Assembly: GCF_964204865.1 (NCBI RefSeq)
Contig: NC_135263.1
Coordinates: 14,384,001 to 14,448,000, forward strand
Source: Styela clava
Taxonomy: Eukaryota
Direction of reading: 5' to 3'
Length of the DNA stretch: 64,000 nt
The position numbers and the translations under genes are program-made. Positions 1-64,000 of the stretch are shown here, one piece after another (the first letter of the stretch is position 1; every line of letters begins with the position of its first letter). The notes beneath the pieces were generated by a model, which worked only from the letters and a program-made list of their open reading frames with translations, searched no databases and was not told where the DNA came from.

Positions 1-497
1 AAATAGTTTCATCAAAAAAGAATGTTCAGAAACAAGCAAGACTGCTAGAAAATTGTTTACCAGACGCTTCAACAAGCGAGTCATATCCGAAAAAGATAAC
101 CAGCAAGAATCCAACAGAAAATATTGTCATCAAAAAATTAAAGTCATCAGTAGAACAGAAAAAGCATGAGAAAATGCAAAATAAAAAGACTGTCGGTAAA
201 AAGCCGAAAACGAAGTCTGTTAATAAAAAAGAATTAAACAAAAATCGTCAAAGACCAAGTGTTAATGAACCGCTTGTACCGAAGTCGTCTGCAAATAATA
301 AGATTTCAAAGAAGACCGACAAAGGAAAATCAACAAACCAGAAACCAACTTTTTCTCACGTGAAGCCAACGAAAAAACCATGTGTTACGAAAACAACAAA
401 ACCTTCATTTTCTTTTGGATTCTTTTCTCGACTTTCTTTTATGATGGATCAATTTGGTTTTAACTCCAACGTTGTGAAAAATGATTCCTGTTCTTGA
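1..497 (+). CDS. Secreted Cys-rich/Lys-rich protein, copy 1 (A type); only part of the last exon is in the window
   Basis: Open frame from nt 3 (IVSSKKNVQKQARLLENC...NDSCS*), nearly identical to the last exon of copy 3 (9110-9651). Upstream exons lie outside the window. Confidence 0.85.
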   Translation, partial: IVSSKKNVQKQARLLENCLPDASTSESYPKKITSKNPTENIVIKKLKSSVEQKKHEKMQNKKTVGKKPKTKSVNKKELNKNRQRPSVNEPLVPKSSANNKISKKTDKGKSTNQKPTFSHVKPTKKPCVTKTTKPSFSFGFFSRLSFMMDQFGFNSNVVKNDSCS

Positions 498-1114
498 TTA
501 GCATGCAGCAGAATTTAAATTTTTTTTATAATATTAAATTATTACAACAACAATTACCCTTAAACTTATTTTCACGCTTCTCTGCATTTTTTTTGTCTTT
601 TGGATAAAAATATAGTGCTTTTATACTATAACCACTTTCTATTGGATATGTCGGGGTTCATCATCAATCACTGCGGGCTAGATAAAAATCAATATTCAGA
701 AGAGAATAGTTGACCGGTCTGAATGCATGAAATTCGATGGTCAAAAAATAAGCGGAAGTTATGTGAGCCATTCTGCGGCGACAATTTTTTTCACATAATT
801 GTCTCTTGTGGAATTCGAATCTCAATAAGCAATATTGATACGATTGCGAGTAAATGAATAGTCTGATGACTCTCCGGAAATCTTGAATATAGCTGAACAA
901 ATAGTGTTGCAGTTTCTGGTTTCGAAATAAAACCCACCGGTTCTTGCTATAATTTCAGAAGCAAGAAAATCGTTGATTTAAAAACAGAACAAAGAAAGCG
1001 TACTTTTGTAGTTGAAAACCCGCAGTTTGCATCTGCAAAGCCTTGTGTTAAAATCGGCAAAATGGACTCTCGTAGATCAGTTTGATTACCACTCTCAAGT
1101 AATTTGAAGGATAA

Positions 1115-1417
1115 TTACTTATGGATTTTAATCGGTAAGTATGTTGATAGGTATTTGTCTGTCTTTAAGTCTGTCTGTCTGTTAGATGCACGCGATATCT
1201 CACGAAAACGAGATTGAATCTGCTCCAGATTTTGCATGTGCATTCGTCATATCTCGGACCAAGAGTCTATTGATTTTGGGCGAAATATGTCGTATAATTA
1301 GCGAGTTATTAATTAATTAGTGATGGGACACAAGGTCACTATGGAATAAGAGCGCTGTTTTGGGGATCCCCCAACTTTCGATCGATAAGTCTTCGGTCTC
1401 TGACCGATATTTTCGTT
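1115..1417 (+). mobile_element. Helentron-associated non-autonomous element (HINE / DINE-1-like), ~303 bp
   Basis: Subterminal inverted repeat acttatggat...atcgataagt, 5' hairpin tactta...taagta, (gtct)n microsatellite, 3' hairpin tcggtc-tct-gaccga followed by a T-rich end. This matches the DINE-1/HINE layout. Confidence 0.65.
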
Positions 1418-2312
1418 ATAGTAGTTATTGCCTCTTGCGTTTATGCTTTTGAATAAGCATTAAACACGTGATTTTCACGTTCTTTTGGCGACAGTGATGG
1501 TTTCAAAAATCGGGAATCGTTGAGAATTGACTTCACATTGTACAATATAATTCTGATCAAACCATTATTGAAACTACTTTCTATATCTTGATAACAAAAT
1601 GTTTCCAAAACTGTGGTATTTAATTGGGACTGTTTCATATCTGAAATAAATTTTAGTTAATAAAAATTTGAACCTTTAGTTCATTGTTTAATTGTCTAAT
1701 ACTAACATTTAAATTAACAAATTTAGCGGGTAAATTAGTAGTAATTCTAACAACAACTTTCTACGTTTACCACCTTATTCAATACGAAAAACACATTGAA
1801 AATCACAGAGTCTAAAATACCAAGATTAGTCTAACTACCAACAATCTATGCATTTTTTCGGGTAGCCTACAAAACATTCCCACCTTGATTTCAAATATTC
1901 ATTCAGACTCAGGCTAATAATTAAATTATTGAGTCTTATTTCCTGATTTAATATTTTAACCATACACCAGACAACGTAAAACAAAATAACCAATTTTGGA
2001 ATGTTCTAAAGCTCTATTCTGAATTGTATAAACACCATGACATCTACACAGTATTGCTATTTTGATTAAAATCTAAGACAAAATATCCAATAAAAAAAGC
2101 TGGAAATGATTAAAATCACAAAAAATAATTTCTATTAATATTTATTATATTGATTGCCGCAAGTGTTTATTGTTCTATAATCACGCATATGGAGAGCATT
2201 GTTGATCAATTCAAAAAACACTATTTAAAATATCAAAATAACAATTATATTTAAAATAAAAAATAAATAAAACAACAAATAATTGCGTCGTTATAATTCT
2301 GTTTCGTGCAAA

Positions 2313-3457
2313 TCAGGCACAGGCCTCATTTTTCACAACGTTGGAGTTAAACCCAAATTTATCCATCATAAAAGAAAGTCGAGAAAAGAATCCAAAAGAA
2401 AATGAAGGTTTTGTTGTTTTCGTAACACAAGGCTTCTCTGTTGGATTTACGTGAGGAGCTGTTGGTTTCTGGTTCGTTGATATTTCTTTGCTAGGTTTCT
2501 TTGAAAACTCATTCTTTGCAGACGACTTCGGTACAAGCGGGTTATTAACAATTGGTCTTTGACGACTTTTGTTTGATTCTTTCTTGTCAAAAGACTTCGT
2601 AGTCGTTTTTTTAGAGACTGTCCTCTTATTTTGCATTTTTTCATGCTTTTTCTGTTCTACTGATGACTTCAATTTTTTGATGACGTTATTTTTTGTTGGG
2701 TTCTTGCTAGTAATTTTTTTCGTGGATGACTCACTTGGCGAAGTGTCTGGAAAACAATTTTCGAGCAGTCGTGCTTGTTTCTGAATTTTCTTTTTCGATG
2801 AAACTATTTTTGATAATTTGTATTCTTCTGGAATGATACCTTGTGAGGTTCCGGCTAAAATATTTAAAAAATACAATATAAGTGAATAAATAAACATACG
2901 AAGCCTATTATTGCACTCAAACAATAAAAGCAGACAAACTATTTCATTGTTTAACAAGCGAAAATTAATAAACACAAAGAAAAATAAAACAAACCTCCTT
3001 TAACTATGCAAGAACATTTATAGATACAACAGTGAGAGTACGCTTTGTTTCCACAATCTTTTGGATCGACGAGTTTCTTGTTACGGAAATCATAGCAAGG
3101 AATCGTTTTTCTTTCAAATCCTTTTACTGTATACAGAAATACCAAATGTTATAAATAGCAATACCTATTACAAAAAAATCTTCTGATTATTTGTTGAAAC
3201 AAAGCAAGAAAGACGAAGGTATTATAAGATAATATTATATGAAATTGAATAAAAATGCTTTTTATAATTTATATACGAATAATACACGAATTTTTAATAT
3301 TTTGAATTGATACGAGAATGAAATATGTGCTGGCATCGTTATTGAACTTACCTGGAGCACATTGTGTTTTGCTGATTTTATATCTGAGCTGAAAAGGGGT
3401 GAGTGATGCAGCAATATTGCAAATCCCAATGACAACGACAAAAAGTAATAATTTCAT
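2313..3457 (-). CDS. Secreted Cys-rich/Lys-rich protein, copy 2 (B type), 259 aa
   Basis: Exons 3457-3352 (106 nt; MKLLLFVVVIGICNIAAS signal peptide), 3126-2995 (132 nt; Cys-rich), 2854-2313 (542 nt). Both introns GT-AG, phase 1; total 780 nt, open frame. Confidence 0.9.
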
Positions 3458-3665
3458 TTTGTTAGGAAGTAATTCTGCAAAAATATACCAGATTTTATTT
3501 TACTCTTATGATTAACCAACTTTGAGATGGGAATAGTAGTTGAAACTGTACAATATTCATTTGTATCATGACTAGAGCAAGCACTTGAATATTTCAGTAG
3601 CTCTGAACATACTTGTTCGAAATACAATAATCGAATCTATGTTGCAACAAGAAATTGTTTGTAGC

Positions 3666-3803
3666 TTTTATAGTTTCAGATTGACATTTGTGTTTATTGC
3701 CTTGAGCAACGATTGCCCTACATTACTATGTAAATTTGCATGCTTGTTACGTTTCTTAGCCACAAATCGTAATTTCATTTACTTTGGTAGCGTCACAGTG
3801 ACG
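3666..3803 (-). promoter_or_regulatory. Putative promoter of copy 2: TATAAAA box and CGTCA-N3-TGACG palindrome
   Basis: ttttata at 3666-3672 and gcgtca-cag-tgacgc at 3790-3804; same arrangement upstream of all six complete copies. Confidence 0.55.
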
Positions 3804-6242
3804 CATTTTCTGTAAACCTAAACAAAGTGCTCTTGAACACATACTATTAGTAGACTCAAAGAATCCGTAGACTTGAATATTGCTATCGCCACGATAAATA
3901 CGTCATATTGAGTTTAAAAATAGAACAAGATTAAATCGTTGGATTAAGCTTTTCATGTAAAAATCAGGCTGTAATGGATTAACAAAGATGAAATGAGTCA
4001 TGAAATTTTGTAAAAGTTTCAAATAACGTCAAGGAGACTTTATTTGCTAGTATTTTTCTGTCTTTAATCAAATGTAATAAAATAAATTGTCATTAGTTAA
4101 TGACATCATGCGATATAGCACGACATGGAATATCATTTAAATTAGGATTAGACGTTTGACGGTCGGGATCAAACAAAACCTAAAAATTCATTTAATTGAG
4201 CACTAGTTTCTCTGCACAATAAATCATATGAATATAAACCGCTTTATAGTTATATTAAAGTTACATTGTTTATTATTCAAAAAAAATCGATTATGGATTA
4301 GTAGATGGATTATCCTGGTTCTATGTCGTAATTTTTTTAAATTGATCCACAGTTTTTGTTATAAAGTTGCAGTTTAACAATTATATAAAATTTAAAGATC
4401 TATTCTAACCGAGATATTAAAAATATATAGAAGTTTAAATTTTTTATATTCAGCATTTCAACCGAGTATATTTAATAAAATAATTATTGCAGAATTTGTT
4501 AGATTCTTGTAAATCAAATTCCAAAAAAATGGTTTCCCATAAACAAAATGTTTATCAGACTCAAAAGTGAATGTAATTAAAGCTTCGCAGCATTAATAAA
4601 ATCTAAACTAATATTTTAGCAAAATATGAAACTTTCATTTGTGAGTTTCATTGTGAGAATACACAATATATTTATTCATACAATTAAAATATAAAACAAC
4701 AATTTAAAGAAAAAATACAGAAAACGGAAAGGTGGAAATAGGCTGAATTCACTACTGTCATGAATATTAAAGTTAAACACGTATATGCATAAGCCCAACA
4801 CATTCTCTGCGAAAGCTTGATAAAAATTACGCATTTTTATGACAAAGTGATCAGTATAACTACATCGTAAGTTACTTCTATTTTAAACAATTTATACCGC
4901 GGTTATTAAGCGATTAAACGTTATGTTTCAATATATCCATAGTTTAAATAGAAAATGAAAAAGTAATTGATTTAAAATATAATTCATCATTTGTATGATT
5001 ATAATATTTATTACGTCAAGAAGTCTTACTTTTCGTGTTCGAATTTTGTTTGCAATTTGCTTCAAAAATGCGTCGGTCAAAAATCAATTTGTGGGCAATA
5101 AATCTGCTTACGATAAATGCGACAAATGTCATTCTATCACCTTGGATTAAATAAAGTATTTATACGTGTGAACTTCACATATATAATTATTGAACATGTG
5201 TAAATGTAATCGAATATGTGAATTTATATTTATCCTGAGCCATAAGTTCAACAGAGTACATTTCTGCCTATTTCCGAAATTCATTTTTCTTTTTCTTTTT
5301 CCCTAACATTATTCTTTTATATTTTAATTGTATAAATATATTGTGTATTATTGGAAAGTCACAAATAAAAGTACCATGTTTTGCTATGATATTAGTTTTA
5401 AATTTTAGTGATGCTGTAAAGCTTTAATGACATTTACTTTCAGGTGTGATACACATTTATTTATGGAGAATCATAGTTAAAGCGGTATATCTTTATAAGA
5501 ATATTCTTACAAAGACTAGTGCCGAATTAGTTTCATCCCGACCGTCAAACCTGTAAACCTCTTTAAAATTATTATACCTCATTGCACTAAAATGCATGAT
5601 GTCAATAACTTACTAATGATAAAAAAATATGCTAATCACAATTGAATTGAGAAAGTAAAACGCATTTAAGTAAAGTCTTCCCGGCGTTATTTGGGTATTT
5701 TACAAAAATCCCAATCTCATTCTATCTCTATGTTTCGTTAAACATAAATGTTAATCCATAACACCCCAGACATTACCATCCACTATAGCTTAATTTTTAC
5801 CTAAAAAGATTAATCCAATTCAAGACAATGTAGTTATGGGGAACGTCTGTACCCAAATATGAAATAACCATTCTAAATAGTGTGATCAAGTCAAAATATT
5901 TCTGACTAATCGAACTTGCAAAAATAATCTTTCCACTTATCTACAGAGAGACTCCAAAATAGAGAACTTATAAATTTTATGATTACTTGTTAATTTTCTT
6001 ATCAACCGACCTTCTGTTTTAGTAAGATTGTACCCAAAAGTTTCACGTTGTGCATGAAAGTTATGTTCTCTTTGGAACATGTTCCAAATGGCCATTTTGG
6101 CGTTGAAGACACACTTGCATACGTTGCAGCCTTGAGTTTACCAGTCGAATAATGATTGCCTTGACCAACTATTGTTTTACAATTCAAATTATGTTTGCAT
6201 TTCACCAATAGTTTTAAACACAATTTGTAATTGTATTAACAT

Positions 6243-6420
6243 CAGTTGCGTCATAATGACGTATTTTCAGTAATCACAAACACACCACATACAAATAAAT
6301 ATCATTAATTAATGCTCCTAAAGAAACACCACACTCGGTGGCGTCATGGTGACGTATTTTCAATAATCCCAAACAAATCACACTCAAATAAATATCATTA
6401 AATAATGCTCTCAAATAATC
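6243..6420. repeat. 93-bp tandem duplication near the centre of the divergent spacer, each unit carrying CGTCA-N3-TGACG (candidate shared enhancer)
   Basis: cgtca-taa-tgacg at 6249 and cgtca-tgg-tgacg at 6342, each followed by tattttca..taatc..caaac...aatgctc; homologous pair at ~21660-21830. Confidence 0.7.
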
Positions 6421-8046
6421 GACAGACTTGTCTATTGCTATTGTCGGGATTAAACGTCATAGCGAGTTTAAAAATAGATCTGAATAAATCCGATAGACTA
6501 AGTTTTTTACGTTGGAAATACGCGACAACACAGATAAAATGTGACATGAAAATACATTGCAAAACTTTTGGATTTAGTCCATCATTTTATCCTTCTTTGA
6601 CAATGAATGATTGTTAGATTAACTTTAAAAAAATATTGTTGAGGTGATAATGATATGTTTAATATGTATTGCCTATTAAGGGACCTATATTTTTTCTTGT
6701 ATAAAAGAATTATTTTTATAAAGTTTATTTCAATTAGGTAGCAAATCAGAAATTAAGCTTTTTTGTGATAAAAAAAAATTCTGACAAATTTATTCATATA
6801 CCTAAATTTAATTATTACACAATAGCGCATGAGATCCTTTTTTTTTATAAACATATTATAACAGAAATCTACTGTGTAGAACGTATGGCTCAGGATAAAT
6901 ATAAATTCTCATATTCGATTACATTTACACACGTGCAATAAATATATAGGTGTATAAGTTCACACGTATAAATACAGTTTTAATCCAGGACGATAGAATG
7001 ACATTTGTCGTATTTATTGTTAAACAGATTTATTGCCCACAGATTGATGACGCATTTTTGAAGCAAATTGCAAATAAAGTTCGAACACGAAAATTACGAA
7101 TTTTTGACGTCATAAATATTATAATTATACAAATATTGCATTATATTTTATTAAATTATCCTTTTTTTCAGTTTTTATTAAAACTATTTATTTACTGAAA
7201 GTTATAACTGCGTCATAAATTGTTTAAAAATAGAAGTTACTCCTAATGTACTTATCACATTGTCATAAACATTCGTGGTTTTTACTAATGTGCAGGACTA
7301 ATGCATCAACATGCATCAGATGTTGATGTTCAATTTTGGTTTAATATTTATGATATTGGTGATTTCAGCCTATTTCCACATTTCCTGTATTTTTTCCTAA
7401 GGTTGCTTTTTTGTATTTTAGTTGTATAGATATTTGGGATTTCTGGAAACTCAGAATAATCTTAGTTTTAGATTTTGATGATGTGGTAAAGCTTTAATGA
7501 CATTCTAATATCTCGATGTAAATTCTTCATAAATTCATACATTTTAAAACTGCAACTCTAAAATATAAAATTGTGGATGAACAAGAGTATCTTTTAATGG
7601 ATACAGGTATATCAATTCCTAATATTCTGAATTAATTTATTTTAAATAATAAACAATGTAACTTTGGGTATAACTATAAATTTGTATATGATAATAAAAT
7701 TCGTTATAATGCATTTAAAAGGCATGATGTCATTAACTTACTAATGATAAACACTATGTTAATCACGATTGAATAAAGACAGAAAAATACTACCTAATAA
7801 AGTCTTCTTGACGTTATTAGGGAATTTTACTAAAATTCATGTCACATTTTATGTTTTTACATCTTTGTTAATCCATTGCAACCTGATTTTCACGTGAGAA
7901 GCTCAATCTAACTTTTTAATCTTGTTTTATTTTTAAACTCACTATGACGTATTAATCGTGACAATAGCAATAATTAAATCTACGGATTCTTTGAGTCTAC
8001 TAGTAGTATTTATTCAAGAGGTCTTCGTTTGGGTTTACAGAAAATG

Positions 8047-8192
8047 CGTCACTATGACGATACCAAGGTAAATGAAATTACGATTAGTGGCTAAGAAACG
8101 TTACAAGAGTGCAAATTTACAAAGTAATATGGGGCAATTGTTGCCCGAGGCCAGAAACACAAATGTCAATCTGAAACTTTGCATCTATAAAA
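8047..8192 (+). promoter_or_regulatory. Putative promoter of copy 3: CGTCA-N3-TGACG palindrome and TATAAAA box
   Basis: cgtca-cta-tgacg at 8047-8059; tataaaa at 8186-8192, 230 bp before the ATG. Equivalent TATA boxes at 12850, 14325, 18961 and 23751. Confidence 0.55.
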
Positions 8193-8415
8193 GCTACAAA
8201 CATTTTCTTGTTACAACATAATTCGATTATTGTATTTCGAAAAAATATGTTCAGAGCGACTGAAATATCTAAGTGCTTGTACTAGCCGTAAATGATAAAT
8301 TGCACAAATGGGTATTTATACAGTATTATTCCAATGCTATTTCAACCTTAAATTTGGTTAATCACAGCATCAAAATAAAATCTAGTTTATTTTTACAGAA
8401 TTACTTTCTAACAAA

Positions 8416-9651
8416 ATGAAATTATTATTCTTTGTCGTGGTCGTCGGGATTTGCGATATTGCAGCATCATTGACCCCTTTTCAGCTCAGATATAAAATCA
8501 GCAAAACACAATGTGCTCCAGGTAGGTTCAAGATTTTATTGTCTCATATCTGATATATGTTTTAGACTATCTAAAGATTCCAGCACATATCCTATTCTTT
8601 AATTCCCTAAAAAAAAATGCGTTCAAAATTACAAATAGCATTTTTATTTAATTTCATTTAATATTATCTTACAATATCACAATGTTTTTTGCTTTGCTTT
8701 AACGAATAATCAAGAGAATTCTCGGAAATAGTTATTGTTATTTATAACATATGGTATTTCTGTATACAGTTAGAGAATTTGAAAGAAAAACGATTCCTTG
8801 CTATGATTTCCGTAACAAGAAACTCGTCGATCCAAAAGATTGTGGAAACAAAGCGTACTCTCACTGTTGTATTTATAAATGTTCTTGCATAGTTAAAGGA
8901 GGTTTGTTTTATTTTTTTTGTGTTTATTAATTTTCGCTTTTTAAACAATTAAATAGTTTGCCTGGTTTTATTGTAGCCAAAACACAAGAAAATTCCTCAG
9001 TTGGTTTATCAGGACATTTTTGAAATTTTATAGGCACAACACTTGTGATACGTTTGAGTGCGATAATACTCTTTGTAACTTTTACTTATTCACTTTTATT
9101 TTTTTTTAGTCGGAACCTCACTAGGTATCATTCCAGAAGAATATAAATTATCAAAAATAGTTTCATCAAAAAAGAATGCTCAGAAACAAGCAAGACTGCT
9201 AGAAAATTGTTTACCAGACGCTTCAACAAGCGAGTCATATCTGAAAAAGATAACCAGCAAGAATCCAACAGAAAATATTGTCATCAAAAAATTAAAGTCA
9301 TCAGTAGAACAGAAAAAGCATGAGAAAATGCAAAATAAAAAGACTGTCGGTAAAAAGCCGAAAACGAAGTCTGTTAATAAAAAAGAATTAAACAAAAATC
9401 GTCAAAGACCAAGTGTTAATGAACCGCTTGTACCGAAGTCGTCTGCAAATAATAAGATTTCAAAGAAGACCAACAAAGGAAAATCAACAAACCAGAAACC
9501 AACTTTTTCTCACGTGAAGCCAACGAAAAAACCATGTGTTACGAAAACAACAAAACCTTCATTTTCTTTTGGATTCTTTTCTCGACTTTCTTTTATGATG
9601 GATCAATTTGGTTTTAACTCCAACGTTGTGAAAAATGATTCCTGTTCTTGA
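8416..9651 (+). CDS. Secreted Cys-rich/Lys-rich protein, copy 3 (A type), 259 aa
   Basis: Exons 8416-8521, 8770-8901, 9110-9651; GT-AG phase-1 introns. MKLLFFVVVVGICDIAAS-LTPFQLRYKISKTQCAP-VREFERKTIPCYDFRNKKLVDPKDCGNKAYSHCCIYKCSCIVKG-VGTSLG...NDSCS*. Confidence 0.9.
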
Positions 9652-10269
9652 TTAGCATGCAGCAAAATTTAAAATTTTTTTATAATATTAAATTATTACA
9701 ACAACAATTACCCTTAAACTTATTTTCACGCTTCTCTGCATTTTTTTTTGTCTTTTGGATAAAAATATAGTGCTTTTATACTATAACCACTTTCTATTGG
9801 ATATGTCGGGGTTCATCATCAATCACTGCGGGCGAGATAAAAATCAATATTCAGAAGAGAATAGTTGACCGGTCTGAATGCATGAAATTCGATGGTCAAA
9901 AAATAAGCGGAAGTTATGTGAGCCATTCTGCGGCGACAATTTTTTTCACATAATTGTCTCTTGTGGAATTCGAATCTCAATAAGCAATATTGATACGATT
10001 GCGAGTAAATGAATAGTCTGATGACTCTCCGGAAATCTTGAATATTGCTGAACAAATAGTGTTGCAGTTTCTGGTTTCGAAATAAAACCCACCGGTTCTT
10101 GCTATAATTTCAGTAGCAAGAAAATCGTTGATTTAAAAACAGAACAAAGAAAGCGTACTTTTGTAGTTGAAAACCCGCAGTTTGCATCTGCAAAGCCTTG
10201 TGTTAAAATCGGCAAAATGGACTCTCGTAGATCAGTTTGACTACCACTCTCAAGTAATTTGAAGGTTAA

Positions 10270-10572
10270 TTACTTATGGATTTTAATCGGTAAGTATGTT
10301 GATAGGTATTTGTCTGTCTTTAAGTCTGTCTGTCTGTTAGATGCACGCGATATCTCACGAAAACGAGATTGAATCTGCTCCAGATTTTGCATGTGCATTC
10401 GTCATATCTCGGACCAGGAGTCTATTGATTTTGGGCGAAATATGTCGTATAATTAGCGAGTTATCAATTAATTAGTGATGGGACACAAGGTCACTATGGA
10501 ATAAGAGCGCTGTTTTGGGGATCCCCCAACTTTCGATCGATAAGTCTTCGGTCTCTGACCGATATTTTCGTT
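10270..10572 (+). mobile_element. HINE/DINE-1-like element (duplicated with the array unit)
   Basis: Near-identical to 1115-1417 with the same flanks. Confidence 0.65.
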
Positions 10573-11466
10573 ATAGTAGTTATTGCCTCTTGCGTTTATG
10601 CTTTTGAATAAGCATTAAACACGTGATTTTCACGTTTTTTGGCGACAGTGATGGTTTCAAAAATCGGGAATCGTTGAGAATTGACTTCACATGGTACAAT
10701 ATAATTCTGATCAAACCTTTATTGAAACTACTTTCTATATCTTGATAACAAAATGTTTCCAAAACTGTGGTATTTAATTGGGACTGTTTCACATCTGAAA
10801 TAAATTTTAGTTAATAAAAATTTGAACCTTTAGTTCATTGTTTAATTGTCTAATACTAACATTTAAATTAACAAATTTAGCGGGTAAATTAGTAGTAATT
10901 CTAACAACAACTTTCTACGTTTACCACCTTATTCAATACGAAAAACACATTGAAAATCACAGAGTCTAAAATACCAAGATTAGTCTAACTACCAACAATC
11001 TATGCATTTTTTCGGGTAGCCTACAAAACATTCCCACCTTGATTTCAAATATTCATTCAGACTCAAGCTAATAATTAAATTATTGAGTCTTATTTCCTGA
11101 TTTAATATTTTAACCATACACCAGACGACGTAAAACAAAATAACCAATTTTGGAATGTTCTTAAGCTCTATTCTGAATTGTATAAACACCATGACATCTA
11201 CACAGTATTGCTATTTTGATTAAAATCTAAGACAAAATATCCAATAAAAAAAGCTGGAAATGATTAAAATCACAAAAAATAATTTCTATTAATATTTATT
11301 ATATTAATTGCCACAAGTGTTTCTTGTTCTATTATCACGCATATGGAGAGCATTGTTGATTAATTCAAAAAACACTATTTAAAATATCAAAATAACAATT
11401 ATATTTAAAATAAAAAATAAATAAAACAACAAATAATTGCGTTGTTATAATTCTGTTTCGTGCAAA

Positions 11467-12641
11467 TCAGGCACAGGCCTCATTTTTCACAACGTTGGAG
11501 TTAAACCCAAATTGATCCATCATAAAAGAAAGTCGAGAAAAGAATCCAAAAGAAAATGAAGGTTTTGTTGTTTTCGTAACACAAAGCTTCTTTGTTGGAT
11601 TTACGTGAGGAGCTGTTGGTTTCTGGTTCGTTGATATTTCTTTGCTAGGTTTCTTTGAAAACTCATTCTTTGCAGACGACTTCGGTACAAGCGGGTTATT
11701 AACAATTGGTCTTTGACGACTTTTGTTTGATTCTTTCTTGTCAAAAGACTTCGTAGTCGTTTTTTTAGAGACTGTCCTCCTATTTTGCATTTTCTCATGC
11801 TTTTTCTGTTCCACTGATGACTTCAATTTTTTGATGACGTTATTTTTTGTTGGGTTCTTGCTAGTAATTTTTTTCGTGGATGACTCACTTGGCGAAGTGT
11901 CTGGAAAACAATTTTCGAGCAGTCGTGCTTGTTTCTGAATTTTCTTTTTCGATGAAACTATTTTTGATAATTTGTATTCTTCTGGAATGATACCTTGTGA
12001 GGTTCCGGCTAAATATATATAAAAAATACAATATAAGTGAATAAATAAACATACGGAGCCTATTATTGCACTCAAACAATAAAAGCAGACAAACTATTTC
12101 ATTGTTTAACAAGCGAAAATTAATAAACACAAAGAAAAATAAAACAAACCTCCTTTAACTATGCAAGAACATTTATAAATACAACAGTGAGAGTACGCTT
12201 TGTTTCCACAATCTTTTGGATCGACGAGTTTCTTGTTACGGAAATCATAGCAAGGAATCGTTTTTCTTTCAAATCCTTTTACTGTATACAGAAATACCAT
12301 ATGTTATAAATAGCAAAACTATTATGAAAAAAAATCTTCTGATTATTTGTTGAAGCAAAGCAAGAAAGACGGTGGTATTATAAGATAATATTATATGAAA
12401 TTAAATAAAAATTCTTTTTATAATTTTATACGAATTTTTAATATTTTGAATTAATACAAGAATGAAATATGTGCTGGCATCGTAATAAAATCTAAAATAT
12501 ATATCAGATATGAGGCAATAAAATTTTGAACTTACCAGGAGCACATTGTGTTTTGCTGATTTTATATCTGAGCTGAAAAGGGGTCAGTGATGCTGCAATA
12601 TCGCAAATACCGACGACCACAACAAAAAGTAATAATTTCAT
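11467..12641 (-). CDS. Secreted Cys-rich/Lys-rich protein, copy 4 (B type), 259 aa
   Basis: Exons 12641-12536, 12281-12150, 12008-11467; GT-AG; open frame ending NEACA*. Confidence 0.9.
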
Positions 12642-14554
12642 TTTGTTAGAAAGTAATTCTGCAAAAATAAAACAGGTTTTATTTTACTCTTATGATTAAC
12701 CAACTTTGAGATGGAAATAGTAGTTGAAACTGTACAATATTCATTTGTATCATGACTAGAGCAAGCACTTGAATATTTCAGTAACTCTGAACATACTTGT
12801 TGGAAATACATTAATCGAATCTATGTTGCAACAAGAAATTGTTTGTAGCTTTTATAGATGCAAAGTTTCCGATTGTCATTTGTGTTTATTGCCTTGAGCA
12901 ACGATTGCCCTACATTACTATGTAAATTTGCATGCTTGTTACGTTTCTTAGCCAAATATCGTAATTTTATTTACCTTTGTAGCGTCACAGTGACGCATTT
13001 TCTGTAAACCCAAACAAAGTGCTCTTGAACACATACTATTAGTAGACTCGAAGAATCCGTAGACTTGAATATTGCTATCGCCACGATAAATACGTCATAT
13101 TGAGTTTAAAAATAGAACAAGATTAAATCGTTGGATTAAGCTTTTCATGTAAAAATCAGGCTGTAATGGATTAACAAAGATGAAATGAGACATGAAATTT
13201 TGTAAAAGTTTCAAATAACGTCAAGGAGACTTTATTTGCTAGTATTTTTCTGTCTTTATTTAAATGTAATAAAATAAATTGTCACATTGTCATATTAATA
13301 TTTACGAATATGCAGGGCTTATGCATGTTCACATGTTTCAGTTTAATATTTCTGATAGTGGTAATTTCAGCCTATTTCCACAACTCATGTTCCTGCATTT
13401 TTTCCTAAAATTGCTTTTTTGTATTTTAATTGTATAGATATTTGGGATTTTTGAAAACTCAGAAAAATTTTAGTTTTAGATTTCAATGAAGTGGTTGAAG
13501 CTTTAATGACACTCTAATATCTCAATGTAAAGTCTCCACAATTTTTTTAAATTTTAAAGCTGCAACTTAAAAATATATATATATATATGTATGAATTTAG
13601 AAAAATATAAATATATAACCAGGAGTTTTTAATTTGAATACGTGTATATTTATTCATAATTTTCTGACTTAATTTCTGAATAAAATTTCTAAATTAAATA
13701 ATAAACAATGTAACTTTAGTATAACTAAAAAACGGTATATATTTATAAGAATTGCTATAATGATTCTAGTGCTCAAAGAAATGAATTTTTAGGTTTTGTT
13801 TTATCCCTACCGTCTAACCCTTAATCCTCATTATAATTATATTTCATATTGGTTTAAAATACATGATGTCATTTACTTACTAATGATTAACATCATGTTA
13901 ATCACGATCAAATAAAGGCAGGAAAATACTACGAAATAAAGTCTTCTTGACGTTATTTAGAACTTTTACAAACATGCATGTCCCTATTTATCTTATTTCA
14001 TCTTTGTCAATCCATTGCAACCTGATTTTCACGTGAAGAACTCAATCCAACAATTCAATCTTGTTCTATTTTTAAACTCGCTATGACGTATTAATCGCGA
14101 CAATAAAAATAGTTAAATCTACCGATTCTTTGAGTCTACTGATAGTATTTATTCAAGAGCACTTTGTTTTGGTTTACAGAAAATGCGTCACTGTGACGAT
14201 ACCAATATAAATGAAATTACGATTTGTGGCTAAGAAACGTTACAAGAGTGCAAATTTACATAGTAATATGGGGCAATTGTTGCCCGAGGCCAGAAACACA
14301 ATTGTCAATCTGAAACTTTGCATCTATAAAAGCTACAAACAATTTCTTGTTACAACATAATTCGATTATTGTATTTCGAAAAAATATGTTCAGAGCTACT
14401 GAAATATCTAAGTGCTTGTACTAGCCGTAAATGATAAATTGCACAAATGGGTATTTATACAGTATTATTCCACTTCTATTTTAAACTTAAATTTGGTTAA
14501 TCACAGCATTAAAATAAAATTTGGTTTATTTTTGCAGAATTACTCTCTAACAAA

Positions 14555-15778
14555 ATGAAATTATTACTCTTTGTCGTGGTCGTCGGGATTTGCGATATTG
14601 CAGCATCATTGACCCCTTTTCAGCTCAGATATAAAATCAGCAAAACACAATGTGCTCCTGGTAGGTTCAAGATTTTATTGCCTCATATCTGTTATATGTT
14701 TTAGACTATATAAAGATTCCAGCACATATCCTATTCCTTAATTCCCCCAAAAATTAAATTACGTTCAAAATTACAAAAAGCATTTTTATTTAATTTCATT
14801 TAATATTATCTTACAATATCACAATGTTTCTTGCTTTGCTTTTCAAGAGAAGTCTCTGTAATAATTATTGTTATTTATAACATATGATATTTCTGTATAC
14901 AGTTAAAGGATTTGAAAGAAAAACGATTCCTTGCTATGATTTCCGCAACAAGAAACTCGTCGATCCAAAAGATTGTGGAAACAAAGCGTACTCTCACTGT
15001 TGTATTTATAAATGTTCTTGCATAGTTAAAGGAGGTTTGTTTTATTTTTTTTGTGCTTATTAATTTTCGCTTTTTAAACAATGAAATAGTTTGTCTGATT
15101 TTATTGTAGCCAAAACACAAGAAAATTCCTCAGTTGGTTTATCAGGACATTTTTGAAATTTTATAGGCACAACACTTGTGATACGTTTGAGTGCGATAAT
15201 ACTCTTTACTTATTCATTTTTATTTTTTCTTAGCCGGAACCTCACAAGGTATCATTCCAGAAGAATATAAATTATCAAAAATAGTTTCATCAAAAAAGAA
15301 TGTTCAGAAACAAGCGAGACTGCTAGAAAATTGTTTATCCGACTCTTCAACAATAAGCGAGTCATATCCGAAAAAGATAACCAGCAAGATTCCAACAAAC
15401 GATATTGTCATCAAAAAATTAAAGTCATCAGTAGAACAGAAAAAGCATGAAAAAATGCAAAATAAAAAGACTGTCGTGAAAAAGCCAAAAACGAAGTCTG
15501 TCAATAAACAAGAATTAAACAAAACTCGTCAAAGACCAAGTGTTAATAAACCGCTTGTACCGAAGTCGTCTGCAAATAACAAGTTTTCAAAGAAGACCGA
15601 CAAAGGAAAATCAACAAACCAGGAACCAACTTTTTCTCACGTGAAGCCAACGAAAAAACCATGTGTTACGAAAACAACAAAACCTTCATTTTCTTTTGGA
15701 TTTTTTTCTCGACTTTCTTTTATGATGGATCAATTTGGTTTTAACTCCAACGTTGTGAAAAATGATTCCTGTGCTTGA
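14555..15778 (+). CDS. Secreted Cys-rich/Lys-rich protein, copy 5 (A type), 260 aa
   Basis: Exons 14555-14660, 14903-15034, 15234-15778 (last exon has an in-frame 3-nt insertion); GT-AG. Confidence 0.9.
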
Positions 15779-16394
15779 TTAGCATGCAGCAGAATTTAAA
15801 AAATTTTATAATATTAAATTATTACAACAACAATTACTCTCAAACTTATTTCCACGCTTCTCTGCATTTTTTTTGTCTTTTGGATAAAAATATAGTGCTT
15901 TTATACTATAACCACTTTCTATTGGATATGTCGGGGTTCATCATCAATCACTGCGGGCTAGATAAAAATCAATATTCAGAAGAGAATAGTTGACCGGTCT
16001 GAATGCATGAAATTCGATGGTCAAAAAATAAGCGGAAGTTATGTGAGCCATTCTGCGGCGACAATTTTTTTCACATAATTGTCCCTTGTGGAATTCGAAT
16101 CTCAATAAGCAATATTGATACGATTGCGAGTAAATGAATAGTCTGATGACTCTCCGGAAATCTTGAATATTGCTGAACAAATAGTGTTGCAGTTTCTGGT
16201 TTCGAAATAAAACCCACCGGTCCTTGCTATAATTTCAGTAGCAAGAAAATCGTTGATTTAAAAACAGAACAAAGAATGCGTACTTTTGTAGTTGAAAACC
16301 CGCAGTTTGCATCTGCAAAGCCTTGTGTTAAATTCGGCAAAATGGACTCTCGTAGATCAGTTTGATTACCACTCTCAAGTAATTTGAAGGTTAA

Positions 16395-16697
16395 TTACCT
16401 ATGGATTTTAATCGGTAAGTATGTTGATAGGTATTTGTCTGTCTTTAAGTCTGTCTGTCTGTTAGATGCACGCGATATCTCACGAAAACGAGATTGAATC
16501 TGCTCCAGATTTCGCATGTGCATTCGTCATATCTTGGACCAGGAGTCTATTGATTTTGGGCGAAATATGTCGTATAATTAGCGAGTTATTAATTAATTAG
16601 TGATGGGACACAAGGTCACTATGGAATAAGAGCGCTGTTTTGGGGATCCCCCAACTTTCGATCGATAAGTCTTCGGTCTCTGACCGATATTTTCGTT
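16395..16697 (+). mobile_element. HINE/DINE-1-like element (duplicated with the array unit)
   Basis: Near-identical to 1115-1417 with the same flanks. Confidence 0.65.
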
Positions 16698-17579
16698 ATA
16701 GTAGTTATTGCCTCTTGCGTTTATGCTTTTGAATAAGCATTAAACACGTGATTTTCACGTTCTTTTGGCGACAGTGATGGTTTCAAAAATCGGGAATCGT
16801 TGAGAATTGACTTCACATTGTACAATATAATTCTGATCAAACCTTTATTGAAACTACTTTCTATATCTTGATAACAAACTGTGTATTTAATTGGGACTGT
16901 TTCATAACTGAAATAAATTTTAGTTAATAAAAATTTGAACCTTTAGTCCATTGTTTAATTGTCTAATACTAACATTTAAATTAACAAATTTAGCGGGTAA
17001 ATTAGTAGTAATTCTAACAACAACTTTCTACGTATACCACCTTATTCAATACGAAAAACACATTGAAAATCACAGAGTCTAAAATACCAAGATTAGTCTA
17101 ACTACCAACAATCTATGCATTTTTTCGGGTAGCCTACAAAACATTCCCACCTTGATTTCAAATATTCATTCAGACTCAAGCTAATAATTAAATTATTGAG
17201 TCTTATTTCCTGATTTAATATTTTAACCATACACCAGACGACGTAAAACAAAATAACCAATTTTGGAATGTTCTTAAGCTCTATTCTGAATTGTATAAAC
17301 ACCATGACATCTACACAGTATTGCTATTTTGATTAAAATCTAAGACAAAATATCCAATAAAAAAAGCTGGAAATGATTAAAATCACAAAAAATAATTTCT
17401 ATTAATATTTATTATATTAATTGCCACAAGTGTTTCTTGTTCTGTTATCACGCATATGGAGAGCATTGTTGATTAATTCAAAAAACACTATTTAAAATAT
17501 CAAAATAACAATTATATTTAAAATAAAAAATAAATAAAACAACAAATAATTGCGTTGTTATAATTCTGTTTCGTGCAAA

Positions 17580-18752
17580 TCAGGCACAGGCCTCATTTTT
17601 CACAACGTTGGAGTTAAACCCAAATTGATCCATCATAAAAGAAAGTCGAGAAAAGAATCCAAAAGAAAATGAAGGTTTTGTTGTTTTCGTAACACAAGGC
17701 TTCTTTGTTGGATTTACGTGAGGAGCTGTTGGTTTCTGGTTCGTTGATATTTCTTTGCTAGGTTTCTTTGAAAACTCATTCTTTGCAGACGACTTCGGTA
17801 CAAGCGGGTTATTAACAATTGGTCTTTGACGACTTTTGTTTGATTCTTTCTTGTCAAAAGACTTCGTAGTCGTTTTTTTAGAGACTGTCCTCCTATTTTG
17901 CATTTTCTCATGCTTTTTCTGTTCCACTGATGACTTCAATTATTTGATGACGTTATTTTTTGTTGGGTTCTTGCTAGTAATTTTGTTCGTGGATGACTCA
18001 CTTGGCGAAGTGTCTGGAAAACAATTTTCGAGCAGTCGTGCTTGTTTCTGAATTTTCTTTTTCGATGAAACTATTTTTGATAATTTGTATTCTTCTGGAA
18101 TGATACCTTGTGAGGTTCCGGCTAAATATATATAAAAAATACAATATAAGTGAATGGATAAACATACGGAGCCTATTATTGCACTCAAACAATAAAAGCA
18201 GACAAACTATTTCATTGTTTAACAAGCGAAAATTAATAAACACAAAGAAAAATAAAACAAACCTCCTTTAACTATGCAAGAACATTTATAAATACAACAG
18301 TGAGAGTGCGCTTTGTTTCCACAATCTTTTGGATCGACGAGTTTCTTGTTACGGAAATCATAGCAAGGAATCGTTTTTCTTTCAAATCCTTTTACTGTAT
18401 ACAGAAATACCATATGTTATAAATAGCAAAACTATTATAAAAAAATCTTCTGATTATTTGTTGAAGCAAAGCATGAAGGACGGTGGTATTATAAGATAAT
18501 ATTATATGAAATTAAATAAAAATTCTTTTTATAATTTTATACGAATTTTTAATATTTTGAATTAATACAAGAATGAAATATGTGCTGGCATCGTAATAAA
18601 ATCTAAAATATATATCAGATATGAGGCAATAAAATTTTGAACTTACCAGGAGCACATTGTGTTTTGCTGATTTTATATCTGAGCTGAAAAGGGGTCAGTG
18701 ATGCTGCAATATCGCAAATACCGACGACCACGACAAAAAGTAATAATTTCAT
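17580..18752 (-). pseudogene. Secreted Cys-rich/Lys-rich protein, copy 6 (B type) with premature stop K140*
   Basis: Exons 18752-18647, 18394-18263, 18121-17580. The AAA codon of copies 2 and 4 is TAA here (17942-17940); splice sites intact. Confidence 0.8.
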
Positions 18753-21700
18753 TTTGTTAGAAAGTAATTCTGCAAAAATAAAACAGGTTTTATTTTACTC
18801 TTATGATTAACCAACTTTGAGATGGAAATAGTAGTTGAAACTGTACAATATTCATTTGTATCATGACTAGAGCAAGCACTTGAATATTTCAGTAACTCTG
18901 AACATACTTGTTGGAAATACATTAATCGAATCTATGTTGCAACAAGAAATTGTTTGTAGCTTTTATAGATGCAAAGTTTCAGATCGACATTTGTGTTTAT
19001 TGCCTTGAGCAACGATTGCCCTACATTACTATGTAAATTTGCATGCTTGTTACGTTTCTTAGCCAAATATCGTAATTTTATTTACCTTTGTAGCGTCACA
19101 GTGACGCATTTTCTGTAAACCCAAACAAAGTGCTCTTGAACACATACTATTAGTAGACTCGAAGAATCCGTAGACTTGAATATTGCTATCGCCACGATAA
19201 ATACGTCATATTGAGTTTAAAAATAGAACAAGATTAAATCGTTGGATTAAGCTTTTCATGTAAAAATCAGGCTGTAATGGATTAACAAAGATGAAATGAG
19301 ACATGAAATTTTGTAAAAGTTTCAAATAACGTCAAGGAGACTTTATTTGCTAGTATTTTTCTGTCTTTATTTAAATGTAATAAAATAAATTGTCATTAGT
19401 TAATGACATCATGCGATATAGCCCAACATGGAATATCATTTTAATTAGGATTAGACGTTTGACGGTCGGGATTAAACAAAACCTAAAAATTTATTTAATT
19501 GAGCACTAGTTTCTTTGCATAATCAATCATATGAATATAAACCGCTTTATAGTTATATTAGAGTTACATTGTTTATTATTCGAAAAAAATCGATTATGGA
19601 TTAGTAGATGGATTATCCTGGTTCTATTTCGTAATTTTTTCAAGTTCACCCGCAGTTTTTGTTTTAATTAAAGTTGCAGTTTAACAATTTTATAAATTTT
19701 GAAGATCTATTCTAACCGAGATATTAAAAATATATAGAAGTTTAACTTTTTTATATTTAGTGCATTTTAACCGAGTATATTTAACAAAATAATTATTGCA
19801 GATTTTGTTAGATTCTTGTAAATCAAATACCGAAAATGGTTTCCCCTAAACAAAATGTTTATCAGACTCAAAAGTGAATGTAATTAAAGCTTTACAGCAT
19901 TATTAAAATCTAAAACTAACATTATAGCAAAATATGAAACTTTCATTTGTGAGTTCCCAATAATACACAATATATTTATTTATACAATAATTAAAATATA
20001 AAAGAACAATTTTAGGGAAAAAATACAGAAAACTGAAAGATGGAAATAGTCTGAATTCACCACTATCATAAATATTAAATTAAAACATATGTATATGCAT
20101 AGGCCCAACACATTCTTTGCAAAAGATTGATGAAAATCACGAATTTTTATGACAAAGTGATCCGTAAGTACATCATGAGTTACTAAGCGATTAAACGGCA
20201 AGTTTTAGTAAATCTATAGTTTCGATAAAAAAAAGTAATTGATTTAAAATATAATTCAGTAATTGTATACACATACTAATATTTATGACGTCAAGAAGTC
20301 GCACATTTCGTGTTTGCAATTTGCTTAAAATGCGTCATCAATCTGTGGGAATAAATCTATTTAACAATAAATACGACAAATGTCATTCTATCGTCTCGGA
20401 TTAAATAAAGTCCTTCTACGTGTGAACTTTACATATATAATTATTGCACATGTGTAAATGTAATCGAATATGTGAATTTATATTATCCCGAGCCATAGGT
20501 TCTACACAGTACATTTCTGCCTATTTCTGAAATTCATTTTTCTGTATTTTTTTTTAACATTGTTCTTTTATATTTTAATTGTATAAATAAATATATTGTG
20601 TGTGTATTATTGGAAATTCACAAAAGAAAGTGTCACATTTTGTTATGATCTTAGTTTTAGATTTCACAATGCCGTGAAGCTTTAATGAGATTCACTTTTA
20701 GGTGTGATACGTGTCTTTTCTGTCAAATATACTCGATTGAAAAGTACTTCTTCTTTTTTTTCTAATATCTCGATGTAAAATCTCCAAAATTTATAAAACT
20801 TTCAAAATGCAACTTTAAAAACAGAAAAGTGTGAATGAATTTAGAAAAATTTGAACATCGAAACAGGAATTTCTGTTGACTACAGATATATCTACTAATC
20901 CATAATCTGCCAAATCGATTTTCATTGAATAATAAACAATGTGAATTTGGTATAACTATAAAGCGATATATCTTTATAAGATTAATCTTGCAAAGACTAG
21001 TGCCGAATTAAATGAATTTTTTAGGTTTTGTTTCATCCCGACCGTTAAACCTGTAAACCTCTTTAAAATTATTATTTCATATTGCACTAAAATGCATGAT
21101 GTCATTAACTTACTAATGATAAAAAAAATATGCTAATCACAATTGAATGGAGAAAGTAAAACGCATTTAAATAAAGTCCTCCCGGCGTTATTTGGATATT
21201 TTACAAAAATCTTGATCTCATTTTATCCTTTGTCTATGTGTCGTTAAACATAAAGTTCAATCTATAACACCATAAATATTCTGTCCATTATAGCCTAATT
21301 TTCTACCTAAAAATATTAATTCAATGATTTAATCTATTTTTTATACTTGGCAAGTCTGCTGATTTTTTGATTCTACAATTTTTTTCAAAATTTTGTCCAA
21401 ATCGACTAGAATTACGTCAGTATGATGTTATTGAATGCAACAGAATGACGAATTGTTGTAAACATTTTATAATATAAATTGAAAATTGCGTCACACGTCT
21501 CTAGGCAAGATTAAAAATATTGTGTCATTAAGAAAATTCAAGACAATGTAGTTATGGGAACGTTTGTACCCAAATATGAAATTAACATTCTAAAGAGTGT
21601 GATCGAGTCAAAAAATATCTGACTAATCGAACTTGCAAAAATAAAAATAGAGAACATCAGTTGCGTCATAATGACGTATTTTCAGTAATCACAAACACAC

Positions 21701-23979
21701 CACACTCATTAAAAAATAACATTAATTAATGCTCCTGAAGAAACAACACACTCGGTGGCGTCATGGTGACGTATTTTGAATAATCCCAAACAAACCACAC
21801 TCAAATAAATATCATAATTTAATGCTCTCAAAGAATCGACAGACTTGTCTATTGCTATTGCCAGAATAAAACGTCATAGCGAGATTAAAAATAGATCTGA
21901 ATAAATCCGATAGACTAAGTTTTTTACGTAGGAACTACGGGACAAGATATAAATTCAAATAACTTAAACACAGATAAAATGGGACATGAATTTTGTAAAA
22001 TTTCCAAATAACGTCAGCAAGAAGACTTTAATTGTAAGTAATCATATGTCTTTATTTAGTTGTGACTTTTGATGTTAGTTAGTTAATGACATCAACGGTT
22101 TTATCCCAGTATGAAATGTTATTGTAATGGAGTTTAGGCTGGGATAAGATTAAAACCTAAATCCCATTTGATTGATCAATGATCTCCTTTAAAGCAAATT
22201 TGAAAAACAGAGAAAGTTTTCACTGAATTTACATTATTCCTTATAATTATAATAAAAGTGAAAGAAATGTGGTTTCAATACACATATATTCAATTCAAAT
22301 ATGTCTGGTTTGGTATTCTAATTTTGTCTAAATTCATTCACAATTTTTTGTATTCAAGTGTCTGTTTTGATGTTTTACTAATTTTTGGGTGGTTCGTATC
22401 AGGGTATTCAAAATTTATAAAATACCATATTATTAGTGCATTTACAGAAAATACATTGCAAAACTTTTGAATTCAGTCCATCATTTTATCCTTCTTTGAC
22501 AATGAATTTTTTCTTGTATGCGAGAATTATTTTTGTATAAAGTTTAGATCAATTACGTAGCAAATCAGTAATCAGGCTTTTTTGTAATAAAAAAAAAATA
22601 TGGCAAATTTATTCATATACTTAAATTTAATTATTACACAATAACGCTGGAGATCCTTGTTTTTTTTTATAAACATATTATAACAGAAATCTACTGTGTA
22701 GAACGTATGGCTCAGGATAAATATAAATTCACATATTCGATTACATTTACACACGTGCAATAATTATATAGGTGTATAAGTTCACACGTATAAATACATT
22801 TTTAATCCAAGACGATAGAATGACATTTGTCGTATTTATTGTTAAACAGATTTATTGCCCACAGATTGATGACGCATTTTTGAAGCAAATTGCAAACAAA
22901 GTTCGAACACGAAAATTACGAATTTTTGACGTCATAATATTATAATTATACAAATACTGCATTATATTTTAAGTCAACTACTTTTTCAGTATTTATTTAA
23001 ACCATGTATTTACTGAAGGTTAACGTTTAATCGCTTAATAACTGCGTCATAAATTGTTTAAAAATAGAAGTAACTCATAATGTGCTGATCACATTGTCAT
23101 ATTAATTTTTACGAATATGCAGGGCTTATGCATGTTCACATGTTTCAGTTTATAATTTATGATAGTGGTAATTTCATTTATAATAATGATTCTAGTGCTC
23201 AAAGAAATGAATTTTTAGGTTTTGTTTTATCCCTACCGTCTAACCCTTAATCCTCATTATAATTATATTTCATATTGGTTTAAAATACTTGATGTCATTT
23301 ACTTACTAATGATTAACATCATGTTAATCACGATCAAATAAAGGCAGAAAAATACTACGAAATAAAGTCTTCTTGGCGTTATTTAGAACTTTTACAAAAA
23401 TGCATGTCTCATTTTATCTTGTTTCATCTTTGTCAATCCATCGCAACCTGATTTTCACGTAAAGAGCTCAATCCAACAATTCAATCTTGTTCTATTTTTA
23501 AACTTGCTATGACGTATTAATCGCGACAATAAAAATAGTTAAATCTAACGATTCTTTGAGTCTACGGATAGTATTAATTCAAGAGCACTTTGTTGGGGTT
23601 TACAGAAAATGCGTCACTATGACGATACCAAGGTAAATGAAATTACGATTTGTGGCTAAGAAACGTTACAAGAGTGCAAATTTACATAGTAATATGGGGC
23701 AATTGTTGCCCGAGGCCAGAAACACAAATGTCAATCAGAAACTTTGCATCTATAAAAGCTACAAACAATTTCTTGTTACAACATAATTCGAATATTGTAT
23801 CTCGAACAAATATGTTCAGAGCTACCGAAATATCTAAGTGCTTGTACTAGCCGTAAATGATAAATTGCACAAATGGGTATTTATACAGTATTATTCCAAT
23901 TCTATTTCAACCTTAAATTTAGTTGATCACACCATTAAAATAAAATCTGTTTATTTTTGCAGAATTACTTTCTAACAAA

Positions 23980-25155
23980 ATGAAATTATTACTCTTTGTC
24001 GTGGTCGTCGGGATTTGCGATATTGCAGCATCATTGACCCCTTTTCAGCTCAGATATAAAATCAGCAAAACACAATGTGCTCCTGGTAGGTTCAAAATTT
24101 TATTGCCTCCTATCTGATATATGTTTTAGACTATATAAAGATTTCAGCACATATCCTATTCCTTAATTCCCTAAAAAAAAATTGCGTTCAACAATGTTTT
24201 TTGCTTTGCTTTAACGAATAATCAAGAGAATTCTCTGTAATAGGTATCGTTATTTATAACATATGTTATTTCTGTATACAGTTAAAGGATTTGAAAGAAA
24301 AACGATTCCTTGCTATGATTTCCGCAACAAGAAACTCGTCGATCCAAAAGATTGTGAAAACAAAGCGTACTCTCACTGTTGTATTTATAAATGTTCTTGC
24401 ATAGTTAAAGGAGGTTTGTTTTATTTTTTTTGTTCATTAATGTTTGCTTTTTAAACAATGAAATGCCTGATTTTATTGTAACCAAAACACAAGAAAATTC
24501 CTCAGTTGGTTTATCAGGATATTTTTGAAATTTTATAGGCACAACACTTGTGATACGTTTTAGTGCGATAATACTCTTTGTATCTTTTACCTATTCACTT
24601 ATATTTGTTTTAGCCGGAACTTCACAAGGTATCATTCCAGAAAATTATAAATTATCGAAAATAGTTTCATCAAAAAAGAATGTTCAGAAACAAGCAAGAC
24701 TGCTAGAAAATTGTTTATCAGACGCTTCAACAAGCGAGTCATATCCGAAAAAGAAAACCAGCAAGAATCCAACAGAAAATATTGTCATCAAAAAAATAAA
24801 GTCATCAGTAGAACAGAAAAAGCATGAGAAAATGCAAAATCAAAAGACTGTCGTGAAAAAGCCGAAAACGAAGTCTGTTAATAAAAAAGAATTAATCAAA
24901 AATCGTCAACGACCAAGTGTTAATAAACCGCTTGTACCGAAGTCGTCTGCAAAGAATGAGTTTTCAAAGAATCCCGACAAAGGGAAATTAACGAATCAGA
25001 AACCAACTGCTTCACACGTGAAGCCAACGAAAAAGCCATGTGTTACAAAAACAACAAAACCTTCATTTTCTTTTGGATTCTTTTCTCGTCTTTCTTTTAT
25101 GATGGATCAATTTGGTTTTAACTCCAACGTTGTGAAAAATGATTCCTGTGCTTGA
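23980..25155 (+). CDS. Secreted Cys-rich/Lys-rich protein, copy 7 (A/B mosaic), 259 aa
   Basis: Exons 23980-24085, 24282-24413, 24614-25155; GT-AG; open frame. The 3' flank differs from copies 1, 3 and 5. Confidence 0.9.
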
Positions 25156-26376
25156 TTAGCACGCAGCTGAATTTTTAGGAAAAAAATGGAAATATTGGTT
25201 TATTACGGTTGGCCATCGTCTTTCACAATTACTTTTATTCGTTCTATTTCTTTTATGAATTATTGTTGTTTCGATATTTTTAATAGTGTTTTCTAAATTG
25301 ATCGAATTTGCTCTCAATAGAACGTGATTGCGAACACGATCTGACCTGTGGCAATTCATATATTTTATAATAAATATCAACGCAAATTATTTTTATGCTA
25401 TTTATTCATCCCTGATGTTTGTTTTGTGGACTTCCATCATTGAGTTAAGGCAAAAAAGCAATGATTAAAATAGGTTACTAAAAAGGAAAGTTCTAAAAAG
25501 TATGAAACATATTTAATAAGATTTGTATCAAATTGATATATTTTATTCACACATACAAGCTTATTTCTTTAACATAAACGCAAGTATACACGTTGTATAT
25601 AGTTCGGTTATTTCCGCTCAAATTTATATCTTGCCAAGTAAGGGGCACAGTTGGATATCACATATACAAGCATCTTAATGTATAGCTTATGTATGGCTGC
25701 GGTGTATTTGGATGATACAATTATAAATAGGCTGGCACTTACAACGTAACACGGATCTCGTTGTATAACGGGATGATTAAGCACAACCAAGATATATGCT
25801 CCCCGTTTCCTGAGCAATATTAATCATTCGATCGTGAGATATCGTAAAAAAACAAGTGAGGTTTTCGAAACAGGTATCTAAATGCGAACTAACTGAAGAA
25901 ATTTGGTGATTTGGATGATTCCAAACGATCATTTGGATCCAAAATCACCGGCTGAATATATTTTATATTGAATTATTATTGTCGATAAATGTGACTGCGG
26001 AACAGTAGGCTATTAATAAAATATATTTAAAACATAGCACGGAATGTTGTTAATTTGAACAGAAAACGCATGGAGATTTGAGCGAATAATCAGTAACTGA
26101 ATAATTATTAGATATCACTTTAGATCAGTTACATGAAACTGCATATCTAAGTCTGCATATACTGTGTATTCGGTCGGCTAAAAAACTCCATCATTTTATT
26201 GCAATAAAATAAAATGCTAATCTTTTAATTAGGTTTTATTAAATATAACAAATTGCTGGCTTATAGTAAATTTCTGTCAAAGTTTAAGATGTAGGCTTAA
26301 CCATCAAATATTTTATTTTACCATAGTGTTCATCTCCATATATTATTGTATGATCGAAATTGCATTGGAATAGAGG

Positions 26377-29300
26377 ATGATCATATTTCTGTTTTTGCTT
26401 GCTGAATTTGTCGCTGTGGGGGCAGGTGAGGCATCAGTACTGTAGCCTATTACACTGATCGAAACGGCAATTCTCATCACAGATGAATCGCCACTAAATT
26501 GTTACATAGTTAAACGAATCTTAACAATACAATTTCATGTTCCACTGTTCACAAAACGATGACGCAGTAGAGGGTTAAATATTTTTTATCCGTTTGTTTA
26601 GTACGAGACTGCGCTGATGGCAACAATGGCGGATGCTCCCAATACTGCATTGATAGGAGTGATGGAAATGATCCTGTGTGTGGTTGCGACTGTTACTATC
26701 AACTAGATGGGGATTCGGAGACATGTGTTCCTATTACTCCTTGTGGCGTGGATATATTATGGCTGAATGATTTCAGCTTTAATGTTATGAACTTATGCGT
26801 TTTAATTCAAAATAATTTTGACACTGGAGTTGACTACACGCCGTTCAACGTGAGCATTTATTTGAGACGTTTGTTTCTAATTGGTATTTATAAATTTATA
26901 TAGTTTTAACTTTTTTACCAAATCAATATACTTGAATGATGAAGGAAGAATAGTATAATTAACGTGTTTGTATTTACATAATCTTGAAAAGCAAAAGCAA
27001 ACCATTTTTTGGATATATATGTGTTAGAAGTTAGACGAATTATATTTCTGTTCTGTTTGTAGATTGATTTAAAATGGACGTTATTCTATAATGAATACTG
27101 AAACCCATTAACTTTATTGATATGCTGACAAAACAAAATTAAAATACGTCTTTCACATTATAGGATTGGAAAAATACGGTCTCACAATATATCACAGCTT
27201 TCAGTCCAGGAGTAGAGAATGGAGATTATGTCGTCGGAACAATGCTTAATGGTAGAACACTCGACGTAACAAACGCGTAAGTTAGATTTCTTGACTCTCA
27301 TACCTAATCTTTTCTTCCGATCAATCATGTGGATTTAAAGCAGGAACAGTATAGGTAAATGCAGAATCTGACACACTGTAGGTAAATTGTTTCAGAAACC
27401 GGGAGTTGGGTGGATTATGATCATGGTGTCGTAGATAAGTTTACATATGTACTTAAGCTAACATGTAACTAGACTTTGTATGAAAAGTTCATGAAAAAGC
27501 TAGTGCCAAGTTAGTTCTTCGAAGATTATGGATTCAATATTCAAACAATTATTTGAAAATATAATTTTAGAAGCAATATGTTTCAATTTTGATGCTTAGT
27601 GCTTAGAAACGCATTGATAAAAGGTCCGACGACCTTTTGAATCACATTTTTTATACCAAAATGTCCCATCTTGAAGATTTCAACTAGGTTCCAGGAATTA
27701 GTTGGTTGTAATGTACCAATCATTTTCATATTATTGGAGGTGACCATACAACCGGACAACGAAAGACACATTATGACATCCCAGTATAGCATAAAGTTAC
27801 ATTATAATATTCTTATAGGACACAATGAGATCGAAATACTTTCTGGTATTGGCGGCAGCCAAAATCAGATCAATAAATAGCATTATAATCATAATATCTT
27901 TCTGAACAGGGTGTGATTCATATTAAGTATTTTTCATGGTACACAATAGGCTTAAAGAAGAATTTGGAGCATCTGTAAAGTCACTATTCAGATCGGGTAC
28001 TATTATGTACAACACATTTTTCAGGTATGGCGCTCAGACATCGACAACTACACTGGCATCAGAAATTTCGAGCTTAACTAAAGATGATATATGCGGAAGC
28101 AGCAATGTTATTCAGGCCCTCTATAAAACTTTCGACAGTGGAGCAGCCAATACTGTAGTTCTTGCACCCAGTGGTGCGAACGACGAAACAACTACGACGA
28201 GAGTCGGTAGGAATCTCATTTCAATCCACATTATTTAAAAGTTATAAAATACAGCCCTAAAGAAACGTTACGATTTTTGACATACAGAATGTAACAAAAT
28301 GGTAACAGTTTTTGGGCTCACCACGTATATATATATAACTTTTCGTGGCATAATTATACAATAATTCAACTGAGTAATTTAAAAAACAAATTATTTGATG
28401 TTTGGTTTTAGCCGTTGTGGGCATGGTGTCTCCAGCTTCCACGGCACTTGATAGTGTACTGGATAATTACATATATAAGATACATGAATACTACGATCAA
28501 GTTTTTGTCTACGGTCGCACTGATCAGTCTACACTCGACGCTATCTTGGCACCAAGATATGAACCGCAACTTAGGTACGAATGTTGTTATTGGTTGATTT
28601 AAGTTGAGAAACGTTTTTAGTGGAATTAACGAACTAATGGGAGTGTAAACATTTTACGAGACCACCTTATGGAAATACGAATCGACTCTAAGTAGATTTA
28701 CATAAATGGAATCTTTGGAAAATGTTATTTTGTACCAACCGTCTCAAAATGAAGCGTTGTGCAATTGTTTTGATTTTCAAATGTAGTTTTTGGCGATCAT
28801 TGTATATCGCCCAAAAATCTATCATGAAAAACAATAGACTATCGATAGACTGGGGGGATGTTTTTGACGTTTGAAATACTTGAATCTAGCGTTCAATGCT
28901 ACAAACCCGATGACAATAAACAAGATATATATATATATAATATTCAAAATTTAGGTGTATATATGTAAAAAATAATATCATGTCTACATTATCTGATGGT
29001 ATAATGTAAATCTGACTGCTTTAAAGTGATAACTCTTTTTCAATTATTGAAGGTTTTTGGCCTGCAATGACAGCACATTGGCCAACTGTCCTTACCTATT
29101 TTATTCCGATGCTGGTAACGACAATGGAGCAAATTTCGACAGTGCTACGGTTCTTCCAATGATTGATACATCTGCCTGCATTTCTAGAAAAACCGTTAGT
29201 AAGTAAATATTCTATTTTTATACGTAGGTTCGGCGTGTGCAGTGCCTGTTGGACACGAAAGGTACATGTGGATCGTTTTTTTATTATGTTGTTGTTCTTG

Positions 29301-32300
29301 TTGAGCACGAAATGTATACATATCTATAGAACGTTTATTTATTATGTTGTTGATAGAATGTTTTTTCATGTTCTTGTGCTTATTTTCTCATAAACTGCTT
29401 CCCCAATTGCTTTGAAATTTTCGGTGGTTGAGGTTTGTATTTTTAGCTGGAGGGCTATTACTTTATTTATCATATATTCCAGTAGGATTCGTTTTTTTGT
29501 CATAAAAATTGCGCCCCTTGTGGAGGTTCCGCTTCGCGTCCACGATCGTTGCGTGTTGGTGACAACTCGAAGTCGGAAAGATTAGATACCCGTACTTCTT
29601 CGTTTGGCTTTCGTGTCTATATATTTGAGCATCGCTCTCTTGTTAGACACAAAATGGGCCTATAAATCGTTTTGGTATTTTGATGCAGCTAGAAGGCTAT
29701 TACTTTCATTCATTTCAAAGATTCCTGTGGGCTCTGTGAGATTCGCTTTTGTATCTGAAGTTTTGTGCGACGTCAACGAAATTGAATATCAAAATTAATT
29801 GTAGCGGTTCCGCGACCGCAGTTCAGCGGATCTCGTGCTCAGTTAAATTCGGCGGTTTTTGGGCTTATCGAAAGTCGATATGACTGATATACCGGAAGTT
29901 CACTCTGACAGATTGCATAACCATTTTGGCATTCGTGTCCATATGTTTGAGCATCGCACTAAATATGAAAGTATTAAAAGCGTTTTAAAACGTATGTATA
30001 CATCGTTACATCTGCTTAACATCTGAAACAATGTCAACACCTGCCGCGATCGATATGTTTAAATTAATGAAAAAACACTATTAGAAAAATGCAAGAAATC
30101 TTTCTTATTTACGAATTCACGTTCATTGTTTTAGATGTTCATTCAGTTTCTTGTGGAATCAACGAAGTAACGATCACTATACCATCTTGCCTTCTGGGAG
30201 GTCTCAACAAAGCAGATCTTGTTTTAAACGACGTCAGTTGTACTGGAGATACGAATGCAGTGCTTTCTGGAACTGACATAGTTTTTACCATTGGTCTTAC
30301 TGCTTGCTCATGGACATTAACAGTGAGTCATATATATAGAGTGCGATTTTACTCTATGGAGCAGAGTTACAAATAGGTCTAGTCTAGGCAATTCATAGAT
30401 CGCTCGTGTATCAGCAAAATTGCTTTGCATGCTGTGATCACGTGTCTTCGAATGCAGAATGTAGCTTCTGCAGTTGTAGTAAAACTTCCACTGAGGGAGT
30501 TCTTCAAATTATTAACAATAGGTGCCGGTACTAAAATATTTTGGGGCAGATTATAAGATATGGAAATAATAATTCGTATACACAGTCTAATGTAGCCTAC
30601 CCTATAAAAAGTTGGGGGTACATGTGCCCCAGTTTGGAAACCACTGCTACAAAGAGTGAGATTTTACCATTTCCAAAAAGGGGTATATATCATGTTTTTA
30701 AAATGTCCGCCCTATGTAAGGGACAATATACATCGTCAATATAGACGTCTTTTGTATGTTTGTACACAGTGACATGCACTGAATATAAAATTAAATGAAA
30801 ATCTTGCCAAGTGAAGAATAAAATTCGTCTGTAAAAAAACACTATAGGCCTACATGTAAACAACGGTTCACGTGAGGCTTGAAGCGCTTGTGACACCATC
30901 GGCACAAGCATTGGAAACTTTTGTATTGCAAATTAGATTAACACACTTCAAATGTTTTCTAGAGCACAACAGTCAACGATATTGAATTTGTCAAATACAC
31001 TCAAACGGTAGTTACAAAAGATTACGGAGTGTCAAGCAATGTCAAGCAAGTTAGCTTTGAAAGTTCATGCACGTACCCACGTTACACCGATGAACAGCTC
31101 GGAATAGTGAATCCCGCAGTCCCGTCACTCACGGACGCAGTATCGGTTATCGGAGCATTTACTGTTGACCTTGCTTTGTACCAATCTAGTTCATACACAA
31201 CTGCCTATACATCAGGAGACTTCCCAGTGACTGTAAGTATTTGATATATATAATAAATTGCAAACTATAAATGTCCAAGCATAGTGAAAATGGGGTTGCG
31301 TTTCGAAACACAATCAAAAAGCCATTACACAAATCTTTTTTTTCAAACATGGGATCTGTTTTAAATCCATTTCCTGTATTGAAATACTCAGAAGAATACT
31401 AAAACTCAAATAAAAACAATTTTAAAGTTAGAAGAGTATTTTAAATAAATTCACGTTCACCTTACTTTGACACCGTATTAAAATTATTCAGTAAAAATGA
31501 GCTCGAATACTATATTCCACAAGTTTTGTGATATTATACAAAATTTTACTTTCAATATATTTCACCTGGAATATGAAGTCGTAATTAAGGGTAAGGATAT
31601 AAACTTTTTCAGCTTAATGTGATGGATCGCATCTATTTCTCCGTGACTTCGACACTTCCAACCGGCCTCAAAGCAATATTAAAGGACATCGTAGTTACTA
31701 CAGATACAGACAAGGCCTCATCACCTTCCCATAGTATACTGACAAGCCAGTGTGCTGGTGACACCACATTCACCCTGGGAACTACCACCGATACAGAAGT
31801 TCAGTTTTCCGTTATCATGTTTGAATTTGCCACAACTGGCTCAGCAGCCGTAAGTTATTCTCATTTTTCATCTATAATTTATTTAGTCTATCCTTTATAA
31901 CATAGTAACGCAACCGAGTATTAAAGAAAATATAGAGCCAAATATTATTTTATAGTTATATTTTAATAATGACATAAAATGGACATAGCCGTGCTGTTTG
32001 CTGGTAAATGAAAGCATAGACCATGATTTTCCAAACTTTTTGTTCATTGGTACCCTTTGTAGAATTTATAAATCGCCTATATATCCCCAAAATTTTCTTA
32101 TATGTTTGATTATAAAAAGTTTAAAATTTGTATTTTTAGTTCGATATTAAAACACTGCGTTATTATTATATACTAATTAAAGCACACAAAGTATTTCACA
32201 ACAATGTAATCCAAGCTTATACGAACAATCAAACTAACAATATATCGGCTGACTAAGCCCCAGTAATCTAAGCTAATTATCAATAAGTTATTTAATACAA

Positions 32301-35300
32301 AGTAGTGAAACAATGGCAACAGTTCTTCTTCGAGCTATTGTCGGTATTTTGATTCAATTCCAAGCAACCCTGAAATGTCGAGTCACACAACCACGTTGGT
32401 GGGAACAACGCGAACAAAATGAACCCCTGGAGGTACATGTATACCCAAGTTTGAAAACCCCTGGCATGGACGATAGAAAAAGCTAAAAAAGGCATTTAAA
32501 AACGACATGAATGAGAACACGCAAATTGGTTCGCCCTTTTAAAAGTAAATCATCAAAAGTTCAATTGTTACCTACAATTTTTCTGATTGATTGTTCGTGT
32601 AGATTTTTGAAATGCTTAAATTTGGGATTGTTTTTTCAGTTTGCCATTTTAAGTTATAATAAATTTAGATTTACGAATTGACTCAACTTGGTAGTAATCT
32701 GTTTCCATTAGATTAATATACACCATTTTCAATTTCCTAACAGTAGTCATTAGCAACTTCAGTTTTTTAGTGTTTAATCTTTTTTAGTTAAAATACTTGT
32801 GTTATTTATTATCAGATTAAAATGTTTAAAATAACATTATGAATTGCTGTATTTTTTATCAGCTATTACACAAACTTAAACAAAATATTTCGTATTAACC
32901 CGTATAATCGATTCTCAATACTCGTGTGTTTAGAGAATCTTCCATTTAACAAAAAAATATGTTAAGAAATAACATTGAAAATTCATTTTTGTTTCAACTA
33001 ACACTAAGCAAGCGTCGACGTGCATCAGGTTATACCTAATGTTCAAACAAATCAGTTATTATCATTTTCAGAATGGTGCTAAAGACCCGCTTTATTTCCA
33101 CGTTACAACTTACATTTGTGAGACTACCGACACATCAGCTGCTTGTACACAGTCTTGTGCAGCCGGTAGAAAGAAACGTGACGTATCGGATGCTGATATT
33201 CCGGTGGAGCACAGAACGATAGGTCCAATATACACAGGTGAATAGTTGAAAGAACTTTCACTAAATTAACTCAATAACACTTATTGGTATATTATTTAAT
33301 CAACTATTCTTGAGAAACATATTTTGAAAGCCTGAAGTAGTAAGATTCAATAGAATTCCTGAACAAAACAGAAAGTTACCACAAAAACTGCTTTCTGCAT
33401 GGAATAGCTTGAAAACAACACGTGGTTTGAATTTCCATTTAGGTAACAAGTCATATTATGACGTGTTTTTATTACCTTCATTAAGAACGAAGGCTAAAAT
33501 CTACCAGGGAATGAAGCTACTAAGCTTTGTTGATTTAGAATGTGATTTTAAGCAAACAATTACGACGCATCGTCCGTCTCTAGTATTTTTCTTTTCGGAA
33601 AAATGAACTTACGTTTCACAATGTTTCTGAATAGTACCAAAAGAAGGTTCAAAGACAAAGCAGGACGTACATAAGAAAGTGATAGATCGCACTGCTACAA
33701 ACTTGGGAAATAATAAGGACGAAACCGGCGTTCATTTGACAACATACGAGATTTATCTGCCTTCTCCAAGTCTTGGTGTTCTATGCTATTGGTAAGTTCA
33801 AGTACGGAACAGATTTTATGATTCTAATGATATTTCTTCGATTTGTACGATTAATAAATACAAAAATACATGTTTCGAAAACACATGTACAATAAGTCTG
33901 AATCAGGATATCGTCTTTTTCGTTTGCAGTTGTAATATAAATAACGGCAATATTTGAACGGAAACAATACTTCCTATTGCGTTACATATATAGTAGTAAT
34001 ACGCTTATGTCTCTCAAGCTGAGCTGCTTATGCACATGGATCCAAATTACGAAACGTACAAAAAGATTTCGATAGTAGGGTGAAGCGTATAGTATTGATG
34101 AATGAAGCCTATATTTCTATGATGATTAAATTTCTGAAGTTGGAGCAGCAATTCTCTAAACTCTGGGGTTGTAAACGAGACAAACACTAGACACTAGAAA
34201 CCGAACGATCTTCAAAATTCAGACCCGCATCACAATTAAGCATAGTAGTCTTTTGGTTATATCGTTGGATTTACCTATGCTAGTATCGCACGTTGTTTGT
34301 AATTGAGTGGGTAGGCAAAGATGAACTGGAAGGAATACCCTCATTCATTCCCAAATAATAACTTTGTACGTAGCTTGTCATGAATAGGGCCATATTCATG
34401 TTGAAGGTGTGGAAACACCTCAAAAAATTGAATAGCTATGATCATCTTTATTGGCGATTAATAGTGTAGATTACTCGAAATGGATGCTCGAGAGCGTTAT
34501 AACATGGGAAAAGCAGTCGACAGATCCTTTGGAGCTCAAATGCGAGCCCAGTCTGAAAATTTCAATCCAACTTCAACTGCGATTCTTTTGGCTGGAACTA
34601 TCAAGGAAATTCAAACGATCAGAACGATGCATTTATCCAATGAAAATCGGTTGATTTCAATAAAGGACATATTGACTAAATTTCGTAACCTTGAACCTCC
34701 ATTGATGTCTAAATAACCTTTTTAATATTTCATTTTCTTGTTCATCAGGATTCTTTTGTTGGCGTCTACAGCGCTAATGTTTTATCTGATATCAAAATTT
34801 TTCTTCAAAAATCATCAGAATACATTCAATGCTCCTGCACCGTGGAACAACTTCGGGATTCCAACTGGTGGGTTGGTATTTATGAATCTAATATTAAGGC
34901 AATAGCACGTTTTTGCTGGTATATATTCCGCTGCAGAGCAATAAATGTTGCGACCTGCGTTAAAACCAGCTTTATCTGAGCCCATTTATATAGTCACTTT
35001 AATTTTTTTTCAAATTGGTCAACCATTTGGCCCTAAAACCTCACTCATGGCTTTTTAAAAGCGTATGCTAAAGTTCTATTCAGCGAAATGACGCTAAAGA
35101 GCACGTCTCCTGTGTTTTTTAGATATGCGACAAAACGCCCAAAAATTTGGAGAAAACAACTTGAACTTGAATGTTATTGTTTATAGTAGAGGGTTAAACA
35201 CTAGTTATAATTTATACCGAATTAAATTTAATGTTTTCTTGTGTTATTCTCCAACAAAATCATTATTATGGCATAAATCCTTGCCGAGAAATTCACAATT

Positions 35301-35685
35301 GTATTTATGGAATTTGCAAATTCGGCGCTTCACGTGACGATTTCGGTGACGTCACGCCCTAATTATTATTGCATAAGAGCTTCGAAAGCAGCGAATGTAA
35401 TTATTGTCAGTGTTAATATGCACAGCAAGTCGTAAAAAAAAAAACATGTGCGCGAAATTTGGCAATTGCTCTCACGTTGTATACTTGTATACAACAATTT
35501 TACCTCCCACCATGCATGGTAGGGAGAGGTAAAATATTCACATTTTTAAAAACATTACCGGGCCAAGTATGGAATGGCATTCGTTACCTGGGTATAAATA
35601 AGTGATTCATACCTGCTATTCAATTTTCACACATTAACGACATTTTCTTATCGAATCTGTATATTTTACAGCGGTCAAGGGCTAA
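26377..35685 (+). CDS. EGF-like + VWA-like + ZP-module type-I membrane/secreted matrix protein (~683 aa)
   Basis: 13 phase-consistent GT-AG exons: 26377-26425, 26602-26849, 27164-27276, 28025-28206, 28412-28574, 29053-29198, 30135-30322, 30963-31232, 31613-31849, 33072-33237, 33635-33791, 34749-34867, 35672-35685. Signal peptide MIIFLFLLAEFVAVGA; EGF CADGNNGGCSQYC..CGCDCYYQLDGDSETC; VWA-like CGVDILWLNDFSFNV; ZP-N (VSC..DVSC..TAC..SSCTY); ZP-C; furin site RKKR; EHP-like TIGPIY; TM LGVLCYWILLLASTALMFYLI. The last micro-exon is less certain. Confidence 0.85.
32022..32463. mobile_element. hAT-type MITE in a ZP-gene intron
   Basis: Imperfect TIRs catgattttccaaact / agtttgaaaacccctg; 8-bp TSD gcatagac / gcatggac. 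Confidence 0.7.
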
Positions 35686-38012
35686 ACGAACTCTTCATGA
35701 TGAAATGAGGATTATGGTAGTCAAGATAACAACATGTAACAATGGTAGAAACTATAATATATATTAAGTTCAATTGTTCTATTTTAACCATGGCTATTTT
35801 ATTTTTTTCCCGAATTTTCAATTTCAAAGTACTTGTAAATTATATATCGTCCCATCCTAATATCACCTGTAGGCCTAGAGCTACAGATATATTCGTTCAT
35901 TCGTTCGAAAACTTTTAAATACAGATGAAAGTCAAATTAAAAAGTGGTGTTCAAACTAGGTGACAATTTGTCACGGCTCCATTTACGTTTACTTCTGCAA
36001 ATGGCCCCATAAAGTACAATACCGTGACGTAACAGTGCTCATTCTTGCTAGTCAGTTTGTTTAAATACAACACATCTCAGTGCTTACAACTGGCACATCA
36101 CGGCCTACAAATTTCTCTATTGTTGAAATTATATTCACTGTGGCATTGGTTTGACAGCATGCCATAGTGACGGAGTGGCTTGCGATTGTAGAGATGTCAC
36201 AATTCAAATTATACAGTCGTAGTTTTATATTCAAGAGTATTTAATTAGATGGTATTACGTATTAACATTTATTCATGTTTAACTGCTTGTAATAAATGGC
36301 ACCGAAAGATGTGTGTGTATTATATAATATGAAGGCTGATGGCGTCCAAGGCCGGGTATCCGCACTCCGCGTGGTTTTGAACAGGAAGGACGGGCGTAAC
36401 AAAGATAGGAAAAATCTTAGATTACATTCCATGCCGCGTTAGCGAGTTGGGGGCGTCCTCGTAGCCTCACGATAAAAACAAGTTTCAGGACTTCACGCTT
36501 TCTGGAACTTTGGAATTGTTTTAGAACGATTACGCTCATTACTTTTGTTGTAATTAGAAGTTACTACAAAATATACTTGCGTGATTAATGAACAAAACAA
36601 ATTGGCAATAAACAATAAATAACATTATTACGTCAAAAGTGCAGTGTTTGCTTGCGAGCTTATAGGTGGCACTCATCCTCTATTACTTTGAAATAAAATC
36701 ATTTCCACTACATCGACAACATATTGCAAGAAATTTAGCGACCTCGTTCAGAACAGCGCACTTTATGGCTGTTTACGTTCGTCGAGGCAGCGTGCATCCG
36801 ATTACTGGTTCAGTTTTGACATTGAGCATGCAGCTACAATCCATCGAAGATTTTAAATTTTTGAAAACACATACAATTTTCGAGTGCATTTAACGGCGAA
36901 CCAACCTTTTGTGGCACAAAAACCAACCACATCGCAAGCAGTATCGAATTTCTATATGACCGCAACTTGATATCAGTCAATAATTAACAGGTAAACTGCC
37001 GACAACGCTGCAATTTTGCTGATGTCATGAAAAACAAGCGATAGTAACAAGAGAAGTGAGCAGGTACAAGTGTCGCTATTTCACAGCGCGTAATATGGTG
37101 TTTTATTATGAGACATTTAGGTATTGGAAATTAAAAGTGTGATGTGTTGCTTTGTTATAATATGTGTGTTCTATTTGACTGTGTTCAGAATAGATTCGAG
37201 GCGATATTATGTCATAACATTACAAGCTGAATTATTAGTCAGCTGTGTTAGTAATGTCATTATTATACTCTATGCTACGCTATATCTCTATTCACCAATT
37301 GGGTAAATTTAATTATTATTACACGCGTAGAATGTTAAAGTTACACGTCGTATGGTTTTAATCAATGTCATAATACGTAAAAATAAAATGCCTTGTCATC
37401 ATTATTGTTCATTCCGTCTTGCCATCAAATTGATCCATAAGGCTTCGGCAAAACGGCGATATCCATTTCTGATAGAATATTCAAAGCAGCTTTTAATGAG
37501 GTTTAAATTTTTAGTATGTTTCAAGTAGCTACAGGCATATTACTTATGTTCCCACAGAAAAGCCAAAAATAGTAAGTGAATATTTAGCGTCAGTTAAGTT
37601 GATATTACGCACGGTTTTTATAGACACGCTAGGTTGTGTGCACACTTATTTATGTACTGTACAATGCTAGTGAAATGATATGAAACTGTAATTATCAATA
37701 CGTTCATGTGAAATCGACCTATGGAATCGGATTGAATATGATTTACTCGAATATTGTTTTGAATACAATTCTTTCAAAATACTTATTGTCAATATTAATC
37801 GTCAAGTTGCCAAATCTTAGAAAAATCGTACCATATTTCCGTTTGGCGATCGATAGGGTTGGTACCGTGCCATACATATACTGCCAAGAATATGCATATA
37901 CAGCCAATTAATATCCATATACAGCCATTTTGGTGATGTACAAATACTGCCAAGTCCTATGCATATATAGCCAAATCAATATACAAATAAAGTCATCAAG
38001 ATAGGATTTACA

Positions 38013-38244
38013 TATTTATACCGGGAGAGAGGAAAGCCGATAAGACGGCTTAACCATATGGCGAACCACGGTCGCTCGTCCGGTTACCATTCCATGTCGG
38101 GTATGGGATTAGCTAGTTATTTGTTTTCGGAAGCATGGACTTGATGGTGGAGGAAGCCATAACCGACAAGCGGTTACTTGATCCACCCTACAGCAGCAAG
38201 GAGTCCAGCAATCCTTTCGCACATAATCATCCCTGCATGGGATT
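38013..38244 (-). mobile_element. 5'-truncated tRNA-derived SINE
   Basis: Minus strand begins aatcccatgcaggg, like the tail of a GGTTCGAATCCC B-box stem, and ends with a LINE-type stem-loop aagccg-tcttat-cggctt plus an A/T tail. Confidence 0.55.
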
Positions 38245-38509
38245 GATAATGCAAGAAATGTGATGGTTGAAAAACTTATTTGAAAGAACTATTCTTTGGC
38301 TATTGGTAATAAATTGCATAAAATTAATCAAATTAACGTTTGGCAGAAACTATCATTGCACACCTTGCATTTTGTTTAAGTTACTACGTGTTACGCGTAC
38401 AGAAACTCTAAAAAAACTTTTGATTGAAATATGAAAAATGAGCATCATTCAACATAAGACATGAAACTGCCGGTGAGTAGTTTTTGAGAAATATCCAATA
38501 GGCCCCAAC

Positions 38510-40400
38510 TGTTTCGTTTCTTAATTGGTATCTGCTCAGAATAGAAACTCGTATACAACTGAACTCCTTTTATTGAGAAAAGCGGCACAACTTGAACAAT
38601 ACCACTTAAAACAGCGATCATAATCAAACGTCTACAAGATAACACAACTGTATATCGACTGGCGGACCAGACGAGTAGATGAGATGCATTGCGCCGCAAC
38701 AATTAGGAGTTGTCGCGCTACTCATCATTCGAGTAATCACATTACGTCACATCTTCCCGTCAAACAAGAAATAGCATATTAATACAAATAGCATTAATAA
38801 ATGTACAATAAAATTAAACATTATCAATCAATACTTATATCTATCAGTTTTTTTAACAGTGCTTGTAGATCTGCGAAGAGGGGGGGGGGGGGGGTGATCT
38901 ATGTTCTATTTGATCAGATACACTATGATTAACTGAAACACTGCCATCGGGACTAATATTATCATTAATAATTGGGCCATGTTGCGTTTTCATATCACCA
39001 TTGTTATAGGAGGATGTGTATGGATCATAAATATTACAATCGTAATTCCTTGTGAAGGGGTGGAACTCATCAGGTTCGCTTGTATGCCTCAAATGCCCTC
39101 GATTTCTTCGATAAAGACCACCATATTCAGTTCGGATTCGATACGATCTGATGTCAACTTGTCGTTCAATTCTACCTTTGCGCCATCTTTTCCCACGGTC
39201 CGGCTTCATTCTGACTTCTGATTCTGGTACAATTTCATCAGCTCCCTCGTTCCCTTGTTGTAATATTCATATTGAATGTCTTTACGCTTCTTTAAATGTG
39301 GTTCGATATTCGTAACAATTTTCGGGCGAAGAAGAGATTTTGATGTTGGAAGCAGTGTTTTTGTGCGTCTTCCAAATAACCTTTGTGCTTGTGAACCTGG
39401 TATTCCTTCACTCGGCGTATTACGTCAATCGAGCAACGCAAGAAATACATCACTCTTACTCTCAATAGCTTTTATCATCAAGCTCTTAATTTGTTTAACG
39501 GCGGACTCTGCTTTGTCGTTGCTTTGGCTATATGTAGGAAAGCTTGTAACATGCTGAAATTCATAATCTTCAACAAATTTTCTAAATTCCTTGCTACTAT
39601 ATTGAGGAGCGTTGTCAGAAATCAATTTTTTTGGTAAGCCGTGTCTAGCCATGTGTTGTTTCAATGCTTCGATAACTTCCGCAGATGTGGTAGTATGAAG
39701 TTCGCAACTTCGCAAAAAGTGGAGTAAAAATCAACGGTCACAAGATAGTTTCTGCCTGCAGTTCAAATAAATCGGACGCAATAATTTGCCATGGTCGAGA
39801 AGAAATCTCATGGTGAATTATCGGCTCTTTTTGTTGATTGGGTTGAAACACTCGGCAAGTAGTCGTGACGAGAGATAATCATGTATGTCACTGGGGCCAT
39901 TTTTGGCCAGAACAGAACCTCTCTTGCTCTACGAATGCAAGCCTGTATCCCTATGTGACTTGCGTGTATGCGCTGCAGAACATATTGTTTGGCAGATTCT
40001 GGTACAACAATGCGACATCCTTTCAAAATTAGCCCATTTTGAACAGAGGTCTTCTCTAAAATTGAAATATCCTTGCATGGACCGTGGAAGCTGTTTCTTG
40101 GTAATCGGCCATCCATCTTCAATGATGGCTCTAAGACAGTGTTTCCCAACCAGAGTCCGCGGTCTCAAATGAGTCCGGCCAACTTCCGATTTTGATTCAA
40201 TAAAATTCGGTTGTGTTTGGTTTTATTGCTTCTTCACACAGAGTGCGGTTGCAATAAACGCACATTGAGTCCGCAAAGGTTTTCGCCGCTGAGAAAATAG
40301 TCCGCGTCAAAAAAAGGTTGGGAAACGCTGCTCTAAGAGTTTGCATTGTCGAATCTTTCTCTGCAGATTTTTGCAAAATATAAACGTAATCTGGCGATGC
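38510..40400 (-). mobile_element. Degenerate Ty3/Gypsy retrotransposon 3' half (integrase remnant, PPT, one LTR)
   Basis: Frameshifted pol: AEKDSTMQTLRAIIEDGWP (after removing the MITE), zinc-binding HASHIGIQACIRRAREVLFWP, rve core ARHGLPKKLISDNAPQYSS...YSQSNDKAESAVK, RSYRIRTEYGGLYRRNRGHLR. Purine tract gacgggaaga precedes TGTGACG at 38751 (LTR start); LTR end near 38510 is approximate. Confidence 0.85.
40137..40330. mobile_element. hAT (Charlie-like) MITE inserted in the Gypsy pol
   Basis: TIRs cagtgtttcccaacc / ggttgggaaacgctg; perfect 8-bp TSD ctctaaga (40129-40136, 40331-40338). Removing it restores the pol frame. Confidence 0.9.
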
Positions 40401-41088
40401 TTTCTCGAATAATCAATATGTAATGTGAGTAATGATAGTTTGCACCAAACTTTAATTTGATTAGTTCGTTGACAAAATAACCAAAGAAAACCAAATATAA
40501 AAAAAAACGAATAACCAAAAGAGATTTTCAATGTCCTCGTTGGCAGCGACACATTTCGCATGCTATTACAATCAGCTGCTGTGGGGCTTTATCTTATGGC
40601 ATTATGGATTGCAACCTATTGTATGTATTCATGCACCACGAGACATTGGCTGACATTATAGGCTTTGAACAAATAACATGTAGAGACTTAGTTGTCACTA
40701 GAGACTAAATGATGTTAATATCACAATATTTTATTACATATATTTTACACTTATTGTAAGTAACTTCATCAAAAGCCGTTTTTGAGTTTCTGAGAGTTAT
40801 TTTGAAAACCCTAACTCTAACACACTTATTATATCATAGGTATGTATATCTAATTGGCTGTACATGCATATGACTTGGCAGTATTTGTACATCACCAAAA
40901 TGGCTGCATTTGGATATTAATTGGCTGTATATGGATATTTAGTTGGCGCTATATGTATATTTTCGGCTGTATATGTATATCACGTTACCAACCACACTCT
41001 TGGCGATTACACATTTGTAATGATGAAAACATTGCAAAATTGTACAATGTCTTGACGCCGGGTAGACAGGGCAGGCTATAGTATAGGG

Positions 41089-41860
41089 CAGGGGTGGGCA
41101 CACCGCGGCTTTTTGTGCGGCTCTCCTCGCTAAAATAAATTATTACCCAAATTTTAACTAAGAGAAAAACTTTAATGTAAACTCATTTAATTTATTAAAA
41201 GTCGTAAAGAAGTTTTCGTCAATGATTAGGACAAATTATGTTTCAGTATGAAAATCGCTGTAGCGTTGAATTCTGAATTTAAGTCAGTCAAGTCAGCAAA
41301 TCTTTCGTCACAATGGTCAATGTTTATTGATGCGTCGGCGGTTTTGCAGCTTGATTGCGGTTAGTTAGTTTAAGTTACTGTGCGATATGTCCTCAATTGA
41401 AAAACGAAAGTACGAAGATGAAAACAGAGTTGTCAAGTCAGAATGGGAAAAAGAATACGCATTTACCAGTCAGGAGAATGGACCTTTGTGCTTAATCTGC
41501 TAAAACCTACTAAGTGAGAATAAAGTCAGCAATGTTGAACGGCACCATGAAACGAATCATGAAAACTTCTTACGAGACTACCCTCGTAAATCAGCTATAA
41601 GAAAACACAGATTAAATGAGCTCAAATTGTGCATAAATTTGAGCATAGCTGCCTGCATCATTTATTTATTGTTATTATACTCTTGTGTGAATTTCTTTTC
41701 TGTTCATGGCATTTTAATAATAAAGAGGCGAAGAAGAAGAATTTCTTTAAAAAAAAAATAAAAAAAATTTAATAATAAAATAAATTACGAATTCTGCGGC
41801 TCTTTTAAAGTTCTGATTTGCAGCATGCGGCTCTTACACAAAAAATTGTGCCCACCCATG
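41089..41860 (+). mobile_element. Internally deleted SPIN/Buster (GTF2IRD2-like) hAT transposon
   Basis: TIRs caggggtgggcac / gtgcccacccatg; perfect 8-bp TSD gtataggg; remnant from ATG 41387: MSSIEKRKYEDENRVVKSEWEKEYAF...LCLIC*...NVERHHETNH (zinc-finger N-terminus with a stop). Confidence 0.85.
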
Positions 41861-42818
41861 GTATAGGGTGTCAGTGTGAGAATAATCTTGTTATTTTAGT
41901 TAGATTTTACTGTTATTTTTCAAATTTATAATATGAATAACCAGTGAAGTCAGATTCCTTAAAATTATAAGATGTCACAACCTGCTTAGTTACTGGACAT
42001 AACTAAGTTAAATAGCCCTAAGCCATTTCTTAATGACAAACCAGTTTTAATATAATTTATCTATGCTCCATACTTGATTAGTACATTTACATCTATTAGT
42101 AATTAGTATATAAGCTACCCAATATTAATGATTGTGATCCTATCCGGTTGGATCATTCTATTGTATCGTTGACAATAAAGACATTGCCTCGTTAACGTGT
42201 GTCGGACAGACTGGGGGATCGGCGCAGGCGTCAGAGTGGTATTCGTCGTCTGACAACAAAGGAAACATCCTCAATCAAACATTAGCCAGAATATACGTTC
42301 TTGGTTATATTAGTACAGTTATAAAACAGCTCAAAAGCTCTAAAATTTTAGCTATTAATATAAAGCATATTCTGAAATATAGATTTATCATTTTGACCTG
42401 GTAAACTGCGCAAGGAGTGAAGAGGTACACTTTTCTCGGTATGTCCTACCTCAACGACTTATTAATAATTACACAGTTGAGGCCGGAAGCGTTTCTAGAA
42501 ATCATTAGCAGCCATAAAAACAAAATAAATAGTGTCGTTTTTCACCATACGCGAGCAGTTATTTAAGTGGGGAAAACGACCTTGCGACAAATCATAATTA
42601 TCGCTATTACGGTTAAAAATGTACAAATTTATTTTCTGCCTTCGGAATTTTCAGGATTTAAGAAATTTGTTTCAAGTAAAGATGTATTTAAAAACACTTA
42701 AGATACAAATACAATGTGCATAGAATTTACGATAAAAATGCTGCTTTTACTTCACATTTTGCAGGCATTGATGCAAAATCCCGGATATTATTATGAAATA
42801 AAAACTATTAGTTAAAAT

Positions 42819-45727
42819 ATGGGAAGACAGGAATTGGTCAGCCGATTCCTAAAGAACCTCTGGTTCTTTATCTCTTGTTTACTTTCCGAGTGGAGAGAAG
42901 ATATCAAGATTTATTTTCGTAACAAAAGAATCGAGGGTATGTTTTTCTGTTACTGATATATTTTGTTTTTAGTGAAGTTACGAAATTATATTACAACGAT
43001 ACCATACAGAATCTTATATAGAATGAGGTGCCTTTTTTTACTAAGGTTTCATTCATTTCTAACCCTAGTCAATTTGTTCAATTTAAAAAAAAAGATTTAT
43101 CTGACTGACCCATAGATTGTAGGAGTCATTGCAAAGTTCGAGCAGTATCCATCAATTATATTTCAGCATTGACTATATATATACGTATATATATATTTTT
43201 TTGTCACTGATATATTATGAAATACAGATTAGTGTAACTAGACGTAATGTGAATTTAATTCCATTCTACAATATATTAACATAACTTACTTTACCACATA
43301 ATTTAAGTAAGTTGTGAATTTTTTAACCCCTTTTCAAAAAACGCAGAACAGTTTACTTTACAAGCCAAAGCTTTATCAGGACATTAGTTTTCCAGCTTTC
43401 GGGAACTTTGATTTGATTCCTTTTACTTACAATTTGGACTCTGCAGAAATCTGTGCTCTCAAGTATGTCGTCGACAGTGCGTGATTTACCACTGATTGTT
43501 GTTGCCTATTCCTGTGAATTCGTTACTGCATATATCAGTATAACCTTTACCCAGAGGTGGGATTCAGCCGGTTCGCACCGGTTCTATAGAACCTTCTCAC
43601 GGAATTTTATGAGATCAGCGAACCGGTTAGCATTACTGGTTACTGTCAATATTTTGTTTGTAACAGAACCGGCTGAAAAATTTAACTTTTGTGAGGGAAC
43701 CGACTGACAAAAAATTTGAATCCCACCACTGCCTTTACCTCAAAATACACAATAAAAACAACTAGCCTACTGGATCAGGAATGTTCAACCCGCGGCCCAA
43801 TAGGAAAACTTGTGCGGCCCGCGGAGAAGCGCCAATTTTGAATGGCGTGCGGCCCGCGAAACCAGTTTTTGATTTAATCTAGTATGTGCGAGTAATTCCA
43901 ATTTTTTTGCGTTGCAATGCCTACGTCTGAGCTTGTGCAAAGCGAACAACGCATGTCACAAGATCGATAACCAAAATTTCTGTGTCTAGAACTACTAGAA
44001 AGCCTAACGCTAAGTAAATATGCGGCCCGCGGTTTCATACAGTTATTTGTATCTGGCCTCGTGTATTGTAGGTCGCACATCCCTGTATTAGAGTATAGTT
44101 CAATATCTTTAATATAGCTCTTGTGCGAGTATCACTTTTGGCAACTTAAAATCGGATGCGCAAAGTAATGTCCATTTATCCACAGAAAAAAGCGAGAAAT
44201 CACTTGATCCATCCACAAGGAAGGGCAGAATATTACAGACGACTGGCGTTGATTACCGAAGGCAGACAATCATGACGTAAGTTGTTCTGTAATCGAGATA
44301 AATTTAAACCACTCCGACTTCCGAACCGGACTCGATAAAATATTTTAATGTGAATAATAATAATAATTATGTTTAATACTTGTTTCCGGGTAATACTCCA
44401 ATGCAAGAACATATTTTTTGGTTTAGGTCAGTAGCGGCTATAAAGTCATTCGCAAAGTCAGTTTTTGTTATCGACATGTCTCGTACTGCAGTTATCGGGG
44501 GTGATGCTCCAGATACCAAAGTTATTGATTTCAAAACTAAAAAGCAAACAAGGTATGTAGAATATTGGGATGCAGATGGTGTTTCTTTGAGTTTGCAATT
44601 TTAATTAAGAATTCAAAATAGGTGTCTCACATACGGAAAGGTTTCAAGATTTACAAATGACATAGCCATTATTTTTTCGTTTTGTATGCACGTATTTCAA
44701 CCTTAAAACTTACAATGATGTGCTTTTTCTTATCATTTTTTGTTGTGTTATTTTCATATTTTTCAGTGTATTCAAATACATGAAGAAGGGAAGACCGCTC
44801 GTATTGAACTTAGGATCCTGTTCCTGACCTCCGTACATGGCTGACATGCTGGTTTGATATAAAAAATATTTTGCAATACATTACTGCTCCATCCACTTTT
44901 GCAACAATCGCCCTACTAGCAATTGTAACAAATTTCCAGTATGCTACCTGTTAAAATTTAGGTAACACAAATGGGTCTTGTCAACCATCGGTTCAAGGCC
45001 TATTACGTAACCTTGAAAATAACGGAAACTTACCAGATAAAAGCGTGCGTTTAGGACTGATAACTGAGTCTTATTGTTGATAATATATATATTATCCAAT
45101 TTTTGTTGCAGTTTTTCAAAGACATTGTCAGCAAATACGGAGACAGAGCAGATTTTGTTAATATTTATATCGAAGAAGCCCACCCAATTGATGGATGGAA
45201 GATGAATAAAAACGAGTAATATTTGGAATTATCTGTTTATTGAATACTAAATGGGCTTTGAAATCATTTTGCTAGAATAATGTTGCGGGGAGATGAACCG
45301 TAGGACATGCTCTCTCCGAGAACCGTAAAACAAATCTCTTCCAAACTTGAATATATTTTTTTCGCATTTTTAAGCTTTAAATCCTAGCTTTCTCAACTTT
45401 TCTTTCTTCGAAATCAATTATCAATTCTAAATTGATATACCCATATCAACTCATTTATTTATTGTGTATAGGTATGCTTTGTATCAACATGTTTCCATGG
45501 ATGATCGTCTGAGAGCTGCAGGTGTATTTCAAGAAAATATCGACCTAGATTGTCCGTTACTCGTCGACGTGATGGGGGATGACACTAATCGAGCTTACGG
45601 TGCTTTACCAGAAAGATTGGCCATTATTCAGGATGGTAAAGTCAAGTATATCAGCGGAATTGGACCTTACATGTATAACATGGATGAGATGGAAACGGCA
45701 CTTGTAAAGATAATCGCGAGGAAATAA
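42819..45727 (+). CDS. dio: Iodothyronine deiodinase (selenoprotein; TGA at 44825-44827 = Sec), 259 aa
   Basis: Exons 42819-42936, 44186-44276, 44427-44552, 44767-44851, 45112-45215, 45472-45727, all GT-AG and phase-consistent. Family motifs GGDAPD, GRPLVLNLGSCS-U-PPYM, ADFVNIYIEEAHPIDGW, QH.S.DDRL.AA, VDVMGD....AYGALPERL, GIGPY.Y. SECIS present downstream. Confidence 0.95.
43552..43731. mobile_element. hAT-type MITE in deiodinase intron 1
   Basis: TIRs cagaggtgggattc / gaatcccaccactg; perfect 8-bp TSD cctttacc. Confidence 0.85.
43776..44085. mobile_element. Older hAT (Charlie-like) MITE in deiodinase intron 1
   Basis: Imperfect TIRs caggaatgttcaacc / ggtcgcacatccctg, repeated gcggcccgc subterminal motifs, degenerate TSD tactggat / tattagag. 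Confidence 0.65.
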
Positions 45728-46291
45728 CTATTGCTTAACATGAAGTATCGTTCGTTGTATGGAAGTCAACTTAGTCATCTGATTAGTCACGGATTTGAAT
45801 ATTTGTTATTCATTTCCATACCTAGGCTGAGCAAAAGATGTAATTACTTATATGCTCAAAATGCCGTATCAGCGGGAAAATTCAATCATTTTTTAATTCA
45901 AATAATTTAACTCAGCTTTCAGCCCGGGTAGCGAATTCGATATGTATGAATCACATTTAAAGGGATTTAAATTTGTACTGTCTGCTTGTCTATCGACTTG
46001 GTTTGAACGTATGCGGGACATATAAAACTTACTTTGAACAATTGGGGAACATAAAAATGAATACAAATAAGTTTTAAATTATATGATATATTAATGTAAT
46101 TATTAGCAACAATCAAGTCGATAGTTGGTGCGTAGTCCCATACGATATATCTATACATTTATGTCGTTTTTGGAACGTGGCACATCAACGCCCATGGTCA
46201 ACTTACTACCTATTGCATCCGAGACAACAGAAGCAGATTTATTCACGCATATGTGTGCATGTTAATGCAAAATCATTTTTTTTTTTGTATA

Positions 46292-46367
46292 TGCGGCCTG
46301 GCAGCTGATGATGGATCGTTTAAAACCAAATGGAGAGAACGTGTCTTGAATGTTATGCCAGACTGCA
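46292..46367 (+). promoter_or_regulatory. SECIS element (type II) in the deiodinase 3'UTR
   Basis: Helix I tgcgg-c-ctggca / tgccag-a-ctgca; ATGA (46308) ... TGAA (46347) core; helix II ggatcgttt / gaacg-t-gtct; unpaired AAAA 46322-46325 plus mini-stem cc-aaat-gg. Confidence 0.9.
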
Positions 46368-46506
46368 AGAAAAAGTGAGACAAAGGAATCTTTAAACATT
46401 CTTGTTGCGTTATTTTATTTTCTTCCTCGGGGAGGCATCACAACGATCGTGCATCTGCTACAGAGCTGATACTGTTTAAGTTTTCCTGTCTTATTGCGTA
46501 ATTGGA

Positions 46507-46512
46507 AATAAA
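46507..46512 (+). terminator. Candidate polyadenylation signal of the deiodinase mRNA
   Basis: First AATAAA downstream of the SECIS. Confidence 0.5.
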
Positions 46513-47822
46513 AGTGCTTGAAATTGATATTGTTTTTAATATTATACAATATCAATACTACAAAAGTGTACAACAAAATAGTATTTGAGATTAATTCATG
46601 TTCTATTCCAGAATTAGCTTTATCTAATTTCCCTGAATATTAATATTCAGACAGATCGGGTAATTAAATGATTGTGTTGGAACATTGCCCGAGGGCGGGT
46701 ACTTATCTCATCTTTGAGAATCGTAGTGGCTACGCAAGTATTAGAACGTACTAAGGTACTTTCGCTAAGTATTCAACAGGCAGATACACAATAATGCTAT
46801 ACAGTGTAGTAAATATAGCTCATATTATTGTATGCAGGGCATGGTTTAGATGTTAAATCGTCTTACGAATGTGTTTCCTGAAGCGACTGGTGACAAGTCT
46901 GTTCAGTTAAATTTAAGTCGGAAAAAGTATAAGTTAGTTTTGAGCTATAGGAAGGATAGAGTACTCGTGGGTTTAGTTTCAACAGGGGAATATTATATCG
47001 AAAAAAATGTGTCACTGACCGCATTACAGAGTCTCAGCTATATCCATTCGTGTCATTTTATGAAGAAGTTTGTCAGGAACTTCCTGGTAAAGGCCAAAAC
47101 CATGTTTTATTGATACCGATTGAATTTTTTGAACATGAAAACAATGAATCCAGACACGATCTAATGTAAAAAATGAAAGCCAAGTATATGCAACAAACTA
47201 TATTCCTTCCACCAGAGTTACAATGAGATAGACTAAATAAGACGAATCAAGCGATAAAATGCTTACTGGTAACAAGAAAATTGGGATATCGGGTAATCAT
47301 GCTAGGCCGACAAGCACGGCTACACATTCGGGGGAGAATAAAATGAAGGGATTGTCAAAAATTCGCACCATTTAATATTTATTCACCTGGAATTTGGTAG
47401 ACATTTGTATAAAACAAACCACTATTGGCGTATCGGACAGAAAGGACTGTTGTTGAAATATGTGACGGGATATTATTTTTTATTTAAACACTACGCTTAG
47501 AGATAAAAACAAAAAATATTTGTGAAGCTGTCAACTATATTCGATATCAGTTAAAGAATGAATACGTACATGTCTGTATCATAAACGTAGGCATAGTATG
47601 GTGCATGTATTTTGATCTTGAGATTGAAATCAAAATTTTCGTTTCCAGTACATGATAATTTTACCAACTTCTGAATTATATAATATGTTATCGAACAATA
47701 ATTGAATGGTGTCATATTTTTGAAGTAGTTCTAGCTGCTTGCATATAAACTATGACGCAGTGAGATGAGCTCGGGTACTGCTTTTAACTGCTTCTTTTTA
47801 CTGTATAAAAACTAAGGATTAT

Positions 47823-50800
47823 ATGGTCGACAGATTGGAAGGAAATGAAAATCCATCGAGTAGCTCGTTGGAGGATATATCACATTGGAATATGCAAAGT
47901 TTCATAAGATCGTTCGGAAAATTCAAAAACCGTGTTTTACGTATTATAGTGACAAAGAAAGTTCTGTTTATTATATGTTTAATCATTACTTGGATGTATA
48001 TTAAAGAACCATGTGCGGCACAAATATCAAAGGTTTGTTTGGATACATACTAAATATAATGAATAACTTCTACTAAAGAGAGAGCATACTAACATGAATT
48101 TAATAGGGCAGCTAGACTTCACTGTAACGAATTCAAATGCAGTTGCTGTGAACATTCTTTTGAATCTGTCGAAACCTCCAAATATTTCGGCCCCTCACGA
48201 AGGAAATGATTTTGCCAGATTTAACACAACAAAACTCGCAGCAAAGTGTTGCCAATACGTTTTCAATTTATGTCTGTATTATACAAACTGTTTCTCTTCT
48301 TATATCAGCAATTTCTTACCTCATTTTCTTAGCAGCAAAGATTTTGATACGGCATTATATATTACAGGATTTCACCAACAGTTCCATTCAGTATGAAAAC
48401 AATGTAGGACATTCGCAATCCAATCGTATAGATAAATATCAATTTCTTAGAGGGCGTCAATATTCTTCCAATATAAACAAAAACAGTTTTATGAGAAAGA
48501 AGACAAACAGAAAAAATGAAGAACAAAATGGCATTGACGCAAGTTTATCATCAAAACTTATTACTCACGTTGTCGACGACAACATTCCAATTCAACAAAA
48601 AGAAATTGACACCGTCGTTTCCAATGAAAAACTGCCTGTAGTCAAATCAAATTTTAACTGTCCGGTTCCCATAGCTGAAGACTGGACAATGACTGTGAAA
48701 CCAAAGTTTGTTTTAAACTCAAAAAGGTACGAAAACACATCACGTTTTCATCACTATTTTATATATATATATACTATATACACATTTTTATCTTTTTCAA
48801 TCCGAGTGCCTTTGACATTAAATTGAGCGCAGGCCACTCGGTGATAATAACTGTAAAACTAGAGTCGAAACTCATCATGCGATTGTACTTGGTGTTGTTT
48901 CCGGCTATACCTCATATACACAAGACTTCTCATTATTGGTATTTAAGAACATGCAGTTTCTTAGACCTGAGTGGATCTCCTGGTAAATATGGAATAGAAG
49001 GTTATTTAACAAAGACGTGGTTTAAAGTTAGATACGTATCCCAGAGTCGAACTCACGATTTCTGAACAGTATCATCCAGTGACTCGTCATTCAATGTAAA
49101 TTTATTCAATTTTTTTCAATTTCATCAATTACTATTTTAAAGATATTTATTTCCAATTCTTACGAACGGACCTAACAATCAACTTGATGGATTATGGGAA
49201 TCAATTTTTCTTGCGATTAGGCTAAACAGAACGCTAGTTATGCCACATTTTCATACACACCGGGTTGGAAGGTAAGATTTATTGCATTTGTGAATTCGTC
49301 AAAGTGAGTATTTGTATTGTAATGAAGAATCTTTCTGACAATTTTTTCTTCTCATTAGTGTTCCTTGCCAATATCATTGCTTAAAATGAACTGACAACCT
49401 ACTTGTCCTTCACTGTTTTGTTCTATATAAGGCCTTACGAGTCTTTAATACACGACTCGATAATATAACTTAGTATATATATTATCAGAAACACAAGAGA
49501 GCAGTGCCCAAATAAATGGACACACAAGCCCAAACAAAGTGGTATTAAACATTTCACAGTACCGGTAGTCTGACCACCAGATCCCTGAGACGCGATCACG
49601 GAATTACGGCGCGACAACACAATAACTAGACAAAGTAACCCTGTAGTGTGTGTACCAGGTTAGAGTTAGGCCCTAGTTTTATACCGATTTTTTTTATTTT
49701 ACTTCTATTACGAGTGCGGGGACTGTCTGTATATATTAGCCAAGTGAATATACCCCCTGCCCCCGTGGATATAGGTTTCAGTCCCTTTACACAACTTGAT
49801 GTAAAATAGGCGAACAAAATTAGTTATCTTCATATTGGTACACACACTTCTGGAGCGCCCAAAACGATCTATACGTCCATTTCGTGTCCAATGGAAACAC
49901 CGGGCAGCGGAACGGTAAGAAACGAACATCACGATTTGTTAAGGTCATTAAACACTTGCGGCGCTATTGGGTATTATAACGTCATATGGTAACATTCACA
50001 AGTCCTGATTAAGAGATTAGTACATATTTATATAGTGTATATATAAAGCTCATGGCGTTTACTTCAACACTTCAAATCGTGATTATATTATTCTCTGGGT
50101 AAGTGGTTGTGGTTTGCTTTGAGAGCAAACTCTAATAGGACTTGGGTGATAACTGTCGAGATCACAAACACCTGTCTGTTGTATAGTCCAGCTGTCGTGA
50201 TGATTTGTTGTTTGACTTGTTTTTCATTGTATTCCAATACCAGTTCAGACAAACCAATGCGGGACGTTCCAGTGGAATGGAGGACAGACATTAATATGAT
50301 TCGTAAATTAGTTTCTGTGATACCATCCAGCAAGATGCATTCACACTGTAATGGAAAAATAAATGCTGTATTTCTAACGAGAGAAGCAAATAATACTCGC
50401 CATTGGTAAGTGGTTTATATTATCTTTAAAATTAAAATCTTATTTTAGGGCAAAATATCGACTGCCAATTGTAATATTAAAACAACGTAGTAGTCATTGC
50501 AAAACAGATTTATTTATTTTGATAAATTCTAGAGACAATTAAGATTGATTAAAATTATTGAGGTAAGAAATAATTGAAATGTTTGTGATAATAGGTCAAG
50601 GAATATTAGTGATAATTTTGTGAAAACGAGAGAGCAATACTCAAAACAACTTTTTTACTCATAATTCCTCAAAAATCATATTCTGAACGAAGCTTGAACT
50701 GTGGAACAGCTATCATACCTTAACTCACCAGTGTCGGTACCAGGAGGGTACCCAGACTGTTCTAGCTTTCCCGGGTCCGGGGACACTGATGATTAATATA

Positions 50801-53216
50801 ACCAGTCTCAACGTGAATCGCAATACCAAATGATTCGAGTCCCAACTGTTGTATCAAATATTTTACGGTACCGGTAATTTACCTATTTACAGTACCTAAT
50901 CTATCAAATAACTTCCGCTGGGCACAAGAACGCTGAACGCGATCACAGAACCGTCACATGGTGCGCAATAATTTTGATGCCGTCAAGACACAAAAATTTG
51001 AAGTAAAAAATTTCAGAAATTTGAGAAACAAATAAAAGAAATATCGACAACAATAATCGTTACCCACTATAAGTTCTAAAGCAATTGGTTCATAGGTAAA
51101 TAGGTAAGCGATTTGTTTACAACAACAACAACAAGATGCACAACGACCAAATAATAACAAAACGATCCATAGGTCCACCTCGTGTCCAAAAAGCATATTC
51201 AAATTGGGTTATCAGACCAATGCCAATTCCGGAAATCGCTTGGATGGCCCCGAGCGTGATGGCACGATGATCTGATAGGGAAGGTTCTATTGAAAGCGTA
51301 CGATTTTGAGTGTTTCTTGTTTTTGCAGTTCTCTTTTGCATGTCGGTCGCGAGTTGAACATGAGTATAATTGCTCCGGGACTACAAGAAGGGAGTAAATG
51401 CTACAAAACTCGATCTCGTCTCTTCGATCGTCGCGTTATAACATTTCCGAAATACAAATTCTCTGGCTTTTTGCACCCCAAACCTGATATCGAAAGTCTC
51501 CAGAAAGCATACGGAACAGAAGAAAAATGTGCAATATTTCCGTTTCCCTGGCAAACTATTGAGTGTAAGTAATATTTTCTTCAAACACATACTACTTTCA
51601 TTTGCCCTTGTTCACTCTAAGTAACTGATATTCGTATTGTGCTAACAGTGGGTCGCCGTCGCACAATACCTGATTTTAACTTCAAGGATACCAGAGCATT
51701 ATCTCACAGAGACTTATTTCCTCTGGTGATTGGAACAGCAAACCTACCTCCATTTACTAAACAAATTGCAGAAGATTTGCTTAGAACGTGGAAAGAAGAT
51801 TCTACAACAAAGCTAGTGTGTGTACATTGGAGATTTGATCCGGATGATTGGCAACGAAGTAAACAAATTTGAATGAAAAATAAATTTCTGTTTACAATCA
51901 TGAAACTAATAAGAAATGCCTACTATTTCATATTTAAGGATATATAAAAAAATTTGCCTTATCTTAATAGTTTTGTCAAAGTTTTGGATTGCCGTAACTA
52001 ATTCCATGTCAGACAGGCTATACTGTGCCATAAACATCATTTTAAAACATAAGTCAATATCGATACCAGACAAGCTATTCAATAAATATTCTGCATGTTC
52101 AGTTTCCAAAATGGGTTTGCTTTCAATAAAACTGTATACTTGATATATAATTTTCATTTGAAAACTTCGGTTTGTGTTTAATTCTAATCTTCAAGTCTCG
52201 ATCCACCTAACAAATCTGCATTTAATATATTTTCATATGTGATAAGAGTGTTTGAAAAAGCATTTTTCATCGAATTAACAAAAATATTGCTCTACGTTAG
52301 GTTCGATGAATAATGAGGAAATTTTTTTAAGCTTGCCGAAAAGAATCTCAAGGTCTGCGTGCAAAAAAGTGTGCTGATGTGGCTGAAATCAAACCATTGA
52401 ACATAGCTCGAGCTATAGCACATAAAGTTGAACAAATTGTAAAAACAGGGAATGAGAAAAGACCAATTGCATACATTGCAGCTCCTCCAGCATCTACGAA
52501 AACTTTGAAAACGGTATGAGTTTGACTCCAGGAACATTTTAATATCAATGTTACTGATTAGAATTACTGGTGATATAAAGAATATAAATCTGTTAGAAAT
52601 AATTGCAAATTATTGCACCAGGTTAAACAAATACTACTGACAAAATGGACAATAAAGGCGTTCATTTCTGAAGATTTGATGAAGAGTTTTCGCAAGCAAT
52701 ATAAAAAATGTGAATACGATATCAGGGAAAACAACGAAATCGTATCTTTGATTGAAATGCAGGTAACGAGTATGAATATTTGCATGGCTCATTTTTGATT
52801 ATAGACTGTTCGTTTTCCATTTTACAATCCAATCACATCAATGTACTGGTATATTCAATACCATATTTTTTTTATTTGAAATACAATTTTATTAGCAGCC
52901 TATCAGTGACTTCGGAACCGAAAATGATTTCAAGTCACGTATGATAATTATTCACAGTGCAGATAATATTAGATATATTTTCATTCCAGTTATGACGTTT
53001 ATACAAAAATTGAAATTTTCCCTTTTTGTTACATAGTCTACCAACAATTAAAACCACTATCTTGTGTTTTAGATTTCTATACTCGGAGACAGATTCATGT
53101 ACTCTTCGTCATCCTCGTGGTCAAACAATGTCAGAGTATACAGACAAAAAGGTCGCTATGATACTGATGTACTCAATGATATTGTTGCACTTAAATCCGG
53201 AAGTAACTCTCAGTAG
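47823..53216 (+). CDS. GDP-fucose O-fucosyltransferase-family (O-FucT, POFUT-like) type-II membrane protein (~590 aa)
   Basis: 9 phase-consistent exons: 47823-48032, 48368-48726, 49143-49271, 50244-50405, 51329-51564, 51649-51858, 52332-52513, 52622-52762, 53073-53216. TM VLFIICLIITWMYI; motifs NGPNNQL...LAIRLNRTLVMP, VCVHWRFDPDDWQRTC, AYIAAPP, SLIEMQISILGDRFMYSSSSSWSNNVR. Confidence 0.85.
48960..49090 (-). mobile_element. Possible degenerate tRNA-derived SINE fragment
   Basis: Minus-strand B-box-like tcgtgagttcgactc (49044-49058); no clear A box or cloverleaf. Confidence 0.25.
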
Positions 53217-53774
53217 CACAAAATGCATTACAAGTGATTTAAAGTTGAACGCCGCGGTCACTTTTATACCATGCTTTAACATTTTTTACACGGGGTCACG
53301 TTTTGGATGTGCTAACCCCTCATAATCTGCTTTTCTTTTCCAATAAGGTACACGTTAACTGTAAAGTCACTCTTAAGACTATATAATTATTGCTAACGTG
53401 TGTTGATGTGATCAAAGCATTAGTCGTGTTTATGTATGCATTATATCGTTGTTTATGTCACACTGGGTAAAATAGGTTTTCAATAACTACAAGATAGCGT
53501 CTGAACTAGATTTTTCACGAATATTTATTTTCAATTCATTATATTTGCTTTTCATTTATTTAATAAAGTATATTATAATTATCCCTGTTGGTAGCTTAAG
53601 ATTGTGGCATAAAATTTCTTAACAAAGAGTACATAATTGTTGGCGCTATAACTGTTTGTTAGGTAACTTATCTTGAGCAATTACTTAATATATTATTTTT
53701 CTAAAGAAATGTTTCTGTGTGAACGATTTTTTGATGAAAAAATTTTGATAGTTGGTGTGTATCAAGCAGAGTTG

Positions 53775-54600
53775 GATCAATTACATTAATTCAGTCCAAT
53801 TACAAATACAATTACTTCGTGCAGAAAATTTCAAATTACAATTACATTTAGAATTATAACATTTTGGTTCGTATTTACATTTTCCCTTGCTCAAAAACTG
53901 TTGGATTGCACTTGATGAAGATTAGGCTGTGAAAAGTTTCTGAACCCAATAAATTTCTTCTTGCCGTATAAAAGTTACCCGCAATTGAAAAAACTCATTT
54001 TGACGGGGCTGATGTTGCTGTTAGTCTCAAATAATCCTTGGCTGAAGAAGCAAGCGTGGGAAGTTCTTCTGATTTCCTCTTCCAATACATTCATGGGTCT
54101 CCATCAAATTGCAAAATTTCTTCCTCCAAATAGCTATCTACTTCACTGTCTGATTTTCTTGGTCTTTTCTTTTTCAAATCTTCTGCCACCGCTGGGAAGA
54201 TGAAGTTTGAAAAAATGACTTGATAGGTGGTTGGCTATGATCAACCTTAGCCTTCATCGTGTTTTCCTGATGTTTTCTTTTGAAGTTTATGTATTTAGGA
54301 TATAGATGGGAAGAACATCTCTTCAAGTGCGTGATCAAGTTTGACAAAGCCTTGGTTGAGAACTTAAGTTTCTTTTTGCAGTTGTTACAGCATGCCTCAG
54401 TGCTGCTCAAAGATTTGAAAAATTCTAACAATGGTGCAGGAAGTGGTTAAACATCAGATCATTCCCAAGTATGAAATGCTGCGTTCAAAACAATATCATA
54501 TACTACTTCTAATTGTACTTCAGATTGAATTGAATAAGTTTTTTTAAAACGTTGTTTTGATCCACTGCTTATCTGTTAGCTTATTCAAGCAGCCCTGTTG
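53775..54600 (-). mobile_element. Decayed hAT transposon with BED zinc-finger remnant
   Basis: ORF 54431-54174 ACCNNCKKKLKFSTKALSNLITHLKRCSSH fits a BED finger; repeated aattac subterminal motifs at 53778-53860; boundaries approximate. Confidence 0.6.
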
Positions 54601-54971
54601 CATACTATAGCTTGCCAAAGTACAACACCGCCCGAAAAGAGAGTTGTAGTGGACCATGGTATACTATAGGCGATGAATGAGGAATACTGTAGGTGAAACT
54701 AAATTTATTTGAAAAAAATCTCTGCAGACACGGATCTCATTATACACGGAGTCCTAATTAGAATTCAAGTTTAGCACACTATTGAATGCTCCAGATATCA
54801 TGCTAAAACCAAACAAACAATGCTCAAATATAGGGATAATAATGTCAAGTGCCTGCTTTAAGAAACCAACTTGAATTGTTTTTTGCTGCTGCATGCTGAA
54901 CTGCAGTGAGATGCGACGTCAAATTTACTCAGTATAATCAGGGTTTTATTGGACACGGAGTCGACCTCCAC

Positions 54972-55935
54972 GCAGGCGTAGCCAGAATATTTTGCGCCCG
55001 GGGCAAACTATAAAATTGGCGCCCCAACCTCCACGTTTATTCATATTTTCTATTACATTTAATTGTATATGTAAAAACAATTCAAATTTTAGTGGAACAT
55101 TTTATTTAAAGAAGAAACAAAGCTATAGCATATGTCCATAATGTCCCACTCAGTTACTGTCAAAGATGATTTATATAGTCTACAATAAGTTTGGTTTTCT
55201 TGATTTCACTGTCGCAAACTGGTTTATCACCAATGTTTTTCTTTCAACACCTAAAACAGGGGTCGGCAAACTACGGCCCGTGGGCCAGATCCAGCCCGTG
55301 GAACAATATAATCCGGCCCGCGACGCTTCACTGAATTATATTAAAAAAACAACTGTATTGACGATTATATTCTTTACGTAACAGAATTTGTTTTGAGACA
55401 CTGAATTATATTATAATCTAACAAGTATATAATTCACAATCACTCGTTTAAATTGATTATAGAAGGACAAATCGCAACAAAACGTAAAAAAGTTGATGCT
55501 GAGTGCAAATGCTTTTATGGCGCAGAAAATGATCAGTCTTCGCGCGCTGCTTGTATCAACTTACATCGGAGTGCGCAGGCAAGAACTTATCGATACAGAA
55601 CTACGTAATTAACCCCGTGCATTTTGTTACCTAACGTTACCAAATCAACTTTTGCTTTGTTTTCCGGTCAGTTTTTTTGATCATGTAATTACCATGTAAA
55701 TCTGACCGTGCGCAAGCTATGTGCCTGATGACGTCGGCGGTCGACGTAAGTGGTCTGACCAAGTGTGCAATTGGCCATGTACTAAGACTAGATGTCTGCC
55801 GCCGGTGCAATCTTGCTTGTGACCGTTTTTTTAATCTTGTTGTGAAATTTCTGCAAGCCCCATTTTGGCGCCCTTGTACCTTGGCGCCCGGGGGCATATG
55901 TAGCATATGTACCCCATTGCCCCCCCCTAACCCCT
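54972..55935. mobile_element. Degenerate DNA-transposon MITE(s), with a nested Charlie-like end at ~55257
   Basis: gcgcccggggca motifs near both ends; caggggtcggcaaactacggcccg at 55257 is a typical hAT terminus; no TSD resolved. Confidence 0.45.
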
Positions 55936-56854
55936 CCCCCCCCCCAAAAAAAAAAAAGCCAAAAAGACATCTAAGCCAAAAAGACATCTAAGGCTACTTA
56001 TATTTTTCAAGCTCAAGGTTATGATCAAATACCGTATCCACCTGACTGTCGAAATTTAATTCTCCTGTGCATATCTCTTTCGTCATATCCGTTTTCCTAA
56101 ACTTTTAGAGGGAAATATTGGTAATTTGGACAAATATTTTTAAATACATAGAAAAAGGCTAATTATTAGTATTGACGAAATTCTCCGAATTCGTAAATTA
56201 GATCGATAAAAAAACCATTTTGAATTAGGCAACATGTGGCAACGAAAAATAACTGGATGTTGCAGCACGGTTTGTCAAACCGACCGCGCCGTGAGGCGCG
56301 AATAGGTAATAGTTTTCGGTGCACGTATAACGTGCGAAGTGTGGTTGGGTTGTGAAGTGCAAAAGTCGGGGTCAACAAGCCTAATAGAGAAAACCGCAAG
56401 TCCTACAGGGTCGCCCGAGGTGTCTAAAGAGAGCTGATGGTCCCCCCATTACTGAGAAAATTTTTCAGAACGATCCCGCCACGGGAAGGGCCCGAAAAAC
56501 GGCCCGAAAGCCAAAAAGTGCCTTTCTCCTTCAATGCGTTGGTCACATGACGTTCCATATAAGGTAATCCTTTGATTTCTTGCAGTTTCCCGGGGTTTCC
56601 GGGCCGCGCGAGGCGAGAGGGACTTCGCTAAAATTATTTTGAATTTTTTCAAGGCGGGGGGGTTTCCCCTCCCCGCCCCAGATAACGAGAAAGGGATTTC
56701 TTAGTTTTTTAAAACCTGGCAACACCATTTCGGCAGTCTGGTCTGTGTCGTTATCGGAAATAGGGGTTCCCGTGTAGGCAGAGGGCTCATACTTGGAAAA
56801 CGTGTATAACTAAACTAATTAACCCCTCAAAAAAAATTTGGGACGGATCCGGCC

Positions 56855-57250
56855 ACCTTGTGGTCAAATATTGAAATCGCTAAATTACGGCTTCTGCGAT
56901 AGATAGAGGCTTCAAAGTCAGTCATTGAGAAGCTCTAGTGTTACTCTTTCTTAGTTTGGGGACCCAACCGCACCCGAGCTCCCACTAGTGGTCAAATCGC
57001 GAAAATCTATATCTCGAGTTCTGCGATAGATAGAGTGTTCAAACTCGGTCAGTGGAAAGCTTAGGTGGTACTCTTTCTTAGTTTGAAGTCTCTACCGCAC
57101 ACGTGCTCCCACTAGTGGTCAAATCGCAAAAATCTTTATCTCGAGTTCTGTAGTTAGTAGATCCTGTAAACCTGGCCGACACGTTGTACTAACGACCCTA
57201 ATTCTTTATTTCATGAATTAGAGTCCTCCACACGCCCCCTAGTGGTGAAA
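56855..57250. repeat. ~127-bp tandem repeat, about 3 units
   Basis: gtggt(c/g)aaa recurs at 56860, 56988, 57115 and 57242; shared ttctgcgatagatagag and tactctttcttagtttg. Confidence 0.85.
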
Positions 57251-57454
57251 CGCCTACAGATCGATTAAACTTGGTAAACAATTCAAATTTGGGGGGCGTG
57301 CGCCGATCGAATTTCCGCTATTCGATTGGCGCGACTTACGGCGGTAATAGACACGCGAGTGCTACGTTTTTAAAAAAGCGTCGAGCGTTACAAATGTGCG
57401 CTTTAGCGCTTTTCCCCCTCGTTGGGAGGCCGAAGGCCGCACCTTTGACCACCA

Positions 57455-60400
57455 CTGGATGGGATCCGCCGTCTTTTTAAACGCAGCGATAGCTGCAACA
57501 GAAGCCAGCTACCAGCGGCCAGTGTAATTGGGTTGTCTAGTTACAGACGAGGGTCAACGCCTATGTTACGGAGAACCGCAAGTCCTAGAGACAAGCGGGA
57601 GGTGTCAAAAGATGGGGAACGGGGGCAAACTGACAAAGAAAATTTTTCAGAACGATCGGGCCAGAGGAAGTGGGCCAAAACTGGCTTTTAGTGGCCCTGG
57701 CGTGGCTACCTGTCAATCAAGCTGTCAGTCAAGTCACGCAAGAGTGATTTTGGGGTTTAGGAGCCGTTTAGCTGCGTTTCCGGGACGGGAAACGGTTTGC
57801 CAGGGCATAGGGAATTTTTCCAAACATGTTTGGGGGTGGGGGAAGTGCCCCCACCCCCCCAGTGGCGAAAAACGTTTAGAAAGCCACGCCCACTTAGGTA
57901 ATATGGTTTTTGGGCGATTAGGAGCACTTGGAATCGGTTTTCGGGCAAAGTGATGCATAAATATCGAAGGGACTAATTAATAGAATATATTACCACCCCA
58001 ACTTTGGGGATTCCCCTACACCGTAACGGTCCAGTGACTTCGGAACTTTGCGCTTAAGAATTGAGATATTGAGAAAAAAAAATACATAGGTAGGTTGGGA
58101 AAAATTGGTTTAATACTTTTTTCAAGGAATTTTTTGGCTCCCGTGCCTCCGTCACGGTCTAGTGATTTTGGCCTTTTGCCGGCTTCAGAGAGGTCATATC
58201 GAGAATCTAAAGGCATGGGCATGATCAGAAAATTTATTTCAATCACGTATCAGCGAAATTTTTTTTCTAGTAGCCTTCAGTTACGGTCCAGTGATTTTAG
58301 GCCATATCTCGAGAACGGTAATAGATAGGGGTCTAGTATTCGGGTTATAGAAGGCAGTTGGAGTCTAGTTTATGCCTATAAAATTTCGTCACGGTCGAGT
58401 GATCACAGACCTCAAAATTGATAAAAACAGACTAAAATTCAAAAACTAAAAATCGACATTGCGACAAACTATCTAATTAGCATAACAACCCTAATACTTT
58501 TTTGTCGCACTGTCGAAAATCCAACAACTAAAAATCGACATTGCGACAAACTATATAATTTGCATAACAACCCTAATCTGGTATGAAAAATTGACATTGT
58601 GACATTCTTGGACGGAAATTTCGACATTGCTACAAAATTGTCGCAATGTCGATATTTCAATCAGGAAAGTTAGAATTTTCGACAATGCGACCTATTTTGG
58701 TATTAACCGTCTATACGGAGAAAACTGTATATGTCAGGGGGGGCCGATGGCGTCGGTCGGATCACGCCGCGATCCGTCCGACGCAACGGATGGCGGCCAG
58801 AGCGTCACAGACACACCCGGCCTGGTCCAAACCAACCATTTGTGCGCCCGCGGCCCCCCTCGTCGTGTGCCGCAGGCAGACGTCTATTCTGGATGTTCTC
58901 CCGCCCACGTCCCGTGATATGGTGGCGATAGCCACAACAAAAAACAAAAGCCAGCGGCCAGAGATATTAATGGAAGGTCTATTACAGGGAGCGTTTCATC
59001 GGGGTATGTTACGGAGAACCGCAAGTCCTAGAGACAAGCGGGTGGTGTCAAAAGATAGCTGAGGGTCCCAATATACCAAAGAAAATTTTTCAGAAAAATC
59101 GGGCCAGAGGAAGTGGGCCAAATCGAGATTTTAGTGGCCCAAAAGTAAGGATGTGCGACATTGCCATTTCTAGGCTGTCAATCAGGTCACGCAACAGTGA
59201 TTTTGGGGTTTAGAAGCCGTTTAGCTGCGTTTCCGGGCCGGGAAACGGTTTGCCCGGGTATTGGGAATTTTTCCAAACGTGTTTGGGGGTGGGGGAAGTG
59301 CCCCCACCCCCCCAGTGACGAGAAAACGTGTAGAAAGCCACGCCCACTTAGGTAATATGGTTTTGTGGCGATTAGGAGCACTTGGAATCGGTTTTTTGGC
59401 AAAGTGATGCATATTTATCGAAGGGACTAATTAATAGAATATATTACCACCCCAACTTTGGGGATTCCCCTACCCCGTAACGGTCCAGTGACTTCGGAAC
59501 GTTGCGCTTGAGAATTGAGATATTGAGAAAAAAAAATACATAGGTAGGTTGAGAAAGTTTAGTTTAATACTTTTTTCAAGGAATTTTTTTGCTCCCGTGC
59601 CTCCGTCACGGTCTAGTGATTTTGGCCTTTTGCCGGCTTCAGAGAGGTCTTATCGAGAATCTAAAGGCATGGGCATGATCAAAAAACTTATTCCAATCAC
59701 GTATCAACGGAATTTTTTTTCCCGTAGGCTTCAGTTACGGTCCAGTGATTTTAGGCCATATCTCGAGAACGGTAATAGATAGGGGTCTCGTATTTGGGTT
59801 ATAGAAGGTAGTTGGAGTGTAGTTTATGCCTATGAAATTTCGTCACGGTCGAGTGATCACAGACCCTAAAATTGATAAAAACAGACTAAAATTAAGAAAC
59901 TAAAAATCGACATTGCGACGGATAAAACTGTCTATGTCAGGGGGCGCAAATGGCGTCGGTCGGATCACGCCGCGATCCGTCCGACGCAACGGATGGCGGC
60001 CCGAGCGTCGTAGACAAAACCGGCTAGGTCCAAACCAACTATTTGTGCGCCCGCGGCCCCCCTCGTCGTGTGCCGCAGGCAGACGTTTATTCTGGATGCT
60101 ACCCCGCCACGTCTCGTGATGGGTGGCGATAGCCACAACAAAAATCAAAAGCCAGCGGCCAGAGATATTAATGGAAGGTCAATCACAGACTCCGATCCAA
60201 CAGGGTATGTTACGGAGAACCGCAAGTCCTAGAGACAAGCGGGCGGTGTCAAAAGATAGCTGAGGGTCCCGATATTCCAAAGAAAATTTTTCAGAAAAAT
60301 CGGGCCAGAGGAAGTGGGCCAAATCGAGATTTTAGTGGCCCAAATGTAAGGATGTGCGACATTGACATTTCTAGGCTGTCAATCAGGTCACGCAATAGTG

Positions 60401-63400
60401 ATTTTGGGGTTTAGGAGCCGTTTAGCTGCGTTTCCGGGCCGGGAAACGGTTTGCCCGGGTATTGGGAATTTTTCCAAACATGTTTGGGGGTGGGGGAAGT
60501 GCCCCCACCCCCCCAGTGACGAAAAAACGTGTAGAAAGCCACGCCCACTTAGGTAATATGGTTTTTGGGCGATTAGGAGCACTTGGAATCGGTTTTTAGG
60601 CAAAGTGATGTATAAATATGGAAGGGACTAATTAATAGAATATATTACCACCCGAACTTTGGGGATTCCCCTTCCCCGTAACGGTCCAGTGAGCTCGGAA
60701 TGTTGCGCTTGAGATTTGAGTTATTGGGAAAAAAAAATACATAGGTAGGTTGAGAAAGTTTAGTTTAATACTTTTTTCAAGAAATTTTTTTGCTCCCGTG
60801 CCTCCGTCACGGTCTAGTGATTTTGGTCTTTTGCCGGCTAATGAAGGGTTTTATCGAGAATCTAAAGGCATAGGCATGATCAGAAAAATTATTCCAATCA
60901 CGTATCAGCGGAATTTTTTTTCCCGTAGGCTTCAGTTACGGTCCAGTGATTTTAGGCCATATCTCGAGAACGGTAATAGATAGGGGTCTCGTATTTGGGT
61001 TATAGAAGGTAGTTGGAGTGTAGTTCATGCCTATGAAATTTCGTCACGGTCGAGTGATCACAGACCCTAAAATTGGTAAAAACAGACTAAAATTCAGAAA
61101 CTAAAAATCGACATTGCGACAAACTATCTAATAAGCATAACAACCCTAATACTTTTTTGTCGCACTGTCGAAAATTCAACAACTAAAAATCGACATTGCG
61201 ACAAACTATATAATTTGCATAACAACCCTAATCTGGTATGAAAAATTGACAATGTGACATTCTTAGACGGAAAATTCGACATTGCTACAAAATTGTCGCA
61301 ATGTCGAAATTTCAATCAGGAAAGATAGAATTTTGGACAATGCGACCTATTTTGGTATGAACCGTCCATACGGATAAAACTGTTTATGTCAGGGGGAGCC
61401 GATGGCGTCGGTCGGATCTTGCCGCGATCCGTCCGACGCAACAGATGGCGGCCCGAGCGTCGTAGACAAAACCGTCATGGTCCCAACCCACCGTTTGTGC
61501 GCCCGCGGCCCCCCTCGTCGTGTGCCGCAGGCAGACGTTTTCTCCTGGATGGGATCCGCCGTCTTTTTAATCGCAGCGATAGCTGCAACAGAAACCAGGC
61601 ACCAGCGGCCTGAAGTTATATTGGGTAGTAAAAGACTCGGGCCTCCAACGGCTATGTTACGGAGAACCGCAAGTCCGAGAGACAAGCGGGTGGTGTCAAA
61701 AGATGGGGAACGGGGGCAAACTAACAAAGAAAATTTTTCAGAACGATCGGGCCAGAGGAAGTGGGCCAAAATTGGCTTTTAGTGGCCCTGGCGTGGCTAC
61801 CTGTCAATCAAGCTGTCAGTCAAGTCACGCAAGAGTGATTTTGGGGTTTAGAAGCCGTTTGGCTGCGTTTCCGGGCCGGGAAATGGTTTGCCAGGGCGTA
61901 GGGAATTTTTCCAAACATGTTTGGGGTGGGGGAAGTGCCCCCACCCCCCCAGTGGCGAAAAAACGTTTAGAAAGCCACGCCCACTTAGGTAATATGGTTT
62001 TTGGGCGATTAGGAGCACTTGGAATCGGTTTTCGGGCAAAGTGATGCATAAATATCGAAGGGACTAATTAATAGAATATATTACCACCCCAACTTTGGGG
62101 ATTCCCCTACCCCGTAACGGTCCAGTGACTTCGGAACGTTGCGCTTAAGAATTGAGATATTCGGAAAAAAAAATACGTAGGTAGGTTGGGAAAAATTGGT
62201 TTAATACTTTTTTCAAGGAATTTTTTGGCTCATGTGCCTCCGTCACGGTCTAGTGATTTTGGCCTTTTGCCGGCTTCAGAGAGGTCATATCGAGAATCTA
62301 AAGGCATGGGCATGATCAAAAAAATTATTTCAATCACGTATCAGCGAAAATTTTTTTCTAGTAGCCTTCAGTTACGGTCCAGTGATTTTAGGCCATATCT
62401 CGAGAACGGTAATAGATAGGGGTCTCGTATTTGGGTTATAGAAGGCAGTTAGAGTCTAGTTTATGCCTATGAAATTTCGTCACGATCGAGTGATCACAGA
62501 CCTCAAAATTGATAAAAACAGACTAAAACTCAACAACTAAAAATCGACATTGCGACAAACTATATAATTTGCACAACAACCCTAATCTGGTATGAAAAAT
62601 TGACATTGTGACATTCTTGGACGGAAATTTCGACATTGCTACAAAATTGTCGCACTGTCGATATTCCAATCAGGAAAGTTAGAATTTTCGACAATGCAAC
62701 CTATTTTGGTATTAACCGTCTATACGGAGAAAACTGTGTATGTCAGGGGGGGCCGATGGCGTCGGTCGGATCACGCCGCGATCCGTCCGACGCAACGGAT
62801 GGCGGCCAGAGCGTCACGGGCATACCCGGCCTGGTCCGAACCAACCGTTTGAGCGCCCGCGGCCCCCCTCGTCGTGTGCCGCAGGCAGACGTCTACCCTG
62901 GATGGGATCCCGCCGTCTTTTTAATCGTGGCGATAGCCACAACAGAAACCAGGCACCACGGGCCAGGACATTGATATGAAGTATAGTGATAATTGGGGTG
63001 CAAAAGGTATGTTACGGAGAACGGGAAGTGGCAGAGACAAGCGGGAGGTGTCAAAAGACAGCTGAAGGTACCCCGATCAGCAGAGAAATTTTTCAGAAAA
63101 ATCGGGCCAGAGGAAAGGGGCCAAAACTGGATTTTAGTGGCCCAAATTTGAGGATGTGCGACATTGCCATTTTCAGGCTGTCAATCAAGACACGCAAGAG
63201 TGATTTTGGGGTTTAGAAGCCCTTTGGCTGCGTATCCGGGCCGGGAAAGGGTTTGCCCGGGCATTGGGAATTTTTCCAAACATGTTTGGGGGTGGGGGAT
63301 GTGCCCCCGCCCCCCCAGTGGTGAGAAAACGTGTGGAAAGCCACGCCCACTTAGGTAATTTGGTTTTGGGCTATTAGGAGCACTTGGAATCGGTTTTTGG

Positions 63401-64000
63401 GCAAAGTGATGCTTAAATATGGAAGGGACTAATTAATAGAAAATATTACCACCTCAACTTTGGGGATTCCCCTTCTCCGTAACGGTTCAGTGAGTTCGGA
63501 ATGTTGCGCTTAAGATTTGAGATATTGAGAAAAAAAAAGACATAGGCAGGTTGAGAAAATTTAGTTTATCACTTTTTTCAAGAAATTTTTTATCTCCGGT
63601 GCCTCCGTCACGGTCTAGTGATTTTGGCCTTTTGCCGGCTTCTGAGTGGTCCTATCAAGAATCTAAAGGTATGGGCATGATCAGAAAACTTATTCCAATC
63701 ACGTATCAGCAAAAAAATTTTTCTAGTAGCCTTCAGTAACGGTCCAGTGATTTTCTGCCATATCTCGAGAACGGTAATAGATAGGGGTCTCGTATTTGGG
63801 TTATACAAGGTAGTTAGAGTGTAGTTTATGCCTATAAAATTTCGTCACGGTCGAGTGATCACGGACCTTAAAATCGATAGAAATGGACTCCAGTCCGTAC
63901 CGTTGAAACTGTTTATGTTAGGGGGGGTCGATGGCGTCGGTCGGATCATGCCGCAATCCGTCCGACGCAACAGATGGCGGCCCGAGCGTCGTAGACACAA
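57455..64000. repeat. Tandem macro-repeat of 1.2-1.45 kb GC-richer units, continuing past the window end
   Basis: gttacggagaac recurs at 57565, 59008, 60209, 61656 and 63011 (periods 1443, 1201, 1447, 1355); a strongly diverged partial unit lies at ~56385-56830. Confidence 0.95.

What the first reader, a model, noticed from the sequence alone, without database searches (positions are those of the whole stretch)
1..25155. Seven-copy array of an unrecognised secreted tripartite protein
Seen: signal peptide; Cys module C33-x12-C46-x13-C60-x7-C68C69-x3-C73-x-C75 plus C113 (8 Cys, mostly on a symmetric phase 1-1 exon); a highly basic Lys/Ser/Thr/Pro linker of about 110 aa; and a Phe-rich tail bracketed by two Cys. 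The ORF track never shows the whole protein. Inference: GFERKTIPCYDFRNKKLVDPKDC resembles the C-terminal half of ADAMTS-type thrombospondin repeats (without the Trp ladder) and DC-x7-CC-x3-C resembles WAP, but neither fits fully. Recent amplification suggests a high-dosage secreted effector (adhesive, tunic/coat, or cationic defence protein).
Basis: partly seen in the sequence, partly recalled or inferred. Interest (0 to 1): 0.75.

Follow-up and report, generated by a model that had tools for sequence, protein, structure and literature searches.

The report
Sea-squirt cysteine-capped cationic protein array
A sea squirt carries 14 near-identical, spliced copies of a gene for an undescribed protein with two conserved cysteine-bearing ends around a floppy, positively charged middle, which is likely secreted and would most plausibly coat or stiffen the animal's sugar-rich outer layers.

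Summary
All seven copies are at the stated places with GT-AG, phase-1 introns; contigs from three runs guessed to be RNA (one study) skip both introns. The array is larger than reported: 14 copies in alternating orientation, built from a 9.15-kb two-gene unit (98.7-99.3% identical); 3 of 14 are truncated, one inside the window. RefSeq already models the proteins as uncharacterized Styela clava products. Thirteen divergent paralogous loci keep an 8-Cys N-module and a 2-Cys amphipathic C-module, while the linker varies from 39 to 198 aa and net -1 to +62. A profile search of 1.84 billion proteins found only S. clava and two unnamed fragments from other organisms; Pfam and PDB gave nothing; folds were low-confidence. 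New here: a 12-Cys subfamily has the eight cysteines in WAP order, but profile support is weak; the thrombospondin likeness does not beat shuffles. Best reading: a lineage-restricted secreted matrix/coat protein (0.45); rival: WAP-like defence protein (0.27). Tissue and function are unshown. The scan's earlier notes held nothing like this sequence.

The parts
1..497 (+). Copy A, exon 3 (gene starts 739 nt left of the window; whole, 259 aa)
897..1004 (+). Frameshifted relic of an exon 2 of a third, dead paralogue; repeated at 10073-10159 and 16198-16263
1110..1420 (.). Dispersed ~300-nt repeat inside the unit, matched by hundreds of contigs in all 4 runs laid
2313..3457 (-). Copy B: exons 3457-3352, 3126-2995, 2854-2313; 259 aa, same as RefSeq model P0001; leader exon ends at 3783
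3342..12483 (.). One 9.15-kb repeat unit (a head-to-head and tail-to-tail arrangement of one minus and one plus gene with spacers); units 98.7-99.3% identical
8416..9651 (+). Copy C: exons 8416-8521, 8770-8901, 9110-9651; 259 aa; leader exon ends at 8067
11467..12641 (-). Copy D: exons 12641-12536, 12281-12150, 12008-11467; 259 aa; leader exon ends at 12975
14555..15778 (+). Copy E: exons 14555-14660, 14903-15034, 15234-15778; 260 aa, same as RefSeq model P0003
17580..18752 (-). Copy F: exons 18752-18647, 18394-18263, 18121-17580; stop at codon 140, giving 139 aa without most of the linker and without the C-module
   Evidence: RefSeq 139-aa model P0004
23980..25155 (+). Copy G: exons 23980-24085, 24282-24413, 24614-25155; 259 aa; last copy of the array; leader exon ends at 23632
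24282..24413 (+). Exon 2 of copy G as type example of the symmetric phase 1-1 exon with six of the cysteines
25039..25152 (+). C-module of copy G: Cys, Phe-rich amphipathic helix, invariant Gly, strand-like segment, Cys

Best explanation
These spliced genes encode a lineage-restricted ascidian protein with a conserved 8-cysteine N-module and a conserved 2-cysteine C-module around a variable Lys/Pro/Thr/Ser linker; it is likely secreted, predicted to be disulfide-bonded, and would most plausibly work as a coat or matrix component whose cationic linker binds sulfated sugars of tunic or mucus while the two ends fold together or join neighbours. Shown: gene structure, splicing, copy number, conservation pattern, purifying selection, charge. 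Inferred: secretion (hydrophobic leader, no transmembrane or anchor segment), five disulfides (ten conserved Cys, one extra pair gained or lost together), disorder of the linker, packing of the C-module's hydrophobic face on the N-module or on other copies, and the glycan target. The array likely grew by unequal crossing-over of a two-gene unit after an older inverted duplication.
For: Hydrophobic N-terminal stretch (best 9-residue Kyte-Doolittle mean 2.4-3.6) and no later 19-residue window above 1.1 in 12 of 12 proteins tested. Ten Cys conserved in 14 of 14 full-length representatives; an extra pair (before the first Cys and four residues after the second) is present together in 6 of 13 N-module rows and absent together in the five other full rows, as expected of a disulfide. 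Between orientation classes, uncorrected pN/pS is 0.20 (N-module), 0.23 (C-module), 0.39 (linker), 24 pairs: the ends are constrained, the linker is looser but still under 1. Linker length 39-198 aa and net charge -1 to +62 with fixed flanks fits a tunable polymeric tether; two paralogue linkers score weakly with extensin-like and histone-H1-like models below their cut-offs (one exon tested). The C-module has a hydrophobic moment of 0.35-0.76 in 14 of 14. Both introns are skipped in 3 of 4 runs laid. Context from papers: the Ciona larval cuticle is coated with glycosaminoglycans (10.1101/2024.09.30.615758, passages); chondroitin sulfate from S. clava tunic is cited by title in PMC5465252 (passage).
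Against: No tissue, stage or protein localisation was obtained. Five C14 paralogues have neutral linkers, so polycation binding cannot be the family-wide function. A signal peptide does not prove secretion in ascidians: Ciona Epi-1 has one and is cytosolic. The WAP-order cysteines of the 12-Cys subfamily point towards defence or antiprotease proteins instead. 3 of 14 array copies and 2 of 13 other loci are truncated, so high dosage may not be selected. No confident structure was obtained.
Confidence: 0.45

Rival explanations
1. It is an innate-defence protein built like trappin or crustin: a remodelled WAP four-disulfide core (antiprotease or antimicrobial) tied to a cationic, Lys-rich anchor, with the amphipathic Phe-rich C-module possibly acting on membranes.
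For: 12-Cys members have Cys spacing 12,3,9,5-8,0,3,1 against 8-11,3,4-5,5-6,0,3,3-4 in most S. clava WAP matches; hhalign aligns the cysteines in order, probability 7.6%, reached by 1 of 60 full shuffles. Birth-and-death clusters with pseudogenes. WFDC proteins are antiprotease/antimicrobial and trappin is anchored by a Lys/Gln domain (PMC11408880, PMC9680087; passages). S. clava makes Phe-rich helical antimicrobial peptides (clavanins named in PMC5465252; their Phe content is recalled).
Against: The window's own 10-Cys form lacks WAP's third Cys and scores no better than shuffles (34 of 60); 7 of 60 Cys-kept shuffles reach the 12-Cys score; Pfam WAP hits none of 9 members and none of the 22 genomic WAP matches is a family locus. 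The Cys lost with WAP-position 3 is the N-terminal one, not the partner expected from WAP pairing (pairing recalled). The N-module is conserved, not diversifying. No furin-type site next to the C-module in the array proteins.
Confidence: 0.27
2. It is a settlement or holdfast adhesive: the Lys-rich linker gives wet adhesion or is cross-linked, and the cysteine modules give cohesion.
For: Lys/Arg-rich cement proteins and TSP1-like domains occur in marine adhesives, including Ciona stolon proteins (PMC12817120, passages). Five Cys and a G-x7-C segment can be mapped on ADAMTS-type repeats by eye.
Against: TSP1 profile matches do not beat shuffles. The linker has almost no Tyr (sequences), unlike DOPA adhesives (recalled). 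Described ascidian adhesives carry vWA/EGF/TSP1 domains. No papilla or stolon expression shown.
Confidence: 0.12
3. It is an egg-coat, test-cell or sperm-surface protein, expanded as reproductive proteins often are.
For: Species-restricted family; an EGF + ZP-domain gene lies directly beside the array.
Against: Strong conservation rather than rapid change in the folded modules; adjacency is weak evidence, and the other three clusters were not shown to have such neighbours.
Confidence: 0.08
4. The gene is functional but the 14-copy array is selectively near-neutral: an inverted two-gene unit keeps amplifying and decaying by unequal exchange and gene conversion. (This can hold together with any functional reading.)
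For: Units 98.7-99.3% identical and carrying a dead exon and a dispersed repeat; 3 of 14 copies truncated; exon 2 has 0.25 differences in 12.5 four-fold sites between classes against 0.11-0.22 per site elsewhere, a hint of conversion.
Against: 11 of 14 copies are intact and both classes appear in transcript-like contigs. The conversion hint rests on few sites.
Confidence: 0.4

Closest known systems
RefSeq Styela clava uncharacterized proteins (LOC144432183, LOC120341269, LOC144431909 and paralogues)
   Same: Identical or near-identical gene models on the same 20,054,287-nt contig.
   Different: Automatic models without name, domain or function; six of their identifiers were found in 0 papers of the library.
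WAP/WFDC four-disulfide core proteins (trappin-2/elafin, crustins)
   Same: Secreted; eight Cys in the same order with CC-x3-C and Asp-Cys before it in the 12-Cys subfamily; folded Cys module joined to a low-complexity, Lys- or Pro-rich segment.
   Different: Last spacing 1 instead of 3-4, fourth 9 instead of 4-5; third Cys missing in the window's form; 2-4 further Cys and a separate C-module; module is N-terminal, not C-terminal; no Pfam WAP match.
ADAMTS-type thrombospondin type-1 repeat (PF19030)
   Same: G-x7-C, Cys-x-Asp hairpin, and C-x4-C spacing can be laid on five Cys; a homologue fragment's weak genome hit (E 0.16) fell in a multi-TSR gene.
   Different: No Trp ladder, no CSxTCG, no conserved Arg ladder; profile scores within shuffles.
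Fibronectin type I module (PF00039)
   Same: C-x-C-x3-G-x-G segment; best PDB sequence hit was fibronectin at E 2.6; 0 of 40 shuffles reached the hhalign score.
   Different: Only 9-12 columns align, probability 8-16%; the fourth Cys and the Tyr/Trp core are absent; the genomic FN1 search did not list the family.
Ciona Epi-1 (tunicate-specific tunic gene)
   Same: Tunicate-restricted, signal peptide, role in the tunic surface.
   Different: Trefoil domains, 80 kDa, cytosolic; no sequence link was found or tested.

Membership tests
WAP/WFDC (PF00095) | Eight conserved Cys in a 40-50 aa domain in WAP order | tested here: inconclusive
   Met in order for the 12-Cys subfamily (43-45 aa span), with two spacings off; not met in the window's 10-Cys form, which lacks the third Cys (definition).
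WAP/WFDC (PF00095) | Score above the Pfam cut-off | tested here: not met
   0 of 9 N-modules; S. clava WAP HMM scores -4.6 to 4.0 bits, within the range of TSR controls.
WAP/WFDC (PF00095) | Four-disulfide-core pairing and fold | not testable with these tools
   Models had mean pLDDT 38.6 and 49.2; joint loss of two Cys argues for a non-WAP pair.
TSP1 repeat, ADAMTS type (PF19030) | W-x2-W ladder and CSxTCG motif | tested here: not met
   Absent from all family rows and present in S. clava TSRs.
TSP1 repeat, ADAMTS type (PF19030) | Six Cys with profile-level similarity | tested here: not met
   Five Cys map by eye; hhalign 9.5 and 11.1 bits, reached by 19 of 40 and 46 of 200 Cys-kept shuffles; single 10-Cys rows beat shuffles weakly against a template chosen after the fact (0-35 of 200 for six rows, 134 for one).
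Fibronectin type I (PF00039) | Four Cys (C...C-x-C...C) with Tyr/Trp core over ~40 aa | tested here: not met
   Only the C-x-C-x3-G segment aligns; family loci absent from the 12 genomic matches.
ShK/ShKT | Six-Cys ShK pattern and Pfam score | tested here: not met
   Atlas leads at 0.75-0.77 with low recognition are below the 0.9 mark; Pfam ShK not hit.
Secreted protein (general) | Cleaved signal peptide, no membrane anchor | tested here: inconclusive
   Hydropathy pattern met in 12 of 12; SignalP and localisation could not be run.

The most novel reading that the evidence does not exclude
A WAP four-disulfide core was rewired in ascidians into a new fold that is clasped by disulfides to a C-terminal helix-strand module, closing a ring around an exchangeable linker whose length and charge are tuned from neutral to +62: a family of disulfide-closed polycation loops that organise the cellulose/sulfated-glycan tunic.
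Probability: 0.15. Interest if true: 0.7.

Novelty: new variant of a known kind. Interest (0 to 1): 0.4.

Why it matters
The protein part of the ascidian tunic and of ascidian fouling adhesion is poorly described. A 27-locus family with fixed cysteine ends and a linker of tunable charge is a concrete, testable candidate in an invasive fouling species, and the paired gain or loss of cysteines gives a direct handle on how small disulfide folds are rewired. If it proves to be one more lineage-restricted secreted protein in a turning-over array, it is ordinary: such arrays are common in this genome.

Tried and rejected
Structure: AlphaFold2 on the shortest full-length paralogue (14 rows) gave mean pLDDT 38.6 and on the N-module (13 rows) 49.2; Foldseek found nothing at E<=0.001 and VIA-align nothing at Z>=2 among 48,161 chains; with such models this says nothing on the fold. 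The N-module/C-module complex job returned no verdict (score 0.00, alignments not used). ESM Atlas: only sub-threshold ShK leads for P0001, no usable hit for P0018. Pfam: no hit over a cut-off for 6 proteins/exons, 9 N-modules, 12 C-modules. PDB sequences: best E 2.6 and 0.72. Word-limited searches added nothing beyond S. clava and P0027. P0029 (E 1.2e-6) is a tandem-repeat reading frame and was dropped as chance; weak genome hits at C3:1170369 and C16:5139288 lack the cysteine pattern. No RNA holder was listed as such; runs X9-X12 held next to none of the words, which is no evidence; contig depths cannot rank expression. A short G-F-x5-(P)-C echo between the end of the C-module and the start of exon 2 is not significant (probability 1%). 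An assembly artefact was considered and rejected: units differ by about 1% and carry copy-specific stops. Supplement of PMC10980280 uses other gene identifiers, so its cell-type markers could not be linked (file cut when stored); the supplement of PMC7540406 was listed, not read; bioRxiv supplements are closed and may hold expression data. The family tree has no well-supported inner branch. Earlier scan notes: no look-alike; the notes listed concern other genes.
Full report
1. What is there. The window is G000:C18:14384001-14448000; identical proteins are RefSeq 'uncharacterized protein' models of Styela clava on a contig of the same length. Exon searches and spliced reconstruction found seven copies in 1-25155 with GT-AG, phase-1 introns and a 132-nt second exon. 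Five are whole inside the window (259, 259, 259, 260, 259 aa), one is cut by the window edge but whole in the genome, and one has a stop at codon 140. A leader exon lies 308-331 nt upstream in 13 of 14 copies.

2. Splicing. Of 4 runs laid on copy G, two (X1, X2) hold contigs that skip both introns exactly at GT..AG with 60-131 letters on the short side, a third (X3) skips both with 1-2 other letters at the joint (short sides 125 and 30), and the fourth (X5) covers the introns and shows neither joint. X1-X3 are one study and are only guessed to be RNA. On copy B, X2 shows both skips and a 186-nt piece of minus-class exon 3 with one difference; X9, of another study, shows the second joint with only 28 letters on the short side, under the tool's mark; X1 and X4 show 3'-side pieces only. 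So both orientation classes appear in transcript-like contigs; level, stage and tissue are unknown.

3. The array. The genome holds 27 exon-2 matches: 14 in this array (14.350-14.409 Mb), 5 at C18:12.81-12.84 Mb, 1 on C19, 7 on C14 (searches with two divergent exons added only one weak hit). The array alternates minus and plus genes; the repeat unit is 9.15 kb and units are 98.7-99.3% identical. Each unit also carries a frameshifted relic exon and a dispersed repeat. Plus and minus classes differ much more (introns 79% and 69%, linker DNA 82%, exon 2 97.6%), so an older inverted duplication was followed by recent tandem growth (inference). 11 of 14 copies are intact. Uncorrected pN/pS over 24 between-class pairs of 10 equal-length intact copies is 0.20 for leader and N-module, 0.39 for the linker, 0.23 for the C-module. 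Exon 2 is also poor in silent change (0.25 of 12.5 four-fold sites), a weak hint of gene conversion. A decayed piece of array-type DNA sits in the 12.82-Mb cluster, which suggests the array came from there.

4. The family. Fourteen full-length representatives share eight N-module Cys and two C-module Cys, an invariant Arg in the first strand-like segment, and Gly residues after exon 2 and in the tail. The linker runs from 39 to 198 aa; net charge is +18 to +21 in the array, +36 to +62 at 12.8 Mb, +16 on C19 and -1 to +4 on C14. Six of 13 N-module rows have two extra Cys, always together. Two of the 13 non-array loci are broken in this assembly. HMMER over 1.84 billion representatives gave 11 hits at E<=0.001: eight S. 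clava clusters, two unnamed genomic fragments (P0027, P0028) and one repeat artefact. Relatives closer than 50% would be hidden inside clusters, and unannotated ascidian genomes are thinly covered, so 'ascidian-restricted' is an inference.

5. What the N-module resembles. Pfam and PDB sequence searches are blank. Three partial likenesses were tested against profiles built from this genome's own domains. TSP1: five Cys map by eye, but scores lie within shuffles (19 of 40; 46 of 200). FN1: 12 columns only, probability 10%. WAP: the 12-Cys subfamily has eight Cys spaced 12,3,9,5-8,0,3,1 against 8-11,3,4-5,5-6,0,3,3-4 in most S. clava WAP matches; probability 7.6%, reached by 1 of 60 full and 7 of 60 Cys-kept shuffles; the 10-Cys group scores at chance. 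WAP descent is therefore the best lead but not membership, and the joint loss of two Cys does not fit WAP pairing as recalled. Predicted structures were too poor to decide.

6. How it most likely works. Shown: two constrained ends, a loose charged middle, an even and co-varying Cys count, a leader-like start and no anchor. Inferred: secretion; a compact disulfide N-module; an amphipathic helix-Gly-strand C-module that needs a packing partner; a disordered linker that in the C18 genes binds polyanions. The simplest use in an ascidian is as a coat or matrix component on sulfated glycans of tunic, cuticle or mucus (0.45). A WAP-like defence role is the main rival (0.27), then adhesion (0.12) and gamete coats (0.08). 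Whether 14 copies are needed is a separate, open question.

7. Literature. Nine searches listed no paper that describes this family; six RefSeq identifiers gave 0 papers. Seen: passages of PMC7540406 plus its section 3.3.1 and supplement list; supplement search of PMC10980280; passages of 10.1101/2024.09.30.615758, PMC12817120, PMC5465252, PMC11408880, PMC9680087. The library lacks most subscription journals.

8. Verdict. A real, expressed, recently amplified gene of an undescribed lineage-restricted family; no family membership is established; function is untested. Novelty: new variant of a known kind (secreted cysteine module plus low-complexity tether). Interest 0.40.

Noticed in passing
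window 26571-31900 (+): Exons of an EGF-like + ZP-N + ZP-C domain gene directly right of the array (Pfam ZP-N E 4.8e-7, ZP-C E 2e-9).
   Followed up: partly
window 38853-40222 (-): Decayed LTR-retrotransposon-like integrase fragments (rve E 1.5e-8).
   Followed up: partly
window 45431-45727 (+): Last exon of an iodothyronine deiodinase gene (PF00837 E 2.3e-18).
   Followed up: partly
window 57455-64000: GC-rich (45-47%) tandem array of 1.2-1.4-kb units, 85-95% alike, running off the window; no Rfam match.
   Followed up: no
window 1110-1420 and equivalents in other units: ~300-nt dispersed repeat (SINE- or MITE-like) matched by hundreds of contigs in each of 4 runs.
   Followed up: no
leader of all copies, e.g. 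window 23939-23983: After leader splicing an upstream ATG opens a 14-codon frame whose stop overlaps the main ATG; an older RefSeq model (P0007) and the X3 contig have a one-base variant that puts it in frame.
   Followed up: partly
L085 (G000:C1:15716001-15726000, -): A gene with at least 15 single-exon thrombospondin type-1 repeats in 10 kb.
   Followed up: no
L026-L027 (G000:C18:12819800-12822000): Decayed fragments of an array-type gene and its spacer inside the divergent paralogue cluster.
   Followed up: partly
window 3670-8180: The head-to-head spacer is itself a mosaic of nested inverted repeats (34 pairs of 30 nt or more in 500-9200).
   Followed up: no
L039-L044: Several FN1-like exons in this genome (one above the Pfam cut-off), on five contigs.
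   Followed up: no

What the first reader, a model, noticed from the sequence alone, without database searches (positions are those of the whole stretch)
57455..64000. Tandem units with a conserved structured scaffold followed by a 41-45 bp hypervariable segment
Seen: the units are highly similar, but between the conserved ccagcggcc and tatgttacggaga every unit has a different, nearly constant-length segment: 57521-57561 agtgtaattgggttgtctagttacagacgagggtcaacgcc; 58960-59004 agagatattaatggaaggtctattacagggagcgtttcatcgggg; 60161-60205 agagatattaatggaaggtcaatcacagactccgatccaacaggg; 61611-61652 tgaagttatattgggtagtaaaagactcgggcctccaacggc; 62965-63007 aggacattgatatgaagtatagtgataattggggtgcaaaagg. Each follows a ~220-nt GC-rich, base-pairable block that starts after tatgtc-AGGGGG. 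Inference: a constant scaffold plus variable cassette, arrayed in tandem, is the layout of a guide-like small-RNA array or of a rolling-circle element carrying variable flanks. Caveat: some segments share short words (attgggt, agactc, tccaac) and two share their first 20 nt, so they may be fast-diverging homologues. An rDNA intergenic-spacer/spacer-promoter array is an alternative.
Basis: partly seen in the sequence, partly recalled or inferred. Interest (0 to 1): 0.75.

Follow-up and report, generated by a model that had tools for sequence, protein, structure and literature searches.

The report
Helitron-linked concatemers of modular DNA units
The repeats are non-coding 1.2-1.45 kb DNA modules joined head to tail at one invariant 7-base site, found beside a giant rolling-circle (Helitron-like) transposon gene; the "hypervariable" stretch is a fast-diverging linker that marks subfamilies and is not a guide.

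Summary
They fall in the most variable part of the unit. Genome-wide, however, they are not unique per unit: 44 units of this family carry 12 discrete types. Each of the five window types matches only other array units, at full length, on several chromosomes.

The GC-rich "scaffold" and the variable segment belong to different modules. Units are bounded by an invariant heptamer, CTGG^ATG (93 of 93 internal junctions). The scaffold is the tail of unit n; the variable segment lies 66-110 nt into unit n+1. Twenty of 58 neighbouring pairs switch unit family exactly at the heptamer. Four array ends fall on the heptamer, and their deviant bases lie on the flank side.

Two hairpins show compensatory changes: a 13-bp one in the tail and a 5-bp one in the head.

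All 6 full-length copies of a giant OTU / Helitron-like Rep / PIF1 / GIY-YIG gene have such units 1-3.5 kb downstream.

No Rfam family, tRNA or Pfam-recognisable ORF was found. The rDNA spacer is unrelated.

Best reading: non-autonomous Helitron-like modules concatenated at a Rep-type site. A guide-RNA array is not supported. First-reader notes of this scan on other pieces of the genome describe possibly the same repeat.

The parts
56253..56259 (+). Left end of the array: first CTGGATG heptamer. Unique AT-rich DNA lies upstream.
   Evidence: Coverage by array loci of other chromosomes starts here.
56257..57458 (+). X-family unit (1202 nt). It has two head hairpins (56268-56282, 56286-56299), the core motif at 56456, an internal 127-bp duplication at 56892-57150, a tail hairpin at 57300-57332 and the CCCCTCG box at 57415.
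57459..58892 (+). Y-family unit (1434 nt). Its head follows an X-family tail. Variable segment at 57521-57561.
58893..60095 (+). Y-family unit (1203 nt; it lacks the optional ~250-nt CGACATTGCGAC module). Variable segment at 58960-59004.
60096..61548 (+). Y-family unit (1453 nt). Variable segment at 60161-60205.
61549..62901 (+). Y-family unit (1353 nt). Variable segment at 61611-61652.
62902..64000 (+). Y-family unit, cut by the window end. Variable segment at 62965-63007. The array runs on to about C18:14464180.
57455..57461 (+). Junction heptamer CTGG^ATG. Further copies start at 58889, 60092, 61545 and 62898.
   Evidence: The motif is exact in 93 of 93 internal junctions across all loci read.
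57483..57496 (+). Head mini-hairpin GCAGC-GATA-GCTGC. Other copies: 58922-58935 (GTGGC/GCCAC), 60123-60136, 61573-61586, 62927-62940.
   Evidence: 5 pairs, 90 of 90 cells paired, 3 pairs with changes on both sides, 0 of 500 shuffles reach the observed score.
58749..58784 (+). Tail main hairpin (14-bp stem with one T-T mismatch, 7-nt loop). Other copies: 59952-59987, 61404-61439, 62758-62793, 63933-63968. The X-family version is at 57300-57332.
   Evidence: 13 consensus pairs in 18 sequences of 4 unit families; 5 pairs keep pairing through changes on both sides.
59081..59094 (+). Core motif GAAAATTTTTCAGA, inside the ~100-nt block that is the only part shared by all unit families. Other copies start at 56456, 57638, 60282 and 61729; the sixth copy (AAATTTTTCAGAA, starting at 63086) has a changed first base and is listed only.
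   Evidence: The extended pattern has 488 genome matches against 1 for the reversed control.

Best explanation
The array is a concatemer of self-contained, non-coding DNA modules of 1.2-1.45 kb. At least three families occur (X, Y, Z), plus relatives that carry internal 240-bp sub-repeats.

ANATOMY (shown). Each module starts right after CTGG^ATG with a family-specific head. Next comes a core and body partly shared between families. The module ends with a GC-rich tail: a G-run, a 13-14-bp hairpin, a CCCCTCG box and CTGG.

LIKELY MECHANISM (inferred). The modules are most likely non-autonomous relatives, or terminal modules, of a giant Helitron-like rolling-circle element. That element's gene encodes OTU, an HUH-type Rep, a PIF1 helicase and a GIY-YIG nuclease. 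I infer that the Rep cuts and joins single-stranded DNA at the heptamer. The hairpins on either side would serve as its recognition structures. New modules, or multimers made by rolling-circle read-through, would be joined at the heptamer of a resident module or at heptamer-like sites in the genome. That would build mixed head-to-tail arrays.

THE VARIABLE SEGMENT (inferred). It is a length-constrained, sequence-free linker between two constrained elements. Its types are old subfamily markers, reshuffled by short conversion patches. It is neither a guide nor a currently mutating site.

SHOWN VERSUS INFERRED. Shown: module boundaries, re-assortment, the form of the array ends, hairpin covariation, the link to the gene, and conservation within each type. 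Inferred: Rep-mediated joining, a single-stranded DNA role for the hairpins, and neutrality of the linker.
For: 1. Boundary. CTGGATG is exact in 93 of 93 internal junctions, although the sequence on both sides differs between families.
2. Modularity. Each of 8 head clusters goes with one tail family in 73 of 73 units. Yet 20 of 58 neighbouring pairs switch family exactly at the heptamer. Further mixed junctions appear.
3. Array ends. Three left ends read ataaCTGGATG, ataaCTTGATG and actaCTAGATG; one right end reads CTGGGTG. The deviant base is always on the flank side of CTGG^ATG. This is as expected if half-sites come from a motif-like target.
4. Helitron-like 3' end. Read in the gene's orientation these ends are CATC(C/A/T)AG followed by T in 3 of 3. 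A small hairpin lies 20-45 nt upstream of the end in the X and Y heads. The copy at C18:17.13 Mb has about one unit, ending GCAC-TTTCA-GTGC...CATCTAG|T.
5. Link to the gene. ORF domains: PIF1 E 3.4e-12 and GIY-YIG E 5.4e-5, above cut-off; OTU E 1.4e-5, above cut-off; Helitron_like_N E 4.9e-5, below cut-off. In the protein atlas, 26 of 30 hits are PF14214 clusters. Six full-length copies exist, and 6 of 6 have units 1-3.5 kb downstream.
6. Hairpins. Compensatory changes in both.
7. Recent spread. Units 96-99% identical lie on different chromosomes. The 60-nt windows around a variable type are 100% identical in 10 of 10 listed places (one type) and in 25 of the 40 listed places (another type).
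8. Literature. Helitron-group elements carry or form tandem arrays (passages read in PMC10048060 and PMC7492417).
Against: 1. Canonical termini are not met. There is no 12-16-nt terminal inverted repeat between head and tail (0 of 8 head/tail combinations beat the 95th percentile of shuffles). No 5' TC can be assigned unambiguously. Internal junctions read CCAG, not CTRR, in the gene's orientation.
2. The last 50 nt before CTGG fold no better than shuffles in 5 of 5 tails, and the Z-family head also does not.
3. Orientation relative to the gene is antisense in 5 copies but co-oriented in the C17 copy.
4. Many arrays have no full-length gene nearby.
5. Rep identification rests on a below-threshold Pfam hit plus an atlas lead. 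No solved structure matched by sequence.
6. Only four informative array ends were read; a fifth is truncated inside a unit.
7. Neutral drift alone does not explain two types that differ at 13 of 25 core positions while about 59 flanking nt are identical. Conversion patches are assumed to account for this.
8. No excision product, circle or empty site was seen.
Confidence: 0.55

Rival explanations
1. An ordinary complex satellite. The units multiply and homogenise only by unequal crossing-over and gene conversion. The link to the Helitron-like gene reflects origin (a repeat once carried by the element) or co-location in repeat-rich DNA, not ongoing mobilisation. The variable segment is simply the least homogenised patch.
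For: Long same-orientation arrays occur on many chromosomes. There is higher-order order of unit types and near-identical neighbours. Sub-repeats of 127-240 bp lie inside units. Conserved and variable boxes are usual in satellite monomers (passages read in PMC7492417). Short patch differences look like gene conversion.
Against: Homologous exchange does not explain joins between families that are unalignable on both sides of a 7-nt motif (20 of 58 pairs). Nor does it explain array ends on the motif with flank-side deviations, nor units downstream of 6 of 6 gene copies that are only 70-72% identical to the copy beside this array.
Confidence: 0.28
2. A tandem array of small-RNA genes. A structured scaffold RNA is read through into a variable guide-like stretch that targets other sequences.
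For: Two hairpins are kept by compensatory change. The variable stretch has nearly constant length and 12 types. Short contigs of three runs that are guessed to be RNA cover 20-29 of 30 bins of the unit, and one contig of a true RNA library covers 59650-59887.
Against: Scaffold and variable stretch re-assort across the unit boundary. There is no match to any variable type outside array units (5 of 5 window types). There is no Rfam family at E<=1 apart from one chance-level miRNA hit. The variable stretch has no cognate pairing partner in its own unit (diagonal -20.4 against -20.2 kcal/mol). Contig coverage is spread over the whole unit and not over a small RNA, and DNA carry-over cannot be excluded. 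The true-RNA contig lies in the body, not at the scaffold or the variable segment.
Confidence: 0.07
3. An rDNA intergenic-spacer or spacer-promoter array, or a satellite derived from one.
For: Nested sub-repeats and GC-rich hairpins resemble spacer architecture.
Against: The 13 matches to eukaryotic 18S rRNA lie on C2, C3, C5, C6, C17 and two small contigs, none near an array. The rDNA spacer fetched from C17 is 38 copies of a 192-bp repeat and has no BLAST hit to any array locus at E<=1e-3. No rRNA family is found in the window.
Confidence: 0.01

Closest known systems
Tandem arrays formed by or carried in Helitron/Helentron rolling-circle transposons (oyster Cg_HINE satellite-like repeats, Drosophila DINE-TR1, centromeric Helitron arrays of maize)
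   Same: A Rep-helicase element is linked to head-to-tail arrays that also stand alone as satellite-like DNA on many chromosomes. There are hairpins near the unit ends, and sequence boxes alternate between conserved and variable. Passages read in PMC7492417 and PMC10048060. The maize work (Xiong et al. 2016) I saw only in a reference list.
   Different: Units here are 1.2-1.45 kb, against mostly 140-180 bp in oyster. Arrays mix unalignable unit families joined at one invariant heptamer. No subterminal inverted repeats or microsatellite flanks were found. The linked gene also carries GIY-YIG.
Helitron-like element groups HLE1 and HLE2, and 'proto-Helentron' / 'HLE2-reverse' (HELIANO paper, PMC11417382, passages read)
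   Same: The gene has an OTU domain, which the paper lists for HLE2. The array ends look more like HLE1: a hairpin, then C(N)AG followed by T. This mix is what the paper describes for proto-Helentron. A GIY-YIG domain in an HLE2 family is reported there for a moss; the supplementary figure could not be seen.
   Different: A 5' TC/TT and terminal inverted repeats are not shown here. Neither DUF6570 nor an AP-endonuclease domain was detected at E<=0.01 in the three pieces covering Rep, helicase and GIY-YIG, or at E<=0.1 in the N-terminal piece. The element's own 5' end was not found.
Bacterial rolling-circle insertion sequences IS91/ISCR and IS200/IS605 (recalled, no call)
   Same: HUH enzymes there insert next to a short specific target (for IS91, CTTG or GTTC) that resembles the sequence at the element's own end. 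One-ended events give multimers.
   Different: Those are prokaryotic, much smaller and not known as mixed-family arrays. The resemblance is one of logic only.
Integron cassette arrays (recalled, no call)
   Same: Independent modules, each ending in a hairpin-forming site, are joined at a short conserved core, giving arrays in which neighbours are unrelated.
   Different: Integrons use a tyrosine recombinase, their cassettes encode proteins, and they are bacterial. Here the modules are non-coding and the candidate enzyme is an HUH Rep.

Membership tests
Helitron-like element, canonical group (HLE1) | Rep (HUH) plus PIF1-type helicase gene in the autonomous copy | tested here: met
   PIF1 E 3.4e-12. 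Helitron_like_N E 4.9e-5 at 24 bits, below the 28.9 cut-off. Atlas: 26 of 30 hits are PF14214 clusters. The sequence also shows an H-V-H and a Y-L-I-K-Y stretch; reading these as Rep motifs is from recall. The gene adjoins the array but is not inside a unit.
Helitron-like element, canonical group (HLE1) | 3' end: short hairpin followed by CTRR; insertion between A and T without duplication | tested here: inconclusive
   In the gene's orientation the three array 3' ends read CATCCAG|T, CATCAAG|T and CATCTAG|T. Only one of these is CTRR. Internal junctions read CCAG in 93 of 93. Head hairpins lie 20-45 nt from the end in X and Y, but the Z head folds no better than shuffles. The one 5' flank read ends ...GCAC before CCAG; it ends in A only if the cut is placed two bases earlier.
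Helitron-like element, canonical group (HLE1) | 5' end begins with TC | tested here: inconclusive
   The junction CA|TCCAG contains TC if the cut is placed two bases earlier. The single array 5' end reads CCCAGG.
Helitron-like element, group 2 (Helentron/Helitron2, HLE2) | Short terminal inverted repeats of 12-16 nt at both ends, with a stem-loop after the right repeat | tested here: not met
   Best inverted match between the first 40 nt and the last 260 nt scored below the 95th percentile of 200 shuffles in 0 of 8 head/tail combinations.
Helitron-like element, group 2 (Helentron/Helitron2, HLE2) | Accessory domains typical of the group (OTU, AP endonuclease, DUF6570) | tested here: inconclusive
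   OTU E 1.4e-5 at 26 bits, above the cut-off. No AP endonuclease or DUF6570 was found. GIY-YIG is present instead.
Satellite DNA | Non-coding units repeated head to tail in long arrays at several loci | tested here: met
   An array of about 24 kb here, and arrays on at least 12 contigs. The longest ORF in the units is 141 aa. None of the 8 ORFs tested has a Pfam match with E below 0.09.
Guide-RNA array (CRISPR-like, omega-RNA/Fanzor-like, snoRNA-like) | A constant scaffold and its variable guide form one unit, and guides match targets elsewhere | tested here: not met
   Scaffold and variable stretch are separated by the unit boundary and re-assort. No matches outside arrays for 5 of 5 types. 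No Rfam family. A TnpB/Fanzor gene was not searched for.
rDNA intergenic spacer repeats | Lies between rRNA genes or shares sequence with the spacer | tested here: not met

The most novel reading that the evidence does not exclude
This is a eukaryotic, integron-like way of building DNA arrays. The HUH Rep of a giant Helitron-like element, perhaps helped by its GIY-YIG nuclease, integrates circular 1.2-kb modules site-specifically at CTGG^ATG. Unrelated modules therefore stack into cassette-like arrays. The 20-25-nt saturated stretch next to the cut-site hairpin acts as a specificity or identity tag for each module lineage, for example in Rep recognition or as a source of small RNA, and is not neutral DNA.
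Probability: 0.12. Interest if true: 0.75.

Novelty: new variant of a known kind. Interest (0 to 1): 0.45.

Why it matters
Rolling-circle transposons are known to seed satellite DNA, but the joining step is rarely visible. Three features here point to site-specific joining at a Rep-type site and not to simple unequal exchange: an invariant heptamer, family switching exactly at it, and array ends carrying flank-derived half-sites. If that holds, this genome offers a tractable case of how Helitron-like elements build and spread long arrays. It would also offer an unusual OTU-Rep-PIF1-GIY-YIG gene whose cutting site can be guessed and tested on oligonucleotides. For annotation, it warns that a 'scaffold plus variable cassette' pattern in tandem repeats can be an artefact of reading across a module boundary.

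Tried and rejected
REJECTED READINGS.
- Known RNA families. Rfam at E<=1 on 54000-64000 gave one chance-level hit (mir-2012, 24.4 bits against a threshold of 90). Rfam at gathering scores on the whole window gave nothing. There are no tRNA genes.
- Coding. 49 ORFs of at least 50 aa overlap the region, the longest 141 aa. Eight of them were scanned in Pfam; the best E-values were 0.091 and 0.18. Reading frames are not kept between families, as seen in the sequence.
- rDNA spacer: rejected.
- The variable stretch pairing with another part of its own unit: rejected. The own-unit rank among 12 was 1, 6, 12, 6, 9, 5, 8, 3, 7, 9, 1, 12. Only the part of the unit downstream of the segment was tested.
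- Terminal inverted repeats: none.
- A hairpin just upstream of CTGG on the + strand: not better than shuffles.

LED NOWHERE.
- Tandem Repeats Finder missed the units because its longest period is 500.
- 'Solo' units were sought on C3 and C8; all proved to lie in further mixed arrays, so no new ends were gained.
- The gene's own 5' end was not found. Its upstream 4.7 kb matches regions 8-46 kb upstream of other copies. More arrays lie 19-60 kb beyond the gene on C18.
- The PDB sequence search with the Rep region gave nothing.
- My first regex found only 33 segments of 7 types because its anchors were too strict. One search supersedes it.
- Alignment A3 used wrong ends for minus-strand references and was redone as A4.
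- RNA evidence is inconclusive. All four runs are contigs, and three are only guessed to be RNA.

NOT DONE.
- Variable segments were not compared with a transposon library or with viral collections.
- No search for TnpB/Fanzor genes.
- No phylogeny of the Rep-helicase.
- The supplementary figures of PMC11417382 on the GIY-YIG family could not be seen.

LITERATURE. Three searches found no paper describing these arrays. The species name used comes from earlier notes of this scan and was not tested by me.
Full report
WHAT IS THERE.
From window position 56253 to the window end, the AT-rich sequence (33% GC) gives way to a 46% GC array. The array continues for about 24 kb in all, to C18:14464180. 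Direct-repeat analysis gives spacings of 1454, 1201, 1436 and 1365 nt. Tandem Repeats Finder missed the units because its longest period is 500.

Four of them follow a 220-224-nt block of 63-68% GC. The first follows the tail of a different unit family.

WHAT IT IS NOT.
No Rfam family reaches its threshold in the window. At E<=1 there is only a chance-level miRNA hit. There is no tRNA. ORFs are short, and the eight tested match no Pfam family.

The 13 matches to 18S rRNA in the assembly lie far from any array. The one rDNA spacer I fetched is 38 copies of a 192-bp repeat with no similarity to the arrays. The rDNA-spacer alternative is out.

WHERE THE UNITS REALLY BEGIN AND END.
Related arrays lie on many contigs. 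The core pattern alone occurs 488 times, against 1 for the reversed control. I read about 170 kb of these arrays.

They are not made of one unit type. At least three families (here X, Y, Z), plus relatives with internal 240-bp sub-repeats, are strung together. All families share the heptamer CTGGATG. Of 94 tails recognised by their CCCCTCG box, 93 are followed by the exact heptamer. The one exception is an array end.

I cut at CTGG^ATG and got 79 intervals, of which 73 are 1100-1500 nt long. I clustered their first 120 nt (head), an inner 500 nt (body) and their last 200 nt (tail).
- Each of 8 head clusters goes with a single tail family in 73 of 73 units.
- 20 of 58 neighbouring pairs change family exactly at the heptamer.

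So the GC-rich 'scaffold' is the tail of unit n. The variable segment lies 66-110 nt into the head of unit n+1. Y heads follow X tails 7 times, Y tails 27 times and Z tails 4 times.

ARRAY ENDS.
Three left ends read ataaCTGGATG (window 56253), ataaCTTGATG (L037) and actaCTAGATG (L046). One right end reads CTGGGTG (L038). A fifth end, next to the gene, is truncated inside a unit.

The deviant base is at position 3 in left ends and position 5 in the right end. In both cases it lies on the flank side of CTGG^ATG, while all 93 internal junctions are exact. This is what site-specific joining into motif-like targets would leave. With only four ends, the pattern is suggestive and not proven.

THE VARIABLE SEGMENT.
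In 44 Y-family units the highest diversity is at unit positions 80-109 (pi 0.49-0.51; mean 0.19; the next 50 nt 0.07-0.12). Other patches reach 0.31-0.43.

The 44 segments fall into 12 types at >=85% identity, 39-45 nt long. Between types the first 20 nt keep 0.68 identity. The rest has 0.52, the same as shuffled sequence. The 40-nt flanks have 0.77 and 0.85.

Within a type the segment is conserved. Sixty-nucleotide windows around each of the five window types match 2, 3, 10, at least 33 and at least 33 places. All hits are full length, all lie in arrays and many are 100% identical. There is no partial match elsewhere at E<=1.

The segment is therefore a set of conserved subfamily alleles and is not mutating now. 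Two types differ at 13 of 25 core positions while about 59 flanking nt are identical, which looks like a short conversion patch. The stretch has no preferred pairing partner in its own unit.

STRUCTURE.
The 223-nt block as a whole folds little better than shuffles (z -1.97 and -1.68). Two hairpins, however, are kept by compensatory change.
- The tail hairpin has 13 pairs in 18 sequences of four families; 5 pairs change on both sides.
- The head mini-hairpin has 5 pairs. All 90 cells pair, 3 pairs change on both sides, and 0 of 500 shuffles reach the observed score. This agrees with another first-reader note on this stretch.

The last 50 nt before CTGG show no better-than-random fold in 5 of 5 tails. 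The Z head does not either. No terminal inverted repeat links head and tail.

THE NEIGHBOUR.
An open frame starts 1.4 kb beyond the array's far end and runs on the opposite strand. It comprises 1773 aa, a further piece of 694 aa and 432 aa more upstream. Its domains are:
- OTU, E 1.4e-5;
- a weak Helitron_like_N match, E 4.9e-5, below the Pfam cut-off;
- PIF1 helicase, E 3.4e-12;
- GIY-YIG, E 5.4e-5.

A protein-atlas look-up of the Rep region gave PF14214 clusters in 26 of 30 hits. No solved structure matched by sequence.

The assembly holds six full-length copies. The other five are 70-72% identical to this one, and three copies have unbroken frames of 2839-2871 aa. All six have array units 1-3.5 kb downstream. 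In five the units are antisense to the gene. In the C17 copy they are co-oriented.

The copy at C18:17.13 Mb has only about one unit. Read in the gene's orientation it ends with a GCAC-TTTCA-GTGC hairpin, 23 nt, then CATCTAG followed by T, which is a Helitron-like 3' end. In two copies the unit nearest the gene is a Z-type unit that stops just before its tail. More arrays in the same orientation lie 19-60 kb beyond the gene on C18. The element's own 5' end was not found.

READING.
The best-supported explanation has three parts.
- The units are non-autonomous modules of, or mobilised by, this Helitron-like element.
- They are joined at a Rep-type site, with hairpins on either side as single-strand recognition structures.
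- The variable segment is a length-constrained linker that records old lineages.

The literature read in passages shows that Helitron-group elements carry tandem repeats, can be repeated as whole elements, and seed satellites (PMC10048060, PMC7492417). It also gives the terminal rules for the two groups and reports a GIY-YIG capture in one family (PMC11417382). Against those rules the present units fail the inverted-repeat test and are ambiguous for TC/CTRR. I therefore file this as a variant, not a member. A plain satellite evolving by unequal exchange remains a serious rival. A guide-RNA array is unlikely.

TRANSCRIPTION AND SPREAD.
Contigs of three small runs that are only guessed to be RNA cover 27, 29 and 20 of 30 bins of one unit. 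One contig of a true RNA library (238 nt, 5 differences) lies on 59650-59887, in the body. One contig skips 60089-60277, which fits a different unit type and not splicing. This neither shows nor excludes transcription.

Runs filed under five coded organism labels, from nine studies, hold 9-63% of the unit's sampled words. The family is thus not confined to the assembled individual.

Earlier notes of this scan call the genome a sea squirt; I did not test that.

Noticed in passing
L041:7578-9899 (-), L045 and L049:1-1296 (-), i.e. C18:14465581-14474296: Giant gene with OTU, Helitron-like Rep, PIF1 helicase and a C-terminal GIY-YIG domain. This copy has one frame break near C18:14470900-14470919. 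Five other full-length copies exist, three of them with unbroken frames of 2839-2871 aa. GIY-YIG fused to a Rep-helicase appears rare in print; one moss family is mentioned in PMC11417382.
   Followed up: partly
L041:7353-7487 and L049:3094-3228: A 135-bp repeat (82% identical between the two copies, same orientation) lies just after the gene's stop codon and again about 2 kb upstream of its start. It also lies after the stop codon of two other gene copies and at unrelated sites on C1, C13 and C17. It may be a small dispersed element.
   Followed up: partly
L037:4640-5880 (C6:2808640-2809880): A ~1.2-kb AT-rich insertion interrupts an array unit. It has ~14-bp inverted ends (AGAGATGTACCGAT...) rich in GTATCGG repeats and is flanked by a duplicated TTTTTAGT. 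It looks like a small cut-and-paste transposon with an 8-bp target duplication.
   Followed up: no
L031:5560-10000 and L033, L035: Inside some units the ~240-bp stretch that holds the shared core motif is itself tandemly repeated (spacings 239-241 nt), so the arrays are nested repeats.
   Followed up: partly
window 56892-57150: A tandem duplication of a 127-bp sub-repeat (85% identical) lies inside the X-family unit. The Y/Z body holds four diverged ~130-bp sub-repeats with the word ACGGTCCAGTGA.
   Followed up: no
L044 (C17:16640846-16648845): The rDNA intergenic spacer of this genome is almost wholly 38 copies of a 192-bp repeat (98% matches, 56% GC). The rDNA unit spacing on C17 is about 14.5 kb.
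   Followed up: no
window 60350-60520 and equivalents: The conserved body holds several perfect or near-perfect palindromes (CCAAACATGTTTGG, GTTTCCGGGCCGGGAAAC, GGGGGTGGGGG-AAGT-GCCCCCACCCCC) and a GCCACGCCCAC box. Their role is unknown.
   Followed up: no
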